A stretch of 64,000 nt of DNA from Candidatus Zixiibacteriota bacterium. Its GTDB lineage: Bacteria > Zixibacteria > MSB-5A5 > GN15 > FEB-12. Below the pieces are notes generated by a model that ran no database searches, was not told the DNA's origin, and was given only the letters and a program-made list of their open reading frames with translations. A program made the translations under genes and the position numbers. The stretch lies in assembly GCA_029860345.1 (NCBI GenBank), contig JAOUBJ010000001.1, positions 195,089-259,088 on the forward strand, read 5' to 3'. Shown here piece by piece: positions 1 through 64,000 of this stretch (positions are counted from its first letter, which is position 1; the number at the start of each line of letters is the position of its first letter).

Positions 1-3000
1 GCGGCGGTTCGGCGTCGTCCATAGCCAGCGTAGGTGGCTGGCCGAAACGTCCCGTGACCACGATACTGGTATCCGGCAGCGTACAAGCCAGCAAATCATC
101 AAGCACGGCCATCCCCTGGTCGGGCGTGATAGCGGTGATGCCGTCACGGGCCAACTCCTGTACGCGACCCAGCCGTTCACCCATGCCGACGCCGGACCAG
201 ACCGACCACTCGATGGACAGACAACGGCAGTTCTGTTGCTTGAGAGCGAATCGCGCCACCAGGTCGGATAGCCATTCGTTGGCCACGGCATAGTCGGCCT
301 CGCCGCGCAACCCGGCCCGGGCTATGATGGAACCGAAAGAGATGAACAATCGCAGGCGCCCATGGTTGAGGGCCGACAGAATGTTCTCAGCACCGAACAG
401 CTTGGGCGCCAGGGTGCGAATAAACGATGGTTTGTCCAGTCCCCGTATCAATTGCGGCACGTTAGTACCGGCGGCGTGCAGAAAAGCTGTCACTTCACCA
501 TGATCACGTCGTATTTTCTTAATTGTCGCGCCAACAGCGTCGGCATCGGTGACATCGGCAGAGTAGTACTCGAAATTCACGCCGGCCGAGCGGAGCCGCT
601 CCAGATTGGCCGCCAGTTCACTATCGCCACCAGGTTCGGCCCGTCCCAGCAGAGCCAGCCGAACACCACTCTTTTTGGCCCAGGCAAAGGCACACTCGGC
701 GCCTATTCCTTTACCCCCGCCCGAGACCAGCAGGAGATCCCTGGAGGTAAGTTTCATCGGCTGCTGTTTGTCTGAATTCTCAAAGTCCAGTAGTTGTAGT
801 CGCGGCGTTCGCCTTAGACCGTCTGCGTCGTAGGTAGCTTCTGAGAATCCCACCGCCGACTTCACTTCCTGCACCACCCAGGGAAGAGCTTCGACCTTGA
901 GCGGCACATCGACCAAGCAGGTGACCAGGTCGCGCCCCTCCAGATGAATTGTCCGGGCCAGTGAGCTGGCTGAGCGGCCGGCAACGGCGCTATGTTGCAC
1001 AAAAACCAGATACGAACCGGCCTTGAGATCGACGGCTGCTCTGGCCCCGCGTAACATGAATTCGATATGGTCTTCGTTTACATCGGAGGGCAGACAGATG
1101 ATCACACCCTGGCCGCCCCATTTTTCAAGCTCGGTCCTCAGCGAGGAAGCAAAGAGATGCTCCGGGTCGCTAAAGAGATGCCATTCTCCCTTCTCAGGCG
1201 GAGGTTGCTCAGGCCGTATGGATTGCTCTACTTTCTCCACATGCAGACAGCGCACCCAGGAATCTATCCCCGGCGCTTGCGTGGTGGGCGCAGCTGTTCC
1301 GTTGGTACCGGTCTCTTTTATGCGATCCAGCGCCGCGGCCACTTCCGACACGGTGGCGTCGGCGAACTGGTTGGGCGCCGTCAATGGCGGCAAGTTCAAA
1401 CGCCGAGCCGCTTCAACCACGATGCGACTCACCGTAATCGAGTTCAAGTGCAGATCATCAAGCAATCGACTATCACCACCGATTGCACGCAGCGGCAATT
1501 CCGCTTTGGCTGCAACCAATTGGCGAATCAAATCAAGTGTGTCTTCGGGTTGGTCGGCATCCTCCACCGAATCAAATTCACCCGACTCTCCTTCATCCGG
1601 GGCCTCTTTGGCCAGACGCTCCAACAACTCGGCCGAGGGTTGCTCATCATCGTCGATAGGCGCCAGTTCGCACGGGTTGACCAGATAACGAGGTTGTCGA
1701 TCCATATCGAATGGTCGGATAGCCCGGTCGGCAAAGAACACCGACGGCTCCAGATCGGCCCCCAGTGCGAAGGCCGCGGCGACCGCTTCAAGCATTCCGC
1801 GCAATTGTTTCCCGGCCGCATCGGTAGCTATCACCAAAGCGTCCACTTGCATGGCAGCCAGGCCGGCCAGGATTCCGCCCGGTCCCAGTTCGATAAACAA
1901 ATCGGATTCGGCCGCTGCTTGTTCTATAGCATCGGAGAACAGAACCGGCGATTGTACCTGCCGACATAAGAGAGCTTTGAGGTCATCGTCTTGGTTAAGT
2001 TCGCGTCCGGCTATGGTCGAAATGACCCGTCCGTTGATAGCTGCAAACGGAACGTCCGACAAATACGCAGCCAGAACCTGCTCAGCCTCAGCCAACAAAG
2101 GCGAGTGAAAAGCATGTGACACCGGCAGACGCCTGGACCTCAGCCCGCCGTCCTGAGCGCGGGCTATGATTTCTTCCACAGCTTCTTCACGACCCGAAAC
2201 CACCATCTGCTCGGGCGCGTTCACGCCGGCCAAGACCACTTCGCTGTCTTCCAGCAGCTTCTCAACCGTGGATCGATCGGCAATCACCGAAGCCATAGCG
2301 CCGGCTTCATGGCAATGTTCTGTCATGGCCCGTCCACGGGCCGCCGCCAGTTGCAAATAGGTTGCTTCATCGTAGACACCGGCCCAATGCAGGGCCGTCA
2401 ACTCACCCAGGCTGTTGCCGATTGCGTTGGTGGCGGAGATTCCCGCCTCGGTCAGAACTTTGAGTATAGCCATCGAAGCGGTGGCAATAGCCGGTTGAGC
2501 CACAGCGGTGGCAATGCCGTCGCCTTCCTGGGGTAGCTGCGCCCGGTCGTAGAGTTCATCGACGATCTCGAAGCGCGTTCTGATAGCGCCGCCGTCAAGA
2601 TTAGCCGGGGCGGCCTGGCCGGAGAAAAGGTAGGTTATCCTGGGCGCACCTTCGGGTGTACCAAGGAAGACTCCGGCCTCAATATCAAGCCTGCTGTCAA
2701 CACCTTCGGCCAGCCAGGTGGCAAGAGTTTTCAAAGAAGCGGTCAACCTGTCCGGCTGACCGGCCACAACAGCGGCGCGCATTTCTCGTTGGTCAAGATT
2801 GTCGGCCAGGGTGGCCGCTAAGTCGGCCATTTCCGCAACCGACAGGCCGGGTGCCAGGTTCGACAGCAGGTCTACCTGGCGGGACAAATCTTCGCGGTCG
2901 CGCCCACCCAACAGGAACAGTTCGGCATCCTGAGTAGTGCGCAACAGAGATTGTTCACGCGGCGTGAATGCCGTGCGAGTCATCGCTTGGGGACTCTCCA

Positions 3001-4378
3001 GGGTAACGTGCACGTTGATGCCACCAAAACCCATGGAACTGACGCCGGCACGCATGGGACGGGTCTGTGTCCATGGCTCGGCTGTCGAGTTCAGACGAAG
3101 GGCTGCCGTTTCCGAAGTCAGTTCCGGATGTGGCGTGGTAACACCGGTATTGGGCGGGATAGTCTGTTTATGCAGAGCCAAACTGGCCTTCAGCAACCCA
3201 GCCAGTCCGGCCGCAGCTTTGCAGTGCCCGATGTTGGCCTTTACAGAGCCGACAGTAGCCAGACGGTCGGGCGGCGTACCGGCTCGAATCGACTCGCTGA
3301 GTGCGGTCAACTCAACCGTGTCGCCGATCTCGGTGCCGGTGCCGTGGCCTTCGAAGTATCCGACCGAATCGGGGCCATAACCGGCCCGATCATAGGCTCG
3401 TTTCAAGGCCAGTTTCTGCCCCGGGATTTCCGGACGAGTGAGACCACCTTTGCCGTCGGACGATATTCCCCAGCCGCGAATCAATGCGTATATGCGACGG
3501 TTTTGGGCCACCGCTTCATCTTCGCGCATCAGCACCACGAAACCGGCCCCTTCACCCGGTAGGAATCCGGTCGGTCCGGCGTCATACACCCGCATTTCTC
3601 CTTTGGCTAAAGCACCCAAGCGGGCGAAACCGACCAGCTCAAACGGGTCCAGACTAAGATCAACGCCGCCAACTATAGCGACATCGATATCACCGACCGT
3701 AAGAGCGGAGCAAGCATTGGATAGTGACAAAAGCGAAGAACTACAAGCGCCGTCAACGGTGTAACCACCGCCGTGAAGGTCAAAGTAGTTGCAGATGCGC
3801 CCTGCTATAGTGTTGGACAGTCCGCCGGCCAGCGTCTCATCGCCAAGGGCCGGAAAGGGATGCTTGTAACGCGCTTCGAGATCACGCATGAAAGCAGCCC
3901 GCCGATCTTTTTCCCAGCCCTCCTCGGCTAACCGAGCGTTGACCACCCGGCGCACATAGGGCCAACGCAGCCTCATCACCGAGGCGCGTGAAAACTCACC
4001 GGTCAGGGTATTGCCCACCAGTACCCCGGTGGACTCGTTAGGTAGTCCTTCGCCGTCGGGAAAACCAGCATCGTCCAGAGCCTGAGCAGCCACTTCCAGG
4101 GCAAGCCAGTGAGTCGGGTCGGTCGAGCGATAGGTGCTGCCCACTACTCGGAAGCGTTCACGGTCGAACTCCCAACCTTCAATCAGGGCGGCTCGCGCGA
4201 CATAAGTCTGATCGGTAGCGCGGGGGTTGGAGGATACGTAATCGGCCGCTCGCAGCCGCTCGGGCGGCAAACGCCGGAACGACCGGCGACGAGCCAGTAC
4301 GTTTTCCCAGAGTTCCGATGGAGTTGCGGCGTCGGGATAGCGACACGCCATACCAACAATGGCCAATGATGACTTCAA
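1..4378 (-). CDS. Type I polyketide synthase, N-terminal ~1459 codons (KS-AT-ACP-KR); the 3' end runs off the left window edge
   Basis: Absent from the supplied ORF track because there is no stop in the window. My hand translation of the minus strand is open from TTG 4378 (in-frame ATG 4351) to base 1. KS: IAIVGMACRYP, active site DGACSSS (Cys codon 3743-3745), EGHGTGT, KANIGHCKAAAG. AT: GNSLGE (2405-2419) and VSHAFHS. ACP: LLDDLHLNSITV (Ser codon ~1439-1441). KR: LLVSGGGKGIGAE Rossmann motif (~700-725) and EADYAVANEW. The plus-strand ORFs listed here are antisense shadows. Confidence 0.9.
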   Translation of the reverse strand, partial: MKSSLAIVGMACRYPDAATPSELWENVLARRRSFRRLPPERLRAADYVSSNPRATDQTYVARAALIEGWEFDRERFRVVGSTYRSTDPTHWLALEVAAQALDDAGFPDGEGLPNESTGVLVGNTLTGEFSRASVMRLRWPYVRRVVNARLAEEGWEKDRRAAFMRDLEARYKHPFPALGDETLAGGLSNTIAGRICNYFDLHGGGYTVDGACSSSLLSLSNACSALTVGDIDVAIVGGVDLSLDPFELVGFARLGALAKGEMRVYDAGPTGFLPGEGAGFVVLMREDEAVAQNRRIYALIRGWGISSDGKGGLTRPEIPGQKLALKRAYDRAGYGPDSVGYFEGHGTGTEIGDTVELTALSESIRAGTPPDRLATVGSVKANIGHCKAAAGLAGLLKASLALHKQTIPPNTGVTTPHPELTSETAALRLNSTAEPWTQTRPMRAGVSSMGFGGINVHVTLESPQAMTRTAFTPREQSLLRTTQDAELFLLGGRDREDLSRQVDLLSNLAPGLSVAEMADLAATLADNLDQREMRAAVVAGQPDRLTASLKTLATWLAEGVDSRLDIEAGVFLGTPEGAPRITYLFSGQAAPANLDGGAIRTRFEIVDELYDRAQLPQEGDGIATAVAQPAIATASMAILKVLTEAGISATNAIGNSLGELTALHWAGVYDEATYLQLAAARGRAMTEHCHEAGAMASVIADRSTVEKLLEDSEVVLAGVNAPEQMVVSGREEAVEEIIARAQDGGLRSRRLPVSHAFHSPLLAEAEQVLAAYLSDVPFAAINGRVISTIAGRELNQDDDLKALLCRQVQSPVLFSDAIEQAAAESDLFIELGPGGILAGLAAMQVDALVIATDAAGKQLRGMLEAVAAAFALGADLEPSVFFADRAIRPFDMDRQPRYLVNPCELAPIDDDEQPSAELLERLAKEAPDEGESGEFDSVEDADQPEDTLDLIRQLVAAKAELPLRAIGGDSRLLDDLHLNSITVSRIVVEAARRLNLPPLTAPNQFADATVSEVAAALDRIKETGTNGTAAPTTQAPGIDSWVRCLHVEKVEQSIRPEQPPPEKGEWHLFSDPEHLFASSLRTELEKWGGQGVIICLPSDVNEDHIEFMLRGARAAVDLKAGSYLVFVQHSAVAGRSASSLARTIHLEGRDLVTCLVDVPLKVEALPWVVQEVKSAVGFSEATYDADGLRRTPRLQLLDFENSDKQQPMKLTSRDLLLVSGGGKGIGAECAFAWAKKSGVRLALLGRAEPGGDSELAANLERLRSAGVNFEYYSADVTDADAVGATIKKIRRDHGEVTAFLHAAGTNVPQLIRGLDKPSFIRTLAPKLFGAENILSALNHGRLRLFISFGSIIARAGLRGEADYAVANEWLSDLVARFALKQQNCRCLSIEWSVWSGVGMGERLGRVQELARDGITAITPDQGMAVLDDLLACTLPDTSIVVTGRFGQPPTLAMDDAEPP

Positions 4379-4514
4379 GCCGCTATCTCCTGAAATGACA
4401 GCGCGTGTGCATGCATGGTATACGCAACATATTCAGTAGTATGTTGAAAAAGTCTTTCCGTTATCGTGGCGCACGAGGACGTACACCACGCACAAGTATT
4501 TGCTGACAGCAATC

Positions 4515-5489
4515 TCACGTAGTTGTTTTCTCCTCGGTCATAATTGTCTGCAGCCGCTGGCGCCAGACTTCGTAGGCTGGGGTGGCATCAGTGCCCTCCG
4601 GCAAACCTTTCAGCGCTTCGTCGGTGCAGGCTGAGGCTTCACTTGCAGTCAAACCACACAGTTTCATACAGGCGTTATCGGTATGAGCAGCCGGATTTCG
4701 AGCCCGCTGGCGGGCTTTGGCGGCGAAGGCAACCCCTTGCCGGATAGGCAGCAGATACTCAGGCGACAAGGCAAGCCATTTCTGAAAATCGTCCGGTCTC
4801 GGTTTCCCCGCATAGGCTGCGGCCAGGCCGATGCCACTGAACAGGTCGGAACGGCGTTTTTCGGGGAAAGTGAGCGCGGTCGCCGTGGCTGTCTCCAGAT
4901 CGGCGCCGCTCACGAACCAGATGGCCCGACCCAAGCCCTGATCAAAAGCGCGCACCGCATAACCGGTCAGTTTGGACTCGGGCTGACGTTGCTCAATATA
5001 GCGAGGCCAGTGGAAATAGCCCTGGTGGAAACCGTAACCGTCCATAACCAGCCAGCGATACAAAGGGTCACACCGTTTCAGGAAGGGCTCAACCGCCCTT
5101 CCCATCCGCGCCAGGGCCCAGCCTGCTCCGATATGGACCATATAGAGATGCCTCTCCCCCGGGCCACTCAAAAAGGTCTTCACTCGGTTACGATTCCAGG
5201 GTGTCAATATATCCATCAGGGCCAGTGCCATCGAGGCGCCTTCATAGGCAAAACCGACCAGTTCGTCGTCGGTTTGGTCAAGTACTTCAGCCAAATCCGC
5301 CTGGGAATCCGCCTCCAGACCGGCTGAGTAGCCTCGGATGAAAGTAACGCCCAGTCCTTCCAAATGTGCCACCATCTCAGTCTCAGCAGGAAATCCGCGA
5401 CGACCGAACTTTGCCTCGCGCTCTGAGATGCCGAATAACCTTCGGCGGAGTTTTCCCGACAATTTCGACACTGGACGATTCACTTCCAT
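4515..5489 (-). CDS. DUF1702 family protein, resembling the UnbL/E3 component of enediyne PKS cassettes
   Basis: 324 aa, in the size range I recall for UnbL (~320-330 aa). Motifs recalled for DUF1702: GFAYEGASMA, HIGAGWALAR, RWLVMDGYGFHQGYF, DQGLGRAIWFVSG, GIGLAAAYAG. It lies directly upstream of the PKS on the same strand. The family call is from memory only. Confidence 0.6.
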   Translation of the reverse strand: MEVNRPVSKLSGKLRRRLFGISEREAKFGRRGFPAETEMVAHLEGLGVTFIRGYSAGLEADSQADLAEVLDQTDDELVGFAYEGASMALALMDILTPWNRNRVKTFLSGPGERHLYMVHIGAGWALARMGRAVEPFLKRCDPLYRWLVMDGYGFHQGYFHWPRYIEQRQPESKLTGYAVRAFDQGLGRAIWFVSGADLETATATALTFPEKRRSDLFSGIGLAAAYAGKPRPDDFQKWLALSPEYLLPIRQGVAFAAKARQRARNPAAHTDNACMKLCGLTASEASACTDEALKGLPEGTDATPAYEVWRQRLQTIMTEEKTTT

Positions 5490-5927
5490 AGTAATTTAGT
5501 CTGACAATACCGAAAAAGGTTCTCAATCGAACCAAAAAAAAACAAACCGTCTATCCACCGGACCGGTTTCGAGCCTTCCTTGCTAGCCCGAAAAGTGTTG
5601 TACTGTTCAAACAGAGCAGCACACCTTCACCCCAGGTATCGGCCGCTCCTTCCTAAACGATTCGACCCGAATAATATAGACCCAAAGCCGTCAATTGTCA
5701 AGAAACGAAACGAGTCCATCCGGAGAATATCTATTAAAAAGGTCCATTTCATAAATGATGCTACCGCAAGTAGTTAGCATGTCGCGGATCGGGCCGACGG
5801 CGAAAATAAACCGAAAAATGGCTTGCGATAATAGGTCCTATACGCCATATTTGAGAACCGAGAGCGAATATCTCAGACTAATGTCGTATCAGAAGCGAAA
5901 ACCTTAGAACATAGGTAGGTCCTAATT

Positions 5928-8012
5928 ATGGTGGAGGAGAACCGTTTGTCGAATCGAAATGTCGGTCCCGAGAGCAAGGCTCGGGAATGGAAATCGCCAC
6001 TGGCAATACTTGTTGCGGGAGCCTTTCTGTTTTTGGCAATTTCAGGCGTGGCCATTTACTTTTTTGGCTTCAGTGTCACCAACCAGTTTATGGTGCTGTT
6101 TCACACCGCCTTGGGGTTGGCCTTTGTCCTGCCGTATATTATTTACCAAATCAGACACTATCTGTATTCGCGGCAATTCAATCTGACCGATGTAAAACTG
6201 CTCGGTTACACTTCTTTTGCCGCCGTCGCTGTGTGCTCAGTGAGCGGCTTGGTGCTGACCTGGCAACCGATCTTTGGCACTCGTATCTCCTACCTGTGGG
6301 ATACCATTCACACCGTTTCCGGACTGGTTTCGATCGCCCTGGTGCTGCTTCACGTGGCCCTGTTGGTAGCCCGCTACTCCGCCCGCACGGCTGAAACCAG
6401 CCCGGCCCTGAACGCAGGTATCAAGCGGTTTGTCTCCGGCAGCAGTCTGGTGGCAACGGTTTCGATAGTCCTGGTGGTATTGGCGGTATACGCCTATGTG
6501 CCGGTACCCTTCGCCAATGAGTTTCCGGAAGATTATGTTATAGAAGAAGGTAAAACGCCATTTCAACCGTCATTGGCTCTGACGGCCAGCGGGGGCGCCT
6601 ACGATCCCCGAACCATGGCCGACTCCAAAGACTGCGGCGAGTCCGGCTGCCACGAACAAATCTACCAGGAATGGCTGCCGAGCGCGCATCGGTATGCCTC
6701 GATGGACGCCGCCTTCCAGGTGGTTCAGAACGTCATGGCCAAAAACAACGGACCGGTATCGACTCGCTACTGCGGCGGCTGTCATGATCCGATCGCGCTG
6801 TTTTCCGGCTCCAAGAACCTCTACACCGATGACCTGTCCTCCTACGGCGCCGATGAAGGTGTCTCATGCGTGGCCTGTCACTCCATCGAGAGCACAGATG
6901 TCAAGGGAAATGCGAATTATGTCATCACCCAGCCGGAGCGCTATGTATACGAATTCAAAGAGGGCGCTACCGCCAAGTTTCTGCGCAATTTCCTGATCCG
7001 GGCCTATCCGCAGCACCATGTCGAGAGCTTCACGCGTGATCTCTACAAGACGCCTGAGTATTGCGGCGCTTGCCACAAGCAGTTTATCGATGAGGAGATC
7101 AACAAAGTTGGCTGGGTCCAGCTTCAAAACCAGTATGACAACTGGAAGAACAGCCGCTGGTACCACGAAGGGGACCCGGAGAAAACAGTGGCCTGCCGTG
7201 AATGTCACATGCAGCTTTTGGCTTCGACCGATCCGGCCAGAGGAGATGGTTCAGACTACAATCGGGATGAAAACGATGGCAGCCACCGGTCCCACCGTTT
7301 CCTTGGAGCCAACCAGTTCATGCCGCTGGTGTTGAAGCTGCCGGGCGCCGAAGAGCATGTGAAGCTGGTCGAGAGTTGGATGCGAGGCGAGACCGACATC
7401 CCGGAAATCGCCGATAAATGGGCGCAGGGCCCCGCAATCCCGGTCGAAGTGATCGTCTCGGAGAAGGCCTCACCGGGTGATACTGTCAGCGTTCAGGTTT
7501 CGATGTTGAACAACAAGGCCGGACATGATTTCCCCACCGGACCGCTGGATATCATTCAAGCCTGGGTGGAACTTGATGTTACCGACCAGGAAGGCAACGT
7601 GATTTTTACGTCGGGCGAGATGGATGATCGCAATTTCCTGAAAGAAGGGACCTTCATTTTCAAAGCTGAAGGAATCGATCAGTACGGTAACCTGATTGAC
7701 CGCCATAATCTCTGGGAGATGGTCGGCGCCCGATTCAAGCGCGCCCTCTTCCCCGGCTTCTCCGATGTGGCCGAGTATCGATTCATCTGTCCCTCGACCA
7801 TAAGGGGCGTCGCCAATGAAGGTGACGGCAACCAGACCTTCGAGTTTGAGGTACCGGCCGAATATGACGGTGCCTTGAAAGTCTCGGCCAGTCTGGCCTA
7901 TCGCAAGGTCGGTCAATTCCTGATGAATTTCCTGTTCACCGAAGAGGCCGGCCTGACCGCCAGTGTGACTCGGTTGTCCGAGGATTCGAAGACCATTTGG
8001 GTCCAAAAATAG
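5928..8012 (+). CDS. Membrane-anchored multihaem c-type cytochrome with an N-terminal polytopic His-bearing domain
   Basis: 694 aa. About 5 N-terminal hydrophobic helices carry conserved-looking His residues (FHTALGLAF, IRHYLY, IHTVSGL, LLHVALL). Four CxxCH motifs follow (CGGCH, CVACH, CGACH, CRECH) plus CGESGCH (Cx4CH). Confidence 0.8.
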   Translation: MVEENRLSNRNVGPESKAREWKSPLAILVAGAFLFLAISGVAIYFFGFSVTNQFMVLFHTALGLAFVLPYIIYQIRHYLYSRQFNLTDVKLLGYTSFAAVAVCSVSGLVLTWQPIFGTRISYLWDTIHTVSGLVSIALVLLHVALLVARYSARTAETSPALNAGIKRFVSGSSLVATVSIVLVVLAVYAYVPVPFANEFPEDYVIEEGKTPFQPSLALTASGGAYDPRTMADSKDCGESGCHEQIYQEWLPSAHRYASMDAAFQVVQNVMAKNNGPVSTRYCGGCHDPIALFSGSKNLYTDDLSSYGADEGVSCVACHSIESTDVKGNANYVITQPERYVYEFKEGATAKFLRNFLIRAYPQHHVESFTRDLYKTPEYCGACHKQFIDEEINKVGWVQLQNQYDNWKNSRWYHEGDPEKTVACRECHMQLLASTDPARGDGSDYNRDENDGSHRSHRFLGANQFMPLVLKLPGAEEHVKLVESWMRGETDIPEIADKWAQGPAIPVEVIVSEKASPGDTVSVQVSMLNNKAGHDFPTGPLDIIQAWVELDVTDQEGNVIFTSGEMDDRNFLKEGTFIFKAEGIDQYGNLIDRHNLWEMVGARFKRALFPGFSDVAEYRFICPSTIRGVANEGDGNQTFEFEVPAEYDGALKVSASLAYRKVGQFLMNFLFTEEAGLTASVTRLSEDSKTIWVQK

Positions 8013-8164
8013 GTTGCGTAATCGATCCGTAAGTGGTGTCTTAGCCCAACGTGAGGTCGTGAGTAATCACAGGCCGACGACATGGACGTAAACAACCTCT
8101 GATAACAACGATCAGCGGTGCAAACCAGACAACCACCATCGGCCGACCCTCGGCAACGGACGAT

Positions 8165-9937
8165 ATGACTCGACGAAAAAGGCAAGTTTACATATATAGC
8201 GCCGTGACCATCGGACTGACCGCGCTCGCGGTCTATCTGGTAATGAGTCGAACCAGGGGACCTGCCTCAGGCAAACAATCTGTCCAGGGCGTAACCCAGG
8301 CATTGTTGCGCCACCTACCCGAAAACTGTCCGACCGTGCAATTCACCGATGTATCGGATTCATCCGGAGTTGTCTTTCGACATTTCGATGCCGTCCGTTC
8401 CACTATGCTGCCGGAGGATATGGGTTCCGGCGCTGCCTGGTCGGACTACGACAACGACGGCGACCTTGATCTGTACGTTGTCAACCTGGCCGGTCCCATT
8501 ACCTGGTCGCCGGCCCGGATCGCCGAATCGAGAGGTAATGCTCTGTACGCCAATAACGGCGACGGCAGCTTCACCAATGTGGCCAAAGCAGCCGGCGTGG
8601 ATCACAAAGGCAGAGACATGGGGGCGTTCTGGGGCGACTACGATGGCGACGGCGACCTCGATCTGTACGTGACATCCTATGGACCGAACGTGCTGTACTC
8701 AAACAACGGCGACGGAAGCTTTAGCGATGTGACATCCGAAGCGCGAGTGGGTGACAACAGCTTCTCCACCGGCGCGGCCTGGGGTGACTATGATCTTGAC
8801 GGATACCTTGATCTTTACGTGAGTAACTATGTCGAATTCCGACCCGAAGATACCTCGGTGAAAGAATCTTCGATGCAGTACCAGGCGACGGTTCCCTTCA
8901 CTCTTAATCCATCGTCCTATACAGCGCAAGCCAACAGGCTGTACCACAACCTCGGCAATGGAAGTTTCGAAGAGGTAGCCGAAGCGGCGGGCGTGGACAA
9001 TCTGACCGGACGCTCACTGAGTGTGACCTGGTGCGACTTCAACGACGACCGCCGGCCCGATCTGTATATCGCTAACGATGTCTCGGCCAACGGCATGTTT
9101 CAGAATGTCGGCAATGGCACTTTCGCCGACATAGGGGCATCATCGTGGGCGGCCGACTATAGGGGGGCAATGGGTCTCGCTATTGGTGATTTCGATCTCG
9201 ATCTTGATCTCGATATATTCCTGACCCACTGGATCGCCCAGGAAAACGGTCTCTACAGCAACATGCGAACCGAGTTTGAGGACATGGACGCAGATTCGTT
9301 ACGTTTTCGCGATATCGCCGACGGTGTCGGTCTTGGCGAGATTGCTCTCAACAAGGTGGGTTGGGGCACCGATTTCTTCGATTATGACAACGACGGCTTG
9401 CTCGACCTGCTGGTGATCAACGGCAGCACTTTTGAGAACCCCGAAAACACTCGTGAGTTGATCCCCATGAAGAGCATGCTGTTCTGGAATCGCGCCAACA
9501 AAGGGTACTTCAACGTTGCCCAAGTGGCCGGAGAAAGCCTGAACCGAAAAATCGTCGGTCGTGGCGCAGCCTTTGCCGATTATGACGACGACGGCGACGT
9601 GGATGTTTACGTGGTGGTACACGGCGGCGTGGGAATGCTCTTGCGCAACGACGGCGGCAACGACAATCATTGGCTGAAAGTGCAAACGATCGGTCGCGCC
9701 CCCAACACCCGGGCTATCGGCGCCAAACTGCGCCTGGTGTCCGGCGGTGTCTCACAACTGCGTGAAATCGGCGCCGGTAGTTCCTACATTTCGCAGAACA
9801 GCCTCGAAGCGGAGTTCGGACTGGGTACATCCACTCTCATCGATTCGCTGGTTGTCACCTGGCCGTCCGGCCTGACCCAGGTCATGACCAGGCTGGATGC
9901 CGACCAGACCGTTGTTGTCACCGAAGGAAGCCATTAG
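8165..9937 (+). CDS. FG-GAP/VCBS repeat protein with C-terminal ASPIC/UnbV domain (CRTAC1-family; UnbV/E4-like)
   Basis: 590 aa with an N-terminal TM anchor. Repeated DYDNDGDLDLYV-type FG-GAP Ca-binding motifs. C-terminus NHWLKVQTIG...AIGAKLRL...REIGAGSSYISQNSLEAEFGLG...VTWPSG is typical of UnbV_ASPIC. Confidence 0.8.
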   Translation: MTRRKRQVYIYSAVTIGLTALAVYLVMSRTRGPASGKQSVQGVTQALLRHLPENCPTVQFTDVSDSSGVVFRHFDAVRSTMLPEDMGSGAAWSDYDNDGDLDLYVVNLAGPITWSPARIAESRGNALYANNGDGSFTNVAKAAGVDHKGRDMGAFWGDYDGDGDLDLYVTSYGPNVLYSNNGDGSFSDVTSEARVGDNSFSTGAAWGDYDLDGYLDLYVSNYVEFRPEDTSVKESSMQYQATVPFTLNPSSYTAQANRLYHNLGNGSFEEVAEAAGVDNLTGRSLSVTWCDFNDDRRPDLYIANDVSANGMFQNVGNGTFADIGASSWAADYRGAMGLAIGDFDLDLDLDIFLTHWIAQENGLYSNMRTEFEDMDADSLRFRDIADGVGLGEIALNKVGWGTDFFDYDNDGLLDLLVINGSTFENPENTRELIPMKSMLFWNRANKGYFNVAQVAGESLNRKIVGRGAAFADYDDDGDVDVYVVVHGGVGMLLRNDGGNDNHWLKVQTIGRAPNTRAIGAKLRLVSGGVSQLREIGAGSSYISQNSLEAEFGLGTSTLIDSLVVTWPSGLTQVMTRLDADQTVVVTEGSH

Positions 9938-9942
9938 CTGCT

Positions 9943-11952
9943 ATGAAAAAGCTCGTACTGGCCGCCGCGCTCGTTCTGCTATCGGCCTTTATCGTCGTTA
10001 CCGTATTAAGAAAAACGACTACGGATACATCCAACCTTGACAAGGCCGGAGATACCATGGGCTCCAAGGCCAAGTCCGAGATCGATGATTTCTGGGCGGC
10101 TTACAACCGGGGCGAAGAATTATTCAGGGCGGGGCAGTTTGATCGATCACTTGATTATTTCCAAAATGCAATCGGGATAGATTCCACCCATGAAAACTCC
10201 TGGTATCAACTGGCCAACGTCTATGCCGAGACCGGACGGTACAGCAAAGCGCTTGAATGTTTTGAACACTTGATCGAGATAAACCCGATGAGTTCCCGAG
10301 CCCATCGACGCGCCGGTCAGCTCCTGAGTCGCCCTCGTCCGGGCGCGTCCACCGATCAGGACCTCGCCAAGGCTCATTTTGAACAAGCCCAGATGCTCAA
10401 CCGCGCAGAATCCGGACCCCACTATTCGATGGGACGACTTCTTGCGGCCGGGGGCGAAGCCAAACCGGGACGTGAACTGTTGCAGAAAGCAGCGGCCACC
10501 AATCCGAGATTCGTCGAGGCCTTCAGGCTGCTCGGCTATACCGATTTACTGCATGGACGATACGCCCCGGCCATCAGTTCATACATTCGCGCCCTGCAGG
10601 CCGGTGGTGTAGAAGATGCACCTGGTGCGCAGCCGGGTGAGGGTGACACCAAACAGTCTCTCAGCCAACAAGGACCATACTCCGGCAAGAACATCGCCGC
10701 ACTCTATGGACTGGCCATTGCCGCTCAATCCGCCGGCGGATATACCAACGACATTCCTGCAAACTGTCAGGTGGAACTGCCGCCTGTCGATCGCAGACTG
10801 ACTCCTGTTAACGTCTCATGGACACCGAAACCGCCGACACCAGAAGCAACGACGTGGGCCGACTTGAACGGCGACGGCAAGCCGGAACTCATTACGACAG
10901 GAGCCGGTTCACCCCTGCAAATCTGGAAGCAGAACGACTTTCACTTCTCAGACATTAGCGCCGACTTTGGCCTGAACGGTACGACCTTCGGTAGTGATCT
11001 TGTGCTGGTAGATTTTGGTCAAGATAAGGACCTGGATATCTTGTTGATCATCGGCACCCGTTACGGTGTCCAACAGTTGACGCTTATGCAAAACGAGGGT
11101 GATCACTTTGTCGACGCCACCGAGGAGACCGGACTGTCGCAGATTCCAGCGTTCACAACTTTTGCTTGTGACGACTTTGATAATAATGGTTGGACTGATC
11201 TGATCATAATGTCTCCCACCCAGGACACCGGATCACGACTTTTGCTCTATACTGACTTCACCGAAAGCCTCCAGCAACAATGGAGCTGTAATCTGACCGG
11301 TCCGGGCTGGCCCATCGATATCACCGTCGGTGACTATGACAATGACGGCTACCGTGATTTGTATATTACCCGGTGGAAAAACCCCGGCCACCTGATGAGA
11401 AGTGTTCAGGGGCGGTCTTTTGACGACGTTACCGCTAAGTCGGGTCTGGCGGCTCATACTTTGTCGTTGGCCGCAGAGTTTATTGATTTTAACCACGACG
11501 ACCACCTCGATTTGTTTGTATCAGAAGTAGCGCCATACGGGGACGCTTTGCGCTCGGTCCTGGATTTGCCGGCGCTTTCTGCAGACTATCGTCCGACGCT
11601 TTACACTGGTCGGGCTGATGGAGTTTTTGAAACTATGCCCTTTGACAACGCACTTGGCCACCACTACGGAACCTTGAATGTACATGCCGTTGACTTCGAC
11701 GCCGATGGATACACCGACATCTATCTCACCAACGGAGGATTTGCCTTCGATCGTTTCGAGCCGGATGCGCTGTTGTTGAACAAGACCGGGAAACAGTTCG
11801 ACTGTTATTACGCTGAGCCCCGGCTCGGCAAGTCGTTGTCGGTGTCCTCGCATCCGTCGATGGGTGATGGCCGTCCGCCGGTCATGATCGCGCGCGGTGG
11901 ATTCCATCCGGGTCAGCCGGAGACAGCACCACAACTATTCAACCTAAAGTAA
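9943..11952 (+). CDS. TPR plus FG-GAP/VCBS repeat protein, membrane anchored
   Basis: 669 aa. Signal anchor, TPR-like helical repeats in the N-terminal half, and FG-GAP motifs in the C-terminal half (DLNGDGKPE, DFDNNGWTDL, DYDNDGYRDLYIT, DFDADGYTDIYL). Starts 6 nt after the previous gene. Confidence 0.75.
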   Translation: MKKLVLAAALVLLSAFIVVTVLRKTTTDTSNLDKAGDTMGSKAKSEIDDFWAAYNRGEELFRAGQFDRSLDYFQNAIGIDSTHENSWYQLANVYAETGRYSKALECFEHLIEINPMSSRAHRRAGQLLSRPRPGASTDQDLAKAHFEQAQMLNRAESGPHYSMGRLLAAGGEAKPGRELLQKAAATNPRFVEAFRLLGYTDLLHGRYAPAISSYIRALQAGGVEDAPGAQPGEGDTKQSLSQQGPYSGKNIAALYGLAIAAQSAGGYTNDIPANCQVELPPVDRRLTPVNVSWTPKPPTPEATTWADLNGDGKPELITTGAGSPLQIWKQNDFHFSDISADFGLNGTTFGSDLVLVDFGQDKDLDILLIIGTRYGVQQLTLMQNEGDHFVDATEETGLSQIPAFTTFACDDFDNNGWTDLIIMSPTQDTGSRLLLYTDFTESLQQQWSCNLTGPGWPIDITVGDYDNDGYRDLYITRWKNPGHLMRSVQGRSFDDVTAKSGLAAHTLSLAAEFIDFNHDDHLDLFVSEVAPYGDALRSVLDLPALSADYRPTLYTGRADGVFETMPFDNALGHHYGTLNVHAVDFDADGYTDIYLTNGGFAFDRFEPDALLLNKTGKQFDCYYAEPRLGKSLSVSSHPSMGDGRPPVMIARGGFHPGQPETAPQLFNLK

Positions 11953-11980
11953 ACCAGAACCCCACGGACGGGAGATACAA

Positions 11981-14900
11981 TTGGCCATTCGAACGAACAA
12001 TTTTCTGCCTGGACTTTCGTGCCTCGGTACACTGATGCTGGTATCGGCAGTAGTCACTGGTGCCGACAATCCCGACCTGATTCGCACCCGCAACCAGGGG
12101 GCGGCCTACTATGAGAATCAGGACTACCCGGACGCGGTGCCGCCGTTTGAGAGCTGCGTGGAGTTCGAGGACGCCGTGGCGGCAGATTGGATCAACCTCG
12201 GGCTGGCCTACTATCGAACCAAACAATGGGAAGAAGCCGTTGAGGCGCTTGAGACGGCGGACAGTGACGAGGATAGCTATCCGCATATCGCCTACGCACT
12301 CGGATTGATCCTCAAAAAGAACGATGCCTTCGAAGCAGCCGCAGAGCGATTTGAAAAAGTCGTCGCCCAGGACCCGGCCGAAGCGCCGGCCTATTACAGT
12401 CTGGGTGTCATGTACCAAAAACTGGGTCGTGATGATGATGCTGAGCGAGCCTTTCAAGCGGTCGTGCGCCATGATCCCCAACATGCCAGCGCCCACTACT
12501 ATTTGTTCAAGTATGCCAAAGCAGCCGGACGACGTGACGAAGCCAAACGAGAGATGCGAATCTTCAGCCGACTGCAACGTGAGATACCGGACAAACAACG
12601 CACCGAGGCCGTCTACGAAGAATCGCAATACCTCACGCCCATTATCCCACCCCACCAGAGTTTCATGCCCGCCGATAGCGACCATCGTGGCAGGATCAGG
12701 TTCGTGGATGTTACCAAAGAGGCGGGGCTGCATGGACCGTCACCGTTTGACACTGACTCATTAAATTACCCACAAGTCTATCAGATCAGTTCACTTGATG
12801 GTAGCACCTGCTTGGTTGACCTTGATGGCGACAATGATCTGGACTTGTACGTCGTTAGGTGCAGTGATGAGCGATCGCCTGGTAATAGGCTGTATCTAAA
12901 TGACGGATCCGGCCACTTCTCGGACGTCAGCTCCGGATCTGGGGCCGCCAACACAAGTTGCGGCCATTACGCGGTTGCAGGTGATATCGATAACAACGGT
13001 ACTGTTGATATTGTACTGTTCAATTACCGTGAGATCAAAGTGCTTAGCAACGATGGAACAGCTCACTTCACCGACCTGTCCGATCGAGCAGGTCTTAGAG
13101 ACTCCACTGTGGTCGGAGATGCCGAGTTGATAGACTACGACCACGACGGAGACCTGGACTTACTTATTGGTGTTTACGGATCACCGGGACAGTCACGCGA
13201 TGGCTGGATGATGTACGTCGACAAGCCGGAGGTTGGATTTGACCGATGGCGTGATCTTATGCCCGAGACAAATCGTATTTATCGCAATAACGGGGACGGC
13301 AGTTTTACAAAAGTCGAAGACAGCGTCTGGGGAAACGAAGTACAGGCATGGACTATCGATGTAGAGTGCGGTGACTTCGATAATGATGATGACACCGATT
13401 GGTTATCGGTCAATGTCAACGCTCCTTGTCAGCTTCACCTCAACCTACGGCAGGGGCAATTCGCTACTTCCGAACCACTCGGCGAGGAGGGCGCGGAAAG
13501 GGGGACGGCCTGCGACTTTGACAACGATGGCGACCTGGATGTTCTTCTTGTCAGGGCAAAAGGCGCACACCTTTACTTGAACAGCGGTGATGCAACTTTC
13601 ACAGAGAAGCGTTTGCCGATCCTTACAAAAGCAGTCACCGACGCCAACATTTCCGCGGTTCGGCCGTTTGACTTCGATAACGACGGGCTTATCGACATCA
13701 CTATGACATACGATAAGGGCGACCCGAGTTTTCATGTCAACCTTGGCCAGAACGAGTTTCAGCTTCTCACTAACGGGCCGGCACTAACCACCGCTTTTTC
13801 AGCTTGGGAACCCGATCATCTTACCGTTGGAGACATCGATAACGATGGTGACCTGGATTTGGTTGGACACAACAACCGTATCCTGCCCTTCATTCTCGAA
13901 AACCGGGGTGGCGAAAGCGCCAACTGGCTCAAAGTGCAGCCGGTGGGAATACGGGTGCCAAAGCAGGGCATCGGCGCCAAACTTGAAATCAAAGCCGGAC
14001 CCTACTACCAACGCCGAGACGTTCACCAATGGCCGGTGCATTTTGGACTCGGCGAGGTGGACAAAATCGACGTGCTGCGCATCACCTGGACCAACGGAAT
14101 CGTGCAAAACATGGTCGACGTGCCCACCAACGAAATCTACAAGGTCGAAGAAATCGTCCGCACCGACGCATCGTGCCCCTTCCTGTTCACGTTCGACGGT
14201 GAAAAGTTTAACTACATTAATGACATCCTCGGCGTGTCGGCGATGGGCGTGCCGCTTGACGAAGGGTTCTATCACCACCCCGACCCGGATGAGTATGTCC
14301 GTATCGATGGCACCATGCTCGCGCCTTTCGACGGTCGTTACCTGCTCAGGCTGGCCGCCGAATTGAAAGAGACAGTTTACCTCGACCAGGTGAAACTCAT
14401 TGCCGTAGATCATCCATCGAACGTCGACGTCTACCCCAACGAACGGTTCAGCGAGCCGCCGTTTATGGAACCCGGCTTGCACACCGTGAAAGAAAGACGT
14501 CACCCTGTTGCAGCCACCGACTACCAAGGCAACAACATCCTGCCGCTTATTGAGAAAACCGACCACAGGTATCCGTCTAACATTCCAATGAGCAGCTATG
14601 ACGGATTGGCCCAACGGCACTGGTTCGAATTCGATCTCGGTGACCTGCGCGGGCATGAGACGATCACGATGTTTCTCACCGGATGGATCTACTGGTCGTC
14701 GGCCTCGGCCAATGTAGCTATCTCGCAGAACCGTCAGGTTGGTTTTGAAGTTGTCAGCCTGAGTGTCCCGGATGCCGACGGTGAATGGATCACGGTAATC
14801 GACGACATCGGCCTGCCAAACGGCAAGAACTCCACTATTCCGGTGCATCTGTCGGGACTCTTTCCCTCTGATGACTTTCGCGTCCGCTTGACCACTAACC

Positions 14901-15430
14901 TGGTCGTTTACTGGGATGAAGTTTTTTTCACGGTGGGGACCGAAAGCTATCCCGCCGATCAGATCGAATGTAGACTATCGACAGCCGATCTTCACTATCG
15001 CGGTTTCTCGAACATGCGACAAGACTCGCTGGGTATGGAGTTTTTTGATTACGCCGCAGTCAACAAGATGGGACCCTGGCGCCAGCACTCAGGGCGATAC
15101 ACACGCTACGGCGAGGTCTCGGAACTTCTCACCGAACCGGATGATCGCTATGTCATCTATGGACCGGGTGAGGAGATATCTTTCGAGTTTGAAGCGCCAC
15201 CCCTTCCGAAAGACGGCTGGCGGCGCGACTTTTTTCTGTATGCCTTCGGTTGGATCAAGGACGGCGATCCCAACACCGTCCATTCGGTGACTGTCGGACC
15301 GCTGCCGTTTATCGATATGCCCGGCTACCCGTATGACTCCAGCCTCTCCGGGCGGGCCGATGAAATCGCCGGCGACCTCGCCGACTGGTTGACCAGAGAA
15401 CAGGTCCGCACCGTGAGACCGTTGCGTTGA
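11981..15430 (+). CDS. Large TPR + FG-GAP + ASPIC/UnbV protein with a ~430-aa unassigned C-terminal extension
   Basis: 1149 aa. TTG start with GGGAGA RBS. N-terminal TPRs, several DxDxDGDLD FG-GAP motifs, an UnbV-like block (NWLKVQPVG...GIGAKLEIK...HFGLGE...ITWTNG), then a long unassigned C-terminus. Confidence 0.75.
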   Translation: MAIRTNNFLPGLSCLGTLMLVSAVVTGADNPDLIRTRNQGAAYYENQDYPDAVPPFESCVEFEDAVAADWINLGLAYYRTKQWEEAVEALETADSDEDSYPHIAYALGLILKKNDAFEAAAERFEKVVAQDPAEAPAYYSLGVMYQKLGRDDDAERAFQAVVRHDPQHASAHYYLFKYAKAAGRRDEAKREMRIFSRLQREIPDKQRTEAVYEESQYLTPIIPPHQSFMPADSDHRGRIRFVDVTKEAGLHGPSPFDTDSLNYPQVYQISSLDGSTCLVDLDGDNDLDLYVVRCSDERSPGNRLYLNDGSGHFSDVSSGSGAANTSCGHYAVAGDIDNNGTVDIVLFNYREIKVLSNDGTAHFTDLSDRAGLRDSTVVGDAELIDYDHDGDLDLLIGVYGSPGQSRDGWMMYVDKPEVGFDRWRDLMPETNRIYRNNGDGSFTKVEDSVWGNEVQAWTIDVECGDFDNDDDTDWLSVNVNAPCQLHLNLRQGQFATSEPLGEEGAERGTACDFDNDGDLDVLLVRAKGAHLYLNSGDATFTEKRLPILTKAVTDANISAVRPFDFDNDGLIDITMTYDKGDPSFHVNLGQNEFQLLTNGPALTTAFSAWEPDHLTVGDIDNDGDLDLVGHNNRILPFILENRGGESANWLKVQPVGIRVPKQGIGAKLEIKAGPYYQRRDVHQWPVHFGLGEVDKIDVLRITWTNGIVQNMVDVPTNEIYKVEEIVRTDASCPFLFTFDGEKFNYINDILGVSAMGVPLDEGFYHHPDPDEYVRIDGTMLAPFDGRYLLRLAAELKETVYLDQVKLIAVDHPSNVDVYPNERFSEPPFMEPGLHTVKERRHPVAATDYQGNNILPLIEKTDHRYPSNIPMSSYDGLAQRHWFEFDLGDLRGHETITMFLTGWIYWSSASANVAISQNRQVGFEVVSLSVPDADGEWITVIDDIGLPNGKNSTIPVHLSGLFPSDDFRVRLTTNLVVYWDEVFFTVGTESYPADQIECRLSTADLHYRGFSNMRQDSLGMEFFDYAAVNKMGPWRQHSGRYTRYGEVSELLTEPDDRYVIYGPGEEISFEFEAPPLPKDGWRRDFFLYAFGWIKDGDPNTVHSVTVGPLPFIDMPGYPYDSSLSGRADEIAGDLADWLTREQVRTVRPLR

Positions 15431-15454
15431 TAGGTTCCCCAAACGAAAGGACCG

Positions 15455-16387
15455 TTGCTTGTGACCAACTCGGATGACAACCTGCGCTACTATGCCGCTG
15501 CCTGCCAGACAGATTTCGCCTGCCCCGACACGCGCAAAGGTATCAAAGCCAACGTAGATCAGATGTTGCGCATGATTGACTGGACGGTGGAGGGCTACGG
15601 GCCGTTCTTCAACGTGAAGCTGCTGGTCTTCCCGGAGTTTGCCCACACCGCACCGGTTTATGATTCGGTCGACGAGTTACGTCGTAAGCTGACGGTGGAG
15701 ATACCGAACGAACATACCGAACGCTACTGCCAGACGGCCAGGAAACTCAACCTGTTTATTCAAACCGGGACCTTCCTCGAAGAAGACCCGGCCTTTCCCA
15801 ACACGGTCTTCAACACCACCTGTTTGATAGGACCCGACGGCATACTGTCCAGGTATCGCAAGGTCAATCCCTGGCTGCCGTGGGAGCTTCACACCAGCCC
15901 GGCCGACATTGAGGAGTACGAGCCCGACCTGTTCCCGGTGGTTCAAACCGAGATCGGTAACCTGGGGGTGGCTATTTGCTATGACTGGCTGTTTCCGGAA
16001 ACGCTCAGGCAACTCAGGCTGCGTGGGGCCGAGGTGCTCATCAGGGTCTCGGCTTACATGGATCCCTGGGGCGCCACCGAGCCGATGGATTGGTGGACGG
16101 TGGTCAACAGGTGTCGTGCTTTGGAGAACACTTCCTACGTCGTTGCCTCCAACCAGGCCGCGTCGATCAGGAACTACCCACCCTTTTCATGGCCGGGCGG
16201 CAGTATGGTAGTCGATTACGATGGTCGTATTCTGGCTCAGGCTGATCCCGGACCGTTTGAGAAAGTTGTGGTCGCACCGATTGACATTGCCGCCCTGCGG
16301 CACACCCGCAAGACTCGAAAGGGACATGATTTCTTGTCGCATCGTCACGCCCGCGCCTACCGGATGACTGAACCCGGCAGGGAGTAA
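15455..16387 (+). CDS. Carbon-nitrogen hydrolase (nitrilase superfamily; aliphatic amidase/formamidase-like)
   Basis: 310 aa. Catalytic-triad context: VFPEF (Glu), RKVNPW (Lys), VAICYDWLFPE (Cys). Confidence 0.75.
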   Translation: MLVTNSDDNLRYYAAACQTDFACPDTRKGIKANVDQMLRMIDWTVEGYGPFFNVKLLVFPEFAHTAPVYDSVDELRRKLTVEIPNEHTERYCQTARKLNLFIQTGTFLEEDPAFPNTVFNTTCLIGPDGILSRYRKVNPWLPWELHTSPADIEEYEPDLFPVVQTEIGNLGVAICYDWLFPETLRQLRLRGAEVLIRVSAYMDPWGATEPMDWWTVVNRCRALENTSYVVASNQAASIRNYPPFSWPGGSMVVDYDGRILAQADPGPFEKVVVAPIDIAALRHTRKTRKGHDFLSHRHARAYRMTEPGRE

Positions 16388-16424
16388 ACTTGGAGTCGGC
16401 GCATGCAAGGGACGACAAGATCCG

Positions 16425-18767
16425 TCACTTCTTCTGCTGAAAAACGAATCGCGGCCTGCACACCGCGACAATAGCCGGTAATACTGTCACGCTGACAACA
16501 AAGCTGACCAGCATAGCAATGGCGATCAACAGACCAAACCGCACCAACGTGCTGAACTCAGAGACTGCCAACAGCAAGAAACCCAAGGCCACTACAAAGG
16601 CAGTGAAAAAGAGTGCACGACCGGTGAAGGCAAGGGCACGTTGTATGGCGCCGGCGTCATCATCGGTATGTGCGCCGGCTTCAAGGCGCAGACGATCCAG
16701 CAGGTGTATCGGGAAATTCACGCCCGCTCCGATGGCGATAGATGCGAACATTGATGTACCTACGCCCAAGCCGATGCCACCGATACCCATTACAGCATAG
16801 TTGACCAACACCGCCACCGCCACGGTGAATGTACACAGCAATCCGGCGACCATCGAACGGAACATTAGCCCGGTCAACAGCAATACGCACAGGATAGAGA
16901 ACAGCACGCTGCGTATGTGGGTCTGACGCACCAACCCCAACCAGTGGTAATCGAGATTGGCCCGGCCGGCCAGTCTGATCGTGAGCGCGCCGTCACTGAA
17001 GGTGCTGTCGATGAACCCCTGAAGCGCCGTAATGGTCTCACGCTGATGAACGTACTCACTTGAGGTCATGCGAACGATCAGGTTGGCCGAGCCGTAGTCG
17101 GCGTCTACCACTTCACTGAGCAGGCGCGACATAGGCGAACTTGGCGCCCTCAGCACGTCGAGATAGAAACCGGTCACCCCTGGGTCGTCAGGGATAGCAA
17201 AGAAGTCCGGATCGTCCCGATTCATTTTCTGATGAGCGCGCTTGACCCAACCGACCAGCGAGTGGGTCCCACCCACGAAGGGCAGTTGCTCGGTGAACTC
17301 TTCCAACCGAGCGATCTTCTTTAGCGTCTGGGCCTCCAGCATGTATCGAGGTTCAGCGGATGACAGAACTATATTGAGCTGATTGGTACCATCGAATCGT
17401 TCATTGAACGCATTGGTCGCCTGAACCATCGGATGGTCGTCCTTAAAAGCCAGCAAGCGTGAATCATTGACGACCAACTTAAGCGATCCAAGGAAGGCTC
17501 CTCCTATCAATGCAACCCCGACCACCAAAACGACCTTTCGCCTGCGATGAATCAGCGTACCCAGAACCGACATGAACCTCCCAAGTCGATCCAGAGCGGC
17601 AACACCTTCAGCGTGCGATGCTCTTGAGGTAAAGGCGCCACTGGACTTCAAAGGCAGGATGGCCAATCCGGCCGGTATCACGGTGAACGAATATATCAAC
17701 GCACCGGCGACACCGAAACAGGTGAACAATCCAAAAAAGCGTATGGGCGGCATAACTCCGGTTATGTACAGTGCCAGGAATCCGGCGATGTCGGTCAGAG
17801 ATGTTATCAGAACCGGATACCAAAGGGCCATACAGGCATCGACAACAATCGTGCGTGTATCTCGACCGCGCATGGCCAATTGTTCCTCGTAATACTGACC
17901 GACAAGATGCAGCGAATCGGCCACCCCCAGAGCCATTATGATCACAAAGATACCATTGGTGACGATAAAGACCGGTACGCCAAACACCGACATCAACCCC
18001 AGCGCCATAGCCGACGCCCCGCCAATTACACAAAGCGGCAAAACCGTTCCACGCAGCGTTCGGTAGGCCAGAATAATCAAAAGAGCCATCACGATCGGAC
18101 AAACGAAGTTCATACGTAGCGCGTCGTCGGACACCGCGGTGCCCATATAGGCCCGCACTGCCGGTTCACCGGTGACGATCAGCTGTTCATCGGTCGTTGG
18201 AAAACCGTCCAGGAGAAGACTCAGACGATGGTACAACGCTTCAGCCTGGGCGTCATCATCGACTGCGATGATGATTGCGCCGGCGGAACCGTCAGCTGCC
18301 ACCAACGTCCCCCGATACAATTCGTATGACAGGATGTCGTTTTTCAGAGAGTCCAGCCCGGCTCTTGTTTCCGGCGTATCTCCCAGTAGTAGATCGAATC
18401 CCGGTTCACCATCCTCATCAAAGTAGACGCCGGATTCCGTGGCCAGACTCATGACATCGGATGAATCTATCTGCGGCAACTTTTGGATGGCCACGGTCAG
18501 GTCACGAATCAACGATATCGTCGACTCGGTAAAGATGCCATGTTTGGCGTCGCGGATGATGCCGACCACCAGTGGCTCGTTCAGATCAAAACGGTGATCG
18601 ACTTCCAATTTTGCGAGTAAGGCGGGATGATCGGCTGGAATGAATGTGTCGGGATGCGTCTCGCGCGTTAGCCCGAACATGTACAACCCAAGCACACCAG
18701 CAATCAATGCCACCACGGCCAGGACCGGGTAAGGATGCTTGGTTACAAACTCAAAGTATCGTCGCAT
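16425..18767 (-). CDS. MMPL/RND-superfamily membrane transporter (exporter)
   Basis: The track ORF is 831 aa starting at 18920. I place the start at ATG 18767 (MRRYFEFVTKHPYPVLAV...), which removes the overlap with the upstream TPR gene ending at 18796. Architecture is two blocks of ~6 TM helices separated by soluble domains, typical of MMPL/HpnN-like proteins. Confidence 0.75.
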   Translation of the reverse strand: MRRYFEFVTKHPYPVLAVVALIAGVLGLYMFGLTRETHPDTFIPADHPALLAKLEVDHRFDLNEPLVVGIIRDAKHGIFTESTISLIRDLTVAIQKLPQIDSSDVMSLATESGVYFDEDGEPGFDLLLGDTPETRAGLDSLKNDILSYELYRGTLVAADGSAGAIIIAVDDDAQAEALYHRLSLLLDGFPTTDEQLIVTGEPAVRAYMGTAVSDDALRMNFVCPIVMALLIILAYRTLRGTVLPLCVIGGASAMALGLMSVFGVPVFIVTNGIFVIIMALGVADSLHLVGQYYEEQLAMRGRDTRTIVVDACMALWYPVLITSLTDIAGFLALYITGVMPPIRFFGLFTCFGVAGALIYSFTVIPAGLAILPLKSSGAFTSRASHAEGVAALDRLGRFMSVLGTLIHRRRKVVLVVGVALIGGAFLGSLKLVVNDSRLLAFKDDHPMVQATNAFNERFDGTNQLNIVLSSAEPRYMLEAQTLKKIARLEEFTEQLPFVGGTHSLVGWVKRAHQKMNRDDPDFFAIPDDPGVTGFYLDVLRAPSSPMSRLLSEVVDADYGSANLIVRMTSSEYVHQRETITALQGFIDSTFSDGALTIRLAGRANLDYHWLGLVRQTHIRSVLFSILCVLLLTGLMFRSMVAGLLCTFTVAVAVLVNYAVMGIGGIGLGVGTSMFASIAIGAGVNFPIHLLDRLRLEAGAHTDDDAGAIQRALAFTGRALFFTAFVVALGFLLLAVSEFSTLVRFGLLIAIAMLVSFVVSVTVLPAIVAVCRPRFVFQQKK

Positions 18768-18795
18768 GGTACTGTATTGTTCACCAGAATTCCAT

Positions 18796-20001
18796 TCATG
18801 GCATATTGAGAGCCTGTCTGGCCGGCCAGCAAGTGGGGTCCAACTCAAGCGCCCGCTCGGCGTGTTTCTTGAAATCCTTCTGTTTGCCCGGAAGCTGCCG
18901 GAAGAAACCGGACAGAACATAATGGGTCCGCGCCCGCAGTGGTCGATGTGAGTAAATGCCCCTGAGCAAGTGTGGATTGGCCCAGCAAGGATCGTACTGG
19001 ATGCATGGTTCGCTTTTTAGATAGGTCTTAACACTCTCTATGACATCGTCGCTTGGTTCATAAGTCTTCGTGGGCAACCCAACGACCGACAATAGTTCGA
19101 GTTCCGGGCATTCACCTGTGACGTCCTCAAGAGTGGCTATCAAACTATCACTAGTTGCAAAGTTCCCCACTCCCAAATGATACTCCGCCAGGAAAAACAG
19201 CGCCTCGATGTCCTTCGGATTGTTGTCCAGTATTGAACGATAAACGCCGGACGCATCATGTGTCATGAAACGGAGCCAGGCCAGATTCAGCCTGGCCTCC
19301 CGAATACCGCTCTTGCCCGTTTCGGCAAGCACCGAATCCGCCTTACTGCGATCTCCCATTCGCACATAGAGCCCGGCCAGCCGCAGTTGTGCGAGTACGT
19401 TTGTGGAATCAAAGGCAACGGCCTTCAGCAACGCCGTCTTCGCTTTCGAAGTATCTTCATCCTTGTATTCATAAATAAACGCCGCTGCAAGATGCCCACG
19501 CACCGAGTCGTGTTGCATGATAAAACCAACCTGCTCCCACGCCGTCTTCAGGCTACCGCCCGCCACACCGGGAGCACGCACATGAAACTCGATCAGTCCT
19601 TCGCGTGCGTCGAGACTTGAGGAGTCCAGATAGATAGCACGTTCAAACGCCTTCTTACATCTGCGAGCGTTCATCAGCTTGGACCCAAACCACCCGCTCT
19701 GTGTTTTCTCACTATAGGCAACGCCCAACCACAGTTGACAAACCGATGCATCCGGTTCCATCTCAACCGCCTTTTTGGCAAACTTGACGGCGTCGTCGAA
19801 CTTGTCGTTGGCGTAGGCACGGCGGCACGATTCAAGAAAGGCTCGGGCGTCCGGTGACATCGATGTGTCGCCCGCTAACGAATGGACAAAAGCGAGGGTG
19901 ACAAGGCAGACCAACACGGTGGCTCGTGATCCGGTTCGCACTATTCCCCCTGGTATCCATCGCCCCAAGCAACCGTCTGTAGTGCTCCATTTTCTGACCA
20001 T
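18796..20001 (-). CDS. TPR-like repeat protein, secreted
   Basis: Track start is 20037. ATG 20001 gives a signal peptide (ATVLVCLVTLAFVHSLAG) and avoids overlap with the gene ending at 20016. Helical repeat composition. Confidence 0.55.
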   Translation of the reverse strand: MVRKWSTTDGCLGRWIPGGIVRTGSRATVLVCLVTLAFVHSLAGDTSMSPDARAFLESCRRAYANDKFDDAVKFAKKAVEMEPDASVCQLWLGVAYSEKTQSGWFGSKLMNARRCKKAFERAIYLDSSSLDAREGLIEFHVRAPGVAGGSLKTAWEQVGFIMQHDSVRGHLAAAFIYEYKDEDTSKAKTALLKAVAFDSTNVLAQLRLAGLYVRMGDRSKADSVLAETGKSGIREARLNLAWLRFMTHDASGVYRSILDNNPKDIEALFFLAEYHLGVGNFATSDSLIATLEDVTGECPELELLSVVGLPTKTYEPSDDVIESVKTYLKSEPCIQYDPCWANPHLLRGIYSHRPLRARTHYVLSGFFRQLPGKQKDFKKHAERALELDPTCWPARQALNMP

Positions 20002-20015
20002 TATTTCGGTCTGGC

Positions 20016-20933
20016 CTACTCTGCCCAGATCATCCACATGTCGGTGTCGATCGGCTTTTTCAGAGAACGGGTGACTTTCACAAACTTCTCAAGTTCCTCA
20101 TCATCGATGAAGCTCAGCCGCTTGCGCAGCTTGGCGCTTCTGGGAAAAAGCTCCGCCCCCTGCTGCCACACCCGGCGTGCCTCGGCGTGTTTGAGATCCT
20201 TCACGTAGGCATCACCTAAACCGATGTAGGTGAGTTCGAAATAGGCTTTAGGTTGGGACAGATTAAGTTCATTTTGCAGTTTTAGGGCTTGCTTGAAATC
20301 GGCGATCGATTCCGGCGCGTGTCGCATCATGCGCGGCCAATGCAGGTGATTCATGCCGCGACCGTACCAACCACCCCAGTAGGTGGAGTCCTGTTCAATA
20401 ATCAGAGTAAGCTGATCCATCGAGAGGTTCGACTGCTGTCCCTGCTGAACCATACCAAGCGTGTACCACGGCATTTTGTCGACATAAGCCAGAGCCAGAT
20501 GAAATCGAGCGTTTATGGATGTGTGGTTGCGCTCGACAAGGCCCTCGAGGAACTCAATACAGCGATCAAACTCATGCCACCAAATGCAGGCCAGTCGGTA
20601 ACTGTTGCCATGGATAGGCGCGCCCGGGTTAAGCTCCAGAGCAGCCTCAAAATGGTTCAGGGCCGATTCCCGTTCATCCTGCCGCGACAACAACACAGCC
20701 AGCTGGTAGTGCGTGACATCGTCCCCCGGATACTCGGACAACAGTTCCTTAAGCTCTTTTATGGCCATTTCCTCTTCGCTCAGACGTGTTCGTTGAGCCA
20801 TCAGAGGTGAGACCGCGAGACACAGCAGAACCAAAAGAGACACTGGTATCTGGGCGAACTTGCATCTATTTCGCAAGGTTGTTCTCCTCTTCCAGGGTAA
20901 AATCGTATACACCGCCGACCGGACCAACTTCAA
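20016..20933 (-). CDS. TPR-like repeat protein, secreted
   Basis: 305 aa. TTG start overlaps the upstream stop (TTGA). Signal peptide IPVSLLVLLCLAVSPLMA. TPR-like helices (HYQLAVLL, ALNHFEAALELNP). Confidence 0.55.
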   Translation of the reverse strand: MKLVRSAVYTILPWKRRTTLRNRCKFAQIPVSLLVLLCLAVSPLMAQRTRLSEEEMAIKELKELLSEYPGDDVTHYQLAVLLSRQDERESALNHFEAALELNPGAPIHGNSYRLACIWWHEFDRCIEFLEGLVERNHTSINARFHLALAYVDKMPWYTLGMVQQGQQSNLSMDQLTLIIEQDSTYWGGWYGRGMNHLHWPRMMRHAPESIADFKQALKLQNELNLSQPKAYFELTYIGLGDAYVKDLKHAEARRVWQQGAELFPRSAKLRKRLSFIDDEELEKFVKVTRSLKKPIDTDMWMIWAE

Positions 20934-22750
20934 CCTCCAGCTGGTTCGGACACTGTCAGTACTTGGTTGACTTCTACATTTTCGAGCGTCTGAACTCCAC
21001 CTGCCGGCCAGCGGATCACAAGTTTTTCAATGACGTCGTGGCTGCCGAGACCAAAGTGCGCACGCCGACTGCTCTGCGATGCGTAGCCGTTACCGGCCAC
21101 GATTTCGCGAATCATCAGTTGATCGCCGACCGTGAGTTCAAGCCGGGCGCCGACGGCATCTCTGTTGCTCAAGGTGCCGGTGAGATCGACCTCGAACCAA
21201 TTTGCACGGTTGCCGATTTCGTTTCGGTACATCACACCGGCGGCGTCCTGATTGGCCACATACATATCCAGATCGCCGTCGTTATCATAGTCGGCCACGG
21301 CGATTCCCCGACCGTCACGCTTGTCGTCCACACCCGACTCGGCGGCTATCTCGGCAAAGCCATCGAACCCGTCGTTGCGAAACAAGCGACTTGGTTCGTG
21401 TCCTGAACAACTCTTGTTACCCATCATCGGCCAGGTGGCAGCATCCTCCGGGTTGCTGTGAATATCGGTGGCGAACACGGCCAGGTCATACCACCATTCC
21501 TCCTCACCGGCGCTTACGAATCCGTTAACGGCATATATGTCAAGATCACCGTCGTTATCAAAATCCATGAACTTGCAGCCCCAGCCCCAACCACCGTCCC
21601 AGCAATTCGTCTCCACGGCGACATCGACAAAAGACCCATCGCCGAGATTCTCGTGCAGGACGTTGCCTTCCTGGAGAAACTCGTCGGTTGAAATATTGGC
21701 CACATAAATATCAAGCCATCCGTCGTTGTTATAGTCGCCAAACTCGGCGTTCATCCCCTTGCGGCTGTCTATCCCAATGGCTTGGTTTGAAATATTGACA
21801 AAGCCGTCAGCGCCTCGGTAGGTGAACAACCGATCCGGCCCAAAATCGTTGGCCGTGAAAATCTCCATCGTGCCGTTGTTATCAATGTCACCGCAACCGA
21901 CATCAAGCGTCCAACCGCTGTCGGCGATTCCGAGACCACCGGCGACATCGGTGAAAGTTGCATCACCGTTATTACGATACAAGACATTGGCCCCGCCATT
22001 GACAGCCGTTTCAAAGGCATCGTGCATGATACGAGTATGTTCGAGATTCCACAGATCGACATACGGAAAGTAGTTGCCGACATACAAATCAAGATCGCCG
22101 TCGGAATCGTAATCGACAAAGATCACGCCGTTGGCGTTGCCACAGTCGCCGGTGCCGCTCGACTGCGTGACCTCCGTGAACGTTCCGTCGCCATCGGAGT
22201 GAAACAGCCGGTTGCATCCCCATTTGATGACATAGAGGTCGAGGTTCCCATCATTGTCATAGTCACCGAACACCGCCCCCATCGAGGCCCCGTGCTCTTC
22301 GTTGACCCAGGCAACACCGGCCTGGGCGGCCATATCGGTAAACGTAAAGTCACCGTTGTTGTGGTAGAGCAAGTTCGGCTCACCCATACGGGACTGCGTC
22401 ACATATATATCGACATAACCATCACCATCGTAATCGGCGGCGGCAGCGGCGGCGCCCACCGAGGCCATCCAGGGCATGATATTGCCCAGCTTTTCATCCA
22501 GCACCGGTTTGTGATGCCTGTGAGTGATCCCGGCCTGCCGGGTAACATCCGTAAACGCTCTCTGGACCGATTCTTCAGCATTCAAGACGACAGGCAGGGC
22601 GATCAGAAGAAACAACAGTGTCGACCAGCCAAACGCGGCAGAGCATGAGGTGATGAGCCCAAGCCGGCCGCTTTTCTCAAAAACGTCACTGTTCCTTATA
22701 GTTGAGTTGGCTGTCTTTTGCATTGTTCTATGTCTTATGGTTGTTCGCAA
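20930..22750 (-). CDS. FG-GAP/VCBS repeat protein with C-terminal ASPIC/UnbV domain (CRTAC1-family)
   Basis: 606 aa. Multiple DYDGDGYVDIYV / DYDNDGNLDLYV / DYDSDGDLDLYV motifs. C-terminus NWFEVDLTG...AVGARLELT...REIVAGNGYASQSSRRAHFGLG...IRWPAGG. Confidence 0.8.
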   Translation of the reverse strand: MRTTIRHRTMQKTANSTIRNSDVFEKSGRLGLITSCSAAFGWSTLLFLLIALPVVLNAEESVQRAFTDVTRQAGITHRHHKPVLDEKLGNIMPWMASVGAAAAAADYDGDGYVDIYVTQSRMGEPNLLYHNNGDFTFTDMAAQAGVAWVNEEHGASMGAVFGDYDNDGNLDLYVIKWGCNRLFHSDGDGTFTEVTQSSGTGDCGNANGVIFVDYDSDGDLDLYVGNYFPYVDLWNLEHTRIMHDAFETAVNGGANVLYRNNGDATFTDVAGGLGIADSGWTLDVGCGDIDNNGTMEIFTANDFGPDRLFTYRGADGFVNISNQAIGIDSRKGMNAEFGDYNNDGWLDIYVANISTDEFLQEGNVLHENLGDGSFVDVAVETNCWDGGWGWGCKFMDFDNDGDLDIYAVNGFVSAGEEEWWYDLAVFATDIHSNPEDAATWPMMGNKSCSGHEPSRLFRNDGFDGFAEIAAESGVDDKRDGRGIAVADYDNDGDLDMYVANQDAAGVMYRNEIGNRANWFEVDLTGTLSNRDAVGARLELTVGDQLMIREIVAGNGYASQSSRRAHFGLGSHDVIEKLVIRWPAGGVQTLENVEVNQVLTVSEPAGG

Positions 22751-22885
22751 AAATCAAGATACAAAAACAAACTACCCACCAATCGGCTCAGCGTCAAGCT
22801 GAATCATGGGTCGACATTCGAGACTATTACGGCCGTAGAACTAATGATACTTCCTCCGTGCTCCACGGCCGGCACGAATACGGAG

Positions 22886-24952
22886 TTACTCGGCCGTTCC
22901 TCGGAGGGCATCGTAGTCAAGTTCCCAGTCGGGCGGATCGCCCCCGGGTCCTCTGAGGTAATGATCCATCCAGCGAATCAACCGCCGACTGAAGTCATAC
23001 CGCGCCGCGGCCTTACGATTGCCGTGACCTTCTTTTTTGAAGAAGACCAACCGTACCGGCGCTTTACCCACAGTCTTGAGATAACGATACAGTTCCATCG
23101 ACTGGCTGGGATGCACTCTCGAATCGTCTTCGCCGTGCATGATCAACAGCGGCGTGTTGGCCTGTTGCGCGTAGTAGATCGGACTCCGTTCCAGATACCA
23201 CTGCCAATGGTCCCACGGCCAACGTCTGGCGTGTACGAGAAACATCTCCTGCGGAATATCGGTGGTGCCGAACTTTGAAATCAAATCGCTGACCCCGACC
23301 GACATGACACCACATGCGAAGTGCTCGGTCAGCGCTGTGGCTCCCCAGGCCGTAGCATAGCCGCCATAGGAGCCCCCGGTGATACCGACCTTGTCGGCGT
23401 CAACCAAACCTATCTCGACCAGGTGATCGACCGCATCGACCAGGTCGTTGAACTCACCCCCGGCGTAGTCGGCCTGACTCATTTTTGAGAACTCCACACC
23501 GCGCCCCGTGCTGCCTCGATAGTTAGGATAGAATACGACGTATCCCTGAGCCGCCAGCACCTGGCCGGGACTTGAATAATAGGTAAGCCAGCCGTCGCGC
23601 CGATGCGACTCCGGTCCACCGTGCACGGCCAACACCAGAGGATACTGTTGGTCTGGTTGCTCGTTTACCGGGTGGATCAGAATCCCCTGCAATCGCAAAC
23701 CGTCACGAGCGTTATGCTCCACCACTTCCTGCTCGGCAAACTGTATCTCGTCCAACCAGGGGTTACTGTTGCTGATTCTCTCGGCAGCTTTGTCACCCAG
23801 TCGGTAACTAAAAAGTTCCGAAGGATGGTCAAAACTGTTGGCCAACAGGGCCAGGCTTCGACCGTCGGCAGCCAGTTTCATTCGCGTAATAACCGGTCGA
23901 CCGGGTGCGAGAATAGCTCTTTGTTTGGAACCGTCGGTGCGTACCGTCCCGATGAAGTTATGTACTTCTCGCGCCGCCAAGAAGACAATAGTCTGATTAT
24001 CACCAAAAGCCAGGTCCCAGACGTGGCCGTCGAAATCGGTTATCACCGGTCTGAGTTCATCGCTGTCGACCGAGGCGATCACTACTTCCCCGGCCGAAGG
24101 GTCGTGGATATCGGCGCCGGTAATAAAGGCCACCTGGCTGCCGTCGGGACTGAAAGCCAGCGAACCCAGCTTGCCCGGTTTGTCATACGTCCGGATTAAC
24201 TCACCTGTTCCGGCATCAATCAGCGTGACGCTTCGGTACATGAGCCGGTCATCAACCGACGGCGTCGGCTGCGTCACGACCGCCAATCTCATTCCATCAG
24301 GACTCCACCGAACCACCGATACCGTGCCGTCAATATCCAGCGATCGCGGCGACTGCGATGAATCCCGGGGATCGGTCATCCACACTCGCGTGTGACGCCA
24401 ATCTTCCTCGTACACTTGTTGATTAAAGCCCTTATCGCGAAGTTCCTTCAGCTCAGTCGGCACCGTATCCCGAGCCAAAAAAGCAATTCTACGACTGTCC
24501 GGCGCCCAACTGTATCCGGAGATTGAGCTGCCGAATTGCAGAAGCCGTCGTGACTCACCGCCGTCGAGCGGGATTGCATAGAGCGATTTGACGGTATCTT
24601 CTCCGCGCTCGGCTAAGTAGGTTATAAAACCGCCGTCGGGTGTAAAGGCCACATTACTGACGCGCACCTTGCCCGTCACAAAGGGCCGCGTGATGCCGTC
24701 GTGCCCGGCGACATACAGTTCAACCCAGGCCGAACCGTTATCCTCTGCGAACGGATTGCGAGGCACCGACAAAGTATAGGCCATCGTCTGACCGTCCGGG
24801 GCGATAGCTACCTGCCCAACCGTGCGCAGGTTGGCGATGTCTTCCAAAGTCATCGAGCGCTGAGCAGTCGCTACAGCGGCTATGAACACCAGAAGAACAG
24901 TGGTACAAGTCATTATCAGACGGCTTGAGGACGCGGGCTTTTTCCGAAACAT
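22886..24952 (-). CDS. S9-family serine peptidase (prolyl oligopeptidase / acylaminoacyl-peptidase type) with N-terminal beta-propeller
   Basis: 688 aa with a signal peptide. Propeller-type repeats (SPDG motifs). Catalytic-domain nucleophile GITGGSYGGY, and later GEDDSRV and GHG motifs. Confidence 0.85.
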   Translation of the reverse strand: MFRKKPASSSRLIMTCTTVLLVFIAAVATAQRSMTLEDIANLRTVGQVAIAPDGQTMAYTLSVPRNPFAEDNGSAWVELYVAGHDGITRPFVTGKVRVSNVAFTPDGGFITYLAERGEDTVKSLYAIPLDGGESRRLLQFGSSISGYSWAPDSRRIAFLARDTVPTELKELRDKGFNQQVYEEDWRHTRVWMTDPRDSSQSPRSLDIDGTVSVVRWSPDGMRLAVVTQPTPSVDDRLMYRSVTLIDAGTGELIRTYDKPGKLGSLAFSPDGSQVAFITGADIHDPSAGEVVIASVDSDELRPVITDFDGHVWDLAFGDNQTIVFLAAREVHNFIGTVRTDGSKQRAILAPGRPVITRMKLAADGRSLALLANSFDHPSELFSYRLGDKAAERISNSNPWLDEIQFAEQEVVEHNARDGLRLQGILIHPVNEQPDQQYPLVLAVHGGPESHRRDGWLTYYSSPGQVLAAQGYVVFYPNYRGSTGRGVEFSKMSQADYAGGEFNDLVDAVDHLVEIGLVDADKVGITGGSYGGYATAWGATALTEHFACGVMSVGVSDLISKFGTTDIPQEMFLVHARRWPWDHWQWYLERSPIYYAQQANTPLLIMHGEDDSRVHPSQSMELYRYLKTVGKAPVRLVFFKKEGHGNRKAAARYDFSRRLIRWMDHYLRGPGGDPPDWELDYDALRGTAE

Positions 24953-25030
24953 GTCTATTCTCCTGCGGTTCTTTGTCTTCTTACCTTATGGCAATCCTAT
25001 ACCGGTCAAGTCACTCGATTCTATGTCGAC

Positions 25031-27064
25031 TCATTTCGCTTTTGTACGTCGATAGAGCAGCACTCCCATCAGCCCGAACAAGACAAGGGCCACGATTTCC
25101 CCCCACGGTTCCGGCCATGCCCATCCCACGCCGGTCGGTTTGCCCCACTTGTAAGCATAGGCGGCAATGATTACACCCATGAGACCCTCGCCGCCAATCA
25201 ATCCGGAACAGAAGAGGATACCTCTCTCTTTCCGTTGGGTAAGTTCAGATTCATCGTGGCGCGAGCGTGCTTCCACGATTCTGCGGATGATGCCCCCGAA
25301 CAAGATCGGCGTCATGGTGGCTACCGGCAAATAGAGACCGACCGCGAAGGGCAGCGAAGGTAACGAGCAAAGTTCGACAATGGCGCCAAGAAAAGCACCT
25401 ATCAGTACCAACGACCAGGGGATGCCGGACTCCAGAACACCGTCGACCAACGTGCCTATCAGCATGGCCTGTGGCGCGGGCAGATCGACCGAGCCGATTT
25501 GATACGTCTTGACCAGCACCATGACCGCCGCGCAGACAGCCAGCGCCGATGTGGCCGCGCCGATTATTTCACCAACCTGCTGACGCCAGGGTGTCGCACC
25601 GACCAGAAAACCGGTCTTTAAGTCCTGTGAAGTATCCCCGGCGATAGAAGCTGCCACGCAAACAACGGTACCGACAGTGAGCGCGGTCACCTTGCCCAAC
25701 ATATCGGTCCAGCCAAGCCAGACGAACAGACCGCTCACACCCAATAGCGTAACAATCGTCATCCCCGAGGTCGGATTCGATGACACCCCGATCATCCCTA
25801 CGATCCGCGATGATACCGACACAAAGAAGAATGCAAAGAGCGCTATGGCCGGTGCCGCCACCAGGCGCATCATGAAACTGGTGCTCAAACCGAGCACACC
25901 CGGCAGCACGGCCAGGAGCACCACGACCGCCGCCACTCCGAGGAGCACGTAGCGCATGTTCAGATCACGCTCGGTCCGCAGCAGACCGTTTAGTCCGTGG
26001 CTTGCCTTGGCATCCTGGTCACCGAGCCGGGCGCGCATGGCACCGAATGTCATGCGGAACGACTTGAGCATCATCGGGAACGATCGAACAATCGTGATAA
26101 GCCCGCCGAAGGCCACCGCCCCGGCGCCGACATAACGTATGTAGCGCGTCCAGATTTCCGACGGACTCATACTGCCGATGGTCTTGATCGCCTCCGGAAA
26201 GAGCGGCACCGTGAGATGCTCGCCCAGGTGTCCCATGAGTGGAATCAAAACCACCCACGAAACCAAGCTGCCGGCCACCATGATCGCCGACACGCGGTAA
26301 CCCAGAATGTATCCCACCCCCATCAACATCGGCGTGGCCACAATGCCGACCTGGGCCTTCTTGACCAACGGCAGATTGATGGATACTTCGCGATCGATTA
26401 GCTTCAAGAGGTGATTACAACAACGATAGAGCGCTCCAAGACCAAGGCCGAGGAATAGATTACCCGCACCGGCGCCACCTTTGTCGGCGGTAATCAATAC
26501 GCGCGCACAGGCCGTGCCTTCCGGGTATGGCAACGACAGGTGTTCATCCTTGATGAGGAACCGACGCAGCGGAATCATGAACAGGACGCCAAGCAGTCCC
26601 CCGAACAGCGCCAACCCGGTTAGCTGAAACAAGGTTGGATCGACACCCCAGATGTAGAGGGCCGGAATTGTAAAAATAACACCGGAGGCCAACGATGAAC
26701 TGGCCGATCCGATTGTCTGCGCCATATTGCTTTCGAGAATCGTAGAACGACCGAAGAGCCGTCCGGTCAAACGGAAGAAACCGACCGTCATGACGGCCAC
26801 CGGTATCGAAGTCGATACCGTTATACCGGCCAGCAAACCGAGATAAGCGTTGGCGGCGCCAAACAGAACGCCAAACAACACCCCGGCTAATACCGATCTG
26901 ATTGTAAACTCGGCGATACTCTCCTGAGGCGAGATGTACGGTTTGGGCGGGGGACCGGATTGACCGGCTTGGTTGGTAGCGATCGGTTGTGTCCTCTCTG
27001 TGGTTTCGGCTGACCGATTCCTCAGTCTGCACCTTGCGTTCCAATCATAATAACAGCCGCCCAC
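25031..27064 (-). CDS. OPT-family oligopeptide transporter
   Basis: 677 aa, polytopic. The N-terminal EFTIRSVLAGVLFGVLFGAANAYLGLLAGITVSTSIP pattern is characteristic of the OPT superfamily. Adjacent to the S9 peptidase. Confidence 0.75.
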   Translation of the reverse strand: MGGCYYDWNARCRLRNRSAETTERTQPIATNQAGQSGPPPKPYISPQESIAEFTIRSVLAGVLFGVLFGAANAYLGLLAGITVSTSIPVAVMTVGFFRLTGRLFGRSTILESNMAQTIGSASSSLASGVIFTIPALYIWGVDPTLFQLTGLALFGGLLGVLFMIPLRRFLIKDEHLSLPYPEGTACARVLITADKGGAGAGNLFLGLGLGALYRCCNHLLKLIDREVSINLPLVKKAQVGIVATPMLMGVGYILGYRVSAIMVAGSLVSWVVLIPLMGHLGEHLTVPLFPEAIKTIGSMSPSEIWTRYIRYVGAGAVAFGGLITIVRSFPMMLKSFRMTFGAMRARLGDQDAKASHGLNGLLRTERDLNMRYVLLGVAAVVVLLAVLPGVLGLSTSFMMRLVAAPAIALFAFFFVSVSSRIVGMIGVSSNPTSGMTIVTLLGVSGLFVWLGWTDMLGKVTALTVGTVVCVAASIAGDTSQDLKTGFLVGATPWRQQVGEIIGAATSALAVCAAVMVLVKTYQIGSVDLPAPQAMLIGTLVDGVLESGIPWSLVLIGAFLGAIVELCSLPSLPFAVGLYLPVATMTPILFGGIIRRIVEARSRHDESELTQRKERGILFCSGLIGGEGLMGVIIAAYAYKWGKPTGVGWAWPEPWGEIVALVLFGLMGVLLYRRTKAK

Positions 27065-27121
27065 AGATTATACCAAGCGGTTTTTTCATATACGAACACA
27101 TGCAAGAGAATCAAGCATCTG

Positions 27122-27151
27122 TTGACAAACCACATTCTCAAGCTGTAATTA
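27122..27151 (+). promoter_or_regulatory. Candidate sigma70-type promoter for the methyltransferase operon
   Basis: TTGACA at 27122-27127, an 18-nt spacer, then TAATTA at 27146-27151, ~60 nt upstream of the TTG start at 27213. Promoter rules for this lineage are unknown. Confidence 0.3.
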
Positions 27152-27212
27152 CTGTCTGCAAGAGATATGCGGTCGGCGCAGACGACCCGACTTTATCGAC
27201 AAGGAGAGAGCA

Positions 27213-28670
27213 TTGAGACCAACTGTAAGATTCCTCAGCGATGAACTGATCGGCCGCATCCTGTCCGAGGCTCGTGAGCTGATCTGCAAACTGGGTGTTG
27301 AGATTCATAACGAGAACGTCCTGGGACTACTCGGTGATCATGGCGCCCGAATCGATTCAAGCAAACATCGCGCCTTTTACACCGACGACATCATCGACCA
27401 ATCATTGAAAGCGGCGCCGTCGTCGTTTTGTCTGTACGATTCCTCAGGAAATCAAGCCGTCGATCTTTCCGGCATGAATGTCAACTTCACCCCCGGATCG
27501 GCGGCCATTAACATTCTGGATTCAGACTCTCTCAAGTCCCGCCGACCGACAACCGCCGACTACGTCAAGTATGCAAGGCTGGTGGGCGGCATGGACCATA
27601 TCGGTTCTCAGTCAACGGCCCTGGTCGCAGACGACGTCCCCGGCAGAATATCCGACAGCTATCGCCTGTACCTCAGTCTGATGCACTGTCATAAACCTGT
27701 CGTGACCGGCGCTTTCACAATCGATGCCTTTGAGATCATGAAAGAGCTTCAGCTCACTGTGCGCGGCTCCGGTCAGGCGCTAAAGGAGAAGCCGCTGGCT
27801 GTTTTCTCATGCTGCCCCACTTCGCCCCTGAAATGGTGCGATGTCACCTCGCAGAACGTGGTCGACTGTGCCAAACACTCGATACCGGTCGAGTACATTT
27901 CGATGCCGTTGTCCGGATTCATGGCCCCGGTAACCCTGGTCGGTTCGCTGGTGCAACACACGGCTGAAACGTTGAGCGGTCTTGCTATCAGTCAATTGAC
28001 AAACCCCGGCACTCCGGTGTTGTACGGTGGTTCTCCGGCTGTTTTCGACCTGCGATACGAGACGACGCCGATGGGCGCTATCGGCACCATGATGATCGAC
28101 TGCGCATACAACGAAATCGGCAAACATCTCGGTCTGCCCACCCAGGCTTACATCGCCCTCAGCGATGCCAAACTGCTCGATGCCCAGGCCGGGCTGGAAA
28201 CATCGATGGGCGCAACGTTGGCGGCGCTGGCCGGGATCAACAACATCTCAGGCCCGGGCATGCTCGATTTTGAAAGTTGTTTCAGTTTGGAAAAACTTGT
28301 CGTTGACAACGAAATCTGTGGCATGGTGCATAGAATGGTCAAAGGTATCGAGCCCAAAGAAGACTTCCCCGCCCTGCCCCGCTTTGAAGAACTGCTGCGC
28401 GACGATCACCTGCTGATCTCGCCGCACACGCTCAAGTATCTCAATGAAGAGATCTATCTCCCCGGCCCGGTAATCGACCGCGCCAACCGTTCCCGCTGGG
28501 CCGAGGAAGGCAGCCTCACCATTCAGCAACGGGCGGCACAGGAAGTAAAACGAATTCTTTCAGAACAGACCGACTCGCCTCTGCCGCAGGATGTCGGCGA
28601 CGAATTGACCCGCCAGATGACCGCCGCTGCCCGCACCCATGAGATGGAGCAGTTACCAGAGTACGCTTGA
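27213..28670 (+). CDS. MttB-superfamily methyltransferase, non-pyrrolysine class (quaternary amine:corrinoid methyltransferase-like)
   Basis: 485 aa. TTG start with AAGGAGAGAG RBS. Overall MttB-like sequence (LSDELIGRILSEARELICKLGVEIHNENVL..., ISGPGMLDFE). There is no in-frame TAG, so it is not the Pyl-containing TMA enzyme. Confidence 0.75.
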   Translation: MRPTVRFLSDELIGRILSEARELICKLGVEIHNENVLGLLGDHGARIDSSKHRAFYTDDIIDQSLKAAPSSFCLYDSSGNQAVDLSGMNVNFTPGSAAINILDSDSLKSRRPTTADYVKYARLVGGMDHIGSQSTALVADDVPGRISDSYRLYLSLMHCHKPVVTGAFTIDAFEIMKELQLTVRGSGQALKEKPLAVFSCCPTSPLKWCDVTSQNVVDCAKHSIPVEYISMPLSGFMAPVTLVGSLVQHTAETLSGLAISQLTNPGTPVLYGGSPAVFDLRYETTPMGAIGTMMIDCAYNEIGKHLGLPTQAYIALSDAKLLDAQAGLETSMGATLAALAGINNISGPGMLDFESCFSLEKLVVDNEICGMVHRMVKGIEPKEDFPALPRFEELLRDDHLLISPHTLKYLNEEIYLPGPVIDRANRSRWAEEGSLTIQQRAAQEVKRILSEQTDSPLPQDVGDELTRQMTAAARTHEMEQLPEYA

Positions 28671-29380
28671 TGAAACGCCAGGTTACAATTGAACTCAAGG
28701 CCACCGTGCCCTCCTCGGCCGACGTTCTTAACGCCCAGTCTGTCCCCAAAACGGCTCACGATGACAGCTCGTTACAAGCGCTGGCCGAGCAAGGGATAGC
28801 TATCTTTCGCAAGCTGGCTCAGCCGATAGGCATGTATGCTCAAGTTGAGTTGCCTGAGTTTGAGAGGATCTACCACGGCGTGGGAGCCAACGACAATGTC
28901 GCCCCCTTGCCGCATATTGCGCAGGCATCCGATAAACTGGCCTTGTATTGCGTCACTCTCGGACAGGAAGTCTGCGCCAGGATATCGCAGCTTTTTGACA
29001 GCCATGAGTATCCTCTGGCCACCATGCTTGACGCCGCCGCCTCGACCGGCGCGGAACTTGCCGCCGAGGTTGTGCAAAAGGAATTTGAACTGCAATTGGA
29101 CAGTGATAAACTAAGCAGTGCACAAACCGGCGTGATGCCGTTCAGCCCCGGCTACTGCGGCTGGCATGTGAGCGGGCAGCGCGCCCTTTTTGATTTTCTA
29201 AAACCGGAGGAGATCGGTGTAAGTCTGAATGAGAGCTGTTTGATGCAACCATTGAAATCAATCAGCGGCGTCATGGTATCAGGCATCAAAGAGATTTTTT
29301 ACTTCGAAGATGTTTTTCCGTTTTGCGCCTCTTGCGCCACCCGTTCCTGTCGGGCGCGGATTGCATCGCTTGAAATGTGA
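28670..29380 (+). CDS. Methionine-synthase (MetH) activation-domain-like protein
   Basis: Track start is TTG 28667, but ATG 28670 (TGATG overlap with mttB-like) is more likely. SPGYCGWHVSGQRALFDFL...IGVSLNESCLMQPLKSISGV resembles the vitamin-B12-dependent methionine synthase activation domain. Cys-rich tail FCASCATRSC. Confidence 0.6.
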   Translation: MKRQVTIELKATVPSSADVLNAQSVPKTAHDDSSLQALAEQGIAIFRKLAQPIGMYAQVELPEFERIYHGVGANDNVAPLPHIAQASDKLALYCVTLGQEVCARISQLFDSHEYPLATMLDAAASTGAELAAEVVQKEFELQLDSDKLSSAQTGVMPFSPGYCGWHVSGQRALFDFLKPEEIGVSLNESCLMQPLKSISGVMVSGIKEIFYFEDVFPFCASCATRSCRARIASLEM

Positions 29381-29410
29381 ACGAACGACCCCAAAGGTAC
29401 AGGGAGAGAT

Positions 29411-30046
29411 ATGAACATACTTGAAGAATTGTCCCAGTCGTTACAAAGAGGTGTGGACAAAGATGTCGTAGCGCACACCCAGAAGGCTATCGACAGCGGC
29501 CTGGCCGTTAAGCAGATTCTTGACGACGGCTTGATCGCCGGTATGTCGATCGTTGGTGAACGATTCAAAAAACACGAACTGTTTCTACCCCATGTGCTAT
29601 TGGCCGCCAAGGCCATGTACGCCGGACTGGACCTCCTGAAGCCGCTGATGCTGAAGGAAGGCATTCCCACGCTGGGAAAAGTCGTGATCGGCACTGTGCA
29701 TGGCGACCTGCATGACATCGGCAAGAACCTCGTCGGTATCATGCTCAAAGGGGCCGGCTTCGAAATAATCGATTTGGGCAAAGATGTGCCCGCGGAGAAC
29801 TTCGTCGAGGCCGCCATCGCCGAGAACGCTCAGGTGATCGGCTTGTCGGCGCTGTTGACCACCACCATGCCGACCATGAAGCAAGTAGTCGACCTGGCCA
29901 CCGAACAAAATGTGCGCGACAAGTTCAAAATCGTTATCGGCGGCGCCCCTTTGTCCGATGAATATGCGCAGGAGATCGGCGCCGATGCCTACTGTTTTGA
30001 TGCCGTCAGCGCCGTCGACCGCGTCAAGCAGTTTGTCGAGAACTGA
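29411..30046 (+). CDS. Cobalamin-binding corrinoid protein (MtbC/MttC/MtgC-like)
   Basis: 211 aa. B12-binding DxHxxG motif (GTVHGDLHDIGKNLV), SALLTTTM and GGAP motifs. RBS AGGGAGAG. Confidence 0.9.
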   Translation: MNILEELSQSLQRGVDKDVVAHTQKAIDSGLAVKQILDDGLIAGMSIVGERFKKHELFLPHVLLAAKAMYAGLDLLKPLMLKEGIPTLGKVVIGTVHGDLHDIGKNLVGIMLKGAGFEIIDLGKDVPAENFVEAAIAENAQVIGLSALLTTTMPTMKQVVDLATEQNVRDKFKIVIGGAPLSDEYAQEIGADAYCFDAVSAVDRVKQFVEN

Positions 30047-30048
30047 AC

Positions 30049-30945
30049 GTGTGCCCACCACTTCTCGAACAGATCAACTCAGGCAGTCTCTTTGTCGGCG
30101 ACGGCGCTATGGGGACGATGCTGTTTGCGCACGGTTTGCAAACGGGTGACTGCCCCGAGAAGTGGAACCTGGATCATCCGAAGACGCTTGAAGAAATCGC
30201 GCGGCTTTATCATCAGGCCGGAGCCGATATCGTCAGCACCAATACGTTCGGGGGATCGGCGCTCAAACTAAAACAGTACGGTCTGGGTGATCGCACCGAA
30301 GAGATCAACGCAGCCGCCGTGTGTGCCGTGCGAAATGCTATCGGTGACGAAGCATACCTCTCGGTTTCATGCGGACCGTGCGGACAATTGATCGAACCGC
30401 TCGGCGATGTCTCTGAGGACGCTGTGTTCGACAGCTTCCTCAGACAATTGCGCGGCGCAACTCAGACGCCGGTCGATTTGATCTGCGTCGAGACCATGAC
30501 TGACCTATCCGAAACTAAACTGGCTGCAAAAGCAGCCCAAACCGCCGCACCGGGAGTACCGGTTGCCGTTACCATGACTTTTGATGAAACGCCCAACGGT
30601 TTTTACACAATGATGGGCGTGAGTATCGTGCAAGCGGCACAGGAACTATCCGACGCCGGGGTGGACATCATAGGCTCCAACTGTGGCAACGGCATCGAGA
30701 ACATGATCAAGATTGCGCACGAGTTCAAAGCCTGCTCATCTCTGCCGATAATGATTCAGTCCAACGCCGGGCTACCGGTGCTCAATGGCGACCGGCTCAC
30801 CTATCCCGAGACACCTGAGTTCATGGCCGATCAGTGCCGCGAACTTGTCGAACTGGGCGTGAGCATCATCGGTGGTTGTTGCGGCACTACGCCCGAGCAT
30901 ATCCGGGCGATACGTGCGATGGTCGACGGACGCGGCGTGGACTAA
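30049..30945 (+). CDS. Homocysteine S-methyltransferase-domain protein (MetH N-terminal-module-like)
   Basis: 298 aa. GTG start 2 nt after the corrinoid gene. FVGDGAMGTMLFAHGL at the N-terminus and Zn-ligand motifs SNCGNG and GGCCGTTPEHI. Confidence 0.8.
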   Translation: MCPPLLEQINSGSLFVGDGAMGTMLFAHGLQTGDCPEKWNLDHPKTLEEIARLYHQAGADIVSTNTFGGSALKLKQYGLGDRTEEINAAAVCAVRNAIGDEAYLSVSCGPCGQLIEPLGDVSEDAVFDSFLRQLRGATQTPVDLICVETMTDLSETKLAAKAAQTAAPGVPVAVTMTFDETPNGFYTMMGVSIVQAAQELSDAGVDIIGSNCGNGIENMIKIAHEFKACSSLPIMIQSNAGLPVLNGDRLTYPETPEFMADQCRELVELGVSIIGGCCGTTPEHIRAIRAMVDGRGVD

Positions 30946-31058
30946 GAAACACACTCCGCCCCGCCGTCGGCGGGCCATCCCTCTCAAGAGGGGACCCTAT
31001 AAATGAGTCTTGGCCCTACATGCGCCACCAACCTCATGCTGAGCGGAGTCGAAGCATG
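30946..31058. repeat. Hairpin-module cluster, including the left 49-bp direct repeat (30946-30994) and a GAGCGGAGTCGA-loop hairpin (31035-31058)
   Basis: 30946-30994 matches 34865-34913 at 46/49. It contains hairpins cccgcc-gtc-ggcggg and ccctc-tcaa-gaggg. 31035-31058 is catgct/agcatg around the loop gagcggagtcga. Confidence 0.8.
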
Positions 31059-31411
31059 ACACAGCAGAACCGTGAGTAACCGCGAAATGGCTTTGTTTTG
31101 CGGAAAAAAGCTTTTCCCGGGTCCCCCCTCTGAGCAAATGGGTTCGTTTGGTGGGTTTTTGTTTCCCGGTAATAGAATCGATGGTGAATGCGCTGGCCTG
31201 AATAGACACTTATGCATCATTGTGGTCCTTTATAGAATGATGAGAACCCGTGATTTGGATTGGGTCGGTAGTGTTTATGTGCGAGGTGTGGAGTCAGCCC
31301 TGCAGGTGTCGGCACGGGTGCGAAATGTGATTGCCCACGGGAAGACCATGGAGTACCTTTCGTTGATTTGGAATTGCAACTGTGGTATGTGGGTCTTTGG
31401 AGGAGAAGTAG

Positions 31412-32866
31412 ATGGAGGAAATCTATCCCAAACAGCCGTTTGACGATGTCCATCGGTTCATTGGCGAACTCAAAGCTGATGAACACACGGTTGATGGTCT
31501 TCAGATCGTCGCCCAATACTCATTGGATAAGCCGGGTCCAATAAGGATAGTCATCGAGGGCGATTCAGAAGTTCGCAAGACGTTAAGAACCGTACTCGAC
31601 AAGAACCCACACTCGCTGTCAGTAAAGAGCACCGACAAAGACGAAGGTGGAAAGCGCATTCTCATGGATGATGTATGGCTAAAAGACTGGCACAGTTCGG
31701 AGTTTCCCGACTTTCTGGGCAGGTTTGGGACCAGATCACCTGACGATCGACTGTTCCGCCCGATTGTGGAACTTAGGGCAAGTAGCCTACTTGCCACCCC
31801 TGAAACATTCATGGGTGATTCGGAACGACCTCACATTGAGTACTTCTTCCCAGCGCAACACAATTTCTGGGCGTTGTACGTTTTGGAGGGTCAGCGGGAA
31901 TCACAGTCCGGGTTGGATCCAGAACGTGGTTGCGAGGTCTTGATTGGCAGAGACCTGCCATTTAGTGCAAAGCTATTGCCGTCTAGACTGGAGAGGTTCG
32001 ACCAGGCAAGCGGATACATGTGGACCTCCCGGAATCACTCGCTGAAGCTCAAGCTCGATGGCGAAGCTGGGGAGGTCTCTCTTAAGGAGTGTATGCCATA
32101 CGCAGACGCTGTTTCCCTCGCGGTCTCGGTGGCAACCCGCACTAGAACGGCATGGCTTCGTGCCCACATAGGATTGCGTAAGGAAGTCTCTCGGTTTATG
32201 GTTGCACGGCTAGAACTCGAGGAGCGGGGGGTCAGCTATGCCCCGTGGCTCATCGATGTTGGATCATCCTTGAGGATGTACCTTGACACTGCGGTCAATA
32301 GAATCCGGGAGTTCAGCAATCAAGGTATAGATCTCCGTGTTGCTCTAGAGTCCTGGCATCAGGCAAGACTTCAGACCAATACTACGAATCAGTTCCTATT
32401 GCTCTTTGTGTGTTTGGAGAAGCTAAAGGATCTTTATGCCAGGAAGGCTGGACTGCTACAAATCCAATCAGATGCAGAGTACATAAAGCTCGCATCCGCT
32501 ATAGACGGTGTGCTCGGAGATTGTATTGCGGAACCAAAGATAAGGCGGCAGGTCAGCTCTAAACTCCGAGAACTAAATCGACCAACTTTTCGCTCAGTGC
32601 TGCAGCGAATGCTTGATCACTATAAAGTTCCATGGCGCGATTTGTACCCACCAGATGCAAAACTGGGATTTATTCGGACACGTGATACGTTGTTGCACTC
32701 AACCGACCCTGTACCACCTGACAGACTCTACAACGATATGGAGCGGGTACAAGCTATTGTCGATAGGCTATTGCTCAGATTGCTCGGATGGGATGATCTG
32801 TCCGCTACGCCTTCTGAATACACGCTGGAGCGTCTATCGAAGGTTCACGACAATGAGGCTTCGTAG
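31412..32866 (+). CDS. Hypothetical protein with a C-terminal Rx4H (HEPN-like) motif
   Basis: 484 aa with a strong RBS (GGAGGAGAAGTAG ATG). GC is ~10 points lower than neighbouring genes on sampled lines. The C-terminal helical half contains FIRTRDTLLHS (R-x4-H). No other family recognised. Confidence 0.6.
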   Translation: MEEIYPKQPFDDVHRFIGELKADEHTVDGLQIVAQYSLDKPGPIRIVIEGDSEVRKTLRTVLDKNPHSLSVKSTDKDEGGKRILMDDVWLKDWHSSEFPDFLGRFGTRSPDDRLFRPIVELRASSLLATPETFMGDSERPHIEYFFPAQHNFWALYVLEGQRESQSGLDPERGCEVLIGRDLPFSAKLLPSRLERFDQASGYMWTSRNHSLKLKLDGEAGEVSLKECMPYADAVSLAVSVATRTRTAWLRAHIGLRKEVSRFMVARLELEERGVSYAPWLIDVGSSLRMYLDTAVNRIREFSNQGIDLRVALESWHQARLQTNTTNQFLLLFVCLEKLKDLYARKAGLLQIQSDAEYIKLASAIDGVLGDCIAEPKIRRQVSSKLRELNRPTFRSVLQRMLDHYKVPWRDLYPPDAKLGFIRTRDTLLHSTDPVPPDRLYNDMERVQAIVDRLLLRLLGWDDLSATPSEYTLERLSKVHDNEAS

Positions 32867-32874
32867 TTGAATAT

Positions 32875-32955
32875 GTCGAGACCCGCCCTTTGACTGCGCT
32901 CGGGGTGACGGAGTGTCGAAACCTCGCTTCGCGACCCCTTCGGGTCAGGGGTTTC
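32875..32955. repeat. Hairpin-module cluster
   Basis: gtcgaaacc...ggtttcgac is a 9-bp stem enclosing tcgc-ttc-gcga and gaccc-cttc-gggtc, followed by ctacaag. A degenerate reverse copy of the GAGCGGAGTCGA-type module sits at ~32881-32908. Confidence 0.7.
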
Positions 32956-33086
32956 GACCTACAAGACTGTTATCGGCGTCCTGAACAAACAGAGTTCGCA
33001 ATGTTTTGAGATTGATTCTCTGTTTTGTGACACTTATCCTTAAGAGTCTTTAAGGAATCAAAAAACGTTGTCATGGTATCTACGCG

Positions 33087-34787
33087 ATGAGTGAATTGGC
33101 TTATTTACGAGACTTGGTTATCATTCTCAGCTTTGGCGTGATTATCGTTACTCTATTTCATAGGTTGAGACTCCCCTCTATTGCAGGCTTCATTTTTTCC
33201 GGGTTACTTGTCGGACCCCATGGTTTTGGATTCATAAGTGATGCTCATCAAATTGAAGTTCTGGCCGAGATCGGAGTTGCCCTGCTCCTATTCGGCATTG
33301 GATTGGAACTATCCCTGGACAAACTCAGAAGGCTTTGGAGGTTGATTGTGGTCGGCGGCGCCCTGCAGGTTGGGTTAACCGTTTGCGCTGCCTATGCGAT
33401 TGCAAGGACGTTTGAGATTCCTGGTCAATCTGCTCTTTTCATCGGATTCGTGCTAGCCTTATCGAGTACCGCAATAGTCATGCGCGGCTTGCAACAAAGA
33501 GGCGAACTCGACGCTCCTCATGGTCGCCTGATCCTGGGGATACTGGTGTCTCAGGATTTCAGCGTAGTTCCCATGATGCTCGCTATCCCGATACTGGTCG
33601 GAGACGATATTCCGGCCTCTGTCTATTTGAACACAATGTTGCGCGCTGTCGGCATTATCATTGCCGTTCTGGCAGCCGCCCTCCTTATTGTTCCGCGGAT
33701 ACTACGCTTCGTTGCCAGGACCAGGCAGAGACAACTGTTCATACTCACCGTCTTTCTGATATGCATCGGCACGGCTTGGCTGATAACCTGGTCGGGGGCT
33801 TCGCTTGCTATCGGCGCGTTTCTGGCCGGACTGGTTGTTGCCGGGAGTGAGTACCGACATCAGGCTCTGGCCGACTTGATCGCGTTCCGTGAGGTGTTTG
33901 CAAGCGTGTTTTTTGTATCGATTGGGATGTTACTGGCTCCGTCGCTAATAGTCGAGAACATTGTTTTGGTTCTTGCTCTCCTAATGGCGATTCTGATCGG
34001 GAAAGCGGTGATTACGTTTGTCGCTGCCAGGTTACTCCGGATGCCACTTAGAGTTTGCTTGATGACAGCCGTTGCCCTGGCCCAGGTGGGCGAGTTTTCG
34101 TTCGTCTTACTGTTCTCGGTTCAGGGCAGCGACCTGATTGATAAGAATCTGGAAAGTTCCTTAGTATCGGCAGCCATTCTCTCCATGTTCGTTACTCCCT
34201 TTGCCATGTCATTTGGCCCTCGCCTTGCGGCCGGGCTCGGCAAGCTTCCTCGCCTGAGACGACTGCTCGATGTGGACGTAGCCGAAAACGCGACTGCTTC
34301 AGTTGGTGGAATGCGAGATCACGTGATTGTTGGCGGCTACGGTTTTGCAGGAAGGGAGTTGACCAAAGCTCTAAGAGACCATGAAGTACCTTTAGTTGTG
34401 GTGGATATAAACATCGACAATGTGAAGAAAGCGTCACAAGAGGGCGCTATCGCTTTTTTCGGCGATATTACCAGTCAGAGTGTCCTCGCCAAGCTGGGGG
34501 CTGAGTGTGCGGGGGAGTTGGTACTTCTGGTTAATGACCCCAAAGCGGCTGAGCAGGCTGTACGAGTGGCCAGACGACTTGCTCCCAACCTGCATATAGT
34601 GGTGCGAACGCATTACTTGCTCGACATTGAGCCGATTATTTCCGCCGGCGCTAACCAGGTGGTGCCCTCCGAACGTGAAGCTGCTGTTGAGGTCACATCA
34701 TTGGTGCTCAATCGGCATCAGATAGACAATCGGCGGATTGCCGACCTTAGCAACCGAATCCGTAGTCAATCTGAAGATGATGTTTGA
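33087..34787 (+). CDS. CPA2-family cation:proton antiporter with C-terminal RCK/TrkA-N domain (KefB/C-like)
   Basis: 566 aa. ~12 TM helices followed by a Rossmann motif (VIVGGYGFAGRELTKAL). Lower GC than the surrounding regions. Confidence 0.8.
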   Translation: MSELAYLRDLVIILSFGVIIVTLFHRLRLPSIAGFIFSGLLVGPHGFGFISDAHQIEVLAEIGVALLLFGIGLELSLDKLRRLWRLIVVGGALQVGLTVCAAYAIARTFEIPGQSALFIGFVLALSSTAIVMRGLQQRGELDAPHGRLILGILVSQDFSVVPMMLAIPILVGDDIPASVYLNTMLRAVGIIIAVLAAALLIVPRILRFVARTRQRQLFILTVFLICIGTAWLITWSGASLAIGAFLAGLVVAGSEYRHQALADLIAFREVFASVFFVSIGMLLAPSLIVENIVLVLALLMAILIGKAVITFVAARLLRMPLRVCLMTAVALAQVGEFSFVLLFSVQGSDLIDKNLESSLVSAAILSMFVTPFAMSFGPRLAAGLGKLPRLRRLLDVDVAENATASVGGMRDHVIVGGYGFAGRELTKALRDHEVPLVVVDINIDNVKKASQEGAIAFFGDITSQSVLAKLGAECAGELVLLVNDPKAAEQAVRVARRLAPNLHIVVRTHYLLDIEPIISAGANQVVPSEREAAVEVTSLVLNRHQIDNRRIADLSNRIRSQSEDDV

Positions 34788-34864
34788 TTCGGGCCGGACT
34801 GCACAATCTCCCTAAATCTCACCGCACCTGATTCGTGCAATGGTTGACGCGCGGCGCGGACAAA

Positions 34865-34913
34865 GAAACACACCCCGCCCCGCCGTCGGCGGCCCACCCC
34901 TCTCAAGAGGGGA
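34865..34913. repeat. Right copy of the 49-bp direct repeat
   Basis: gaaacacaccccgccccgccgtcggcggcccacccctctcaagagggga differs from 30946-30994 at 3 of 49 positions. Confidence 0.8.
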
Positions 34914-35077
34914 AGAAAAGAAATCTGCGGTACCGGCATTCCATTTCTACTGCAGGACCCTTCTCGATGCGAATACGAACACTCTTGCCGCAAAAGGTGG
35001 GGATTTCGTAGTAGTTGACAATCCTGGACTATGACTTGAGGATGATCCTGTCGGCCTTTCATTAATAGAGGGGAAGT

Positions 35078-35208
35078 CTTGTAGGGCGGGTCCGTCTTCG
35101 CCTGCGCGCCGCGGCGTGAACCCGCCATCCGTGAAAGGAGAACAAGGCTCCTAATCTCCAGAAGATGACGCTTGTACAAAGATGGATTCCCGCCTTCGCC
35201 GGAATGAC
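35078..35208. repeat. Hairpin-module cluster (GTAGGG-type module with an internal insertion; ATTCCC...GGAAT-type module)
   Basis: 35080-35126 is gtagggcgggtccgtcttcg[cctgcgcgccgcggcgtg]aacccgcc, compared with the uninterrupted copy at 38672-38699. 35184-35208 is ggattcccgccttcgccggaatgac. Confidence 0.7.
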
Positions 35209-35221
35209 AGATAACGCGCCT

Positions 35222-36511
35222 TTAACCGACAATCCCTGCAAAACCCGCCGGGTCGGTGTCACCTTCGGTGTTGATGACGAGAACGCGGGATGTGGAATCA
35301 ATGTGCAAAAACTCACGGGCAGGTGTAAACGCAGGATCGTTAACGAGTGTCGTGAGAGCTGCCAAACCGGCCGCGCCTGACTCGCCGGAGATTATCCGTG
35401 GGTCATCGTCTGTCGGATAAAAACAGCTCCGCATTGCCTCACGACCGGAGTCGTCACTGATGGACACGAACAGATCATAGCCCTGTTTCACGAAGGGCCA
35501 GGCAATCGGCGATGGTGTGCCGCAATTCAACCCGGCCATAATCGATGATGGGTCGCCTGCAATCGTTATTGGTTCACCATCGGTGGTTTGTATCGACTGC
35601 ATGCAACAGTCGGCAGTCAGTGGTTCGACCGAAACAAGTTTCGGATGCGGTTCGGGATAGATGCGGTTGTAATACCACGCAGCAGCAGCCGCCAGCGCCC
35701 CGACACCGGCTTGCACGATCACCACGTCGACCTGGTTGGCGGCATCTTTATGGATCTCTTCGAACATGGTCAGGTATCCCGCTTGTATCCACCGAGGTAT
35801 CTGCTCATAACCGGGCCAGCCGGTGTCGGAGAGTATCTGCCAGTCACGCGCAAGCGCGTCTTCTCTGCAACGAGCCACAGCAGCATCATAAGATCCATCC
35901 ACAACGATAACTTCAGCACCCTCGTTGCGGATGTTTTCGATTCGCGCCGGGACCGTTTCTTTTGGCATGTAGATCACTGCCTTTTGGGCAAGTTGGCGCG
36001 CCACCCAGGCGACACCGCGGCCATGGTTGCCGTCCGTTGCCGTAGTGAACGTGAAACTCCCGGACGGCAACGGTGAATCTCTGTAGAACCGCTCGGACGG
36101 CGGGCAACTTTGAGAGTTTTCGTTGAGCAACTGTTTGATGACCTGATAGATTGCATAGGTGGAGCCGAGCGCTTTGAAAGCGTTCAACCCGAATCGATGC
36201 GATTCGTCCTTGACCAACAACTCCCCAATGCCGAGTCGCTCAGCCAACACCGGCAGCGACACCAACGGCGTCGGCGCGTACTCTTTGAGTGATCGATGCA
36301 CCGATGACGCTTCGCAGCTTTTGAACTCGGAATTGATCGCATCATCCCAGATGGGAGCAACCTGTCGGTGCCTGTTGATTTCAAAGCATGGTTCCATGGC
36401 GAACAAGCTACAACTATCGCCACTTGCGGTCAATGATTTCGAGTCGACAAAAAAAGCGGGACCTCCGGTTGAAACCGGAAGCCCCGCCCCGCGGACGGCG
36501 GAGAGGGTCAT
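35222..36511 (-). CDS. dpaL: Diaminopropionate ammonia-lyase (PLP-dependent, fold type II)
   Basis: 429 aa. YAPTPL...LLVKDESHRFGLNAFKALGSTYAI matches the DAP ammonia-lyase PLP-lysine region as I recall it from E. coli YgeX. The start ATG 36511 overlaps the upstream stop (ATGA). An alternative internal start is ATG 36397. Confidence 0.75.
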   Translation of the reverse strand: MTLSAVRGAGLPVSTGGPAFFVDSKSLTASGDSCSLFAMEPCFEINRHRQVAPIWDDAINSEFKSCEASSVHRSLKEYAPTPLVSLPVLAERLGIGELLVKDESHRFGLNAFKALGSTYAIYQVIKQLLNENSQSCPPSERFYRDSPLPSGSFTFTTATDGNHGRGVAWVARQLAQKAVIYMPKETVPARIENIRNEGAEVIVVDGSYDAAVARCREDALARDWQILSDTGWPGYEQIPRWIQAGYLTMFEEIHKDAANQVDVVIVQAGVGALAAAAAWYYNRIYPEPHPKLVSVEPLTADCCMQSIQTTDGEPITIAGDPSSIMAGLNCGTPSPIAWPFVKQGYDLFVSISDDSGREAMRSCFYPTDDDPRIISGESGAAGLAALTTLVNDPAFTPAREFLHIDSTSRVLVINTEGDTDPAGFAGIVG

Positions 36512-38532
36512 AGACAGATGGGCGGGGGAGGACCGCCTGCGAACATGTAATCCACCAGGTAGACAAGGTCAGCGATATCGGGCCCCGCACCGTTTGCGTC
36601 GATGTCGCTGGCTTGCCAACATGGTGGCACGCCGCCACCTGAGAACATGTAGTCGACCAGAAAAACCAGATCTGCGATATCCGGTCCCAGACCGTCAAAG
36701 TCAAGATCGGCCCGCACCTCACAGCAGAAGAGCGGGTTGATCCATTCGAAGTAGGCCATCATCTGGGGAAAAACCACATCACGTTCCGTCCACTGGGCAT
36801 CGCCGTTGATGATCGCTTCGAAACCGAACGACAAAAACAGCAGGCGGTAGTCGCCACTGTATGAGACCGCTCCCGAGTTCGGTTTGCCCCAGTATTGCAG
36901 TTCGGCCACACCGCCGTTGATTGGATCGATGTGATCCAGAACGCTCTGATTGTCGGCGCCGCCACTGCCGTCAATCTTAAGCGCGACCGAGGCATCAAAT
37001 ACCTGGGCGCCCGGCTGGGCTGCCAGGTAGGGATAGTAACTTGTCTTGACATACTCGCAACGCAGATAGTTGTGCAAGAAGTCTGCATCGGTCGTGTCCA
37101 GCTGGCCGGCAATACCCTGGCCGCTCAAAAGCAGATTACCACCGGCGTCCAGATACGCCTTGATGGTGATAATCTCGTCCGGTGTTAAGAGATTGCTGCG
37201 GTGGTCTCCGGTAAACCATATTACCATATCGTACTCGCCCAGATGGGCCGCTTGGGGCGTGCCCCAGGATGCGTTCCAAACGTCGTAGGTGGAATCGGTG
37301 TACAGCAGCGCCAGGCGGTAGTACAGGTCGACATCGTTGCCGGCCAGATCATCGTCGACCAACAGCACCGACGCTTCGCCGGTCGATTTGTCAAAGCTCA
37401 AAGTCTGCACCTTGGTGCCGTAGTTGCTCGTCCAGGTGATGGTCAGGCTGAAGGTGGCAACCTGCCTGCCGCAGCCGTTGGGGATATCAAACTCGAACGG
37501 CGTGGCCGCATTGTCTACCGATCCCCCGACCGCCATGTCGCTGAAAGATGCACTGCCCACCGTGACATTTAAGGGCGGCCCGGATACCGACAGTTCTGCG
37601 GATATATCGGAGAGCGCTTCTTCGTGCAGGTTGTCCAGAGTAACGGCAAACTGGATCGTTTCGCCGTCTTCCAGAATACCATCGCCGTCGCCGCCTGAAC
37701 TATCATTGAACGCCAGTCCCCCAATCTGCGGACCTTTCCACATGTCGACAAGATACACCGTGTCGCCCTCGAATTCTGAAATTGCCAACTGATAATCGCG
37801 GTTGTTGAAGCATAGACCGGCCGGTTGGTTATGACCGGACGAAATCAACTCCGGCGGCGCCACAAAATCGTTGTCGTAGCGATAGATTGAACCGTTGGTG
37901 TGAGTGGCCACGTAGACATTGCCACGTGCATCAATGTTGACCCCATCATATCGACCTGGTGAGGTAGTAGTAAGACTCACCACCGTCGAATCATCCATGT
38001 TGACCGCCACAATCTGGGAATTCTGAATGTAGCTGACCACGATAATGCGATTGTTTCGAATATCGAACGTACAATCCTGAATAGCCTGGCCCAAGCCGGA
38101 GGCGAATGTCCAATGTTCACCATCGCTGAGGCGCAGTTTTATGATACGCCCGCCCGTGTCAACGATGTACAAGAAGCCCGAAGTATCGGCTGTGAGGCCA
38201 TCGATACCACCCCAGGCAACGATGCTCTGCTGGAATACCGTAGCCCCGGTGGCGGCGTCCAACCCAACCAGTATTCCGGGCGTTGAGACATACAGCACGC
38301 TATCCACTAAGTGGTTGCCAAGCGTCTGGGTGAGTCCATCCCTGAACGGTGACTGAATGCCCGCGGTGTCGATAGCCACGATAGCCCCATCATACAGGCT
38401 CGATACTAAATAGCGATTATTAATGCTGTCAAACGATATGCTCTCTACCCCGTTTAGCAGATTCTGCCCGTTCACTGACCCCACCACTAACAGGATCAAT
38501 GCCACTATTACTGTGCCTCTTCGTCGATACAT
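36508..38532 (-). CDS. Secreted multidomain protein: N-terminal six-bladed-propeller-like region and two C-terminal dockerin-like repeats
   Basis: The track ORF starts at 38748, but residues 1-72 are translated hairpin repeats. ATG 38532 has a GGAGAGG RBS and a signal peptide (MYRRRGTVIVALILLVVGSVNG). C-terminus: DLDFDGLGPDIADLVFLVDYMFSGG and DIDANGAGPDIADLVYLVDYMFAGG. Confidence 0.7.
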   Translation of the reverse strand: MYRRRGTVIVALILLVVGSVNGQNLLNGVESISFDSINNRYLVSSLYDGAIVAIDTAGIQSPFRDGLTQTLGNHLVDSVLYVSTPGILVGLDAATGATVFQQSIVAWGGIDGLTADTSGFLYIVDTGGRIIKLRLSDGEHWTFASGLGQAIQDCTFDIRNNRIIVVSYIQNSQIVAVNMDDSTVVSLTTTSPGRYDGVNIDARGNVYVATHTNGSIYRYDNDFVAPPELISSGHNQPAGLCFNNRDYQLAISEFEGDTVYLVDMWKGPQIGGLAFNDSSGGDGDGILEDGETIQFAVTLDNLHEEALSDISAELSVSGPPLNVTVGSASFSDMAVGGSVDNAATPFEFDIPNGCGRQVATFSLTITWTSNYGTKVQTLSFDKSTGEASVLLVDDDLAGNDVDLYYRLALLYTDSTYDVWNASWGTPQAAHLGEYDMVIWFTGDHRSNLLTPDEIITIKAYLDAGGNLLLSGQGIAGQLDTTDADFLHNYLRCEYVKTSYYPYLAAQPGAQVFDASVALKIDGSGGADNQSVLDHIDPINGGVAELQYWGKPNSGAVSYSGDYRLLFLSFGFEAIINGDAQWTERDVVFPQMMAYFEWINPLFCCEVRADLDFDGLGPDIADLVFLVDYMFSGGGVPPCWQASDIDANGAGPDIADLVYLVDYMFAGGPPPPICL

Positions 38533-38620
38533 GGTTTTCCTCTCCGTCGAATCGTTTTCTATGTCAATTTCTGTCGCGCCTTTCGTATCAGGGGTGCCGC
38601 CAGCGGTCATCTCTTGCACA

Positions 38621-38736
38621 GGCAGACCTTTTTTTTGCGCTTCGCCATATCCTAACCTCGATCTTAGCAAAGTAGGGTGGGTCCGTCTTCGGACCCGCCT
38701 TTGTTGGCAGGCTTGAAGACAGACCTGCCCTACAAG
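38621..38736. repeat. Hairpin-module cluster in a divergent promoter region
   Basis: ggcagaccttttttttgcgcttcgcc (38621-38646). gtagggtgggtccgtcttcggacccgcc (38672-38699; 9-bp stem, tctt loop). ggcaggcttgaagacagacctgccctacaag (38706-38736). Confidence 0.7.
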
Positions 38737-38839
38737 AGAAGGTTCCACCCAAGCAACCAGCCGGACTATCCCATCCAGTAGTTGCGTCTGTCACTTGTTC
38801 GGCTTATGTTTGTCTGATTATGAGGTACGAAGCAGACCG

Positions 38840-39382
38840 ATGAATCTCAATGACCTCTATAGTGCAGCCCGCAACGGCGACCGGCGCGCCGAGGAAAAGC
38901 TATTTGATGTTCTGACTGCAAGATTCAGGCTGTTTTCGCGCCAGAGAATATGGGACAGCGACGTTTCCGAAGAAGTCGTCCAGGAGAGCCTGTTGACGAT
39001 TTATAAGGAGTACAAGACGATTACCTTTACCTCAAGCTTCGCCGCCTGGGCATACAAAGTACTGAACAATCGGATCCTCGCCCAGATCAAGAAAGGCCAA
39101 AGGCAAGCAAGTCGTTTGCAGCCGTTGCCCGAGGGTGATACAACTGTCGCCCCCGCCTCTGAAGACTTTGACCCGGCCTTGAAACGACGGCTTCTGGATT
39201 GTCTGAAGAAGATTCGTTCCACCAACTTGCGCTACGCCCGGATTCTCAATTTACAGTACCAGGGATTCGATACTGAAGATGTATGCAGGCGATTGGCCGT
39301 GACTCGCAGCAACTTGTATTCGCTGCTATCACGGGCGCGTACGGTTTTGGAGCTATGTCTTGAGGAAGGGGGCGTGCTGTGA
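38840..39382 (+). CDS. ECF-type RNA polymerase sigma factor (sigma-70 family, group 4)
   Basis: Start moved to ATG 38840 (MNLNDLYSAARNGDRRAEEKLF). Region 2 (VVQESLLTIYKEY) and region 4 (ARILNLQYQGFDTEDVCRRLAVTRSNLYSLLSRAR) are recognisable. Confidence 0.85.
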   Translation: MNLNDLYSAARNGDRRAEEKLFDVLTARFRLFSRQRIWDSDVSEEVVQESLLTIYKEYKTITFTSSFAAWAYKVLNNRILAQIKKGQRQASRLQPLPEGDTTVAPASEDFDPALKRRLLDCLKKIRSTNLRYARILNLQYQGFDTEDVCRRLAVTRSNLYSLLSRARTVLELCLEEGGVL

Positions 39383-41682
39383 CCAATGGCTGCAACGACC
39401 AACGGTTTGAGACTCTCTTGCACGCCTACGAACTGGGGTTCCTAAGCGAAGATGAACGGGCGGAGTTGGAGATGCACATGCTCGACTGTTCCAGCTGCTT
39501 TGAGAAGGCACAGAGACTCGCACCGACCATGCAACTGATAAAGAGCGATCCCGAGGTGCGCGAAGCTGTCGACTCACTGGATTCAGACGAAAGCACGGTG
39601 CCGAGCGATACGATCGGTATTCCCGAGATGAGAGCTCGCCGTAGTTTGTGGCGCAAGCTCATGCCGACCTCGATTGCGGCTGCAGCCGTGCTCGCACTGC
39701 TTGTGTTCAAGCCCTGGAAAGTCCAGATCAGCACTGACGAAGCGGTGGCTCAGGAGAATCGGCTGGCCGTGATGTATTTCGAGAACCTGGTGGATGAGGC
39801 AGATTCAAGTCATCTGGGCGAGATCGCGACCAATCTCTTGATCACCGATCTGTCGGAATCACGGTTCATCCAGGTGGTATCAAGCCAACACCTGCACGAC
39901 CTGCTCAAACTAATCGGCAATGAAGACGTGAAGATAGTCGACAAGGATATCGCTACCCAGATCGCCCGCAAGGCGAGGGCCAAATGGATTCTGACCGGGA
40001 AGATTCTTCAGTCCTCTCCCGGTTTTGTTGTAACGGCTCAGATTGTGGATGTCTCCAGCGGAAACGCCGTTGCATCCCAGCGAGTGACCGGCGCTAAGGA
40101 GGATGACATTTTTGCGGTCGTCGACAAACTGACAACAGAAGTTAAAAATGATCTCTCCCTGCCGGCCGATGCCATGGGCGAGATGGACCCCTCGGTGGCC
40201 GATGTCACGACACACTCGGCCGAAGCTTACCGGCACTACCTGGACGGCCTGGAACTCCGTCGCAAATTCTATAGTCCCGAGGCGGCGGCAAGTTTTCAAA
40301 AAGCGCTTGAGTACGACTCCACCTTCGCCATGGCCTGGTATCATCTGGCCAAGCTTATCGACCGAAATCTGGTCGACCGGGCCGTCCAGTACGCCGACAA
40401 GGTCGGACGCAAAGAGCAATACTACATACGCAGCCTCAAGGCGTTGATCGACCAAGACACAGAGCAAGCCATGGCCCTGCTGCAAGAATTGGTCCGACAT
40501 TTCCCCGATGAAAAAACAGCCTTGCTGGACCTTGGCCGCCTTTACAATCAAATAGGAGACAACTCAGAAGCGATTGAGGTTTTCCATCGGGCCGTTGAGA
40601 TCGATCCTACGTACAAAGAAGCCTTCAATCTACTGGCCTACACCTATCAAGGGTATGGTAAGCTCGACAGCGCCTTGATGGCCATCAACCGATACATCGA
40701 TCTGGCCCCGGATGAACCTAACCCCTACGACTCACGTGGAGACATTTACCGGGCTGAGAAGATGTTCGATGAAGCGATTGAGTCATACCAACAAGCTCTG
40801 CGCATAGCGCCGGATTTCAATGCCACCCGATACAAACTGGGCCCGCTATTGATGATTCGCGGTGATTTCGATCTGGCCGACAGTTGCTTCCAGTGGATGG
40901 CCGATTCACCCCGCAAAGTCACCCGATCCGGTGCGCGGGTGTATCTGGCCCTGCCCCACATCGGTCGTGGACATCTCAACCAGGCTATCGAGATTCTGGA
41001 CGATGGGATCGCCGCCGACCGCCTCGAACAGAGCGGCGGCTGGAACAGTGTTCTCAAGTACTACCTCAAAGCGCTGTGCTATCTTGAACAGGGACGCAAC
41101 AGCGACGCCATCGATGCGGTGGATTCCTGTTTCAGCGTACACGACCGGGACTCGCCGCTGGACATGCAGTGTTTTCGTGGATTGTACACTTACACGCTGG
41201 CCGAAACCGGCCAGGTTGCGCGCAGTGCCGAATCGACGCTGGTCTTCGAGACCTTCCTTGACACTAACGGGATCGTGTTGGAACCGTACTATTTCGCACG
41301 CGGCGCGCTGGCTCTGATAACCGGTGACAAACGCACGACCGTGGCCGACCTGCAAAAATCGGCCGACTGGGTGGAATGGAAAAACGACTTCTTCCCGGCT
41401 TACTTCCTGGCCCGCGCTCTTTTGGAGGATGGGCAAACCGAAGAAGCTGCAGAACAGTTTGAAAACCTGCTGGACAACGGCACTATATGGCAAGCCTTTC
41501 TGGAGATATGGAATCTGAGGTCCAGACTTTATCTGGCCGCAGCTTACGAGAAACTGGGTCGGTATGACGACGCTCGCACGCAATGCGAGTATGTACTCGA
41601 ACGCTGGTCCGACGCCGATCCGGACCTGGCCATTGTTGAAGATGCCCGCGAGCGCCTGGCTCGTTTGGCACAAAGACCCTGA
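39379..41682 (+). CDS. Anti-sigma factor (zf-HC2) fused to a TM helix and a large periplasmic TPR domain
   Basis: 767 aa. GTG start overlaps the sigma stop (GTGA). N-terminal HxxxCxxC-type motif (EMHMLDCSSCFEK), one TM helix (~aa 95-115), then many TPR units. Confidence 0.75.
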   Translation: MTNGCNDQRFETLLHAYELGFLSEDERAELEMHMLDCSSCFEKAQRLAPTMQLIKSDPEVREAVDSLDSDESTVPSDTIGIPEMRARRSLWRKLMPTSIAAAAVLALLVFKPWKVQISTDEAVAQENRLAVMYFENLVDEADSSHLGEIATNLLITDLSESRFIQVVSSQHLHDLLKLIGNEDVKIVDKDIATQIARKARAKWILTGKILQSSPGFVVTAQIVDVSSGNAVASQRVTGAKEDDIFAVVDKLTTEVKNDLSLPADAMGEMDPSVADVTTHSAEAYRHYLDGLELRRKFYSPEAAASFQKALEYDSTFAMAWYHLAKLIDRNLVDRAVQYADKVGRKEQYYIRSLKALIDQDTEQAMALLQELVRHFPDEKTALLDLGRLYNQIGDNSEAIEVFHRAVEIDPTYKEAFNLLAYTYQGYGKLDSALMAINRYIDLAPDEPNPYDSRGDIYRAEKMFDEAIESYQQALRIAPDFNATRYKLGPLLMIRGDFDLADSCFQWMADSPRKVTRSGARVYLALPHIGRGHLNQAIEILDDGIAADRLEQSGGWNSVLKYYLKALCYLEQGRNSDAIDAVDSCFSVHDRDSPLDMQCFRGLYTYTLAETGQVARSAESTLVFETFLDTNGIVLEPYYFARGALALITGDKRTTVADLQKSADWVEWKNDFFPAYFLARALLEDGQTEEAAEQFENLLDNGTIWQAFLEIWNLRSRLYLAAAYEKLGRYDDARTQCEYVLERWSDADPDLAIVEDARERLARLAQRP

Positions 41683-41868
41683 CCCGCCAGGAGTAAAGTG
41701 TCAATCCCAACTTCCCGCACCTTCAAGGTCTCAGTGATTCCAAATAGAAAATGCGTTAACTGTTACCGTAGGAAACCGCTTGAAAACCTATGAACGAAAG
41801 CTTACCTTCACGCCAGACTAAAGACGACCCGAAAACGAAGACAAAACAACCACCGCTCCCCGTCGCGA

Positions 41869-43137
41869 GTGCGTCGAGTGGTGGAGATGGAGACTGCACT
41901 GATGCACTTTGACCTACTCAGCCCCAAAGATACCAAAGCCATCGATGCGCTGATAGAATCGTATGGCGGCGCACGAGCCATCGGAGACCAAATATCAACC
42001 AAGCGCGGATTCGAGACACGCAAGATAACCGCCGCCGACAAAGGGTACGGCGAAATGATCGAAAAAGCCGAGCAGTACGCCAAGTCGTTTCCCAAAGTGG
42101 GCGATTTCGTGGCCGCCGAAAAGCTTGAGGTCACCAAACCATCGGTCTGCACCACACAGGTGTCCGGATTCCAGGGCGCTTATGTCACACTGGACTGCAT
42201 GCGACGAATTGCAGAGAACAAGAACGTGCTGTTCCCTTCGGAAATGATCTCGGTGGTAGCCTTGACCGAACAATACGTCTATGGGGGTGACCTGCTGGCC
42301 ACCCTGACCATGGCCGAGAACATCCTCAAGGCGAGTAAGTTCTGCTCGACCAATCTTATCGGTATCCCGCTACCCGAAGAACGGTTCGTGCGCCTGGAAA
42401 AAGTGACCGGTGAGAAATTTGACCGACGCGGTCTCGGTGACGGTATGTGCGCCCTGATTCTGAAAAACATGGGGACCGGCTTCGGCAATCTGGGCGGTGT
42501 CGAAGTGGCCGACAACAATCATCTCGTCTATCTCGACGGTGTCATCCGGGCCGGTATGGAGACCGGCAACAACTTTTTCCTCAACCCAAGCTGGTCGACA
42601 ATCGTGGCCGCCTGCTGCTGGGGTCGGGTCATTCCGGAAGTTAGCTTCAAGGTCTCCATGCTGCTCTCCACCCAGAACGCAATCCAGTTCCGCATGCTGC
42701 TGAACATAATCAAAGCCTACCTGCGCGATGACGGCAGTACACCGATCTACGAGATCAACATCGGCAACGGCGCCAGTCCCGAAACATTCATCCAATGTTC
42801 CGAAGAACTCAAAGCCTCAGGACTTGAGAACATCCTGTTAACCGCCCACCTTCGTATCAACCCCGACCTCGGCATGGAAGACTTCAACTGGACCGACAAC
42901 GCCCACAAAGTTCTCGAGGCCGGATGCGACATGACGATTAAGTACGAAAGCGACGGCACGGCGCGACCTTATGATACGATGGAAGCCTACTTCCTTTCCG
43001 ATGACGAACGTACCGCCAAAGCCGACCTGATCGGCGATGTAATCTACCACAAGTGCATCCGCTGCGATCTCGATGCAAAAGAAATCATGCGCCGCGGTCA
43101 CAAAACGCGATTCGCCGGAATTGCCTGCAAAAGCTGA
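41869..43137 (+). CDS. Conserved-looking hypothetical protein, family not recognised
   Basis: 422 aa in the track (GTG 41869). ATG 41902 has the better RBS spacing (GGAGATGGAG). Cytoplasmic composition with no TM or signal sequence. First gene of a tight 4-gene operon. Confidence 0.6.
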   Translation: MRRVVEMETALMHFDLLSPKDTKAIDALIESYGGARAIGDQISTKRGFETRKITAADKGYGEMIEKAEQYAKSFPKVGDFVAAEKLEVTKPSVCTTQVSGFQGAYVTLDCMRRIAENKNVLFPSEMISVVALTEQYVYGGDLLATLTMAENILKASKFCSTNLIGIPLPEERFVRLEKVTGEKFDRRGLGDGMCALILKNMGTGFGNLGGVEVADNNHLVYLDGVIRAGMETGNNFFLNPSWSTIVAACCWGRVIPEVSFKVSMLLSTQNAIQFRMLLNIIKAYLRDDGSTPIYEINIGNGASPETFIQCSEELKASGLENILLTAHLRINPDLGMEDFNWTDNAHKVLEAGCDMTIKYESDGTARPYDTMEAYFLSDDERTAKADLIGDVIYHKCIRCDLDAKEIMRRGHKTRFAGIACKS

Positions 43138-43144
43138 GGTAGCT

Positions 43145-43501
43145 ATGAAGAAACTGATGGAACAATTCGACGGCACTGCTTTTTCGGACCTGATTCGAAG
43201 CGCCCCGGAACTTGACGTGCCCATTGACGGCGTCCGCGGATGGGTGATCGGCAACGACACCCATCAAGTGGTCTTTTTCGATATTCAACCGGGCGTGGAA
43301 GTTCCCCTCCACTCCCACTGTGCTCAGTGGGGAATGGTGGTAGAAGGTGAGATGACGCTGACCATCGGGGATGAGACCCACACCTACGGACCCGGGGCCT
43401 GGTATGTCATTCCGGAAGGAACTATGCACGGCGCCAAAGTCGCCAAGCGCATGTCGGTGATCGACATCTTTGACGCACCCGACCGGTACAAGACAAAATA
43501 A
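43145..43501 (+). CDS. Cupin-domain protein
   Basis: Start at ATG 43145 (MKKLMEQF). Cupin motifs PLHSHCAQWGMVVEGE and GPGAWYVIPEGTMHG. Confidence 0.75.
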   Translation: MKKLMEQFDGTAFSDLIRSAPELDVPIDGVRGWVIGNDTHQVVFFDIQPGVEVPLHSHCAQWGMVVEGEMTLTIGDETHTYGPGAWYVIPEGTMHGAKVAKRMSVIDIFDAPDRYKTK

Positions 43502-43534
43502 CCTGCAAACCATCTCGACCGGAGTATTAATAAG

Positions 43535-44551
43535 ATGCGTTTACTTTTCATTGGCTTTGGCACCGTCGTTCAGGGTCTTTCGGAACTTCTTGCAGAGAAG
43601 GCAACAGAACTCAAACAAAAACACGGGCTTGATTTGAAAGTGGTCGGAATCTCCGACATGCTCAAAGGTTGTGTCTACGCACCTGACGGCATCGATCTGG
43701 CCCAGGCACTGGAGGCCGCGAAGAACGGCGACCTCAAACAATTGCCCAATCAATTCGAGGCTGACGCGCTGGCCATGATCGATGCAGCCGATGCCGACCT
43801 GATGGTCGAAGCTACCTATACCGATATCAAGACCGGTCAACCGGCAACATCGCACATCAAGGCCGCTTTGGCTAAAGGGATGCATGTGACCACCACCAAC
43901 AAAGGTCCGGTGGCTCTTTTCTTGCAAGAGCTAAAAAAGCTGGCCGATGCAAACGGTGTGAAATTTCTGTATGAAGGCACCGTTATCAGTGGTACCCCTC
44001 TGCTGAATCTCATTCGCGAGACGCTGGCCGGTAGTCATATCAGTGAGATCAAGGGGATACTTAACGGCACGACCAATTATATCCTGTCACAGATGGAACA
44101 AGGTCAGCCCTACGATGCGGTCCTTAAGAAGGCGCAGGAGTTGGGTTACGCCGAAGCTGTTCCGGACGCCGACGTACTCGGCTGGGATGCTCTGGCCAAG
44201 ATTACTATTCTGGCCAACGCTGTTTTCGGTGTCGATGCAAAACCTGACGCGTTCTCGTGTCAGGGCATCACCGAGATCAGCAATGACGCTATCGCCGAAG
44301 CCAAAGCCAACGGAAAGAGATTCAAGCTGATCGGAACGCTGAAACGGGATGGTGACTCTGTTGTCGGCAGCGTTGCGCCGGTGCAGATGGACCTTTCACA
44401 CCCGCTGGCCGGTGTGATGGGCGCCACCAACGCCGTAACGATCAGCACCGATACGCTGGGCGACGTCACGATCGTCGGACCCGGCGCCGGGCGAGTCGAA
44501 ACCGGCTACAGCGTGCTTATCGATATCATCAGCATCGGAGGTTCACGATGA
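43535..44551 (+). CDS. Homoserine dehydrogenase-family oxidoreductase (short form, no ACT domain)
   Basis: 338 aa. N-terminal Rossmann motif FIGFGTVVQG, then TTNKGPVA, YEGTVISGTPLLNLIRE, GILNGTTNYILSQM, GYAEAVPDADVLGWDALAKITILAN. Confidence 0.75.
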   Translation: MRLLFIGFGTVVQGLSELLAEKATELKQKHGLDLKVVGISDMLKGCVYAPDGIDLAQALEAAKNGDLKQLPNQFEADALAMIDAADADLMVEATYTDIKTGQPATSHIKAALAKGMHVTTTNKGPVALFLQELKKLADANGVKFLYEGTVISGTPLLNLIRETLAGSHISEIKGILNGTTNYILSQMEQGQPYDAVLKKAQELGYAEAVPDADVLGWDALAKITILANAVFGVDAKPDAFSCQGITEISNDAIAEAKANGKRFKLIGTLKRDGDSVVGSVAPVQMDLSHPLAGVMGATNAVTISTDTLGDVTIVGPGAGRVETGYSVLIDIISIGGSR

Positions 44552-45969
44552 AGATGTTGCTTGGCGGTCAGTGGGTCGACCGCGACGAGAAGATCGATGT
44601 CTGTGACCCCTTCGACAACTCGGTAATCGATACGGTTCCCAGTGGCAAAGCAGACGACGCTGAACTGGCCTTGGCTTCGGCAACCGCCGGATTTGAAATC
44701 ACCAAACGGATGTCCGTCTATGACCGGGCGCAGATTCTCTACAAAGCAGCGGGTCTGATCTCCGATCGGCTGGAAGAGTTCGCCCGGATAATCGCCCGCG
44801 AAGGTTCCAAGACGATCAACGAAGCGCGCAAGGAAGCGGGCCGTTGCGTCAACACGATTACATGCTCGGCCGAAGAAGCCAAACGCATCCTCGGCGAGAC
44901 TATACCCTGGGACTCGTTCCCCGGCGGTGAGAAGCGTCGCGGCTACTACTACCGTTTCCCCATTGGTGTCGTGCTGTGTATCACGCCGTTCAACGATCCG
45001 CTCAATCTGGTGGCCCACAAACTGGGTCCGGCCATCGCCGCGGGCAACTCGGTGATTCTCAAACCGGCCACGGTTACGCCGCTGTCGGCTATCATGTTAG
45101 TCGAAGTGCTTCTTGAGGCCGGACTGCCACCGAATGCAGTTCAACTCATCACCGGCTACGGTTCGAAAATCGGCGATCAACTGGTCAGCGACGAACGAGT
45201 GCGCATGGTGTCGTTCACCGGCGGTGTCGAAGCGGGCAAACAGATAGCATCCAAAGCAGGCATCAAAAAGATCGGCATGGAACTCGGTTCCGATTCGCCG
45301 GTGATCGTCTGGAAAGATGCCGACATGCAACTGGCCGTCGAGTCATGTGTCTCCGGCGCTTTCTGGGCGGCAGGACAAAACTGTATCGGCGTCCAGCGGT
45401 TGCTCGTGCACAAGGATATCTATGACGAGTTCAAAACAGAATTCGTCGAACTCACCAAGACATACAAGATCGGTGACAAACTCGACGAGTCCACGCAGAT
45501 GGGTCCGATGATAACCGAAGCCGAAGCCAAACGAGTAGAAAAATGGGTCAAAGACGCAGTCGCCGGTGGCGCCAACCTGCTCACCGGCGGTGGCCGCACC
45601 GGCGCGTTGGTCGAGCCGACCGTGCTGGACAACGTGCCCGAAGATGCCAAGGTCCATTGCGAAGAAGTATTCGGTCCGACCGTGAACCTATACCCGGTGG
45701 ATGATCTGGACAAAGCAATCGCTGAGGCCAATGCTCTGCCTTACGGTTTGCTCGCGGCCATTTTCACACGTGATGTTGAAACCGCTTTCAAGGCCGCGTA
45801 TGAACTTGACTGTGGTGGTGTGATGATTAACGACTCGACCGATTACCGATTGGACTCGATGCCGTTCGGCGGCGTGAAGTATTCCGGGTTGGGCCGCGAA
45901 GGGCTCAAGTTCTCATTGCAGGAGATGACCGAACCCAAAGTCATCTGCTTCAACCTGCCCGGGATATAG
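44548..45969 (+). CDS. NAD(P)-dependent aldehyde dehydrogenase
   Basis: 473 aa with an ATGA overlap with the upstream gene. ALDH motifs FTGGVEAGK, MELGSDSPVIV (Glu), AAGQNCIGVQRLLV (catalytic Cys), EEVFGP. Confidence 0.85.
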   Translation: MKMLLGGQWVDRDEKIDVCDPFDNSVIDTVPSGKADDAELALASATAGFEITKRMSVYDRAQILYKAAGLISDRLEEFARIIAREGSKTINEARKEAGRCVNTITCSAEEAKRILGETIPWDSFPGGEKRRGYYYRFPIGVVLCITPFNDPLNLVAHKLGPAIAAGNSVILKPATVTPLSAIMLVEVLLEAGLPPNAVQLITGYGSKIGDQLVSDERVRMVSFTGGVEAGKQIASKAGIKKIGMELGSDSPVIVWKDADMQLAVESCVSGAFWAAGQNCIGVQRLLVHKDIYDEFKTEFVELTKTYKIGDKLDESTQMGPMITEAEAKRVEKWVKDAVAGGANLLTGGGRTGALVEPTVLDNVPEDAKVHCEEVFGPTVNLYPVDDLDKAIAEANALPYGLLAAIFTRDVETAFKAAYELDCGGVMINDSTDYRLDSMPFGGVKYSGLGREGLKFSLQEMTEPKVICFNLPGI

Positions 45970-46534
45970 TGGCAAGCCCCTTTTTTGCGCTTCGCGCAGC
46001 ATGCTTTTTGGCGCCGTCAAGCGACCCCGCGTGACGGTTTGGGAGTTGGAAGACGGGTGTCGGGCGAGATCGCCCAACACCACCCTCGAAATGACGGCCG
46101 ATGACGGGTGGCCGTCTCAAGCCTTGTTTGGGACGGACTTCTGTGTCTGCGAAGAGTCACCCCCAAAGCGACTTTGAGGGTGCCACCCAGTCGCCAATGG
46201 CGCCTCTGGCGCCAACCTCACCTTGAGCGGAGTTGGAGGGTGCTTGCATCCAATCACGCTTCATGCCTCGACTCCGCTCGGCATGACATGGATGAACTTG
46301 TGCCCCCTTTGTCATTCCCGCGAAGGCGGGAATCCATCTTCAATGTTACCACGTGCCGTCAAGCGACCCCGAGTGACGGCTTTGGCAGTTCTTCAGTATG
46401 GTGGGGCCGTCTTCGGACCCGCCGCGATTGTCAGGACCACAAGGATCGTGACCTACAAGGTGACGGCGCGCGTAGCGCGAAAAACAGGCTTGCCTGTGTC
46501 GGGCGAGGTCGCCCAACACCACCAACGAAATGGT
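45969..46534. repeat. 566-bp intergenic region built almost entirely of hairpin modules, several present twice
   Basis: M1 ggcaagcc..ttttttgcgcttcgcgc at 45971-45997 and reverse at ~46467-46494. M2 ccgtcaagcgaccccg.gtgacgg at 46014-46037 and 46356-46379. M3 gtgtcgggcga.gtcgcccaacaccacc..cgaaatg at 46057-46093 and 46496-46532. M4 at 46219-46242 and reverse at 46262-46285. M5 at 46311-46335. M6-like at 46401-46423. Confidence 0.8.
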
Positions 46535-48787
46535 TTACCGCGACTCCTCGTCTGAGGTCAACTCTTCCAACGCCGCTTTCGTCTTTTCACGTCTGGCCTG
46601 TTTTTCGGCAATTTCACGCTCACGCAAGTCTACCGTCTGAATTGTCGGGTTATTCACGGGCGTAGGATCACCGGCACCGGTTTGGTCCATTCCTGCATCC
46701 CCCATATTTGAAACTGCCTGAACCGTGCCATACGAGGTTGGGAAGTAAGTGGCTGTCAAGCTTCCATAACAGATCTTTGCTGTAATCGTGTTTTCTTTCA
46801 ACGCCTCAAACCGGAAATCGTAGAAACCGGCCGAGTCCTTGTAGTACACCCGGTGACAGTTGACATCGAAGTCGCTAAAGAAAGAAGAGCCGGCAGAAAC
46901 GTAGGCGCCGAGTCCAATCCTGGTATAGTACCCAGCGGTAGCCGAACCGCCCTCGGTTTCATCTATCTGGGCCTTTATTCGACCGTTATTCGTAGTGCCG
47001 CTTATTTCGGCAAAAGCATGCCCGTTGAGCACTATATACCCGGGGGCCGGAATCTGAATCCTGACCGTCGCAACGTCTTCCATAGTGTTAAGAGCCGATA
47101 TGGTGTGACAGCCGGTATTTCGATCCAGCACGATCCCCGGTTCGTTCATTAGTTCGAGATCGTCGACCGACTCTTCGTGCAGAACTACGCGTTGATTGTT
47201 CAGATAGGTACTTCCATTGCCCATGAAGGCGATTGTGACGCTGTCGTTGGTATCCTTCAGTTTGAGTTGACCGCCGTTGGGACCTGCGTAGATTCTCACT
47301 TGATCAACGGCAGTGTCGGCCTGATGGAACATTTTTATCTGCCCGTAGGTCCAGCCCGACAATTGCATCGTCCTGCGGTCCTGATCGGACCCCCACTCAT
47401 AGAAATTCAGGTGATTGCTCTCAGTATCAAACTCCCAGACCGGACTATCAATAGTGCTTCTACTGATCATCAGGTCACCCCGCATCGAAGTGTTACCCAT
47501 AACAAACACGTCCCCGTTCAGGTTGGCGGCTCGATTGGATACACCACCAGAGGCCGAAGCAGATATGGCCGTGTTGTGACCAGCACCATCGGCGGCAACG
47601 TAAAGGCCATAGTTGGTGGCGGTCGGCTCCCCGCCGCCTACTCCACCGTAGAGGGCATAATTGACATTTGCACCCTGAGCTGTACTGAATACGCCATAGT
47701 TGTTGTCCGCCGTGACAACTCCGTCGGAGTTGGCCTGGCTATATATCCCATAGTTGTGAGTTCCGTCCTCAGCCGTTACGGAGAGCCCATAGTTGGCCTC
47801 GTCTCCGTAAGATCGCCCATAGAAAGCGTAATTGACTTCACCGTCATGGGCTTCTGCATACGAGCCGTAATTCGTACCCAGCCCATCGGCCGTAAACCGC
47901 CCCCCAGTCTTGCCTCCGATGTCGCCGGTAGCAGCACCGTTAATGGCAATGTTGTAGTTTTGACCGCCGGTAACAGCAGCCCGTAGGGCTGTTTTGCTGG
48001 TGCCCAAACCCATCATCCACAGATCCACGGCGGGGCCGTTGCCGAAGTTTTTCAACGAAAAAATCGGATCCTCGGTATTTGTGTTAAGACTTAGCGGTGC
48101 TATGAAGTTGCCGGCCATCGCTACCGTATCCGGACCGTACGAAGAACTGTCCGACCAGTTCCAGCCGGTCGTCGAACCTCCGATAGAATCATCAGCCAGC
48201 GTCCAAGACGAACCCACCCACTTCATGATCTGGCCTTCGGAAGCGCCGTTCTGCCCAATGTCGGCAAGATCGATTCCACCGTCCGTAACGGCATCGGCAG
48301 AGTCGGCTATACCGGCTTGGGCCGCTGAAGTCGCCGAGATGGCTGTCTGAGCTTCCAACGCTGCCTGTGCCGAATCTGACATCTCTGACCGGAGCGCGTA
48401 TGGTACCGCTACCAGCGCTATCCGGGGGCTGTACTCAGGATCGGCCCCGATCTGAATGCCAAGGTAGCGAGTACCTCCGTCGAACACACTGTTAGTCAGA
48501 GGATTCACTTCACCGAGCAGCACGGTAAACAATCCGTTAGTGGTAGCAACGGTACGAGTCTCTGTCCAGAGATCAGCCCCGGCTTCAAAGGAATCGTAAA
48601 TAGTAAACGTCACGCTGTAGTCGCCGTCGGCTACCGGATCGCCGGTATCATCGGTTAGCCTTCCTTGATAGTTCATAGTAGTCGGAACGGCAGCAGACAC
48701 AGCGGTTGTCATCAGCAGGATTGCTAAGGCTGCAATGTACCTGGTGGTCAGAACGGCGCGGGGAATCATAGGTGTCTCCTCTGGCAT
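46535..48787 (-). CDS. Secreted repeat protein (tail-fibre/adhesin-like) with a C-terminal charged coiled coil
   Basis: 750 aa with a signal anchor. The N-terminal MNYQGRLTDDTGDPVADGDYSVTFTIYD...LWTE...NGLFTVLLG module resembles ones I recall seeing on fibre-like proteins. The central region has degenerate NYG/NYA-containing repeats. The tail is REREIAEKQARREKTKAALEEL. Confidence 0.6.
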   Translation of the reverse strand: MPEETPMIPRAVLTTRYIAALAILLMTTAVSAAVPTTMNYQGRLTDDTGDPVADGDYSVTFTIYDSFEAGADLWTETRTVATTNGLFTVLLGEVNPLTNSVFDGGTRYLGIQIGADPEYSPRIALVAVPYALRSEMSDSAQAALEAQTAISATSAAQAGIADSADAVTDGGIDLADIGQNGASEGQIMKWVGSSWTLADDSIGGSTTGWNWSDSSSYGPDTVAMAGNFIAPLSLNTNTEDPIFSLKNFGNGPAVDLWMMGLGTSKTALRAAVTGGQNYNIAINGAATGDIGGKTGGRFTADGLGTNYGSYAEAHDGEVNYAFYGRSYGDEANYGLSVTAEDGTHNYGIYSQANSDGVVTADNNYGVFSTAQGANVNYALYGGVGGGEPTATNYGLYVAADGAGHNTAISASASGGVSNRAANLNGDVFVMGNTSMRGDLMISRSTIDSPVWEFDTESNHLNFYEWGSDQDRRTMQLSGWTYGQIKMFHQADTAVDQVRIYAGPNGGQLKLKDTNDSVTIAFMGNGSTYLNNQRVVLHEESVDDLELMNEPGIVLDRNTGCHTISALNTMEDVATVRIQIPAPGYIVLNGHAFAEISGTTNNGRIKAQIDETEGGSATAGYYTRIGLGAYVSAGSSFFSDFDVNCHRVYYKDSAGFYDFRFEALKENTITAKICYGSLTATYFPTSYGTVQAVSNMGDAGMDQTGAGDPTPVNNPTIQTVDLREREIAEKQARREKTKAALEELTSDEESR

Positions 48788-49013
48788 GTGCTTTGTCTTC
48801 TTTTTGTCTTCTCAATGGCAAGTACTCTCTGTACCGGATAAATATAACCATTTCAGTGCTGTTTGCAAGCGAGATCAACAGCATTGTTCAGAACTTGTCC
48901 GTTGACGCCAAGCCGATCCCTATTGACAACAACAGTTAAAACCCTAAATTGTCCAGCCTATTCATGGGGCGGTCGATCCGCCTCCGGTAAGGTGATTATG
49001 GAAGGATTGCGAT

Positions 49014-50210
49014 ATGCGTCTTTACGAATTCGAAGGCAAAGAGCTTTTCGAGAGATTCAGAATCCCAGTGGGCGAAAGGCACATCGCCCGGACACCCGAC
49101 GAAGTTTACGAAATCGTCAGCGACCTGAAGTACCCGGTGGTAATCAAATCCCAGGTACTCACCGGCGGACGCGGCAAAGCAGGCGGAATCAAAACCGCCG
49201 ACGGCGCCAACGAAGCGCGCACCAACGCCGAACAATGTTTCAACCTCACCATCAAGGACTTTCCGGTTGAGTTGGTACTCATCGAGCCCAGGCTTGATAT
49301 TACACAGGAATTTTACATCGGCGTCACGCTTGATCGGGCCAACTACAAAATCGTGGTCATAGCTTCCGGCGAAGGTGGGGTCGACATTGAAGAGACCGCC
49401 GCTACCCACCCCGAGAAAATCGTCAGGAAGTCGTTGAGCATCGAAGAAGAGCTCTTCACCTTTGATGCCCTTACTATAGCCAAGAAGATAGGTATCCCTG
49501 CATCCTTACTCAAAGAAGGGGCGGCGATAATTGTCGGCCTGTACAATCTGTTTCGCAGGTATGACGCCAAGTTGGTCGAGATCAACCCATTGGTTCTCAC
49601 CGCCGACGGCAAACTGATGGCTGCCGATGCGCGCGTATCGCTCGATGACGATGCTGTCTTCCGGCATCCCGATCTGGTCGATCTGGGTATCGAAAAACGT
49701 CACGAAGAGGGCGAGATGACGCCACGCGAACAGCAGGCTACCGAGTGGGGCATACCTTATCTCGATCTCGACGGCAATATCGGTATGTTCCCCGGCGGCG
49801 CCGGATTCGGCATCATGGGTAACGACTTCATACATTACTATGGCGGCCGTCCAGCCAACTTCATGGATTCAGGCGGCGGGCCCTCACCCGAACGAATCGC
49901 CAAGATGCTCGTGCTTCTGGATGAAAACCCAAACGTCAAGGTGATTTTCGGCGCTCGTTTCGGTGGCATTAGCCGCTGCGACGATTTCGCCAAAGGTGTC
50001 TTGATGTTTCTGAACGATCATGGCCTTTCCAAACCTATGGTGATGCGCATGACCGGAAACATGTGGCAGGAAGGTGTGCGCATCTTCGAGGAGGCCAAGC
50101 AAAAGAACCCCGAACTGTTTTCCAATGTTGAAGCGCATGGTATTGAGACACCGATCGAGGAAATATCAAAACGAGCCGTGGAACTGGCCAACCTGGAAGG
50201 GGGCAACTGA
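49014..50210 (+). CDS. sucC: Succinate--CoA ligase beta subunit-like (ATP-grasp)
   Basis: 398 aa. Collinear with E. coli SucC as I recall it: MRLYEFEGKELF, VIKSQVLTGGRGKAGGIK, EINPLV, LDGNIGMFPGGAGFGIMG, GGRPANFMDSGGG. It is diverged, so the substrate could differ. Confidence 0.75.
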   Translation: MRLYEFEGKELFERFRIPVGERHIARTPDEVYEIVSDLKYPVVIKSQVLTGGRGKAGGIKTADGANEARTNAEQCFNLTIKDFPVELVLIEPRLDITQEFYIGVTLDRANYKIVVIASGEGGVDIEETAATHPEKIVRKSLSIEEELFTFDALTIAKKIGIPASLLKEGAAIIVGLYNLFRRYDAKLVEINPLVLTADGKLMAADARVSLDDDAVFRHPDLVDLGIEKRHEEGEMTPREQQATEWGIPYLDLDGNIGMFPGGAGFGIMGNDFIHYYGGRPANFMDSGGGPSPERIAKMLVLLDENPNVKVIFGARFGGISRCDDFAKGVLMFLNDHGLSKPMVMRMTGNMWQEGVRIFEEAKQKNPELFSNVEAHGIETPIEEISKRAVELANLEGGN

Positions 50211-51076
50211 TGGCTATCCTGGTCGATAATAACAGCAAAGTAATGGTGCAGGGGATCACCGGCGGCGCCGGGAAGTTCCACACCGAGCGAATGCTCACCT
50301 ACGGCACCAATATCATTGGCGGCGCCACGCCGAGCAAAGGTGGCCAGGAAGTGCATGGCCTGCCGGTGTTCGATACGGTTGCAGAATGTGTCGATAATAC
50401 CGGCGCCGATGTATCGGTGATTTTCCTGCCGGCCCGGTTTGTCAAAGAGGCGGCAATCGAAGCGGTCCGGGCCGGGATCAAGTTCCTGGTCATTGTGCCG
50501 GAACATATCCCGATTCATGACATGTTGCACGTTCGCCGTGAAGCGGTCGCGCACGGCGCAACGATCATCGGCGGCAACACCGCGGGCATCATCTCCCCCG
50601 GTCAGGCCAACCTCGGTATCATGCCGGACATCGCGTTCAAACCCGGTCGGGTCGGCACCGTGTCTCGCTCCGGTTCGATAACGTACTACGTCGCCGACAC
50701 CCTCACCCAGTCGGGTTACGGTGAGACAACTTGCGTAGGTTTGGGTGGTGATCCGGTGTTGGGCTCGACCTTCGATGAGATTCTGCTCAAGTTCGAGGAG
50801 GACGATGCAACCAAGGCGGTCGTCATGTGCGGCGAAATCGGCGGCGTCTATGAAGAACGTGCTACCCAAGCGATCAAACAGATGAAAACGCCGGTACTGG
50901 CCATGATCGGCGGCGTCTACGCCCCGCCCGGCAAACGAATGGGTCATGCCGGCGCCATTGTCGAAGGCAAAATGGGAACGGCGCAGGACAAACTGGATGC
51001 TCTGGCCGAAGCCGGAGCACACCCGTGCAAGACCTTTACGGAGATACCCAAGACTCTGGCCAAGCTGGGAGTGTAG
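50210..51076 (+). CDS. sucD: Succinate--CoA ligase alpha subunit
   Basis: 288 aa. VMVQGITGGAGKFH, SRSGSITYY, CVGLGGDP, MGHAGAIV (phospho-His). Start overlaps the sucC stop. Confidence 0.85.
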   Translation: MAILVDNNSKVMVQGITGGAGKFHTERMLTYGTNIIGGATPSKGGQEVHGLPVFDTVAECVDNTGADVSVIFLPARFVKEAAIEAVRAGIKFLVIVPEHIPIHDMLHVRREAVAHGATIIGGNTAGIISPGQANLGIMPDIAFKPGRVGTVSRSGSITYYVADTLTQSGYGETTCVGLGGDPVLGSTFDEILLKFEEDDATKAVVMCGEIGGVYEERATQAIKQMKTPVLAMIGGVYAPPGKRMGHAGAIVEGKMGTAQDKLDALAEAGAHPCKTFTEIPKTLAKLGV

Positions 51077-51135
51077 TCTGGGCAAGGGAAGTGAGCCCTA
51101 TGGAACTTCAGCCCGAACGAAACGTTTAATACTCA

Positions 51136-51459
51136 ATGATCTATGTGCTTTCAAAACCGCGCCTGCTTCAGACTATCGCGGCCCTGGCAGTAGTCCTTTT
51201 TGTGGGGGCTCTTCTTTTGCTAACCGTTGCCGGGGCTCAACCGAATGACTGTAAAGACTGTGACGATGGGTGTGACGGGCACGGCGAGTCGGTCTGCAGT
51301 TGCATAGGTTGCGCTCCTGTTATGGCGGCCTGTCGGGTCTTACCGCCGGAACTCGGTCCTCCGCAAACCCACTGTTGCTTAGCCCCAATCTCTCCTCTTG
51401 AATTGCTCGAATCCGATTGGTTTGATCGTCTGGATCGGCCACCACAAACCCTTTCTTAG
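51136..51459 (+). CDS. Small Cys-rich membrane-anchored protein (hypothetical)
   Basis: 107 aa. One TM helix, then DCKDCDDGCDGHGESVCSCIGCAPVMAAC and HCC. Coding status rests on the ORF and its context with the downstream metal-binding gene only. Confidence 0.4.
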   Translation: MIYVLSKPRLLQTIAALAVVLFVGALLLLTVAGAQPNDCKDCDDGCDGHGESVCSCIGCAPVMAACRVLPPELGPPQTHCCLAPISPLELLESDWFDRLDRPPQTLS

Positions 51460-51603
51460 TTTTTACTTGCAAACGATCAGTGTTCTTGGCCAAATTCCTT
51501 GGGTCCATGTTTGGCGAAGGACGCGGTTCGGTCACTTGGTGTTGTGAACCAAATCGATCGCATAATTATGCAAATGAGAATTAACAGCAAAGGTACAGAA
51601 AAT

Positions 51604-51927
51604 ATGATCAATCGAATAACCCTTCTAACTCTTGTTCTTGCCTTGTCCACACTCGCAATCGCCTGCGGCGGTGGTAAGAACTTCAGCCTCACCGAGGAAC
51701 CGGGAACGGAGATTCGTATCTACGAAGTCTTCGGCATGGACTGTCCCGGCTGTCATGTCGGTGTTGAAAAACTGGTCAATCGGGTTGATGGTGTCGTGAC
51801 CTCCGTGGCCAACTGGACGAAGAAACAAATTGCCATCAAGGTGCGCTCGTCGGATAACGTTTCCGACGAGGCTATCTTCGACGCCATTAAAGAAGCCAAC
51901 TTTACCCCCGGAAAACGTCTCGACTGA
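51604..51927 (+). CDS. Heavy-metal-associated (HMA) domain lipoprotein
   Basis: Start at ATG 51604 (MINRITLLTLVLALSTLAIAC lipobox). GMDCPGCHVGVEK is the GMxCxxC HMA motif. Confidence 0.8.
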   Translation: MINRITLLTLVLALSTLAIACGGGKNFSLTEEPGTEIRIYEVFGMDCPGCHVGVEKLVNRVDGVVTSVANWTKKQIAIKVRSSDNVSDEAIFDAIKEANFTPGKRLD

Positions 51928-51941
51928 TTATGGGAGATAAC

Positions 51942-52790
51942 ATGCTTAAAAAGACACTTCTGATATTTGTGGCCCTGAGTCTATCCCTGGCTACTGTACC
52001 GGACTTGACGGCCGGAGGCATTAGTGCCGATGCCGGTCTCACACCGGCGCACGACAAGTGGATGTTTCGCACGCAAGCGCGCTTGAACAGATTGAAGAAC
52101 GCGCCCGACCAGATGACCCGCGAGATGGACATGTACATGTTCCCGCTGGTGATCGCCTACGGCGTCCGCTCGGATCTGACCGTGATGATCCGTCAGCCGC
52201 TTATGCGTATGAACATGACTATGGCCGGCAACACCACTCACACCACCGGGTTTGGCGACCTGATGCTTATGACCAAGTACCGCGCCGTCCGGCGCAACAC
52301 CCCGACCTATACCTTCGGCGTCGCACCACTGCTTGGCATCAAGCTCCCCACCGGCGAAGATGACATCTCCGCGAACGCAACTTCGCTCAAAACCGGGTTG
52401 TTCGTCTCGGGCCGCATTCAACCGTGGGCGTCCGAGTTGAATTTTACTTATACACTCAACGGTCTGACCGGCGACGACGACCGCGAGGAGTACCAGGTTC
52501 TCGAATTCGTGGGCGCTTTTGCTCGTCAGTTCAGTCTCACCGAGGACGGACGCAGAGCGATCGCGCCGGTGGTCGAGCTGTCGTATGAACATGCTACCGC
52601 CACAGAGATCGATAATGTTGAACAGCCTAACAGCGGTGGATCGTTGCTCCGGGTCGCACCGGGCGCGAAGTTAACAATCTCAGGGGTCGTCTTTGAGTCA
52701 CTGTTGTGGATTCCGGTCTGGGAAGATTTGAACGGCAACCAACTCGAGTACGACATCGGCGGCCTGATCGGCCTGCGCGTGATGCTGTAA
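51942..52790 (+). CDS. Outer-membrane beta-barrel protein (possibly the MetA-pathway/transporter-like family)
   Basis: Start at ATG 51942 with a GGGAGA RBS. Signal peptide, alternating beta-strand pattern, TGFGDLMLMTKY motif, aromatic-rich C-terminus. The specific family is a guess. Confidence 0.5.
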   Translation: MLKKTLLIFVALSLSLATVPDLTAGGISADAGLTPAHDKWMFRTQARLNRLKNAPDQMTREMDMYMFPLVIAYGVRSDLTVMIRQPLMRMNMTMAGNTTHTTGFGDLMLMTKYRAVRRNTPTYTFGVAPLLGIKLPTGEDDISANATSLKTGLFVSGRIQPWASELNFTYTLNGLTGDDDREEYQVLEFVGAFARQFSLTEDGRRAIAPVVELSYEHATATEIDNVEQPNSGGSLLRVAPGAKLTISGVVFESLLWIPVWEDLNGNQLEYDIGGLIGLRVML

Positions 52791-53112
52791 GGTGGCAAGC
52801 CACTCTTTCGCGCTTCGCGCGCCCGTACTGTCACCCACTGCTTGACCGTGTCACCCTGAGCGGAGTCGAAGGGTCCATCTTCTCTTGTAGGGCGGAACCC
52901 TCGTAGCGGTTCCGCCTTTCAGTCCCACAGCAAGCTGTGGGGCACCCCAACTCGAATACGACGTTGGCGGCTTGATCGGCCTGCGCGTGATGTCGGAACC
53001 ACAGGGGTTCCGACCTACTATTCGGACCTACTATTCGAACTTCGCCGGAATGACACAGTCAAGATGAGATTGCCGCGGCCTCGCGAAGCGCGCGGCCTCG
53101 CAATGACGGAGC
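52791..53112. repeat. Hairpin-module cluster that also contains a 45-nt copy of the upstream gene's 3' end
   Basis: M1 52794-52820; M4 52852-52874; M6 52887-52916. Gene-end copy at 52948-52992. gtcggaacc-acagg-ggttccgac at 52992-53014. Tandem 13-mer gacctactattcg x2 at 53012-53037. attgc...gcgaagcgc...gcaat hairpin at ~53068-53105. Confidence 0.8.
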
Positions 53113-53219
53113 GGTGAGTGAAACGCAAGATATCCATTCATGAGCACCCCACTTTATCCTTCCCTTGCCCGCCGTGGCATCGTATTATCTGAAAAAGCGA
53201 ATCCATACCCGGAGGTCCG

Positions 53220-54257
53220 ATGTTTAAGACACTAGTGTCATGCATGGTCACGATGATTCTGGCGGTAGTAGTAATCACACCCACATTTGCCCAACGCCCG
53301 GAACCGAAAAAAGAAGAAATCCGCGGGCATACCATGTATACCCTCATGGAACCGGGTGGCATACCGGCCATATTCGAGCCGGAATTTGTATCCATCGAAG
53401 TAGCCGACTCGTTTTATTACGATGATGAACCGTTGATCGCGGTGTCATCCGGCAGCGTCGCGCGAGGCTACAGCACCTGGCATCTGGACCATCACGAAAT
53501 CGTCAATGACATGCTTGAAGGAACGGCTATCGCCGTCACCTGGTGACCGCTTTGTTTTACAGGCATAGTTTATGCCTCTGAGATCGACGGACAGGTGTTC
53601 ACGTTTCAAGCTTCGGGATCGCTCTGGCAGGACGCCCTGGTTATGCACGACCGTGAGACCGAATCGCTCTGGCCGCAGCCGTGGGGCGAGTGTTTCAAGG
53701 GAGCTTCCGAGGGCAAGAAACTAACCGAGTACCCGGCCATTCATACAACTTACTCAGAGTTCAAAAAACTCTACCCGCACGGCCAACTATTGAAGAAGCC
53801 CGAAAGAGGCGAAGCTGGTTCACCATACTCAAGGTACTTCGCCGACCCGGAGAAGCTGGGTATGTTCGGCAGGCTCAACAATTACGAACAGATGCCCGGT
53901 AAAGACAAAGTGTTTGGAATCCGCAGCGGCGACCAGCAAGTGGCGGTGTCTCTGGCTCTCTTGAAAAGGAGGGGTTACACCTTGGTTACCGGTGTGGGCG
54001 ATCCGATGATAGTCACTTACGATTCGACATCCGAAACCGCCTCAGCTCTTGCATTTGAGGGCGACCAGAGAGCATCGGTCAAAGGTCTTAGAGTTTATAG
54101 CGACAGTATCATCGGACCCGGCGGCGTGACTGTTTGGCACCCTCGGACCGGCAAAGCCATCCGGGGTGAAGGCTCGGACCTGCCGGTTGTACCGACTATG
54201 AGCGCATACTGGTTTGCCTGGTTGAGTTTCTTCCCGGAGACTGAGCTGGTCGATTAG
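53220..54257 (+). CDS. DUF3179-family secreted protein with one in-frame TGA (53544-53546) at the first Cys of the conserved CPLC motif; candidate selenoprotein (otherwise a pseudogene)
   Basis: Track ORFs 53220..53546 and 53595..54257 are in the same frame, with no other stop between them. Joined product: ...GGIPAIFEPEFV...DDEPLIAV...ARGYSTWHLDHHEIVND...AIAVTW-[TGA]-PLCFTGIVY...FQASGSLWQDALVMHDRETESLWPQ...YWFAWLSFFPETELV. This matches my recollection of DUF3179 (VTYCPLCGT, SGKL..S.LVMYDR.T.SLWSQ, FWFAW..F.P.T.V). GGAGG RBS and a signal peptide are present. Confidence 0.7.
53554..53584 (+). promoter_or_regulatory. Candidate bacterial SECIS stem-loop downstream of the in-frame TGA
   Basis: The upper stem aggcata/tatgcct (53561-53567 / 53571-53577) encloses the loop GTT (53568-53570). 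A lower stem, guuuua with ugagau (53554-53559 / 53579-53584), forms using G-U pairs, separated from the upper stem by a C.C mismatch. The hairpin starts 8 nt after the UGA and its loop starts 21 nt after it. The G-U in the loop recalls the fdhF SECIS. Confidence 0.5.
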
Positions 54258-54344
54258 TGCCGGAACTTGCCAGTTGAGAACAACCCGATTTATCGGTGGT
54301 TTGCCTGGTTGAGTTTCTACCCGGAGACTGAGCTGGTGAATTAG
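54211..54344 (+). repeat. Direct duplication of the DUF3179 gene's last 47 nt, including the stop
   Basis: 54211-54257 ggtttgcctggttgagtttcttcccggagactgagctggtcgattag versus 54298-54344 ggtttgcctggttgagtttctacccggagactgagctggtgaattag. There are 3 mismatches and a 40-nt spacer. Confidence 0.85.
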
Positions 54345-54505
54345 TTGCTAGTCTCTTGTGGTGGCTGATTCTTCGGACTCGGCCACTACCCACGCGATCT
54401 GAAGATCACGCGGGCACAAGATACTCAATTAACAAAATAGGACATTTCTATCTTGCTAAAAACCGGACATTTCTGTTTTGCCTTGACATTGGGGCTATTT
54501 GGGGA

Positions 54506-54534
54506 TTGACTAAACGCTCTATTTTCGGTATATT
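54506..54534 (+). promoter_or_regulatory. Candidate sigma70-type promoter for the 1657-aa gene
   Basis: TTGACT 54506-54511, a 17-nt spacer, then TATATT 54529-54534. A second TTGACA sits at 54483-54488. It is ~140 nt upstream of ATG 54673. Confidence 0.35.
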
Positions 54535-54672
54535 CTCACTCGATAGGGTATTTGTCATTTCTTCAGCCGCGGTAGTGCAGGCTATCGGCAGGCTGTGCCC
54601 TCGGAGGTTCTGCGAACCTCTCGCTGAATCTCCATACCACGACGACGATATCAGGACACCGAGGAGTACAAC

Positions 54673-57600
54673 ATGTCTCACCGATTCTCCCTTACATTGC
54701 TCACTCTGTTGATTCTGCTCACCCTCACCGGTTGGACCTGGGCAGGCAACACGTCTAAAGATGGGCTGAACCCGATTCCAATCAGCAACCCGAACGCTCA
54801 ACTCTATAATGACATCGAAGACGCTCGTCCGGCACCGGCTACTTTTAAGAAGCCGATGACGGAAGGTCCTTTCGAGGTCCAGATGTCCGGCGTTGCTTCA
54901 AGTCCTCCGTCAGCCTACTTCTGTGAAGACTTAGGCTACTACGACGACACGGTTACATCCGTCTGGGTGTGGAGTATTCCGGATGCCTGGGGCGACGATC
55001 TCATGAATATGCGCTTTACCGTCGAAGAAGGTATTGAGTGTACTCTGAAGGTCGGTTGGGTCCTGATGTATGGTGGTTTTGCCACCGGTACACCGGATAT
55101 GCGGGTGTACCTATGGGACGACGACGGCTTCGGTTTCCCCGGCAACAAGCTGGACTCGACCGATGTACCTAATGCCGCCATGGGCGGATCCTTCTGGTGG
55201 GCCGAAGCCAACTGGTCGGCTGCCGATTGGGTCTTCACCAATGGTGAAGAATACCATATCGGCTGGACGACCCTGGGCGGCGACGGCGACACGTTGTGGT
55301 GCGTGTCCGATAAAGGTACCGGTCCCCACTCGTACACTGGTGAACAACGGGCCAGTGAAAACTGGAACGGCTTTTGGGGTACGATGTACGACGACTGGGG
55401 CGAGGATGTATGTTTCCTCATGACATCTGAGCGTTGTTGCTATGAGTTACCTTTTACCGATTGCTATTCTCAAAGCTGGGATGAGGGCACTGCCTACTGG
55501 TGGAAAGCTCCCCACGACGCTTATGGTATTATCGACTATGCACAGCGGTTTACTGTCACTGGGGTTGAAACCCTTCAGTCTGTAGATATCGATGTCTACG
55601 ACTTTACGGGTTCCTCCTCGCAGAACGCCGGTATCGTCGGTAATGACGACTTGATTATCAGTGTATGGGATGACAATGCCGGCTATCCCGGCTCGGTTAT
55701 TGCGCAAGAAACCGTCCCGGCGGGGACCTATGTGTACCATCCGGCCTATACTAACGTTGATTTCTCATCACACAATCTGGTGCTGGGTTCCGGGGACTTC
55801 TATGTCTCCTTCAACTCGACCGGTGATCTCGGTGCCGGCGACTTTGAGGGTACCTTGTCGGATGATGAAACGGATGGCCACGGTCGCTCATACTGTATCT
55901 ACGGTGGCGATTGGTGGACCATCGGTGATCTCTTCGGAATCGATGTCGACATGAAGTACACAGCAAATTTGTGTGATGACCCATTCTTCGAGTGTGAATT
56001 GGCTTTCTACGACACGGGTCCGGTCTATTACTGGACTTTGCCGGATGCTTACGGCGACGTCGCCAATGCCCAGTTGATCAAGTCTGTTGGGAAGGCGTGC
56101 GAAGTCAGAGAAGTCTCCTGGGCTCTTCATGATTTCAATCCGGGCGTGGCCTATGCTCACAACTCAGTGGTTTCAGTCCACGAGGACGTGGGTGGTCTGC
56201 CCGGACCGGCCCTGGCCTCGGTCACCCTAACTCCGGCTGATTATGTGATGTACCCCGGTTACACTTCGGTCGACTTCGCACCCTTGGCTGTCAGCGTTCA
56301 GGGACTATACTGGATTTCAATCGAATCCTTGTCACCGACCGAAGCCGAAGGTATTGCTACCCTGACCGATTTTGGCGGCGGCGGCTGGAACTATGGTGCC
56401 GCCGAACTCTGGAATGGTTTCTGGGGTCTGCTCTGTCTGGATTGGAACGGCGTGCCTTGTGATATTGCTTTCGTCGCCAAATCCTATCATTGCTGTCAAC
56501 CACACTGTTGCTGCCCCTGCCAAGGAGATCCGGGTTGGGCTACGCATCAGCACGATCAGCAGCGTACCGGCGCATCGTTCAATTCCTTTGGCGACGCCCA
56601 GTGTGACTTGACAACGCAATGGTGCTACACCCACCCGACCAACCAGATATTTTATACCGGTCCGGCTATTTCGGGCGACAAGGTTGTTTGCGCCTGGGAT
56701 AATGAAGTCAAGGTGTTTAACCTGACGACGGGCTTTGAAGCTTATACCCTGTCCGGTTTTCCGCTGGGCAACCAGATCAGATGTACGCCGCACATACAGG
56801 ATAGCGTGATGTATCTGACCGGCGGAGATCAGCAATCTGTTAGCGCTTGGGACTTCGCTACCGGCGCTATGATCTGGAGCCGTGATATTACCAGTGTCGG
56901 TGTCGGCGGCCTGTTTGGGCAGACCCGTTACGGTTCCTTTATAATTCTGGAACAGGGTAGCGGCGACGTATTGTACTTCGGTACGGATGACGGTGCTATC
57001 GTTGCTGTCGATGCAGCCACCGGCGCTCTGTACTCAGGCTGGACGGTGAACCCGGTGTATATCGCTCCCGGTGCTCCACTGAAATCCGGCTCGACCGACG
57101 GCTTACAGCTTTTCTACAACACCTATCCGGGTGGTGTGGAAGGTGATGTTTACGCCATCGACGCCGCTACCGGCGCTATCAACTGGCAGTTGTCAACATC
57201 CGGCGGCCTACAGGCTGCTGCGGTCTACCCGGAAGGGCCGCAGGGTGGTGAAGGTTTTGCCGCACCTAACGCGGTCAGTCTGGAAAATGGTCTTCTGTTT
57301 GTCAATTCAAGTATTGCCGCTCCGTATCATCCCGGGGATGGTGTCTTCTACGCCATCAACACTTCTGACGGTTCAGTAGCCTACGCGGTGCCTTCGCACC
57401 GTCCCAACACTGCCGGTACCGCCGCCGGTCCGGTAATCGACCGTGCACGTGTCTATCAGGCCGGTCAGTCCTGGTGGGCGACTCCCCCGTCAGGTGGTTT
57501 GATTCTTGCTTTCAACAAGACCACCGGCTCCTATGTGTGGGCGACCTCCAGCCCCGAGTATAACACATACCGCGGTGATATGGCTCTCACCTGCGGAAAA

Positions 57601-59646
57601 GACGGTGAGGCGCCACTGTTGTTCGCAATCGGTCACCACGGCTTTATCAGCACATTGAACTCTGCCACGGGTGAGGAAATCTACCGTCGTCGTATTACCT
57701 ATGGTGGATTCCCCAACTCAATAGCTCTGAGCGCAGCGATAGGACCCGGCGTCGTGGCTATTAGTGACCTTTACGGTACACTTTCTGTTCTGGCCAAAGG
57801 TGAAGATCGTCCGCGCCTGGAAATTCAGTCGTACCAGCCTTCTCCATCGGTGGAGTTTGGTCCGGCCACTTCATTGCACGTGCCGATCCCGAACCGGTTG
57901 GTCAACACCGGTTGTGCCGACCTGACCTTCGGTCAGCTTGAGACCAACACCTCTGCGAACCATCCGTGGATACCGCCGGACTTCGCTCCGGCCAACGTGC
58001 GTCCCGATGTAATGGATCGCGCAGCCGGTATCACTGATCGTTTGACCGAAGGCTTCGAGACCAAAGCTATCCCGGCGCGACCGGAAGCTGAGGTCGATGA
58101 CTATTTCGTCATTCGTGACCGTGGTGAACAGTCGTTGAACCTGGGTGCCGATGCAGGAGTTCCGTTCCTGCAGTATGCGACTCACACCGAAGCGGTCGTT
58201 TGGCCACACGCCGGTGACATTCTTGCCGCCGGTGACACGGCTGACCTCGTTATCGATGTCAACCAGTCGCTGATCGTTCGCGGACCACAGGATTTCTATA
58301 TGGTGATCCCCAGCGACGATCCTGATTTCTATCTGCACGACGTCTGTGGCAACACGCTCTACGGTCCGCCCGAAATCCACGTAACTATCGTCGGTGGCTG
58401 TCTTGTTGATACCACCACCATGCAGTTCGGCATGGGTGGCGGTAACACTCAACTCGTGACCAACAATGGCCGTATCGGTACCGGCGACTGGGACCCGCAC
58501 GCAATGGATATAGACGGCGACGACGCCTCGATCTACCAGGGTTCGTTCATCTATGCCACCGGCCTATATGAGGTGGCCCTAAGCACCCAGGATTGGTATT
58601 CCGGCGGCGGCGAGGACGAGGCGTATCGGTCGATGCAGCCGGACCCGAACTGGTGTGACGACCAGTGCAAGGCGCACATCGATGAGGGTGTCGTCCTGAG
58701 TTGTCTCGGTGGCTACTCCTCAGACGGTATAACTTACACCCCAATCATGGGTAACCGAGTTTGTGTAACCTATCTTGACTCCGTTCAGGACTTCGGAACT
58801 TCTTGGGATTGGTCAAACTACGATGCACCGTTCAGTAATGATCTGACCATGGGTCTCATGGTGAACTCACGCACGGTGGGTGCTTATGACTTTGAGCCGC
58901 TGAAGGACCTCACCGTTGACATCATGGAATTCACCGAGCGCAACGGCGACTCGGTCACAGGCTGGGCTTTCGGCACCACCATGGACTACGACGTCGGAAG
59001 TGATGATATCGCTTCACGTTCTGCGGAAGGATCGGCGGCCTGGGTCTCCAACGGTGGAGTGGGCGATGTCCAATGGGGTATGATCAAGTTCCCGTTCGGA
59101 TGCGGAAGTAACGAGGCGGCAGGCGGCAACAATACAAACGTAGACTACGTCCCGATGATCAATACGGTGTCCGGACACGGCGACGGCATGTGGTTTAACG
59201 TTCCCACCCTCTATCTCGATTCCGCCTGGGACTACCTCAACCGGCCGGCCGGTGAGTATTCTCAAGCGCCGTTCACCAGCGATAGGGAAGCTCACTTCAC
59301 CATTGCCAAACACGATTTTGCCGGTGGCGATACTTATGAGATGGCTGTGGCTCAGTTCGGTCTGCACGGCACTTCGGGCGATGCAACTGAAATCAATGCC
59401 CTGGCCAAGCTGGCCAACAAGTGGCTCGGTTTTGGTCGTGGCGATGTCAACAATGACGGCAATGTTGATCTTGGCGACGTAGTTTGTCTGGCCAGGTACG
59501 TGACTGGTAACGGCCCCGGACCGATTCCGTTCATGCACCTGGGTGATGTCGATTGTGACGGTGACGTTGATATGGACGATGTGGTGTATCTTGCCGAATT
59601 CCTGTATGACAATGGACCTTGCCCGTGTGGTGACTGGTGCTTCTAG
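54673..59646 (+). CDS. Giant secreted protein: three N-terminal ~180-aa beta-sandwich-like repeats, a PQQ/BamB-like beta-propeller, and a C-terminal dockerin-like module
   Basis: 1657 aa. Signal peptide MSHRFSLTLLTLLILLTLTGWTWA. Repeated W.W..PDAWGD/PHDAYG/PDAYGD modules. Propeller repeats (SAWDFATGAMIWS, VAVDAATGALYSGW, YAIDAATGAINWQL, YAINTSDGSVAYA). C-terminus GDVNNDGNVDLGDVVCLARYV...GDVDCDGDVDMDDVVYLAEFLY. Confidence 0.75.
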   Translation: MSHRFSLTLLTLLILLTLTGWTWAGNTSKDGLNPIPISNPNAQLYNDIEDARPAPATFKKPMTEGPFEVQMSGVASSPPSAYFCEDLGYYDDTVTSVWVWSIPDAWGDDLMNMRFTVEEGIECTLKVGWVLMYGGFATGTPDMRVYLWDDDGFGFPGNKLDSTDVPNAAMGGSFWWAEANWSAADWVFTNGEEYHIGWTTLGGDGDTLWCVSDKGTGPHSYTGEQRASENWNGFWGTMYDDWGEDVCFLMTSERCCYELPFTDCYSQSWDEGTAYWWKAPHDAYGIIDYAQRFTVTGVETLQSVDIDVYDFTGSSSQNAGIVGNDDLIISVWDDNAGYPGSVIAQETVPAGTYVYHPAYTNVDFSSHNLVLGSGDFYVSFNSTGDLGAGDFEGTLSDDETDGHGRSYCIYGGDWWTIGDLFGIDVDMKYTANLCDDPFFECELAFYDTGPVYYWTLPDAYGDVANAQLIKSVGKACEVREVSWALHDFNPGVAYAHNSVVSVHEDVGGLPGPALASVTLTPADYVMYPGYTSVDFAPLAVSVQGLYWISIESLSPTEAEGIATLTDFGGGGWNYGAAELWNGFWGLLCLDWNGVPCDIAFVAKSYHCCQPHCCCPCQGDPGWATHQHDQQRTGASFNSFGDAQCDLTTQWCYTHPTNQIFYTGPAISGDKVVCAWDNEVKVFNLTTGFEAYTLSGFPLGNQIRCTPHIQDSVMYLTGGDQQSVSAWDFATGAMIWSRDITSVGVGGLFGQTRYGSFIILEQGSGDVLYFGTDDGAIVAVDAATGALYSGWTVNPVYIAPGAPLKSGSTDGLQLFYNTYPGGVEGDVYAIDAATGAINWQLSTSGGLQAAAVYPEGPQGGEGFAAPNAVSLENGLLFVNSSIAAPYHPGDGVFYAINTSDGSVAYAVPSHRPNTAGTAAGPVIDRARVYQAGQSWWATPPSGGLILAFNKTTGSYVWATSSPEYNTYRGDMALTCGKDGEAPLLFAIGHHGFISTLNSATGEEIYRRRITYGGFPNSIALSAAIGPGVVAISDLYGTLSVLAKGEDRPRLEIQSYQPSPSVEFGPATSLHVPIPNRLVNTGCADLTFGQLETNTSANHPWIPPDFAPANVRPDVMDRAAGITDRLTEGFETKAIPARPEAEVDDYFVIRDRGEQSLNLGADAGVPFLQYATHTEAVVWPHAGDILAAGDTADLVIDVNQSLIVRGPQDFYMVIPSDDPDFYLHDVCGNTLYGPPEIHVTIVGGCLVDTTTMQFGMGGGNTQLVTNNGRIGTGDWDPHAMDIDGDDASIYQGSFIYATGLYEVALSTQDWYSGGGEDEAYRSMQPDPNWCDDQCKAHIDEGVVLSCLGGYSSDGITYTPIMGNRVCVTYLDSVQDFGTSWDWSNYDAPFSNDLTMGLMVNSRTVGAYDFEPLKDLTVDIMEFTERNGDSVTGWAFGTTMDYDVGSDDIASRSAEGSAAWVSNGGVGDVQWGMIKFPFGCGSNEAAGGNNTNVDYVPMINTVSGHGDGMWFNVPTLYLDSAWDYLNRPAGEYSQAPFTSDREAHFTIAKHDFAGGDTYEMAVAQFGLHGTSGDATEINALAKLANKWLGFGRGDVNNDGNVDLGDVVCLARYVTGNGPGPIPFMHLGDVDCDGDVDMDDVVYLAEFLYDNGPCPCGDWCF

Positions 59647-60070
59647 GCCACAAGTGGCCCTTCTGGCGCTTCGCGCGGTCATAAATGACTCTTTCGCGCT
59701 ACGCGCGCCGTTCTGTGCGTGGTGTACGTCCTCATGCGCCACGGTGATAAATCACTTTCTCGCGCTTCGCGTGCCCAGAATCTAACTCAGTGCATCTCTT
59801 CAACCTCACCCTTAGCGGAGTCGAAGGGTGCACGGTCAAGCCGTGTTCTTGTGGCTATGCCACGCGTTGACCCAAAAGCGCGCGAAGCGCAAAAACCAGG
59901 CTTGCCTGTGGTTCGACTCCGCTCACCATGAGGTTGCGCGCGAAGCGCGAGAGACCCATTTATGGGTGTCATTCCCGCACCCCTTTGTCATTCCCGCGAA
60001 GGCGGGAATCTATCCGTATTGCGGTTCGCTCAAAGCTGAAGATGGACCCCCGCCTTCGCGGGGGTGACGA
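59646..60070. repeat. Hairpin-module cluster between the convergent giant genes
   Basis: ggccac-aa-gtggcc at 59646-59659. Three gcgct(t/a)cgcg units at 59659-59776. M4 at 59807-59830 and reverse at 59909-59927. M1 reverse at 59880-59906. M5 at 59987-60010 with a half-copy at 59968-59978. cccccgc-cttc-gcggggg at ~60046-60063. Confidence 0.8.
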
Positions 60071-60127
60071 CCCAGGGACCGTAGGTCGGCCACCCACATG
60101 ATCCCACCGCCCCTTCTTACGCCTCAC

Positions 60128-60183
60128 AAAAAAGACGCCCAGCGGTGGAGGGGAACTCAGGGGAGTGGTCACCACTGGGCGAT
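60128..60183 (-). terminator. Candidate Rho-independent terminator of the 1232-aa gene
   Basis: On the minus strand, cccagtggtg...caccgctggg forms a 10-bp stem with one G-U pair and a ~22-nt loop, followed by cgtcTTTTTT (plus-strand A-run 60128-60133). It lies ~90 nt after the stop at 60270. The loop is unusually large. Confidence 0.4.
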
Positions 60184-60269
60184 ACAGTCGGCTGCACGAT
60201 TGCAGCCGGATGTTGGTCTTACGATATCGTAGAGCCTGTTCCGTTTTTGTTCTATTACCTCACACTATC

Positions 60270-63200
60270 TTACTTCAGCAACACCATTTTGCGGGTGGTC
60301 TCAAACTCCGGTGTGGACAATCGATAGAAGTAAACACCGCTTGACAAGTCTCTGGCATCCCAGGCAACCGTGTATGTCCCAACTTCGTGCCGGCCGTCGG
60401 CCAGTATTGCGACTTTCTGTCCGACAACGTTGTAAACATCGAGCGAGATATTGGCCGCTTTCGGTAAGCTGAACGTGATCGCTGTCACCGGATTAAACGG
60501 GTTAGGATAGTTTTGTCCCAAACTGTAGCCATCAGGTAAAAGTCCGCCGACACTTTCCACCGAAGCCTGCATCGAACCATACTGTTTGTCGGCCACGACG
60601 GCCTCGACCACCCGGACTCTACCGATCAATCTGACTACCGCTGTTTCTCCTGATTCGATGACGTTGTCGCCGTCGAGATCAAGGATTCCCACCCTGACAT
60701 TCTCGCCACGCACACCGTGGACCAGATCGAGCCCGTCATCAACCAGCTTCTGGGGTGCAACCGTTCCATCGGCGCGCAGATGCAATTGCAGTCCGCGAAG
60801 GTCGACCGGTGAATTCAAAATAATATCGGTCGCACCGTTTTCATACACCGCTCTCAAGACGATTTCCGGGTTGGGTTTCGCCACGGCCGCCCCATCGGAG
60901 GTAACACAACCGCAATTCAAGTCGGGGAAGGCTGGTGGATCCAGCGGGTTGAACATCCAGTCGATCAGGAACACCAGATCGGAGATGTCCGGTCCGATAC
61001 AGTCGCCGTTGACATCCAAAGCATCGATCACGCACGGCGGCGGACCATACGAGAACATATAGTCGACCACGCCGACGAGATCGGATATACTGATCACCGG
61101 GTCAGCGTCGAAATTACCCGGTACGTATCCGACGATTTCCACCCGGTCGCGCCAGTAGTCGAAGCCTGGGTGTACGGTCGTGTATGTCGTGTCGGCGAAG
61201 GCGAGTCTCTTGGCGACATCGAGCATCAGGGTGGTGTCCCACCTGATGTAAGCGGCATCGCTACAACCCGGCACAACATTAAAGTGAATGTTGAACACGG
61301 TCGACACACCCGGCGGAATGGTGGCATCGAACGAATTGGCCAGGGCCACAAAAACGTAACCCAAACTGTCATTGACCTCGCTGAAGTTCCAATCCCACTC
61401 GGAGGTCATCAAACCCTCGGTGGACAGCGAACAGATCGATACTCCCTCCGGGATTGAAATCGGAATTGTCGCTCCCTTGATCGGCTGAGTCAATTTGGTT
61501 TGAACCGGCTGTACCGCACAGGCCCAATCGCACGGCGTTACGGTTATACTCGGGACAATCAGAGAATCGACCGGGTCGGTACCCGGGCCGGTAACTCGCA
61601 ACAACACCGGGACCCCTACCGGCGGGAAAGAGACGCCGTCGGTATCGGGCCATATAGTAATCGTATCGTGGTAGTAGCCCGGCGGCAGCGAGTCGGTCTG
61701 CACCGTGACAGGCGACATATAGGGTGTTAAAAATGGTGGTTGATCGTTGAAATCCAGATGCAGCCACGGCGCATGACTCCATATGTGAAAGGGTACGGCT
61801 TCACCGTGCACCTCATAAATGTACAGCCCGGTGGTGATTGCCCCACCCTGCGGCAACACGAACGAGAATTGTTGGGGGTCGGTGGCCACCACGGCACTGC
61901 CGGAATCGGGCAGGATGTGCAGAACCACCGGGACGATCACGTCGTCAAAGCCGTACATGTCATCCAGCGGATAGTAGATCAGCACGCTGTCACCGTAGGT
62001 GCCCGGCGCCAGACCGGCGATGCTGATATGGAAGCCGACATGCGATGGTGTCACACCAAAAGCGGTGCCGGAGTCCAGCGTCAGCCAGGGGCTGTTGTTG
62101 AAAACAGTGGCAGCAAAACTGAGATTGGCGCTATCCAGATCGTACACAAGGAACTCTTCACCGATAACGTGGTTGCCCTGGTTCAGCGTGAACTCAAAGT
62201 GATCCGGCGCCGCCAAGACAGTGAACGGCTGGCCTTCGGTCACGATCAGCGTAAACGGCACATGTGCCACATCGACCGGCGGTTCAACATTCTCAGAGTA
62301 AGCGGTGATGGTGAGAACATCATGGTACACCCCCGGCGCCATGCCCTCGGTGGAGACACCGAACGGAAGGGTCATCGGTGTTGTCGGCACCGTGAACCAG
62401 ACCGGCAGTGTCAGCCAGGGCGCTTCATGGGTAAAACTCAGCGCCAGTGTGGCGCCGTGAAGTTCCTCGATGTGCAAGTAGTCCTCAAAACTGTGCCCCG
62501 ATGGCACCGCGTAATCGAATTGCTGAGGATCGACCACCAACTGAAATCCCAAAGAGTCGACGACCAGCCAAACCGGTATGGCCACCGGCGGGAAAGGTAT
62601 GGAATCATGGGGTGCGTATAGCACGATCGTGTCCACATACTGTCCCGGCCCGAGGTCGTTGGCATAGATGCCGAAGTAGACCGAGTCGGGCGTCCAATAC
62701 ATGTTGTCTGGCTGGGTATCCTCAATGTCCAGCCAGGGACTTCCGTGCATCACTTCGGCTGCGAACGGAATCGACAAACCGTGAGCTTCCCACACGGCTA
62801 TCCCCTGGTGCGGTATCACGTCTCCCGGTTGGGCCGCGAATTCGAAATGGTTGGGATATACTATCAGGTTGGGACCGTCATGGATCGATACGAACACCGG
62901 GACCCGTACCGTGTCGAAGTCGACGTTCGGGTCAACGGGCATTATAACGATAGTGTCCACATAGTTGCCGGGCGGTAGATTGTTGGCACCAACGGCGACG
63001 GTGAGAGTCATAGGTGTTGAGTAGGGCGGCATCGGGAACGGGTCCACCACCAACCAGGGATGCGTGTTCGAAAAATGAAAAGGCACGTTGTGTCCGTTGA
63101 CTTCGAACACATGAAGCGAGTCCGATGTTCCTGTACCACCGGACAGACTGAAATTGAATTCCGAGGGAATCGTGTGAACGACAAATTCGCTGCCACCGCC

Positions 63201-63968
63201 GGTTACGTGCAGCACCACCGGTACATCCAGTGTCTGGAACGGCCCCGTGGAGTCATTCAGGAAAGCGTGAAGGACTATCATGTCCTCGTAGATGCCCGGT
63301 GTCAGACCCTCGGTGTGAACGTACACCGGCAGGCTGAACGGTGTGGCAACCGGCGCGAAGTACACCGGCAGGGTCAACCATTGACTGGAGTTGGACCAGC
63401 CGAAGTAGATAGTATCGCCGTGCGCCTCAAAAACGAACAACGAGTCTTCCATGGTTGCACCGGGCGGCCCCGCGAAAGCCAACTGCGGAGGCGCTACCAT
63501 TAAGAGCGGTTGATTGGGCGTGCAACTCAGGTGAAGCCGGACCACAACTTGCTCGGGCGGGATATTCGGATCACCGGCAGTGACGGTAACAATCGATTCC
63601 AGTAGCAGGGTGTCGCCGGGCGGCAGGGAGTCCGGCAGGTCGCCCAAGTGCTCTTTAACTATCCAAACCAGTACCGAGTCTGAGTCATAACCGGACGGCG
63701 GTATAACCCCCAGCCAAGCCGCATCCGGATCAACCTCCCAGTATAACCCGGTGTCGCCGCAAACAGCCATGATGTATATGGACTTGTATTCGATACTCTC
63801 TTGCAGAAGCCAGCCGTTGCAAAGATCACCGTAGAAATCCAACCCATCCGGCATAACTTCCAGGCATGAATTGTTCTGCCCCCAGGCAGACTGGATACCG
63901 AACATTAAGAGCGCAATACAGACAAACGACCGCAACATCAACTTATAAAGTCCACACGAGTAGCGCAT
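60270..63968 (-). CDS. Giant secreted protein: ~7 tandem ~105-aa Ig-like repeats, a beta-sandwich region, a dockerin-like module, and a T9SS (Por) C-terminal sorting domain
   Basis: 1232 aa with a signal peptide. Repeat signature F.F....G......L.V.E.HG....F......PWL.L......TP....V.V....L.PG.Y.D.I.I. Dockerin-like DISDLVGVVDYMF and DISDLVFLIDWMF. C-terminus GQNYPNPFNPVTAITFSLP...VYNVVGQKVA...SGVYFYRL is the classic T9SS CTD pattern. Confidence 0.8.
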   Translation of the reverse strand: MRYSCGLYKLMLRSFVCIALLMFGIQSAWGQNNSCLEVMPDGLDFYGDLCNGWLLQESIEYKSIYIMAVCGDTGLYWEVDPDAAWLGVIPPSGYDSDSVLVWIVKEHLGDLPDSLPPGDTLLLESIVTVTAGDPNIPPEQVVVRLHLSCTPNQPLLMVAPPQLAFAGPPGATMEDSLFVFEAHGDTIYFGWSNSSQWLTLPVYFAPVATPFSLPVYVHTEGLTPGIYEDMIVLHAFLNDSTGPFQTLDVPVVLHVTGGGSEFVVHTIPSEFNFSLSGGTGTSDSLHVFEVNGHNVPFHFSNTHPWLVVDPFPMPPYSTPMTLTVAVGANNLPPGNYVDTIVIMPVDPNVDFDTVRVPVFVSIHDGPNLIVYPNHFEFAAQPGDVIPHQGIAVWEAHGLSIPFAAEVMHGSPWLDIEDTQPDNMYWTPDSVYFGIYANDLGPGQYVDTIVLYAPHDSIPFPPVAIPVWLVVDSLGFQLVVDPQQFDYAVPSGHSFEDYLHIEELHGATLALSFTHEAPWLTLPVWFTVPTTPMTLPFGVSTEGMAPGVYHDVLTITAYSENVEPPVDVAHVPFTLIVTEGQPFTVLAAPDHFEFTLNQGNHVIGEEFLVYDLDSANLSFAATVFNNSPWLTLDSGTAFGVTPSHVGFHISIAGLAPGTYGDSVLIYYPLDDMYGFDDVIVPVVLHILPDSGSAVVATDPQQFSFVLPQGGAITTGLYIYEVHGEAVPFHIWSHAPWLHLDFNDQPPFLTPYMSPVTVQTDSLPPGYYHDTITIWPDTDGVSFPPVGVPVLLRVTGPGTDPVDSLIVPSITVTPCDWACAVQPVQTKLTQPIKGATIPISIPEGVSICSLSTEGLMTSEWDWNFSEVNDSLGYVFVALANSFDATIPPGVSTVFNIHFNVVPGCSDAAYIRWDTTLMLDVAKRLAFADTTYTTVHPGFDYWRDRVEIVGYVPGNFDADPVISISDLVGVVDYMFSYGPPPCVIDALDVNGDCIGPDISDLVFLIDWMFNPLDPPAFPDLNCGCVTSDGAAVAKPNPEIVLRAVYENGATDIILNSPVDLRGLQLHLRADGTVAPQKLVDDGLDLVHGVRGENVRVGILDLDGDNVIESGETAVVRLIGRVRVVEAVVADKQYGSMQASVESVGGLLPDGYSLGQNYPNPFNPVTAITFSLPKAANISLDVYNVVGQKVAILADGRHEVGTYTVAWDARDLSSGVYFYRLSTPEFETTRKMVLLK

Positions 63969-64000
63969 TACAGCTTCCTCCGCTAAGATGTTGGTTTTCG

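Follow-up and report, generated by a model that had tools for sequence, protein, structure and literature searches.

What do the short hairpins that crowd the intergenic regions of this genome represent: RNA elements acting at transcript ends, or DNA repeats copied from site to site? The window, i.e., the whole stretch analysed, comprises 64,000 nucleotides of a candidate-division Zixibacteria MAG. In an initial annotation, eight intergenic stretches were described as mosaics of a small set of stem-loops, in the manner of REPs and BIMEs. All eight hold repeated modules, with coordinates right within a few bases, and both the varying order and the occurrence in either orientation were recovered.

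A mosaic of intergenic hairpin modules

Roughly a dozen hairpin modules of 17-65 nt, in ~40 copies, make up nine intergenic stretches at 30.9-60.1 kb, none of them within genes; two sites, 54297-54415 and 4465-4494, come in addition to the eight initially described. Relative to dinucleotide-preserving shuffles of the window, the 26-mer of module A was found in 3 copies with up to 3 mismatches (0.00 expected), the loop GAGCGGAGTCGA of module B in 5 copies with up to 1 mismatch (0.48 expected), GCGCTTCGCGC of module C in 9 copies with up to 1 mismatch (2.2 expected) and CTTGTAGG of module E in 5 exact copies (0.94 expected), and 100% of these matches are intergenic. When intergenic regions were compared with the whole window by blastn-short, the only coding match was a single one of 14 nt, and repeat matches from module-rich regions were nearly all intergenic-to-intergenic. 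The remaining repeat families of the window are coding FG-GAP/VCBS-like repeats.

Module-rich intergenic regions fold better than their shuffles (z = -7.4, -9.5, and -6.0), whereas a module-free intergenic region of 527 nt in the window does not (z = +0.43). The loop types noted at the outset agree with the modules (GAAG in A, TTC/GAA in C, TCTT in E), and the peptides that recur in spurious reading frames are accounted for by module A (VIPAKAGI and DSRLRGND), module B (LSGVEG) and module C (GKPGFCASR). Clusters lie mainly at gene 3' ends, i.e., past stop codons or between convergent genes. One of them, at 38617-38736, is in a divergent promoter region, as initially proposed, because, in the L001 gene calls, the flanking genes start at 38532 on the minus strand and at 38840 on the plus strand. 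The pattern is real, yet it is of an ordinary kind for a bacterial repeat landscape, REP/REPIN elements and Ssn target motifs being known kinds; in the phylum Zixibacteria, such a landscape had not been described before.

Tagged modules A, B, and E

Module A reads TGTC-ATTCCCGC-GAAG-GCGGGAAT-CCA. Its TGTC/CGTC tag, 8-bp stem beginning with AT, 4-nt loop and CCA tail are the features that define CGTC-1 REPs, the family with the Neisseria dRS3 (Di Nocera 2013, PMC3733652). Judged by its sequence, it is a CGTC-1/dRS3-type REP that fits the published pattern of Ssn-related motifs (SRM/NTS). That search pattern, HGTCWYN(0-2)YYVSBRHN(0-5)WNVSBRGN(0-2)RNCYNB (Chenal 2025, PMC11893778), matches exactly the four full module A copies of the window, compared with 0.74 matches in mononucleotide shuffles. 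These copies are at 35182-35209 on the minus strand (TGTCATTCCGGCGAAGGCGGGAATCCAT), at 46310-46337 on the plus strand (followed by CCAT; DNA fold -8.9 kcal/mol, z = -3.6), at 59986-60013 on the plus strand, where a half copy (59967-59981) precedes the full one in the 59967-60013 element, and at 60042-60069 on the minus strand. In the last, compensatory changes have altered the stem (CGTC-ACCCCCGC-GAAG-GCGGGGGT-CCAT), and this stem variant is also found among IMG/VR copies. Another half copy, at 53040-53056 on the minus strand, is identical to 35194-35209 at 16/16 positions. At least 120 IMG/VR contigs hold the exact module A 23-mer, which, among the matches listed, is directly followed by CCA in 104 of 121 copies. 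At IMG/VR loci, A-type hairpins are found directly 5' of GIY-YIG ORFs, the translated hairpin forming an in-frame 'SFPRRRES' leader. SsnA binds its motif solely as ssDNA and cleaves upstream of it, and SRMs flank 71% of ssnA homologues (Chenal 2025, PMC11893778).

Module B consists of a TGTC/CCTC tag, a covarying 5-bp stem and the conserved 12-nt loop GAGCGGAGTCGA; it lies outside the published SRM pattern. Its 15-nt core was found at a minimum of 120 genome loci in many phyla, and the module is thus cosmopolitan. It qualifies the initial statement that every module is a stem-loop, as on its own it forms no stable hairpin by nearest-neighbour energies (-2.5 kcal/mol, z = 0.0), but its stem is backed by covariation. 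Stem pairs 3 and 4 can form in 89-93% of copies, vs. 28-53% when the partner is slid, with all four Watson-Crick pair types occurring, and a pairing C is present at position -1 in 144 of 152 distinct contexts. In the window, module B is found on the plus strand at 31032-31060 (CCTC tag, stem ATGCT/AGCAT, loop GAGCGGAGTCGA, the stem differing from other copies by compensatory changes), at 46216-46243 (repeat match, variant loop GAGCGGAGTTGG), at 52849-52882 (loop match, TGTC tag, and the CCATCTTC tail of module A), and at 59804-59831 (loop match, TAGCGGAGTCGA). On the minus strand, it is found at 46260-46288 (loop match, TGTC tag, stem ATGCC/GGCAT) and, as a repeat match, at 59909-59933, inverted between two copies of module C. 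In other genomes, B hairpins adjoin single-domain GIY-YIG genes (Pfam PF01541) at L024, L085, L068, and L106, and also at loci selected by protein rather than by hairpin (L388, L392-394, and L395), an association based on about nine loci.

Module E, with its GTAG head, GC-rich stem and head-to-head dimers, is identified by these features as a GTAG-tagged REP that often forms inverted doublets (REPINs). Its stems are heterogeneous, with at least four types rather than one master sequence. The E3 copy at 32915-32965 (minus strand; CTTGTAGG with GTCGAAACC...GGTTTCGAC) has near-identical copies at L130:3636-3664 and L144:3131-3190. An exact CTTGTAGG match at 35078-35126 (plus) is joined to GCGGGT...ACCCGC with a large loop, and CTTGTAGG is also found with GGCGGAACC...GGTTCCGCC at 52884-52916 (plus; DNA z = -4.4). 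The element at 52992-53018 (minus) carries GTCGGAACC...GGTTCCGAC and CTAC. At 38672-38736, two inverted GTAG REPs (GTAG...CTAC) form a REPIN with a 62-nt core (DNA fold -17.7 kcal/mol, z = -5.35), which is ~93% identical to L143:2365-2426, a non-homologous site. A degenerate REPIN, GTATGG...CCTACAAG, was detected as a repeat match at 46396-46459.

Lineage-specific modules, turnover, and a possible RNA role

Five modules (C, D, G, F, and J) were seen only in this Zixibacteria lineage; they bear neither a GTAG nor a CGTC tag in the defining unpaired position and have no candidate enzyme. At 45969, 52791, and 59646, module C begins 0-2 nt away from a stop codon and runs in the direction of the upstream gene. 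The copy at 45969-46000 (plus; GCGCTTCGCGC match) starts at the final base of the aldehyde dehydrogenase stop codon and comprises a CAAG-looped, variable hairpin of 4-5 bp, followed by a T-run and GCGCTTCGCGC; that at 52791-52823 (plus; GCGCTTCGCGC match) directly follows the TAA stop (52788-52790) of a Phenol_MetA_deg gene. At 59646-59775 (plus; GCGCTTCGCGC matches), three copies start at 59646, 59677, and 59743, with module H (59714-59743) between them, and the first overlaps the stop codon of a 1657-aa gene. On the minus strand, GCGCTTCGCGC matches mark a copy at 46466-46498, co-oriented with a convergent minus-strand gene, and a C-like element holding GCGAAGC at 53075-53101, and inverted-repeat matches mark C, B, and C (59878-59910, 59909-59933, and 59936-59968), all inverted; this 59878-59968 array forms a large composite palindrome with 59743-59831. 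A degenerate copy, detected as a repeat match, is present in the divergent promoter region (38617-38646, plus).

The two copies of module D, at 46057-46093 (GTGTCGGGCGAGATCGCCCAACACC...; DNA z = -3.2) and at 46496-46532, where it adjoins the minus-strand gene at its stop codon, are both given on the plus strand and are 92% identical. Module G, CCGTCAaGCG-ACCC-CGCgTGACGG, is found at 46013-46037 (plus; DNA z = -5.1) and, with 96% identity, at 46355-46379 (plus), and a copy in L143 shows compensatory changes. Module F, at 30956-30994 (plus), consists of two adjacent GC hairpins, ccgccccgccgtcggcgggcc and cccctctcaagagggga (DNA fold -10.6 kcal/mol), and begins 11 nt past the stop codon of an S-methyltransferase gene; it is 94% identical over 49 nt to the region of the copy at 34875-34913. 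The sole module copy found in the first 30 kb is module H at 4465-4494 (minus; inverted-repeat match), to which 59714-59743 is 97% complementary.

On the 3' side of the aldehyde dehydrogenase stop codon, four different module sets are found in the window, L143, L144, and L130 (91-94% amino-acid identity), and turnover is therefore fast. Three gene-tail duplications were found. At 34830-34913 (plus), 3.9 kb away from their source, the terminal ~45 nt of the S-methyltransferase gene align as an orphan copy, together with module F; at 52947-52992 (plus), enclosed by two E REPs, the final 46 nt of the upstream gene body (52739-52784) recur with 91% identity; and the 54297-54415 stretch holds a 94% copy of the last 48 nt of a DUF3179 gene, an E-like GTGG/CTAC hairpin (54355-54389) and hairpin J (54389-54415), whose reverse complement is a terminator-like hairpin of L130. 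In L143, a rearrangement has its breakpoint within a module-rich intergenic region.

The intergenic regions are thus probably BIME/NIME-like clusters of several independent short palindromic repeat families, copied genome-wide as DNA. A possible but doubtful alternative is that the modules are primarily RNA elements, i.e., 3'-UTR hairpins serving in termination without a U-tract or in protection from 3' exonucleases, with module C as a lineage-specific terminator after stop codons. The placement of most clusters agrees with such a role, many REPs have been argued to be transcribed (Di Nocera 2013, PMC3733652), and in the window all six module B copies share the direction of the gene on their own side, which could hint at a transcript-level role here. 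The first helix of module C has changes on both sides in all five pairs, and its paired fraction and covariation score were matched by none of 500 shuffles. Its co-oriented position at stop codons and its T-run, located between the two hairpins, are explained by an RNA function no less well than by neutral accumulation. That T-run is an exception to the initial statement that the hairpins lack U-tracts; the accompanying view that they are not classical terminators holds, as terminator-like sites show no enrichment relative to shuffles (22 observed for 18.7 in shuffles, and 21 for 17.7). Also against the RNA reading, the lineage has separate canonical terminators made of a hairpin and a T-run (minus strand ~60127-60185, 36453-36490, and L130), one cluster sits in a divergent promoter region, and SsnA fails to bind its motif as RNA (Chenal 2025, PMC11893778). 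In other genomes, orientation relative to flanking ORFs is unbiased for module A (20 same, 14 opposite) and module B (31 same, 23 opposite, and 10 vs. 13). Finally, the identical composite elements at non-homologous sites show that the modules spread by copying and not by local evolution of terminators.

Candidate enzymes and known systems

If the clusters are palindromic repeats copied as DNA, the hairpins would extrude as single-stranded DNA and be recognised by enzymes that are specific for hairpins and have their genes elsewhere in the genome, with an Ssn-type GIY-YIG nuclease acting on A and probably B, and a RAYT (HUH-Y1) acting on E. New copies would persist where insertion is harmless, just past stop codons and between convergent genes, and clusters would therefore accumulate there. 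Recombination between multiple copies in both orientations might then yield duplications, inversions and gene-tail relics, and transcript effects, such as those of 3' hairpins and a weak terminator in module C, would be secondary. As noted initially, no RAYT gene is present, the window being devoid of HUH-Y1 ORFs; searches of the 64-kb window and of ~71 kb from related Zixibacteria loci found neither an Ssn-type GIY-YIG nor a RAYT gene, and the enzymes would thus act in trans.

RAYTs alone had initially been considered, a proposal that the assignment of A to the Ssn GIY-YIG motif class and the association of B with GIY-YIG rather than RAYT genes in other genomes refine. It is rather improbable that RAYT transposases move all modules, A and B included, and that GIY-YIG proteins are irrelevant. 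The GTAG head of module E is typical of RAYT-associated REPs, and the Neisseria repeat ATTCCCGCGCAGGCGGGAATC forms REPINs in genomes with Group 2 RAYTs, to which, and not to Ssn, this A-type repeat has been tied (Bertels & Rainey, bioRxiv 10.1101/2021.07.10.451892); the literature is therefore not settled on the mobilising enzyme of A-type elements. One RAYT-like gene, at L020 (NF047646, E = 2.7e-13, under the family cut-off), is preceded at a distance of 60-140 nt by two mutually inverted B-like hairpins, but four homologues of this RAYT in other taxa are flanked by another hairpin, GGAGACGCAATGCATTGCGTCTCC, and none of the four by B. Moreover, GIY-YIG genes are flanked by A and B hairpins at many loci, cleavage by SsnA at the A-type motif has been demonstrated in vitro (Chenal 2025, PMC11893778), and no tyrosine transposase was found adjoining CGTC repeats (Di Nocera 2013, PMC3733652). 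An artefact of assembly or binning, such as chimeric joins at repeats, is hardly credible: short contigs of relatives frequently terminate within modules (L144) and many GIY-YIG contigs are below 3 kb, so the repeats do break assemblies, but ENA, JGI, and Logan contigs from different sources are 100% identical over positions 37961-55056 (17 kb, three module-rich intergenic regions), and the modules, far from being confined to this contig, recur in other genomic contexts of related Zixibacteria and across phyla.

Among known systems, Ssn (SRM/NTS and SsnA; Chenal et al. 2025, Nat Commun 16:2388) resembles the present one in that module A equals the NTS consensus CGTCATTCCCGCGMAVGCGGGAATCYRG except for the first and last bases, fits the SRM pattern, and is intergenic and clustered; module B has the HGTCW head and the tail in common with it and flanks GIY-YIG genes elsewhere. 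In contrast, the window has no ssnA homologue and only four full A copies, which bracket no particular genes, and A and B are interleaved, with no co-occurrence in the other loci examined. Module B, with its 12-nt conserved loop, is not covered by the SRM pattern, and its GIY-YIG partners belong to a Bacteroidota/Ignavibacteria-type clade.

REPIN-RAYT systems (Nunvar 2010; Bertels & Rainey 2011, 2022) are unlike the window in the lack of a RAYT gene in the regions covered and in the several stem types of E, yet E doublets are likewise two inverted REPs in one long hairpin, found at non-homologous sites in related strains. Zixibacteria are absent from the text that defines the CGTC and GTAG superfamilies (Di Nocera, De Gregorio & Rocco 2013, BMC Genomics 14:522; PMC3733652), the loop of B is 12 nt rather than the 4-5 nt given for CGTC families, and C, D, G, F, and J lack either tag. 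On the other hand, A has the CGTC tag, AT-starting 8-bp stem, 4-nt loop and CCA tail, E has the GTAG head, GC-rich stems of 5-10 bp and head-to-head dimers, and several families per genome placed after ORFs are common to both. The motif sets of E. coli BIMEs (Y/Z PUs with S/L/A/B linkers) have no sequence relationship to the window modules, and Neisseria NIMEs (Bentley et al. 2007, PLoS Genet 3:e23) form regular dRS3-RS-dRS3 arrays, whereas A is here a minority component that does not delimit other modules. Nevertheless, module A fits the dRS3 consensus ATTCCC-N8-GGGAAT, and the window shares with BIMEs and NIMEs intergenic arrays of palindromic units and short motifs that vary in order and orientation and are dynamic between strains.

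Module vocabulary, assembly support and turnover

The window is densely coding, with a G+C content of ~55%, and repeat finding together with blastn-short has revealed a small vocabulary of modules common to nine intergenic stretches between 30.9 and 60.1 kb. Module A (TGTC-ATTCCCGC-GAAG-GCGGGAAT-CCA) is present in four full and two half copies, module B (a TGTC or CCTC tag, a stem of 5-6 bp and the loop GAGCGGAGTCGA) in six copies, and module C (a variable hairpin of 4-5 bp whose loop is CAAG or TAAA, followed by a T-run and GCGCGCTTCGCGCGC) in nine copies plus one C-like element. Module E, in which CTTGTAGG is followed by a GC-rich hairpin, forms about nine units, several of them as inverted doublets; D, F and G have two copies each, and I, J, K and L are single hairpins. 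The two 30-nt copies of module H (4465-4494 and 59714-59743) are inverted, 97% complementary and 55 kb apart, the former being the one module copy detected within the first 30 kb; neither a relative nor a function was identified for H. Family identity and intergenic restriction are established. Core counts are 3, 5, 9 and 5, far above the 0.00, 0.48, 2.2 and 0.94 of dinucleotide-preserving shuffles, and every core match counted in the window is intergenic. The top repeat families of the window are unrelated to these modules: they are FG-GAP/VCBS-type coding tandem repeats (GDYDNDGDLDLYV-like) of several large secreted proteins (8429-13551, +, and 21251-22436, -).

The modules are also structurally constrained. 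Relative to shuffles, module-rich intergenic regions have folding z-scores of -7.4, -9.5 and -6.0, against +0.43 for a 527-nt intergenic region of the same window that is devoid of modules. A gap of 527 nt contains a Cys-rich 107-aa ORF (51136-51459, +) with a hydrophobic N-terminal segment, which has neither a gene call in public contigs nor a Pfam match. The initial annotation had described every module as a stem-loop, and folding as ssDNA agrees with this for A, D, E and G, whose hairpins are stable (z of -3.2 to -5.4); nearest-neighbour energies alone predict no stable hairpin for B (z = 0.0), whose stem is nevertheless supported by covariation. No Rfam covariance model matched the modules at its gathering score, the only matches being at chance level (E-values up to 5). 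As had been noted from the sequence, the hairpins generate spurious ORFs with recurring peptides, VIPAKAGI and LSGVEG among them; SFPRRRES is a further peptide of this kind. A literature search for the spurious peptides yielded no papers.

The possibility that the modules are an assembly artefact or confined to one contig does not hold. The segment 37961-55056 is 100% identical across ENA, JGI and Logan contigs, and modules are found in relatives as well; the pattern is no artefact. The aldehyde dehydrogenase encoded at 44548-45969 is listed by NCBI under 'candidate division Zixibacteria bacterium', and its relatives at 81-94% identity are mostly Zixibacteria-named. Since gene order past its gene is not conserved in three related loci (L130, L131, L133), only the stop-codon-proximal sequence can be compared; for the neighbouring 744-aa gene, no relatives were found in a genome scan, and metagenomes yielded distant partial ones only. 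Turnover is fast, and each close relative has its own module set past the stop codon: C-G-D and further modules in the window, G and a 62-nt E doublet in L143 (94%), a GTAG-tagged E3 unit within which the contig ends in L144 (94%), and, in L130 (GCA_004196255.1, 91%), A, A, E, B and A behind a terminator-like hairpin. In the latter genome, different intergenic regions hold A, B, C, E and J, and relatives at 86% and 82% have A-like copies only, or almost none. The L143 doublet is ~93% identical to that at 38672-38736 of the window, a divergent promoter region and hence a non-homologous site, which demonstrates that the elements were copied rather than locally evolved.

Rearrangements are associated with the same regions. 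In L143 (2311-3471), two DUF3179 genes lie directly past the aldehyde dehydrogenase gene, inverted relative to window 45970-54257, which points to an inversion or a deletion with breakpoints in module-rich intergenic regions; its ends would fall at ~46.0-46.5 kb and 54.3-54.4 kb of the window. In addition, three gene tails (the last 45-49 nt) are duplicated downstream with 91-94% identity, among or beside modules (52739-52784 and 52947-52992; 54210-54257 and 54297-54344; 30910-30994 and 34830-34913). One of the copies lies inside an E doublet, and another is an orphan tail with module F, 3.9 kb from its original. A similar repeated unit of gene tail plus hairpins surrounds a GIY-YIG gene of another genome (L024). 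At 53012-53037, a short tandem duplication (CCTACTATTCGGA / CCTACTATTCGAA) immediately follows an E unit, whose CTAC tail is doubled.

Modules A and E among known repeat classes

Two superfamilies of REPs have been distinguished, one tagged by GTAG and the other by CGTC (Di Nocera et al., 2013; PMC3733652). Elements of the latter, whose tag may also be TGTC or CCTC, have 8-9-bp stems starting with AT, 4-5-nt loops and a CCA tail; they include, in subclass CGTC-1, the dRS3 repeat of Neisseria, and no transposase was found for the class (PMC3733652). Module A, with its TGTC tag, stem, GAAG loop and CCA, matches CGTC-1 in all features. About half of the dRS3 copies are part of a longer directional motif, the NTS CGTCATTCCCGCGMAVGCGGGAATCYRG, which is bound solely as ssDNA by the 94-aa single-domain GIY-YIG protein SsnA, with cleavage upstream of the motif (Chenal et al., 2025; PMC11893778). 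Ssn-related motifs (SRMs) flank 71% of ssnA homologues across phyla, the binding and cutting of ssDNA by the cognate Ssn having been shown for the Neisseria and Wolbachia homologues only (PMC11893778). The SRM pattern, HGTCWYN(0-2)YYVSBRHN(0-5)WNVSBRGN(0-2)RNCYNB, describes a hairpin with a directional head and with a C past the palindrome (PMC11893778). In the window it retrieves the full copies of A, all four of them, and nothing else; shuffles give 0.74 matches.

The exact 23-mer of A was found in at least 120 IMG/VR contigs; among the matches listed, 104 of 121 copies have CCA immediately 3' of it. Stem variants with compensatory changes also exist, one of them being that of window 60042-60069. 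A search for a cd10448-type single-domain GIY-YIG (ssnA) gene, with a hidden Markov model built from seven GIY-YIG ORFs, gave no significant match either in the window or across 71 kb of loci from related Zixibacteria, and no Zixibacteria-named Ssn is among the 120 matches listed for the L024 GIY-YIG protein. The conserved CCA would suit a tRNA minihelix serving as substrate of RNase P or the CCA enzyme, an idea that was dropped because A has no preferred orientation with respect to neighboring ORFs and the motif is not bound by SsnA when made of RNA.

Module E, by the published definition, fits the GTAG class, head-to-head dimers included (PMC3733652). Its units display the unpaired GTAG (or GTRG) head and the palindromic stem of 5-13 bp that characterize this class: six heads read GTAGG and one GTATG (at 35078, 38672-38736 twice, 46396, 52884, 52992 and 32915), and stems in the window measure 5-10 bp. 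Inverted doublets less than 130 bp apart, as in REPINs, are found at 38672-38736, 46396-46459 and 52884-53018, and beyond the roughly nine units in 64 kb, more are present in the related L130, L143 and L144. The initial remark that the window has no RAYT gene, i.e., no HUH-Y1 REP-associated transposase, was borne out by a motif scan for HUH...Y ORFs, none being detected in the window or in related Zixibacteria loci. A single RAYT-like HUH-Y1 ORF was found in 1.1 Mb of fetched DNA (L020:1553-2212), and it adjoins two B-like hairpins. A link between B and RAYTs was rejected, since four homologues of this ORF, all in other taxa, have GGAGACGCAATGCATTGCGTCTCC rather than B on their flanks. The GGAGACGCAATGCATTGCGTCTCC hairpin flanks a Bacteroidota RAYT family (L020 and the flanks of L134, L137 and L139); one copy lies in frame within the L020 gene (1880-1915, HRRDAMHRVST), which is the REP-within-tnpA situation known for RAYT subclass 2.4.

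Module B and small GIY-YIG genes

The 15-nt core of B is present in at least 120 loci of species-representative genomes, belonging, among the matches listed, to Bacteroidota, Acidobacteriota, Cyanobacteria, Planctomycetota, Chloroflexota, Patescibacteria, Spirochaetes and others. By our own arithmetic, ~1100 occurrences of a 15-mer are expected by chance in 596 Gb. The matches are nevertheless not fortuitous, as judged from their contexts: among those listed, the pairing C at position -1 is found in 144 of 152 and a 5' TGTC or CGTC tag in 52 of 152. At stem pairs 3 and 4, pairing is possible in 89-93% of copies, compared with 28-53% after the partner is slid, and all four Watson-Crick pair types are represented. 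B shares its tag with CGTC-1 elements, and in one copy their tail, whereas its 12-nt loop exceeds their 4-5 nt; checked by hand, it does not fit the published SRM pattern either. A and B co-occur in 0 of 120 and 1 of 120 other loci among the matches listed. A hammerhead or other ribozyme, or a known RNA family, was discarded for B, the core not fitting CUGANGA...GAAA and having no Rfam match.

When ORFs within 2 kb of B hairpins were clustered, small GIY-YIG proteins emerged as the one recurring family, phage structural genes aside; they are single-domain (PF01541), and B hairpins lie on both sides of their genes in L024, L085, L068 and L106. Loci selected through the protein rather than the hairpin gave concordant pictures. 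The gene of L388 has a B-type hairpin with the loop variant GAGCGAAGCGA, that of Cloacibacterium rupense (L392-394) has arrays of B pairs on both sides, and that of a Cyclobacteriaceae genome (L395) has B hairpins on one side only. A search of viral sequences with the B-type GIY-YIG alignment returned mostly AT-rich phage homing-endonuclease-like genes without hairpins, L388 alone being informative. Some of these single-domain GIY-YIG genes are embedded in B-hairpin arrays, where inverted pairs recur in tandem every ~85-170 nt (L392:700-1000 and 1307-1500; L024:300-1060; L085:1333-2573). Most contigs that carry this gene family are shorter than 3 kb, which suggests that B-pair arrays break assemblies.

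We regard it as an even call that B is the hairpin recognized by another, very large clade of Ssn-like ssDNA nucleases with a single GIY-YIG domain, the second such clade, centred on Bacteroidota and Ignavibacteria. The putative motif class, with its TGTC or CCTC tag, ~5-bp covarying stem and invariant GAGCGGAGTCGA or relatives such as GAGCGAAGCGA, is missed by the SRM pattern. If this is true, the Zixibacterium would combine two Ssn-type motif classes, REPINs and a lineage-specific two-hairpin module, C, that would target, or work at, stop codons. The location of B beside small GIY-YIG genes is a lead that could add to the known site-specific ssDNA nucleases, enzymes of interest as tools.

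Module C, RNA-level roles and comparison with known mosaics

Among the loci examined, only those of Zixibacteria contained modules C, D, G and J. The GC core of C has 81 matches in 80 IMG/VR loci, none of which has the architecture of first hairpin plus T-run; a cosmopolitan C was thus rejected, these matches looking like chance, and the module appears restricted to the Zixibacteria lineage. Its first helix shows changes on both sides at all five pairs, with 94% of cells paired, and its second is conserved in sequence; for the whole structure, neither the paired fraction nor the covariation score was attained by any of 500 shuffles.

A role of the modules at the RNA level, above all of C, is a live alternative. 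It is favored by the C copies at 45969, 52791 and 59646, which start 0-2 nt from a stop codon and are co-oriented with the gene. Against it, A and B are oriented without bias towards neighboring ORFs in other genomes, which speaks for an element working as DNA; terminator-like sites show no enrichment in the window; and canonical terminators exist alongside the modules. Intrinsic (Rho-independent) terminators consist of a GC-rich hairpin and an immediate U-tract, a combination that the modules lack; the initial view that they are not classical terminators thus stands, but its premise that no U-tracts follow them is not strictly true, as C, and only C, has a T-run, behind a weak 4-5-bp stem. 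Canonical hairpin-plus-T-run terminators are found at ~60127-60185 (-) and 36453-36490 (-). The former lies between the stop codon of a 1232-aa gene and a module cluster, which is therefore placed beyond a normal terminator.

For DNA-level elements, we infer that the hairpins would form in ssDNA and be processed in trans, A and probably B by an Ssn-type nuclease and E by a RAYT, both encoded elsewhere in the genome. Copies would persist where harmless, and their clusters might then promote duplication and inversion. Masking of the hairpins is advisable in annotation and binning, as they yield spurious ORFs, may break assemblies and may mark rearrangement breakpoints. The REP/REPIN and Ssn-motif landscapes are hereby extended to Zixibacteria, a phylum known here from metagenome bins alone, with at least three repeat systems interleaved in one genome. 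In NIMEs, dRS3 copies regularly delimit RS units of 50-150 bp; in contrast, A is found only one to three times per cluster of the window and does not bracket the other modules. The clusters are a BIME/NIME-like mosaic whose palindromic repeats belong to known kinds; such a mosaic had not been reported from Zixibacteria before.

What the first reader, a model, noticed from the sequence alone, without database searches (positions are those of the whole stretch)
31035..59927. One module family keeps a 12-nt loop while its stem co-varies
The loop GAGCGGAGTCGA, or its reverse complement TCGACTCCGCTC, is flanked by different but always complementary arms: catgct/agcatg (31035-31058), cacctt/agggtg with a G-U pair (46219-46242), catgcc/ggcatg (46262-46285, reverse), accct/agggt (52852-52874), caccct/agggtg (59807-59830) and tggt/acca (59909-59927, reverse). 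Degenerate relatives lie at ~32881-32908 and ~46158-46183. A conserved loop with compensatory stem changes is the classic signature of selection on a folded nucleic acid, with the loop as the recognition element for a protein or RNA partner.
Basis: seen in the sequence. Interest (0 to 1): 0.6.

Follow-up and report, generated by a model that had tools for sequence, protein, structure and literature searches.

The report
Hairpin repeat tied to ssDNA nuclease
The repeated hairpin with a fixed 12-base centre and a freely co-varying stem is real, occurs in many bacterial phyla, and is most likely the single-stranded-DNA recognition site of a small GIY-YIG (Ssn-like) nuclease, in a sequence form that the published description of such sites does not match.

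Summary
GAGCGGAGTCGA occurs 4 times exactly in the window (0.01 expected), with 3 degenerate copies. All are intergenic and have complementary but different arms.

A genome scan found the same 12-mer in more than 15 phylum-level groups. Of 168 distinct copies, 122 have a perfect 4-bp inner stem (9 in shuffles), using 29 different stems. An unpaired 5' tag (T)GTCA (CCTCA in four window copies) is conserved. Only core position 6 varies.

Rfam has no family for it. Orientation relative to genes is unbiased, and the predicted stems are weak.

The element flanks a ~100-aa single-domain GIY-YIG gene: sense copies upstream, antisense copies downstream. In 80 loci found by the protein alone, 75 carry such elements within 300 nt, a 44-fold local enrichment.

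This is the SRM-ssn-SRM layout of the Ssn ssDNA nucleases (Chenal 2025) and fits the CGTC-tagged REP superfamily (Di Nocera 2013). The published SRM pattern matches 0 of 327 copies, yet it finds 4 canonical NTS-like SRMs in the same window.

Verdict: a new sequence variant of a known kind. No nuclease gene lies in the window, and there is no biochemistry.

The parts
31032..31059 (+). Element copy. Tag CCTC 31032-31035, 5' arm ATGCT 31036-31040, core GAGCGGAGTCGA 31041-31052, 3' arm AGCAT 31053-31057. Pairing extends to 7 bp (TCATGCT/AGCATGA). It lies 88 nt after the stop of ORF 30049-30945(+).
32884..32910 (-). Degenerate copy. Tag CGTCA, arm CCCC, core GAGCGCAGTCAA (G11 to A), arm AGGG (3 of 4 pairs). 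It is antisense to both flanking ORFs.
46216..46242 (+). Copy with a decayed core. Tag CCTC, arm ACCTT, core GAGCGGAGTTGG, arm AGGGT, with one G-T pair. It forms a tail-to-tail pair with the next copy.
46261..46288 (-). Element copy. Tag TGTC, arm ATGCC, exact core at 46268-46279, arm GGCAT. The stem is 7 bp (TCATGCC/GGCATGA).
52849..52877 (+). Element copy. Tag TGTC 52849-52852, arm ACCCT, exact core 52858-52869, arm AGGGT, then a CCA tail. It lies 60 nt after the stop of ORF 51930-52790(+).
59804..59830 (+). Element copy. Tag CCTC, arm ACCCT, core TAGCGGAGTCGA (G1 to T), arm AGGGT followed by G.
59908..59933 (-). Element copy. Tag CCTC, arm ATGGT, exact core at 59913-59924, arm ACCA (4 bp). 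It forms a tail-to-tail pair with 59804-59830, about 78 nt apart.
   Evidence: (I13)
46310..46337 (+). Canonical NTS-like Ssn-related motif, TGTCATTCCCGCGAAGGCGGGAATCCAT, in the same intergenic mosaic. It matches the published SRM search string.
   Evidence: PMC11893778
59986..60013 (+). Canonical NTS-like SRM, TGTCATTCCCGCGAAGGCGGGAATCTAT.
60042..60069 (-). Canonical SRM variant, CGTCACCCCCGCGAAGGCGGGGGTCCAT.
   Evidence: (I9, I25)
35182..35209 (-). Canonical SRM, TGTCATTCCGGCGAAGGCGGGAATCCAT.
   Evidence: (I2)
46156..46184 (+). A different GTCA-tagged hairpin: 11-bp stem with one mismatch and a CGA triloop. It shares the tag and the CACCC/GGGTG arm, but not the core.
   Evidence: read directly from the sequence

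Best explanation
The element is a short REP-like hairpin of the CGTC/TGTC-tagged, Ssn-related kind. It has four parts: an unpaired 5' tag (T/C)(G/C)TC; a 5-bp stem that only has to pair (A-T at its base, then 4 free pairs, with the pair next to the core always pyrimidine-purine); a sequence-fixed apical core GAGC-GNA-GTCGA; and often T-C or C after the stem. Proposed mechanism: when the DNA is single-stranded (during replication, recombination, or uptake or transfer of DNA), the strand carrying the tag folds. A small single-domain GIY-YIG nuclease of the Ssn type, encoded elsewhere in the genome, binds the hairpin. It reads the tag and the apical core by sequence and the stem by shape, and cuts the single strand a few bases 5' of the tag. 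The nuclease gene is itself flanked by inverted copies with the tags pointing outward, which looks like an insertion sequence. The dispersed single and paired copies, such as those in this window, would then be non-autonomous relatives or recruited sites. What is shown here: the anatomy, the covariation, the distribution across phyla, the lack of strand bias, and the tight and oriented linkage to the GIY-YIG gene. What is taken from the literature on relatives: ssDNA-only binding, cleavage upstream of the motif, and the importance of GTC. What is inferred: that this core class is bound and cut by its neighbouring nuclease, that the core carries the specificity, and that the window's host encodes such a nuclease.
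For: Real and non-random in the window. In 168 distinct exact-core copies from a genome scan, 122 have a perfect 4-bp stem, against a shuffle mean of 9.1 (maximum 20), with 29 different stems. Formal pair counts give 84% paired, all 5 pairs with double changes, and a covariation score of 0.51 against 0.19 (0 of 500 shuffles); the GTC tag is only 39% paired. Only core position 6 varies among copies that were not selected for it (A 17, C 10, T 3). The record titles name many phyla. Orientation relative to crude gene calls is 45 sense to 35 antisense. GIY-YIG genes lie next to the element in 6 of 120 scan loci, always in the same geometry. GIY-YIG is the most frequent Pfam family among 89 small neighbouring ORFs. 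In an independent sample of 80 loci found by the protein alone, strict elements occur at 2.06 per kb within 400 nt of the gene and 0.047 per kb farther away. Within 50 nt upstream there are 12 sense and 0 antisense copies; within 50 nt downstream there are 19 antisense and 2 sense. In that sample 75 of 80 loci carry a superfamily element within 300 nt, and 43 have the sense-upstream plus antisense-downstream pattern. With no tag required, GTCA is present in 90 of 100 class A copies. The proteins are 34-41% identical to GIY-YIG proteins flanked by exact NTS motifs. The published Ssn properties and the SRM-ssn-SRM layout come from PMC11893778. The tag variants CGTC/TGTC/CCTC and the statement that no dedicated transposase is known come from PMC3733652. 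The window also holds 4 canonical SRMs in the same intergenic mosaics.
Against: No GIY-YIG gene was found in the window or in the 10 kb beyond its right end, so the link to a partner in this genome is indirect. The published SRM search string matches none of 327 copies. In Neisseria the stem sequence matters for SsnA activity, whereas here the stem is free, so recognition must differ. The element-linked proteins are about as similar to E. coli YhbQ (30-33%), which is not known to have such repeats, as to NTS-linked Ssn proteins. Core class tracks protein similarity only weakly: 60.4% identity within a class against 57.8% between classes, although 0 of 2000 permutations reach this difference. 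Nearest-neighbour DNA folding gives weak hairpins, -1.4 to -6.8 kcal/mol with z-scores from -2.9 to +1.1. There is no biochemical test.
Confidence: 0.68

Rival explanations
1. It is a structured RNA element, such as a 3'-UTR stabiliser, terminator or attenuator, or a protein-binding loop (for example the GGA in the loop as a CsrA-type site), selected at the transcript level.
For: All window copies lie downstream of at least one gene, in co-directional or convergent gaps. Covariation is strong. A few G-T pairs occur.
Against: Sense and antisense orientations in co-directional gaps are 45 to 35, and convergent and divergent gaps are used equally (21 to 22). The copies in the window do not have a T-run after the stem. 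The stems are weak. There is no Rfam family. The element brackets a nuclease gene in inverted orientation, which transcript-level function does not require. Characterised Ssn proteins do not bind RNA.
Confidence: 0.1
2. It is a REP or REPIN mobilised by a Y1 HUH transposase (a RAYT, or the atypical subclass 2.6 or class 3 enzymes of Bacteroidetes, Acidobacteria and Planctomycetes).
For: The element is REP-like in size, is intergenic and forms inverted dimers. PMC6006769 reports atypical, non-GTAG structures beside subclass 2.6 and class 3 genes in the same phyla. GTAGGG-headed REPs coexist in the window.
Against: There is no GTAG or GTGG foot. No Y1 transposase family appears among the recurring neighbour families, where GIY-YIG ranks first. 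The gene bracketed by the element is GIY-YIG in 75 of 80 protein-first loci. The supplementary table of that paper held no GAGCGNAGTCGA element; its single GAGCGGAG hit lies inside a GTAG-type REP.
Confidence: 0.06
3. It is a generic selfish or structural palindrome (MITE end, gyrase or IHF site, recombination hotspot) with no dedicated protein. The GIY-YIG genes would simply be preferred landing sites.
For: CGTC repeats were reported to lack a dedicated transposase. Elements nest in other hairpin loops and form slippage-like arrays.
Against: The geometry around the gene is fixed and oriented, and local enrichment is 44-fold. An identical 12-mer across phyla with a free stem is hard to keep without a sequence-reading partner. 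The NTS/SsnA precedent shows direct binding.
Confidence: 0.12
4. It is chance, or simple duplication of one palindrome.
For: None beyond the small number of copies in the window.
Against: 4 exact matches against 0.01 expected. Six different stems occur among 7 window copies, and 29 among 168 copies elsewhere.
Confidence: 0.01

Closest known systems
Ssn-related motifs (SRM/NTS) and Ssn single-domain GIY-YIG ssDNA nucleases (Chenal et al. 2025, PMC11893778)
   Same: Both are high-copy intergenic hairpins with an unpaired (C/T)GTC tag directly 5' of the stem, and often a C after it. In both, a ~100-aa single-domain GIY-YIG gene is flanked on both sides by inverted copies. The proteins are homologous: 34-41% identity to NTS-flanked examples. 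Canonical SRMs sit beside the element in the same window mosaics.
   Different: The published degenerate SRM string matches 0 of 327 copies. In this element the basal stem is free to vary and a non-palindromic 11-12-nt apical core is fixed, whereas in NTS the palindrome sequence itself is needed and the loop is dispensable. Judging by the genome-scan record titles, the element is centred on Bacteroidota and other non-proteobacterial phyla. Activity on this motif is untested.
CGTC-tagged REP superfamily, families CGTC-1 to CGTC-4 (Di Nocera et al. 2013, PMC3733652)
   Same: The tag is CGTC with the same TGTC and CCTC variants. An A-T pair sits at the stem base. One copy has a CCA tail. The elements are intergenic, occur as inverted dimers, and have no transposase partner (window).
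   Different: The described families have 8-9 bp Watson-Crick stems and 4-5 nt loops. This element has 5 Watson-Crick pairs and 12 central bases. It reaches an 8-'pair' helix only if G.A, A.G and G-C pairs are assumed inside the core, which is an inference. The window dimers are tail-to-tail, not the predominant head-to-head.
REP/REPIN-RAYT systems
   Same: Both have short hairpins with an unpaired 5' guide tetranucleotide, many copies and inverted pairs. In both, a single-copy nuclease-type gene is bracketed by its own repeats, and the substrates are ssDNA hairpins.
   Different: The tag is GTC(A), not GTAG. The bracketed gene is GIY-YIG, not a Y1 HUH transposase.
Flavo-1 RNA motif (Rfam RF01705)
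   Same: They co-occur in Pedobacter locus L064.
   Different: The element is not Flavo-1. It sits as an insertion in the apical loop of two Flavo-1 copies.

Membership tests
Ssn-related motif (SRM) / Ssn system | Multi-copy hairpin repeat with an unpaired (C/T)GTC directly 5' of the stem | tested here: met
   The window tags are CCTC in four copies, TGTC in two and CGTC in one. GTCA is present in 90 of 100 copies collected without any tag requirement. The tag is only 39% paired.
Ssn-related motif (SRM) / Ssn system | Matches the published degenerate search string HGTCWYN(0-2)YYVSBRHN(0-5)WNVSBRGN(0-2)RNCYNB | tested here: not met
   0 of 327 GAGCGNAGTCGA copies match. The same regular expression finds 4 NTS-like motifs in the window, so the test itself works.
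Ssn-related motif (SRM) / Ssn system | Copies flank a single-domain ~100-aa GIY-YIG gene on both sides (SRM-ssn-SRM) | tested here: met
   6 of 120 DNA-first loci. 75 of 80 protein-first loci have an element within 300 nt, and 43 of 80 have sense upstream plus antisense downstream. This was not seen in the window itself.
Ssn-related motif (SRM) / Ssn system | The nuclease belongs to the Ssn clade (CDD cd10448; homolog of N. meningitidis SsnA) | tested here: inconclusive
   Pfam GIY-YIG, E = 5.6e-19. 34-41% identity to NTS-flanked proteins, but 30-33% to E. coli YhbQ. The best PDB relatives are UPF0213 proteins 1zg2 and 1ywl. No NCBIfam model matches.
Ssn-related motif (SRM) / Ssn system | Specific binding and cleavage of the motif as ssDNA only | not testable with these tools
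   Requires purified protein and oligonucleotides.
CGTC-tagged REP superfamily | Terminal CGTC/TGTC/CCTC tag, A-T at the stem base, short unpaired tail | tested here: met
   Tags as above. The A..T basal pair is present in 68 of 122 copies. A CCA tail follows copy 52849-52877.
CGTC-tagged REP superfamily | 8-9 bp Watson-Crick stem with a 4-5 nt loop (families 1-4) | tested here: not met
   Only 5 pairs covary, and 12 bases lie between the arms. The folds show a 12-nt loop.
REP/REPIN-RAYT | 5' GTAG/GTGG foot and association with a Y1 HUH transposase gene | tested here: not met
   The tag is GTCA or CTCA. No Y1 family recurs among the neighbours, and GIY-YIG ranks first.
Rfam structured RNA families | Reaches the gathering score of a curated covariance model | tested here: not met
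   0 hits in the window. The only hits in 10 loci are two Flavo-1 matches, each holding the element as a loop insertion.
Intrinsic terminator | G+C-rich stem followed by a T-run, oriented with the upstream gene | tested here: not met
   No T-run follows the window copies. Both orientations occur. Stems are weak.

The most novel reading that the evidence does not exclude
The element and its sister cores (GAGCYTGTCGA, GAGGCNCTCGA) form an undescribed, cross-phylum class of Ssn-type recognition sites. In this class the nuclease reads a fixed apical core plus the GTC tag and accepts any paired stem. That would be a naturally 'stem-programmable' ssDNA nuclease site. The gene-plus-inverted-hairpins unit would be a GIY-YIG-driven mobile element that seeds the genome with hairpins and can nest in the loops of other hairpins.
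Probability: 0.3. Interest if true: 0.75.

Novelty: new variant of a known kind. Interest (0 to 1): 0.55.

Why it matters
If correct, a very common and so far unnamed bacterial repeat gains a candidate protein partner and a testable mechanism. I recall this repeat as a source of many spurious small ORFs in Bacteroidota, Acidobacteriota, Verrucomicrobiota and Planctomycetota, but I did not test that here. The known target range of the Ssn ssDNA nucleases, which are of interest as ssDNA tools, would extend to a motif type with a different recognition logic: a fixed core and a free stem. It would also give CGTC-type REPs, reported in 2013 as lacking any dedicated enzyme, a general partner. For annotation, it argues for masking these hairpins and for naming the small GIY-YIG genes beside them.

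Tried and rejected
- **Rfam.** The window at gathering score gave nothing. The region 30900-33100 at E<=10 gave only a chance miRNA hit. Ten loci gave only Flavo-1, which merely hosts the element.
- **tRNA/tmRNA scan.** Nothing found.
- **Literature search for the literal sequences.** Only primers turned up.
- **REP/RAYT literature and supplements.** No GAGCGNAGTCGA element is listed; the single GAGCGGAG hit is inside a GTAG-type REP. The figure giving the CGTC family consensus for Gramella forsetii is not held, so I could not rule out that it shows this motif.
- **Nuclease gene in the window and its surroundings.** None in the window, in L001, or in the 10 kb beyond the right end. The look-up for the left end failed.
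- **Strain polymorphism.** The second sample's contig is 100% identical, so it gives no filled-versus-empty site comparison.
- **Thermodynamic support.** Weak; not used as evidence.
- **Internal pairing of the core.** A model with tandem G.A pairs, a G-C pair and a GNA-containing loop fits all three core classes and the free position 6. It cannot be tested, because those positions do not vary.
- **Co-variation of core class with protein clade.** Statistically present but small, so it is not used as strong evidence.
- **Ssn clade membership.** The paper's supplements are not held, and NCBIfam has no model.
Full report
**1. The observation.** GAGCGGAGTCGA occurs four times exactly in the window, at 31041(+), 46268(-), 52858(+) and 59913(-). 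The expectation is 0.01, and no shuffle reaches four. Three further copies have cores that differ by one or two bases: 59813(+), 46225(+) and 32890(-). They are complementary within each copy and differ between copies: TGCT/AGCA, CCTT/AGGG, TGCC/GGCA, CCCT/AGGG twice, TGGT/ACCA, and CCCC/AGGG in the degenerate one. All seven copies lie between long ORFs, and always downstream of at least one gene. The 'relative' at 46158-46183 is a different hairpin: it has a long stem and a CGA triloop, and it shares only the GTCA tag.

**2. A larger sample.** I scanned one genome per species for TCA-N4-GAGCGGAGTCGA, which leaves the four inner stem bases and the whole 3' side unconstrained.
- The record titles name Bacteroidota (many isolates and MAGs), Acidobacteriota, Verrucomicrobiota, Planctomycetota, Myxococcota, Chloroflexota, Zixibacteria, Latescibacterota, Calditrichota, Cloacimonadota, Marinimicrobia, Omnitrophota, Patescibacteria, Eremiobacterota, Methylomirabilota and Alphaproteobacteria.
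- Among 168 distinct exact-core copies, 122 have a perfectly complementary 4-bp inner stem. Shuffling the 3' arms gives a mean of 9.1 and a maximum of 20. Twenty-nine different perfect stems are used.
- On one copy per locus (122 sequences), the five stem pairs are 84% paired and all five show changes on both sides. The covariation score is 0.51, against 0.19 in shuffles (0 of 500 reach it) and 0.10-0.16 when the partners are slid.
- The three bases before the stem (GTC) are only 39% 'paired' with the 3' flank, so they form an unpaired tag.

**3. Anatomy.**
- The pair next to the core is always pyrimidine-purine (T-A or C-G). The 5' arm is pyrimidine-rich. The base of the stem is A, paired with T in 56% of copies. 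T-C or C usually follows the stem.
- Among copies in the fetched loci that were not selected for their core, the only variable core position is the sixth: GAGCG[A 17 / C 10 / T 3]AGTCGA.
- Near GIY-YIG genes (section 5) two sister cores appear in the same frame, GTCA-N4-core-N4'. They are GAGCYTGTCGA and GAGGCNCTCGA. Each has many different stems and the same tag: GTCA in 90 of 100, 77 of 85 and 19 of 25 copies of the three classes, with no tag required in the search.
- GAG at the 5' end and TCGA at the 3' end of the core are common to all three classes.
- One reading fits all classes and the free position 6. The helix continues into the core through G.A and A.G mismatches and a G-C pair, leaving a 5-6-nt loop. 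That would give the 8-pair geometry of the described CGTC repeats. This is an inference, because those positions never vary and so cannot be tested by covariation.

**4. What the element is not.**
- Rfam has no family for it. There are no hits in the window, only a chance hit at a permissive threshold, and in ten loci only two Flavo-1 matches. In those matches the element is an insertion in the apical loop.
- Nearest-neighbour folding as DNA gives weak hairpins, -1.4 to -6.8 kcal/mol, with z-scores from -2.9 to +1.1. The case for structure therefore rests on covariation, not energy.
- With crude gene calls, copies in co-directional gaps are 45 sense and 35 antisense, and convergent and divergent gaps are used equally (21 and 22). 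This argues against a function tied to the transcript strand.

**5. A protein partner.**
- All-against-all clustering of ORFs in the 120 loci gave one small family directly beside the element. It is a ~100-aa single-domain GIY-YIG protein (Pfam E = 5.6e-19). Its closest solved relatives are UPF0213 proteins 1zg2 and 1ywl.
- Including two decayed copies, it is present in 6 of 120 loci, always with the same geometry. One or more elements in sense orientation lie 20-100 nt upstream of the start codon. Antisense elements lie just after the stop. The tags point outward.
- GIY-YIG is the most frequent Pfam family among the 89 small ORFs within 400 nt of an element, and no transposase family recurs.
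- As an independent test, I collected 80 metagenome loci using the protein alone. Strict elements occur at 2.06 per kb within 400 nt of the gene and 0.047 per kb farther away, a 44-fold difference. Within 50 nt upstream there are 12 sense and 0 antisense copies. Within 50 nt downstream there are 19 antisense and 2 sense.
- Counting the three core classes, 75 of 80 loci have an element within 300 nt, and 43 have the full sense-upstream, antisense-downstream arrangement.

**6. Comparison with what is known.**
- Chenal et al. 2025 (PMC11893778) describe Ssn, a family of single-domain ~94-aa GIY-YIG nucleases. They bind a hairpin repeat (NTS, CGTCATTCCCGCGMAVGCGGGAATCYRG, and related 'SRM' motifs) only as ssDNA, and cut a few bases upstream.
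- In that system the three bases before the palindrome (GTC) are critical for cleavage and the C after it for binding. Loop identity is dispensable, and neither dsDNA nor RNA is a substrate. The genes are typically flanked by their motif on both sides. In Neisseria the system lowers transformation by motif-bearing DNA.
- Di Nocera et al. 2013 (PMC3733652) defined the CGTC-tagged REP superfamily. Its tag variants are TGTC and CCTC, exactly the variants seen in this window. It has A-T pairs at the stem base and CCA tails, and no dedicated transposase was known.
- The element shares the tag, the position of the C, the gene architecture and a homologous nuclease. That nuclease is 34-41% identical to GIY-YIG proteins that I found flanked by exact NTS motifs in viral-collection contigs.
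- It differs in that the published SRM search string matches none of 327 copies. The same expression picks up four canonical NTS-like SRMs in this window, at 46310(+), 59986(+), 60042(-) and 35182(-), in or near the same intergenic mosaics.
- It also differs in logic. In NTS the palindrome sequence matters and the loop does not. Here the stem is free and the centre is fixed.
- Membership of the nuclease in the Ssn clade proper (CDD cd10448) could not be tested. It is about as close to E. coli YhbQ (30-33%) as to the NTS-linked proteins.

**7. Most likely mechanism.** When the tagged strand is single-stranded it folds. An Ssn-like nuclease binds it, reading the tag and the apical core by sequence and the stem by shape, and nicks just 5' of the tag. 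The consequences could be restriction or trimming of incoming or exposed ssDNA, as shown for Neisseria. They could also include spread of the hairpins, given that the nuclease gene sits in an insertion-sequence-like unit. The window shows only dispersed copies. No GIY-YIG gene lies in the window or in the 10 kb beyond its right end. The partner in this genome is therefore inferred. The host belongs to the FCB group, judging by a T9SS sorting domain.

**8. Rivals.**
- A transcript-level RNA element is disfavoured by the neutral orientation, the weak stems, the missing T-runs and the nuclease link.
- A RAYT-type REP is disfavoured by the tag and by the absence of Y1 genes among the recurring neighbours.
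- A partner-less palindrome is disfavoured by an identical core across phyla and by the oriented, 44-fold enrichment at one gene family.
- Chance is excluded.

**9. Novelty and limits.**
- The kind of system is known (Ssn/SRM; CGTC REPs). This sequence class, its recognition logic and its breadth across phyla are not in the texts or supplements I could read.
- I could not see the figures or the Ssn paper's supplementary data, so earlier depiction cannot be excluded.
- The genome scan required TCA before the stem, which inflates tag conservation in that set. The protein-first set removes this bias.
- Gene calls for the orientation test were crude.
- Core class and protein similarity are associated only weakly.
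- Nothing here is biochemical.

Noticed in passing
window 45969-46535 and 59646-60270: These intergenic gaps are BIME-like mosaics of at least four hairpin families. They hold the element studied here, canonical NTS-like SRMs, GTAGGG-headed REPs (also at 35077 and 38668; within these gaps at 46392, and at 52883 in a third gap) and GCGCGAAGCGCG modules (45979, 52802, 59688, 59754, 46466, 59878, 59936). GTAG-type and CGTC-type repeats therefore coexist in one genome.
   Followed up: partly
window 52739-52784 and 52947-52992: The last 46 nt of ORF 51930-52790 are repeated at 91% identity 208 nt downstream. The ~160-nt repeat mosaic that holds element 52849-52877 is thus bracketed by a direct duplication of the gene end. 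This looks like an insertion that restored or duplicated the 3' end of the gene (D6).
   Followed up: no
L064 5168-5259 and 5450-5541 (-): Two Flavo-1 RNA (RF01705) copies each carry the element as an insertion in their apical loop. Conversely, in L053, L024 and L018 other hairpins sit between GAGC and GTCGA of the element. Hairpins appear to nest in each other's loops.
   Followed up: partly
L136, L139, L165, L127 (flanks of GIY-YIG genes): These loci have tandem arrays of partial units (tag + 5' arm + core, periods of 15-22 nt). The units are joined where the GTC of the core meets the GTC of the next tag, and only the last unit has a 3' arm. This suggests slippage or cleavage-rejoining at GTC.
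   Followed up: no
window 30931-30994 and 34850-34913: A 64-nt direct repeat (92% identity) holds two small hairpins, CCCGCCGTCGGCGGG and CCCTCTCAAGAGGGG. The first copy starts inside the 3' end of ORF 30049-30945; the second lies just after ORF 33087-34787 (D10).
   Followed up: no
window 8429-13551 (+) and 21251-22436 (-): There are many diverged copies of an FG-GAP/VCBS-type coding repeat in several large ORFs (D1/D2; Pfam annotations). ORF 60270-63968 carries a T9SS Por_Secre_tail, which places the host in the FCB group.
   Followed up: no
L258 7785-8165; L283, L316, L205: Contigs filed as viral (IMG/VR) hold GIY-YIG genes with exact NTS motifs beside them: on both sides in L258, on one side in L283, L316 and L205.
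   Followed up: partly

Follow-up and report, generated by a model that had tools for sequence, protein, structure and literature searches.

Described Selenoproteins Closest to the Locus

In Escherichia coli fdhF, the bacterial prototype of the SECIS element, the upper stem–loop that binds SelB lies shortly past the UGA. Among protein families, DUF3179 (PF11376; motif UxxC/T) is already cataloged as a selenoprotein family: It stands in the family table of Zhang et al. 2022 (PMC9312934) and is entered again in a 2026 AEM review (PMC13188914), and both credit Zhang & Gladyshev 2007 (NAR 35:4952), a study of the Olavius algarvensis symbiont metagenome. That study reported new TGA-containing families with Cys homologs and SECIS-like hairpins bearing a conserved loop G (PMC1976440); the name DUF3179 does not occur in its text, and the matching family is perhaps OS_HP1 or OS_HP2. 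The reviews give MBW1804167.1 and MDJ0986319.1 as example DUF3179 selenoproteins. These entries correct a preliminary description of the present locus, which had not counted DUF3179 among the listed selenoprotein families. NCBI labels such products "DUF3179 domain-containing (seleno)protein"; P0003, one bearer of that name, has Tyr (TAC) at the site in question.

Here we analyze a gene at positions 53220–54257 on the forward strand of a 64-kb stretch of DNA, the window. The locus carries every computationally testable feature of the known DUF3179 selenoprotein family—the Pfam domain, Sec as the first residue of UxxC, and a downstream SECIS-like hairpin with a loop G—and differs from described members in nothing essential; the window copy comes from another organism and is split in public gene calls. 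It is a new, mis-annotated DUF3179 selenoprotein, neither a new family nor a new recoding mechanism.

Two further comparisons place the locus. Like fdhF-type elements, its hairpin lies in coding sequence directly 3′ of the UGA, with a conserved short G+C-rich upper stem, a conserved loop G/U, and fixed spacing (14 nt to the stem, 20–21 nt to the loop); unlike them, it has no sequence similarity to fdhF, its loop spans 3–5 nt, and no conserved bulged U was identified. With thioredoxin-fold UxxC/CxxU selenoproteins (DsbA-, TlpA-, and Prx-like), the gene product shares U-x-x-C, a predicted extracytoplasmic location, and one homolog fused to a TlpA/AhpC-type domain. It differs from these oxidoreductases in that the window protein has no Trx-type Pfam domain, many DUF3179 members do without the second Cys, and the 50 best PDB matches listed for a model of P0003 include no thioredoxin-fold chain.

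One DUF3179 Domain Spans an In-Frame TGA

Translation of 53220–54257 yields 345 codons in one frame, followed by a TAG stop and preceded by a Shine–Dalgarno GGAGG (53211–53215) 4 nt before the ATG. The sole internal stop is TGA 53544–53546 at codon 109, in the context ...IAVTW*PLCFTGIVYA.... The preliminary description had joined two ORFs, 53220–53546 and 53595–54257, into a full-length DUF3179-type protein of ~345 aa, and this reconstruction holds: The ORFs share a frame broken only by the TGA, and with Cys placed at that codon the joined protein matches PF11376 in one stretch, from residue 46 to 341 and from profile position 2 to 292 of 292 (E 9e-69; 232.5 bits, against a gathering score of 27 bits). 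Because the match crosses the TGA uninterrupted, the two ORFs are halves of one domain. Aligning the joined protein with full-length homologs, a check of the kind that the preliminary description had proposed, places the TGA opposite a column that is at least 90% Cys. A search of NCBIfam gave no matching model for the joined protein.

Public gene calls (JGI, ENA, and Logan) break the gene into 108-aa and 204-aa products, with ATG 53643 used as the start of the C-terminal piece. We read 53220–54257 instead as a single functional gene encoding an exported DUF3179-family selenoprotein, in which the TGA almost certainly specifies Sec.

The TGA Codon Is Shared by Distant Relatives and Flanked by Sequence Under Purifying Selection

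GTDB species genomes and JGI metagenomes supplied 160 related loci, and the codon opposite residue 109 was mapped with tblastn. It is TGA in 94 of 163 cases, TGC in 38, TGT in 29 (67 Cys codons in total), and TAC in 2. The TGA thus stands where the preliminary description had placed it, opposite the first Cys of C-P-L-C, and Cys- and TGA-containing versions both exist, the latter with a conserved downstream hairpin. The tblastn alignments cover residues 1–345, and those of TGA forms pass through the TGA at 34–74% identity; the nearest relatives, at 71–73%, are Zixibacteria MAGs.

By record titles, TGA forms come from MAGs labeled with more than 10 phyla. The labels include Zixibacteria, Ignavibacteria, Neomarinimicrobiota, GN15, Thermodesulfobacteriota, Deferribacteres, Calditrichota, Fibrobacteraceae, Krumholzibacteriia, and Eisenbacteria, together with Acidobacteriota (Thermoanaerobaculia, Terriglobia, and Blastocatellia) and Chloroflexi (Dehalococcoidia and Anaerolineales). 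Cys forms are chiefly from CPR bacteria, with some Terriglobia and one archaeon. Two TGA paralogs occur together on some contigs or MAGs (L085 with L095; L015 with L017), which makes independent nonsense mutations implausible.

Both halves of the gene are under purifying selection. Measured pairwise against five relatives, dN/dS is 0.04–0.18 upstream and 0.06–0.19 downstream of the TGA, synonymous sites are near saturation (pS 0.54–0.74), and the gene is free of frameshifts and additional stops. The sequence itself recurs in independent data: Contigs from different samples, ENA ERZ27296364 and Logan SRR7132589, match the window at each of the 1,038 bases, and a 637-kb JGI contig carries the product too, the DNA being counted identical in the ENA, Logan, and JGI assemblies. 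TGA is also the commonest ordinary stop in the window, ending 15 of 29 Pfam-supported ORFs; the genetic code is therefore standard, as the preliminary description had held on the ground that TGA terminates other genes here.

A Conserved, Covarying Stem–Loop Follows the UGA

The hairpin drawn in the preliminary description folds as it was claimed to in every element. A lower stem with G-U pairs (53554–53559/53579–53584) is followed by a C.C mismatch (53560/53578), an upper stem AGGCAUA/UAUGCCU (53561–53567/53571–53577), and a GUU loop (53568–53570) that is separated from the UGA by 21 nt. A 61-nt fold of the hairpin alone is unremarkable (z −1.13); the 47 nt from the UGA fold at −15.1 kcal/mol (z −3.47), and 1 of 200 shuffles folds as well. 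What gives the hairpin its significance is the comparative data.

For these we aligned 75 nt around the TGA from 87 distinct TGA forms, in frame and without gaps. Run unaided on this alignment, RNAalifold returned one helix (columns 24–29/35–40), which corresponds to window positions 53561–53566/53572–53577. This 6-bp stem begins 14 nt past the UGA and closes a 5-nt loop, N-G-U-N-N, whose G and U (G53568 and U53569 in the window) are invariant; the window sequence adds an A-U pair (53567/53571), and the core as a whole spans 53561–53577. The helix is 91.5% paired, and an 8-pair version reaches 85.6%, against 20–45% in slid registers. Conservation stops at the upper stem: Family-wide, pairing falls to 55.6% of cells in the lower stem and to 64.4% in the outer stem (53547–53552/53586–53590), so that the extended hairpin at 53547–53590 is lineage-specific. 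The earlier proposal of this hairpin as a SECIS element stands for its upper part; the lower and outer stems do not share that family-wide support.

Three pairs of the stem show double-sided compensatory changes (CG46/GC29; CG73/UA10/AU3; AU62/GC23). The CG/UA/AU pair joins the third position of the Gly codon, where changes are synonymous, to the opening base of the codon that follows Tyr, which reads GCC (Ala), ACC (Thr), or UCC (Ser). Since maintaining this pair costs amino-acid changes, RNA pairing constrains the protein, and coding constraint alone is insufficient to explain the stem. Covariation over the helix is 0.366, a value reached in 0 of 500 shuffles (mean 0.185), and is at most 0.174 in slid registers. 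When the window is left out and a covariance model is built from the remaining 86 sequences, the model finds the UGA and its hairpin at 53544–53582 with 49.6 bits (rough E 2e-14), the next best score in 128 kb being 12.6 bits.

The set of five core pairs is complete in 84 of 87 TGA forms and in 1 of 60 Cys forms, a contrast that is inflated because the Cys controls are mostly distant phylogenetically (CPR, with G-I-V-F-D). The hairpin is kept, perhaps as a fossil, in a Tyr form (L003) and in a Terriglobia Cys paralog (L067), and two loci, L062 and L065, break it by an A.C mismatch. Given that the stem is partly forced by the G-I-V-Y-A codons and that the Tyr form and the Cys paralog retain it, the hairpin alone is not diagnostic. 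Rfam gave no SECIS or meaningful match, either at gathering thresholds over the whole window or at permissive E-values over 53480–53680, where the only match was a chance one to mir-306 (E 9.3). We set aside a mini-hairpin containing the UGA (53535–53547), for which the comparison of TGA with Cys forms is confounded by W/Y and TGA/TGY differences. On the comparative evidence, the downstream upper stem–loop is strongly supported as the bacterial SECIS element of this TGA.

Alternative Readings of the TGA

The preliminary description had named one competing account, a pseudogene in which a one-step TGC/TGT-to-TGA nonsense mutation killed a Cys-type DUF3179 gene. Only a single mutation would be needed, the gene callers of three public resources deliver two fragments, and Sec machinery was not found in the window. 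A dead gene would nonetheless have to be reconciled with 94 loci, from MAGs labeled with more than 10 phyla, that have TGA at this very codon, with dN/dS of 0.04–0.19 on either side at nearly saturated synonymous sites, with an otherwise intact frame, and with a hairpin upheld by compensatory changes that occur in TGA forms only. The codon tally and dN/dS in particular effectively refute this account, and we regard it as very improbable; the Sec reading, already favored over decay in the preliminary description, is the one that purifying selection on both halves supports. An artifact is less credible still: Single-base errors are known in metagenome assemblies, so that the true codon might be TGC or TGT, yet contigs from different samples agree at every base and the same codon is TGA in dozens of unrelated assemblies, which leaves an error a negligible chance. 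Nor do two separately translated genes account for the locus, one for a 108-aa protein that stops at the TGA and one for a C-terminal product from GTG 53595 or ATG 53643. Start codons are available past the TGA, and callers use the second. Against such a division, 87 distinct sequences align over the 75 nt around the TGA in frame and with no gaps, and the peptide most conserved in the family (PLCFTGIVYA...FQASGSLWQDALV) is encoded in the very interval from the TGA to the supposed restart. The Pfam domain runs through unbroken, and in Cys forms the protein is a single chain; we consider a split gene extremely unlikely.

The remaining question is whether the UGA could be read as something other than Sec, by near-cognate Cys or Trp read-through or by a lineage-specific reassignment of TGA. 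The case for this is that the Sec machinery of the genome is a matter of inference and that a hairpin might in principle aid read-through without SelB. On the other side, TGA serves as an ordinary stop in 15 of 29 genes, Cys stands opposite the site (a hallmark of Sec/Cys exchange), the hairpin has the geometry of bacterial SECIS elements with an invariant loop G, a criterion used previously (PMC1976440), and DUF3179 is a cataloged selenoprotein family. Non-Sec decoding is improbable, if less so than the other alternatives. The codon tally, dN/dS, the independent assemblies, the paired paralogs, and stop usage together rule out that the locus is a pseudogene, a split gene, or the outcome of an assembly error or a reassigned code.

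Proposed Route of Sec Insertion

Under the Sec reading, a ribosome would meet the UGA at codon 109 with an mRNA stem–loop beginning 14 nt downstream. This 6–7 bp G+C-rich stem with the invariant G-U in its apical loop would act as a bacterial SECIS element and recruit SelB·GTP·Sec-tRNA(Sec), so that selenocysteine would be inserted in place of termination and translation would run on for 236 further codons. The element is encoded within the codons for a conserved peptide, T-G-(I/V)-V-(Y/H)-(A/T/S/V), with codon choice and even the residue after Tyr covarying in a way that preserves the stem.

A Pfam sweep of the 28 large ORFs in the 64-kb window found none for SelA, SelB, or SelD, and the window contains no tRNA; this is unsurprising for a window of such size cut from a contig at least 637 kb long. 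A literature search for the Sec trait in Zixibacteria gave nothing informative. Selection on the UGA and on the SECIS element points to a Sec-decoding capacity in the genome and, with it, to insertion that would depend on SelB.

Predicted Properties of the Protein

The first 24 codons (53220–53291) encode a predicted Sec-type signal peptide, MFKTLVSCMVTMILAVVVITPTFA, with a basic n-region (MFK), a hydrophobic core, and an x-F-A motif; cleavage is likely before QRPEPKK (TFA|QRPEPKK). TGA-form orthologs likewise have a hydrophobic N-terminus followed by a conserved (S/T)FAQRPEPK junction. These features suggest that the product is exported and extracytoplasmic.

In an alignment of full-length homologs, His92, Asp97, Pro110, Asp144, Thr147, and Trp151 are invariant and the residue-109 column is at least 90% Cys. 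The window protein holds these family-invariant residues and the (V/I)-T-(W/Y)-C-P-L motif, with the UGA at 109, so that the C-P-L-C/A/T of the family becomes U-P-L-C (53544–53555). Motif tallies are UPLC 82, UWLC 2, UWLA 1, and UPLA 2 among TGA forms and CPLC 59, CPLT 1, and YPLC 1 among the others; Planctomycete homologs such as P0041 have CPLA. Because the second Cys is replaced in some members (CPLA, CPLT, UPLA, and UWLA), residue 109 is the key position and a strict dithiol mechanism is uncertain. Sec109 is most likely the redox-active or nucleophilic center of an extracytoplasmic enzyme, with Cys112 as its likely resolving partner. One homolog, P0097, has a TlpA/AhpC-type thioredoxin domain (WCPPC) fused to DUF3179, which fits an extracytoplasmic thiol-redox role.

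Searches of the PDB by sequence and by profile found no homolog. The AlphaFold (AF2) model of P0003, a protein of 50% identity, has a pLDDT of 87.6 and is beta-rich and apparently two-part; Foldseek found no PDB match at E ≤ 1e-3 among the 50 best matches listed. About 90–100 residues of the model weakly resemble Rieske ferredoxins and NirD (probability 0.85–0.95; target TM-score 0.43–0.59), a partial likeness that is a fold-level lead at most, as Foldseek E values are 0.05–0.5 (best 0.054) and the CxH...CxxH ligand motifs of those proteins are absent from the window protein.

Distribution of the Sec Form and Annotation

The comparative data suggest that the Sec form of DUF3179 is widespread among candidate phyla associated with sediment and anaerobes. 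A broader proposal, which we offer tentatively and regard as rather doubtful, is that the Sec form prevails over Cys in DUF3179 across a dozen mostly uncultured phyla and is kept by a single family-specific SECIS element coevolving with T-G-(I/V)-V-(Y/H)-x, RNA pairing dictating Ala, Thr, Ser, or Val after Tyr. Were this so, DUF3179 would be among the most widely distributed exported selenoproteins without an assigned function, systematically mis-annotated as two ORFs.

For annotation, the result corrects the window gene and bears on many orthologs that are publicly split into 108-aa and 204-aa fragments; a clean family-specific SECIS model could serve the re-annotation of DUF3179 selenoproteins in metagenomes. 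The role of a selenol in an exported DUF3179 enzyme is an old question that this locus alone does not make easier.

Gene Neighborhood and Other ORFs of the Window

The preliminary description had taken an adjacent HMA/CxxC protein as a functional hint. The neighbor at 51499–51927 does match the HMA family (Pfam E 4e-6); across 160 ortholog loci, however, no match to the HMA protein, to a Cys-rich ORF, or to SucD lies within ±3 kb of the gene, so the hint finds no support among orthologs. A MetA-type outer-membrane protein gave three weak matches near orthologs in the same 160 loci. We rejected a metal-handling operon as a candidate, the 160 loci showing no conserved neighborhood.

A crude scan of the window lists 57 same-frame ORF pairs split by TGA, and the two most striking others were examined by Pfam. 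Neither is a recoded gene: 28667–30046 comprises one gene with a methionine-synthase activation domain and a separate one for a B12-binding protein, and 39379–43137 is a TPR protein followed by a separate ORF with no Pfam match.

Downstream of the DUF3179 gene, at a distance of 38 nt, lies a conserved 49-nt copy of the gene's own 3′ end. One ortholog locus, L005, has the copy too, and it seems to coevolve with the gene in a concerted fashion; it may possibly be a functional element.

Sequence Variation around the Sec/Cys Position

The U-P-L-C motif is not uniform among the TGA forms of DUF3179: U-W-L-C, U-W-L-A, and U-P-L-A variants were found in five related loci (L094, L095, L096, L055, and L066). 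Because such variants exist, Sec forms can, as judged from these sequences, tolerate replacement of the second Cys and even of the otherwise invariant Pro. A Cys form provides a natural domain fusion. The 480-aa ENA metagenome protein P0097 joins a TlpA/AhpC-TSA-type thioredoxin domain, with the active site WCPPC, to a DUF3179 domain carrying YCPLC, and a hydrophobic segment at the N-terminus precedes both fused domains.

One related locus, L003 (the same as L016; MAG JBDRES010000040.1), has neither Sec nor Cys at the aligned codon but TAC, encoding Tyr (L003 6322–6324). Its DUF3179 homologue bears the NCBI name "(seleno)protein" despite the Tyr codon, and the SECIS-like hairpin CGGCAU-CGUGU-AUGCCG is likewise still present. 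L003 may represent a recent Sec-to-Cys-to-Tyr change, or else an inactive copy. Retained and disrupted hairpins also occur among Cys forms from Terriglobia. Chromosome OZ253536.1 encodes a Cys paralogue (L067) together with a Sec paralogue (L075), and the hairpin of the Cys paralogue still folds; in two further Terriglobia Cys forms, L062 and L065, an A.C mismatch disrupts the stem, with the peptide G-I-V-Y-A identical.

A terminator scan of the window identified a second, small hairpin, GUCAC-CUG-GUGAC (53535–53547), that spans the UGA codon itself. At least four of its five pairs form in 74 of the 87 distinct TGA forms, but TGA and Cys forms also differ by W/Y and TGA/TGY, which confounds any contrast between the two classes.

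A 49-nt Repeat at the 3′ End of the DUF3179 Gene

The final 49 nt of the DUF3179 gene, including the stop codon (54210–54258), recur 87 nt downstream (54297–54345) with 46/49 identity. The orthologue L005 (71% amino acid identity) has the duplicate in common with the window at equal spacing (L005 3991–4039 and 4078–4126; 43/49), and in L164 it is degraded (32/49) and lies at a spacing of 103, ~103 nt downstream of the gene end; among the relatives compared, no others carry it. Copies within one genome resemble each other more closely than do orthologous copies, a sequence pattern that suggests gene conversion or selection. In the window, the second copy keeps the reading frame of the TAG stop, whereas L005 has a stop in between.

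Other Genes of the Window

Directly upstream of the HMA protein lies a small ORF (51136–51459; 107 aa) whose product is hydrophobic at the N-terminus and contains a stretch rich in Cys, DCKDCDDGCDGHGESVCSCIGC. Neither Pfam nor NCBIfam gave a match, and a search near DUF3179 orthologues found no counterpart. In an apparent methyltransferase operon (27213–30945), an MttB-family methyltransferase of 485 aa is encoded together with a methionine-synthase activation-domain protein, a corrinoid protein that binds B12, and a protein of the homocysteine S-methyltransferase type. The window is also rich in very large proteins of secreted or repeat type, encoded at 8165–15430, 20930–22750, and 54673–63968: FG-GAP/ASPIC/TPR proteins, a PQQ-like beta-propeller protein of 1657 aa that carries a dockerin domain, and a protein of 1232 aa whose C-terminal sorting domain is of the Por (T9SS) type. 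This abundance fits an FCB-group or Zixibacteria-like organism.
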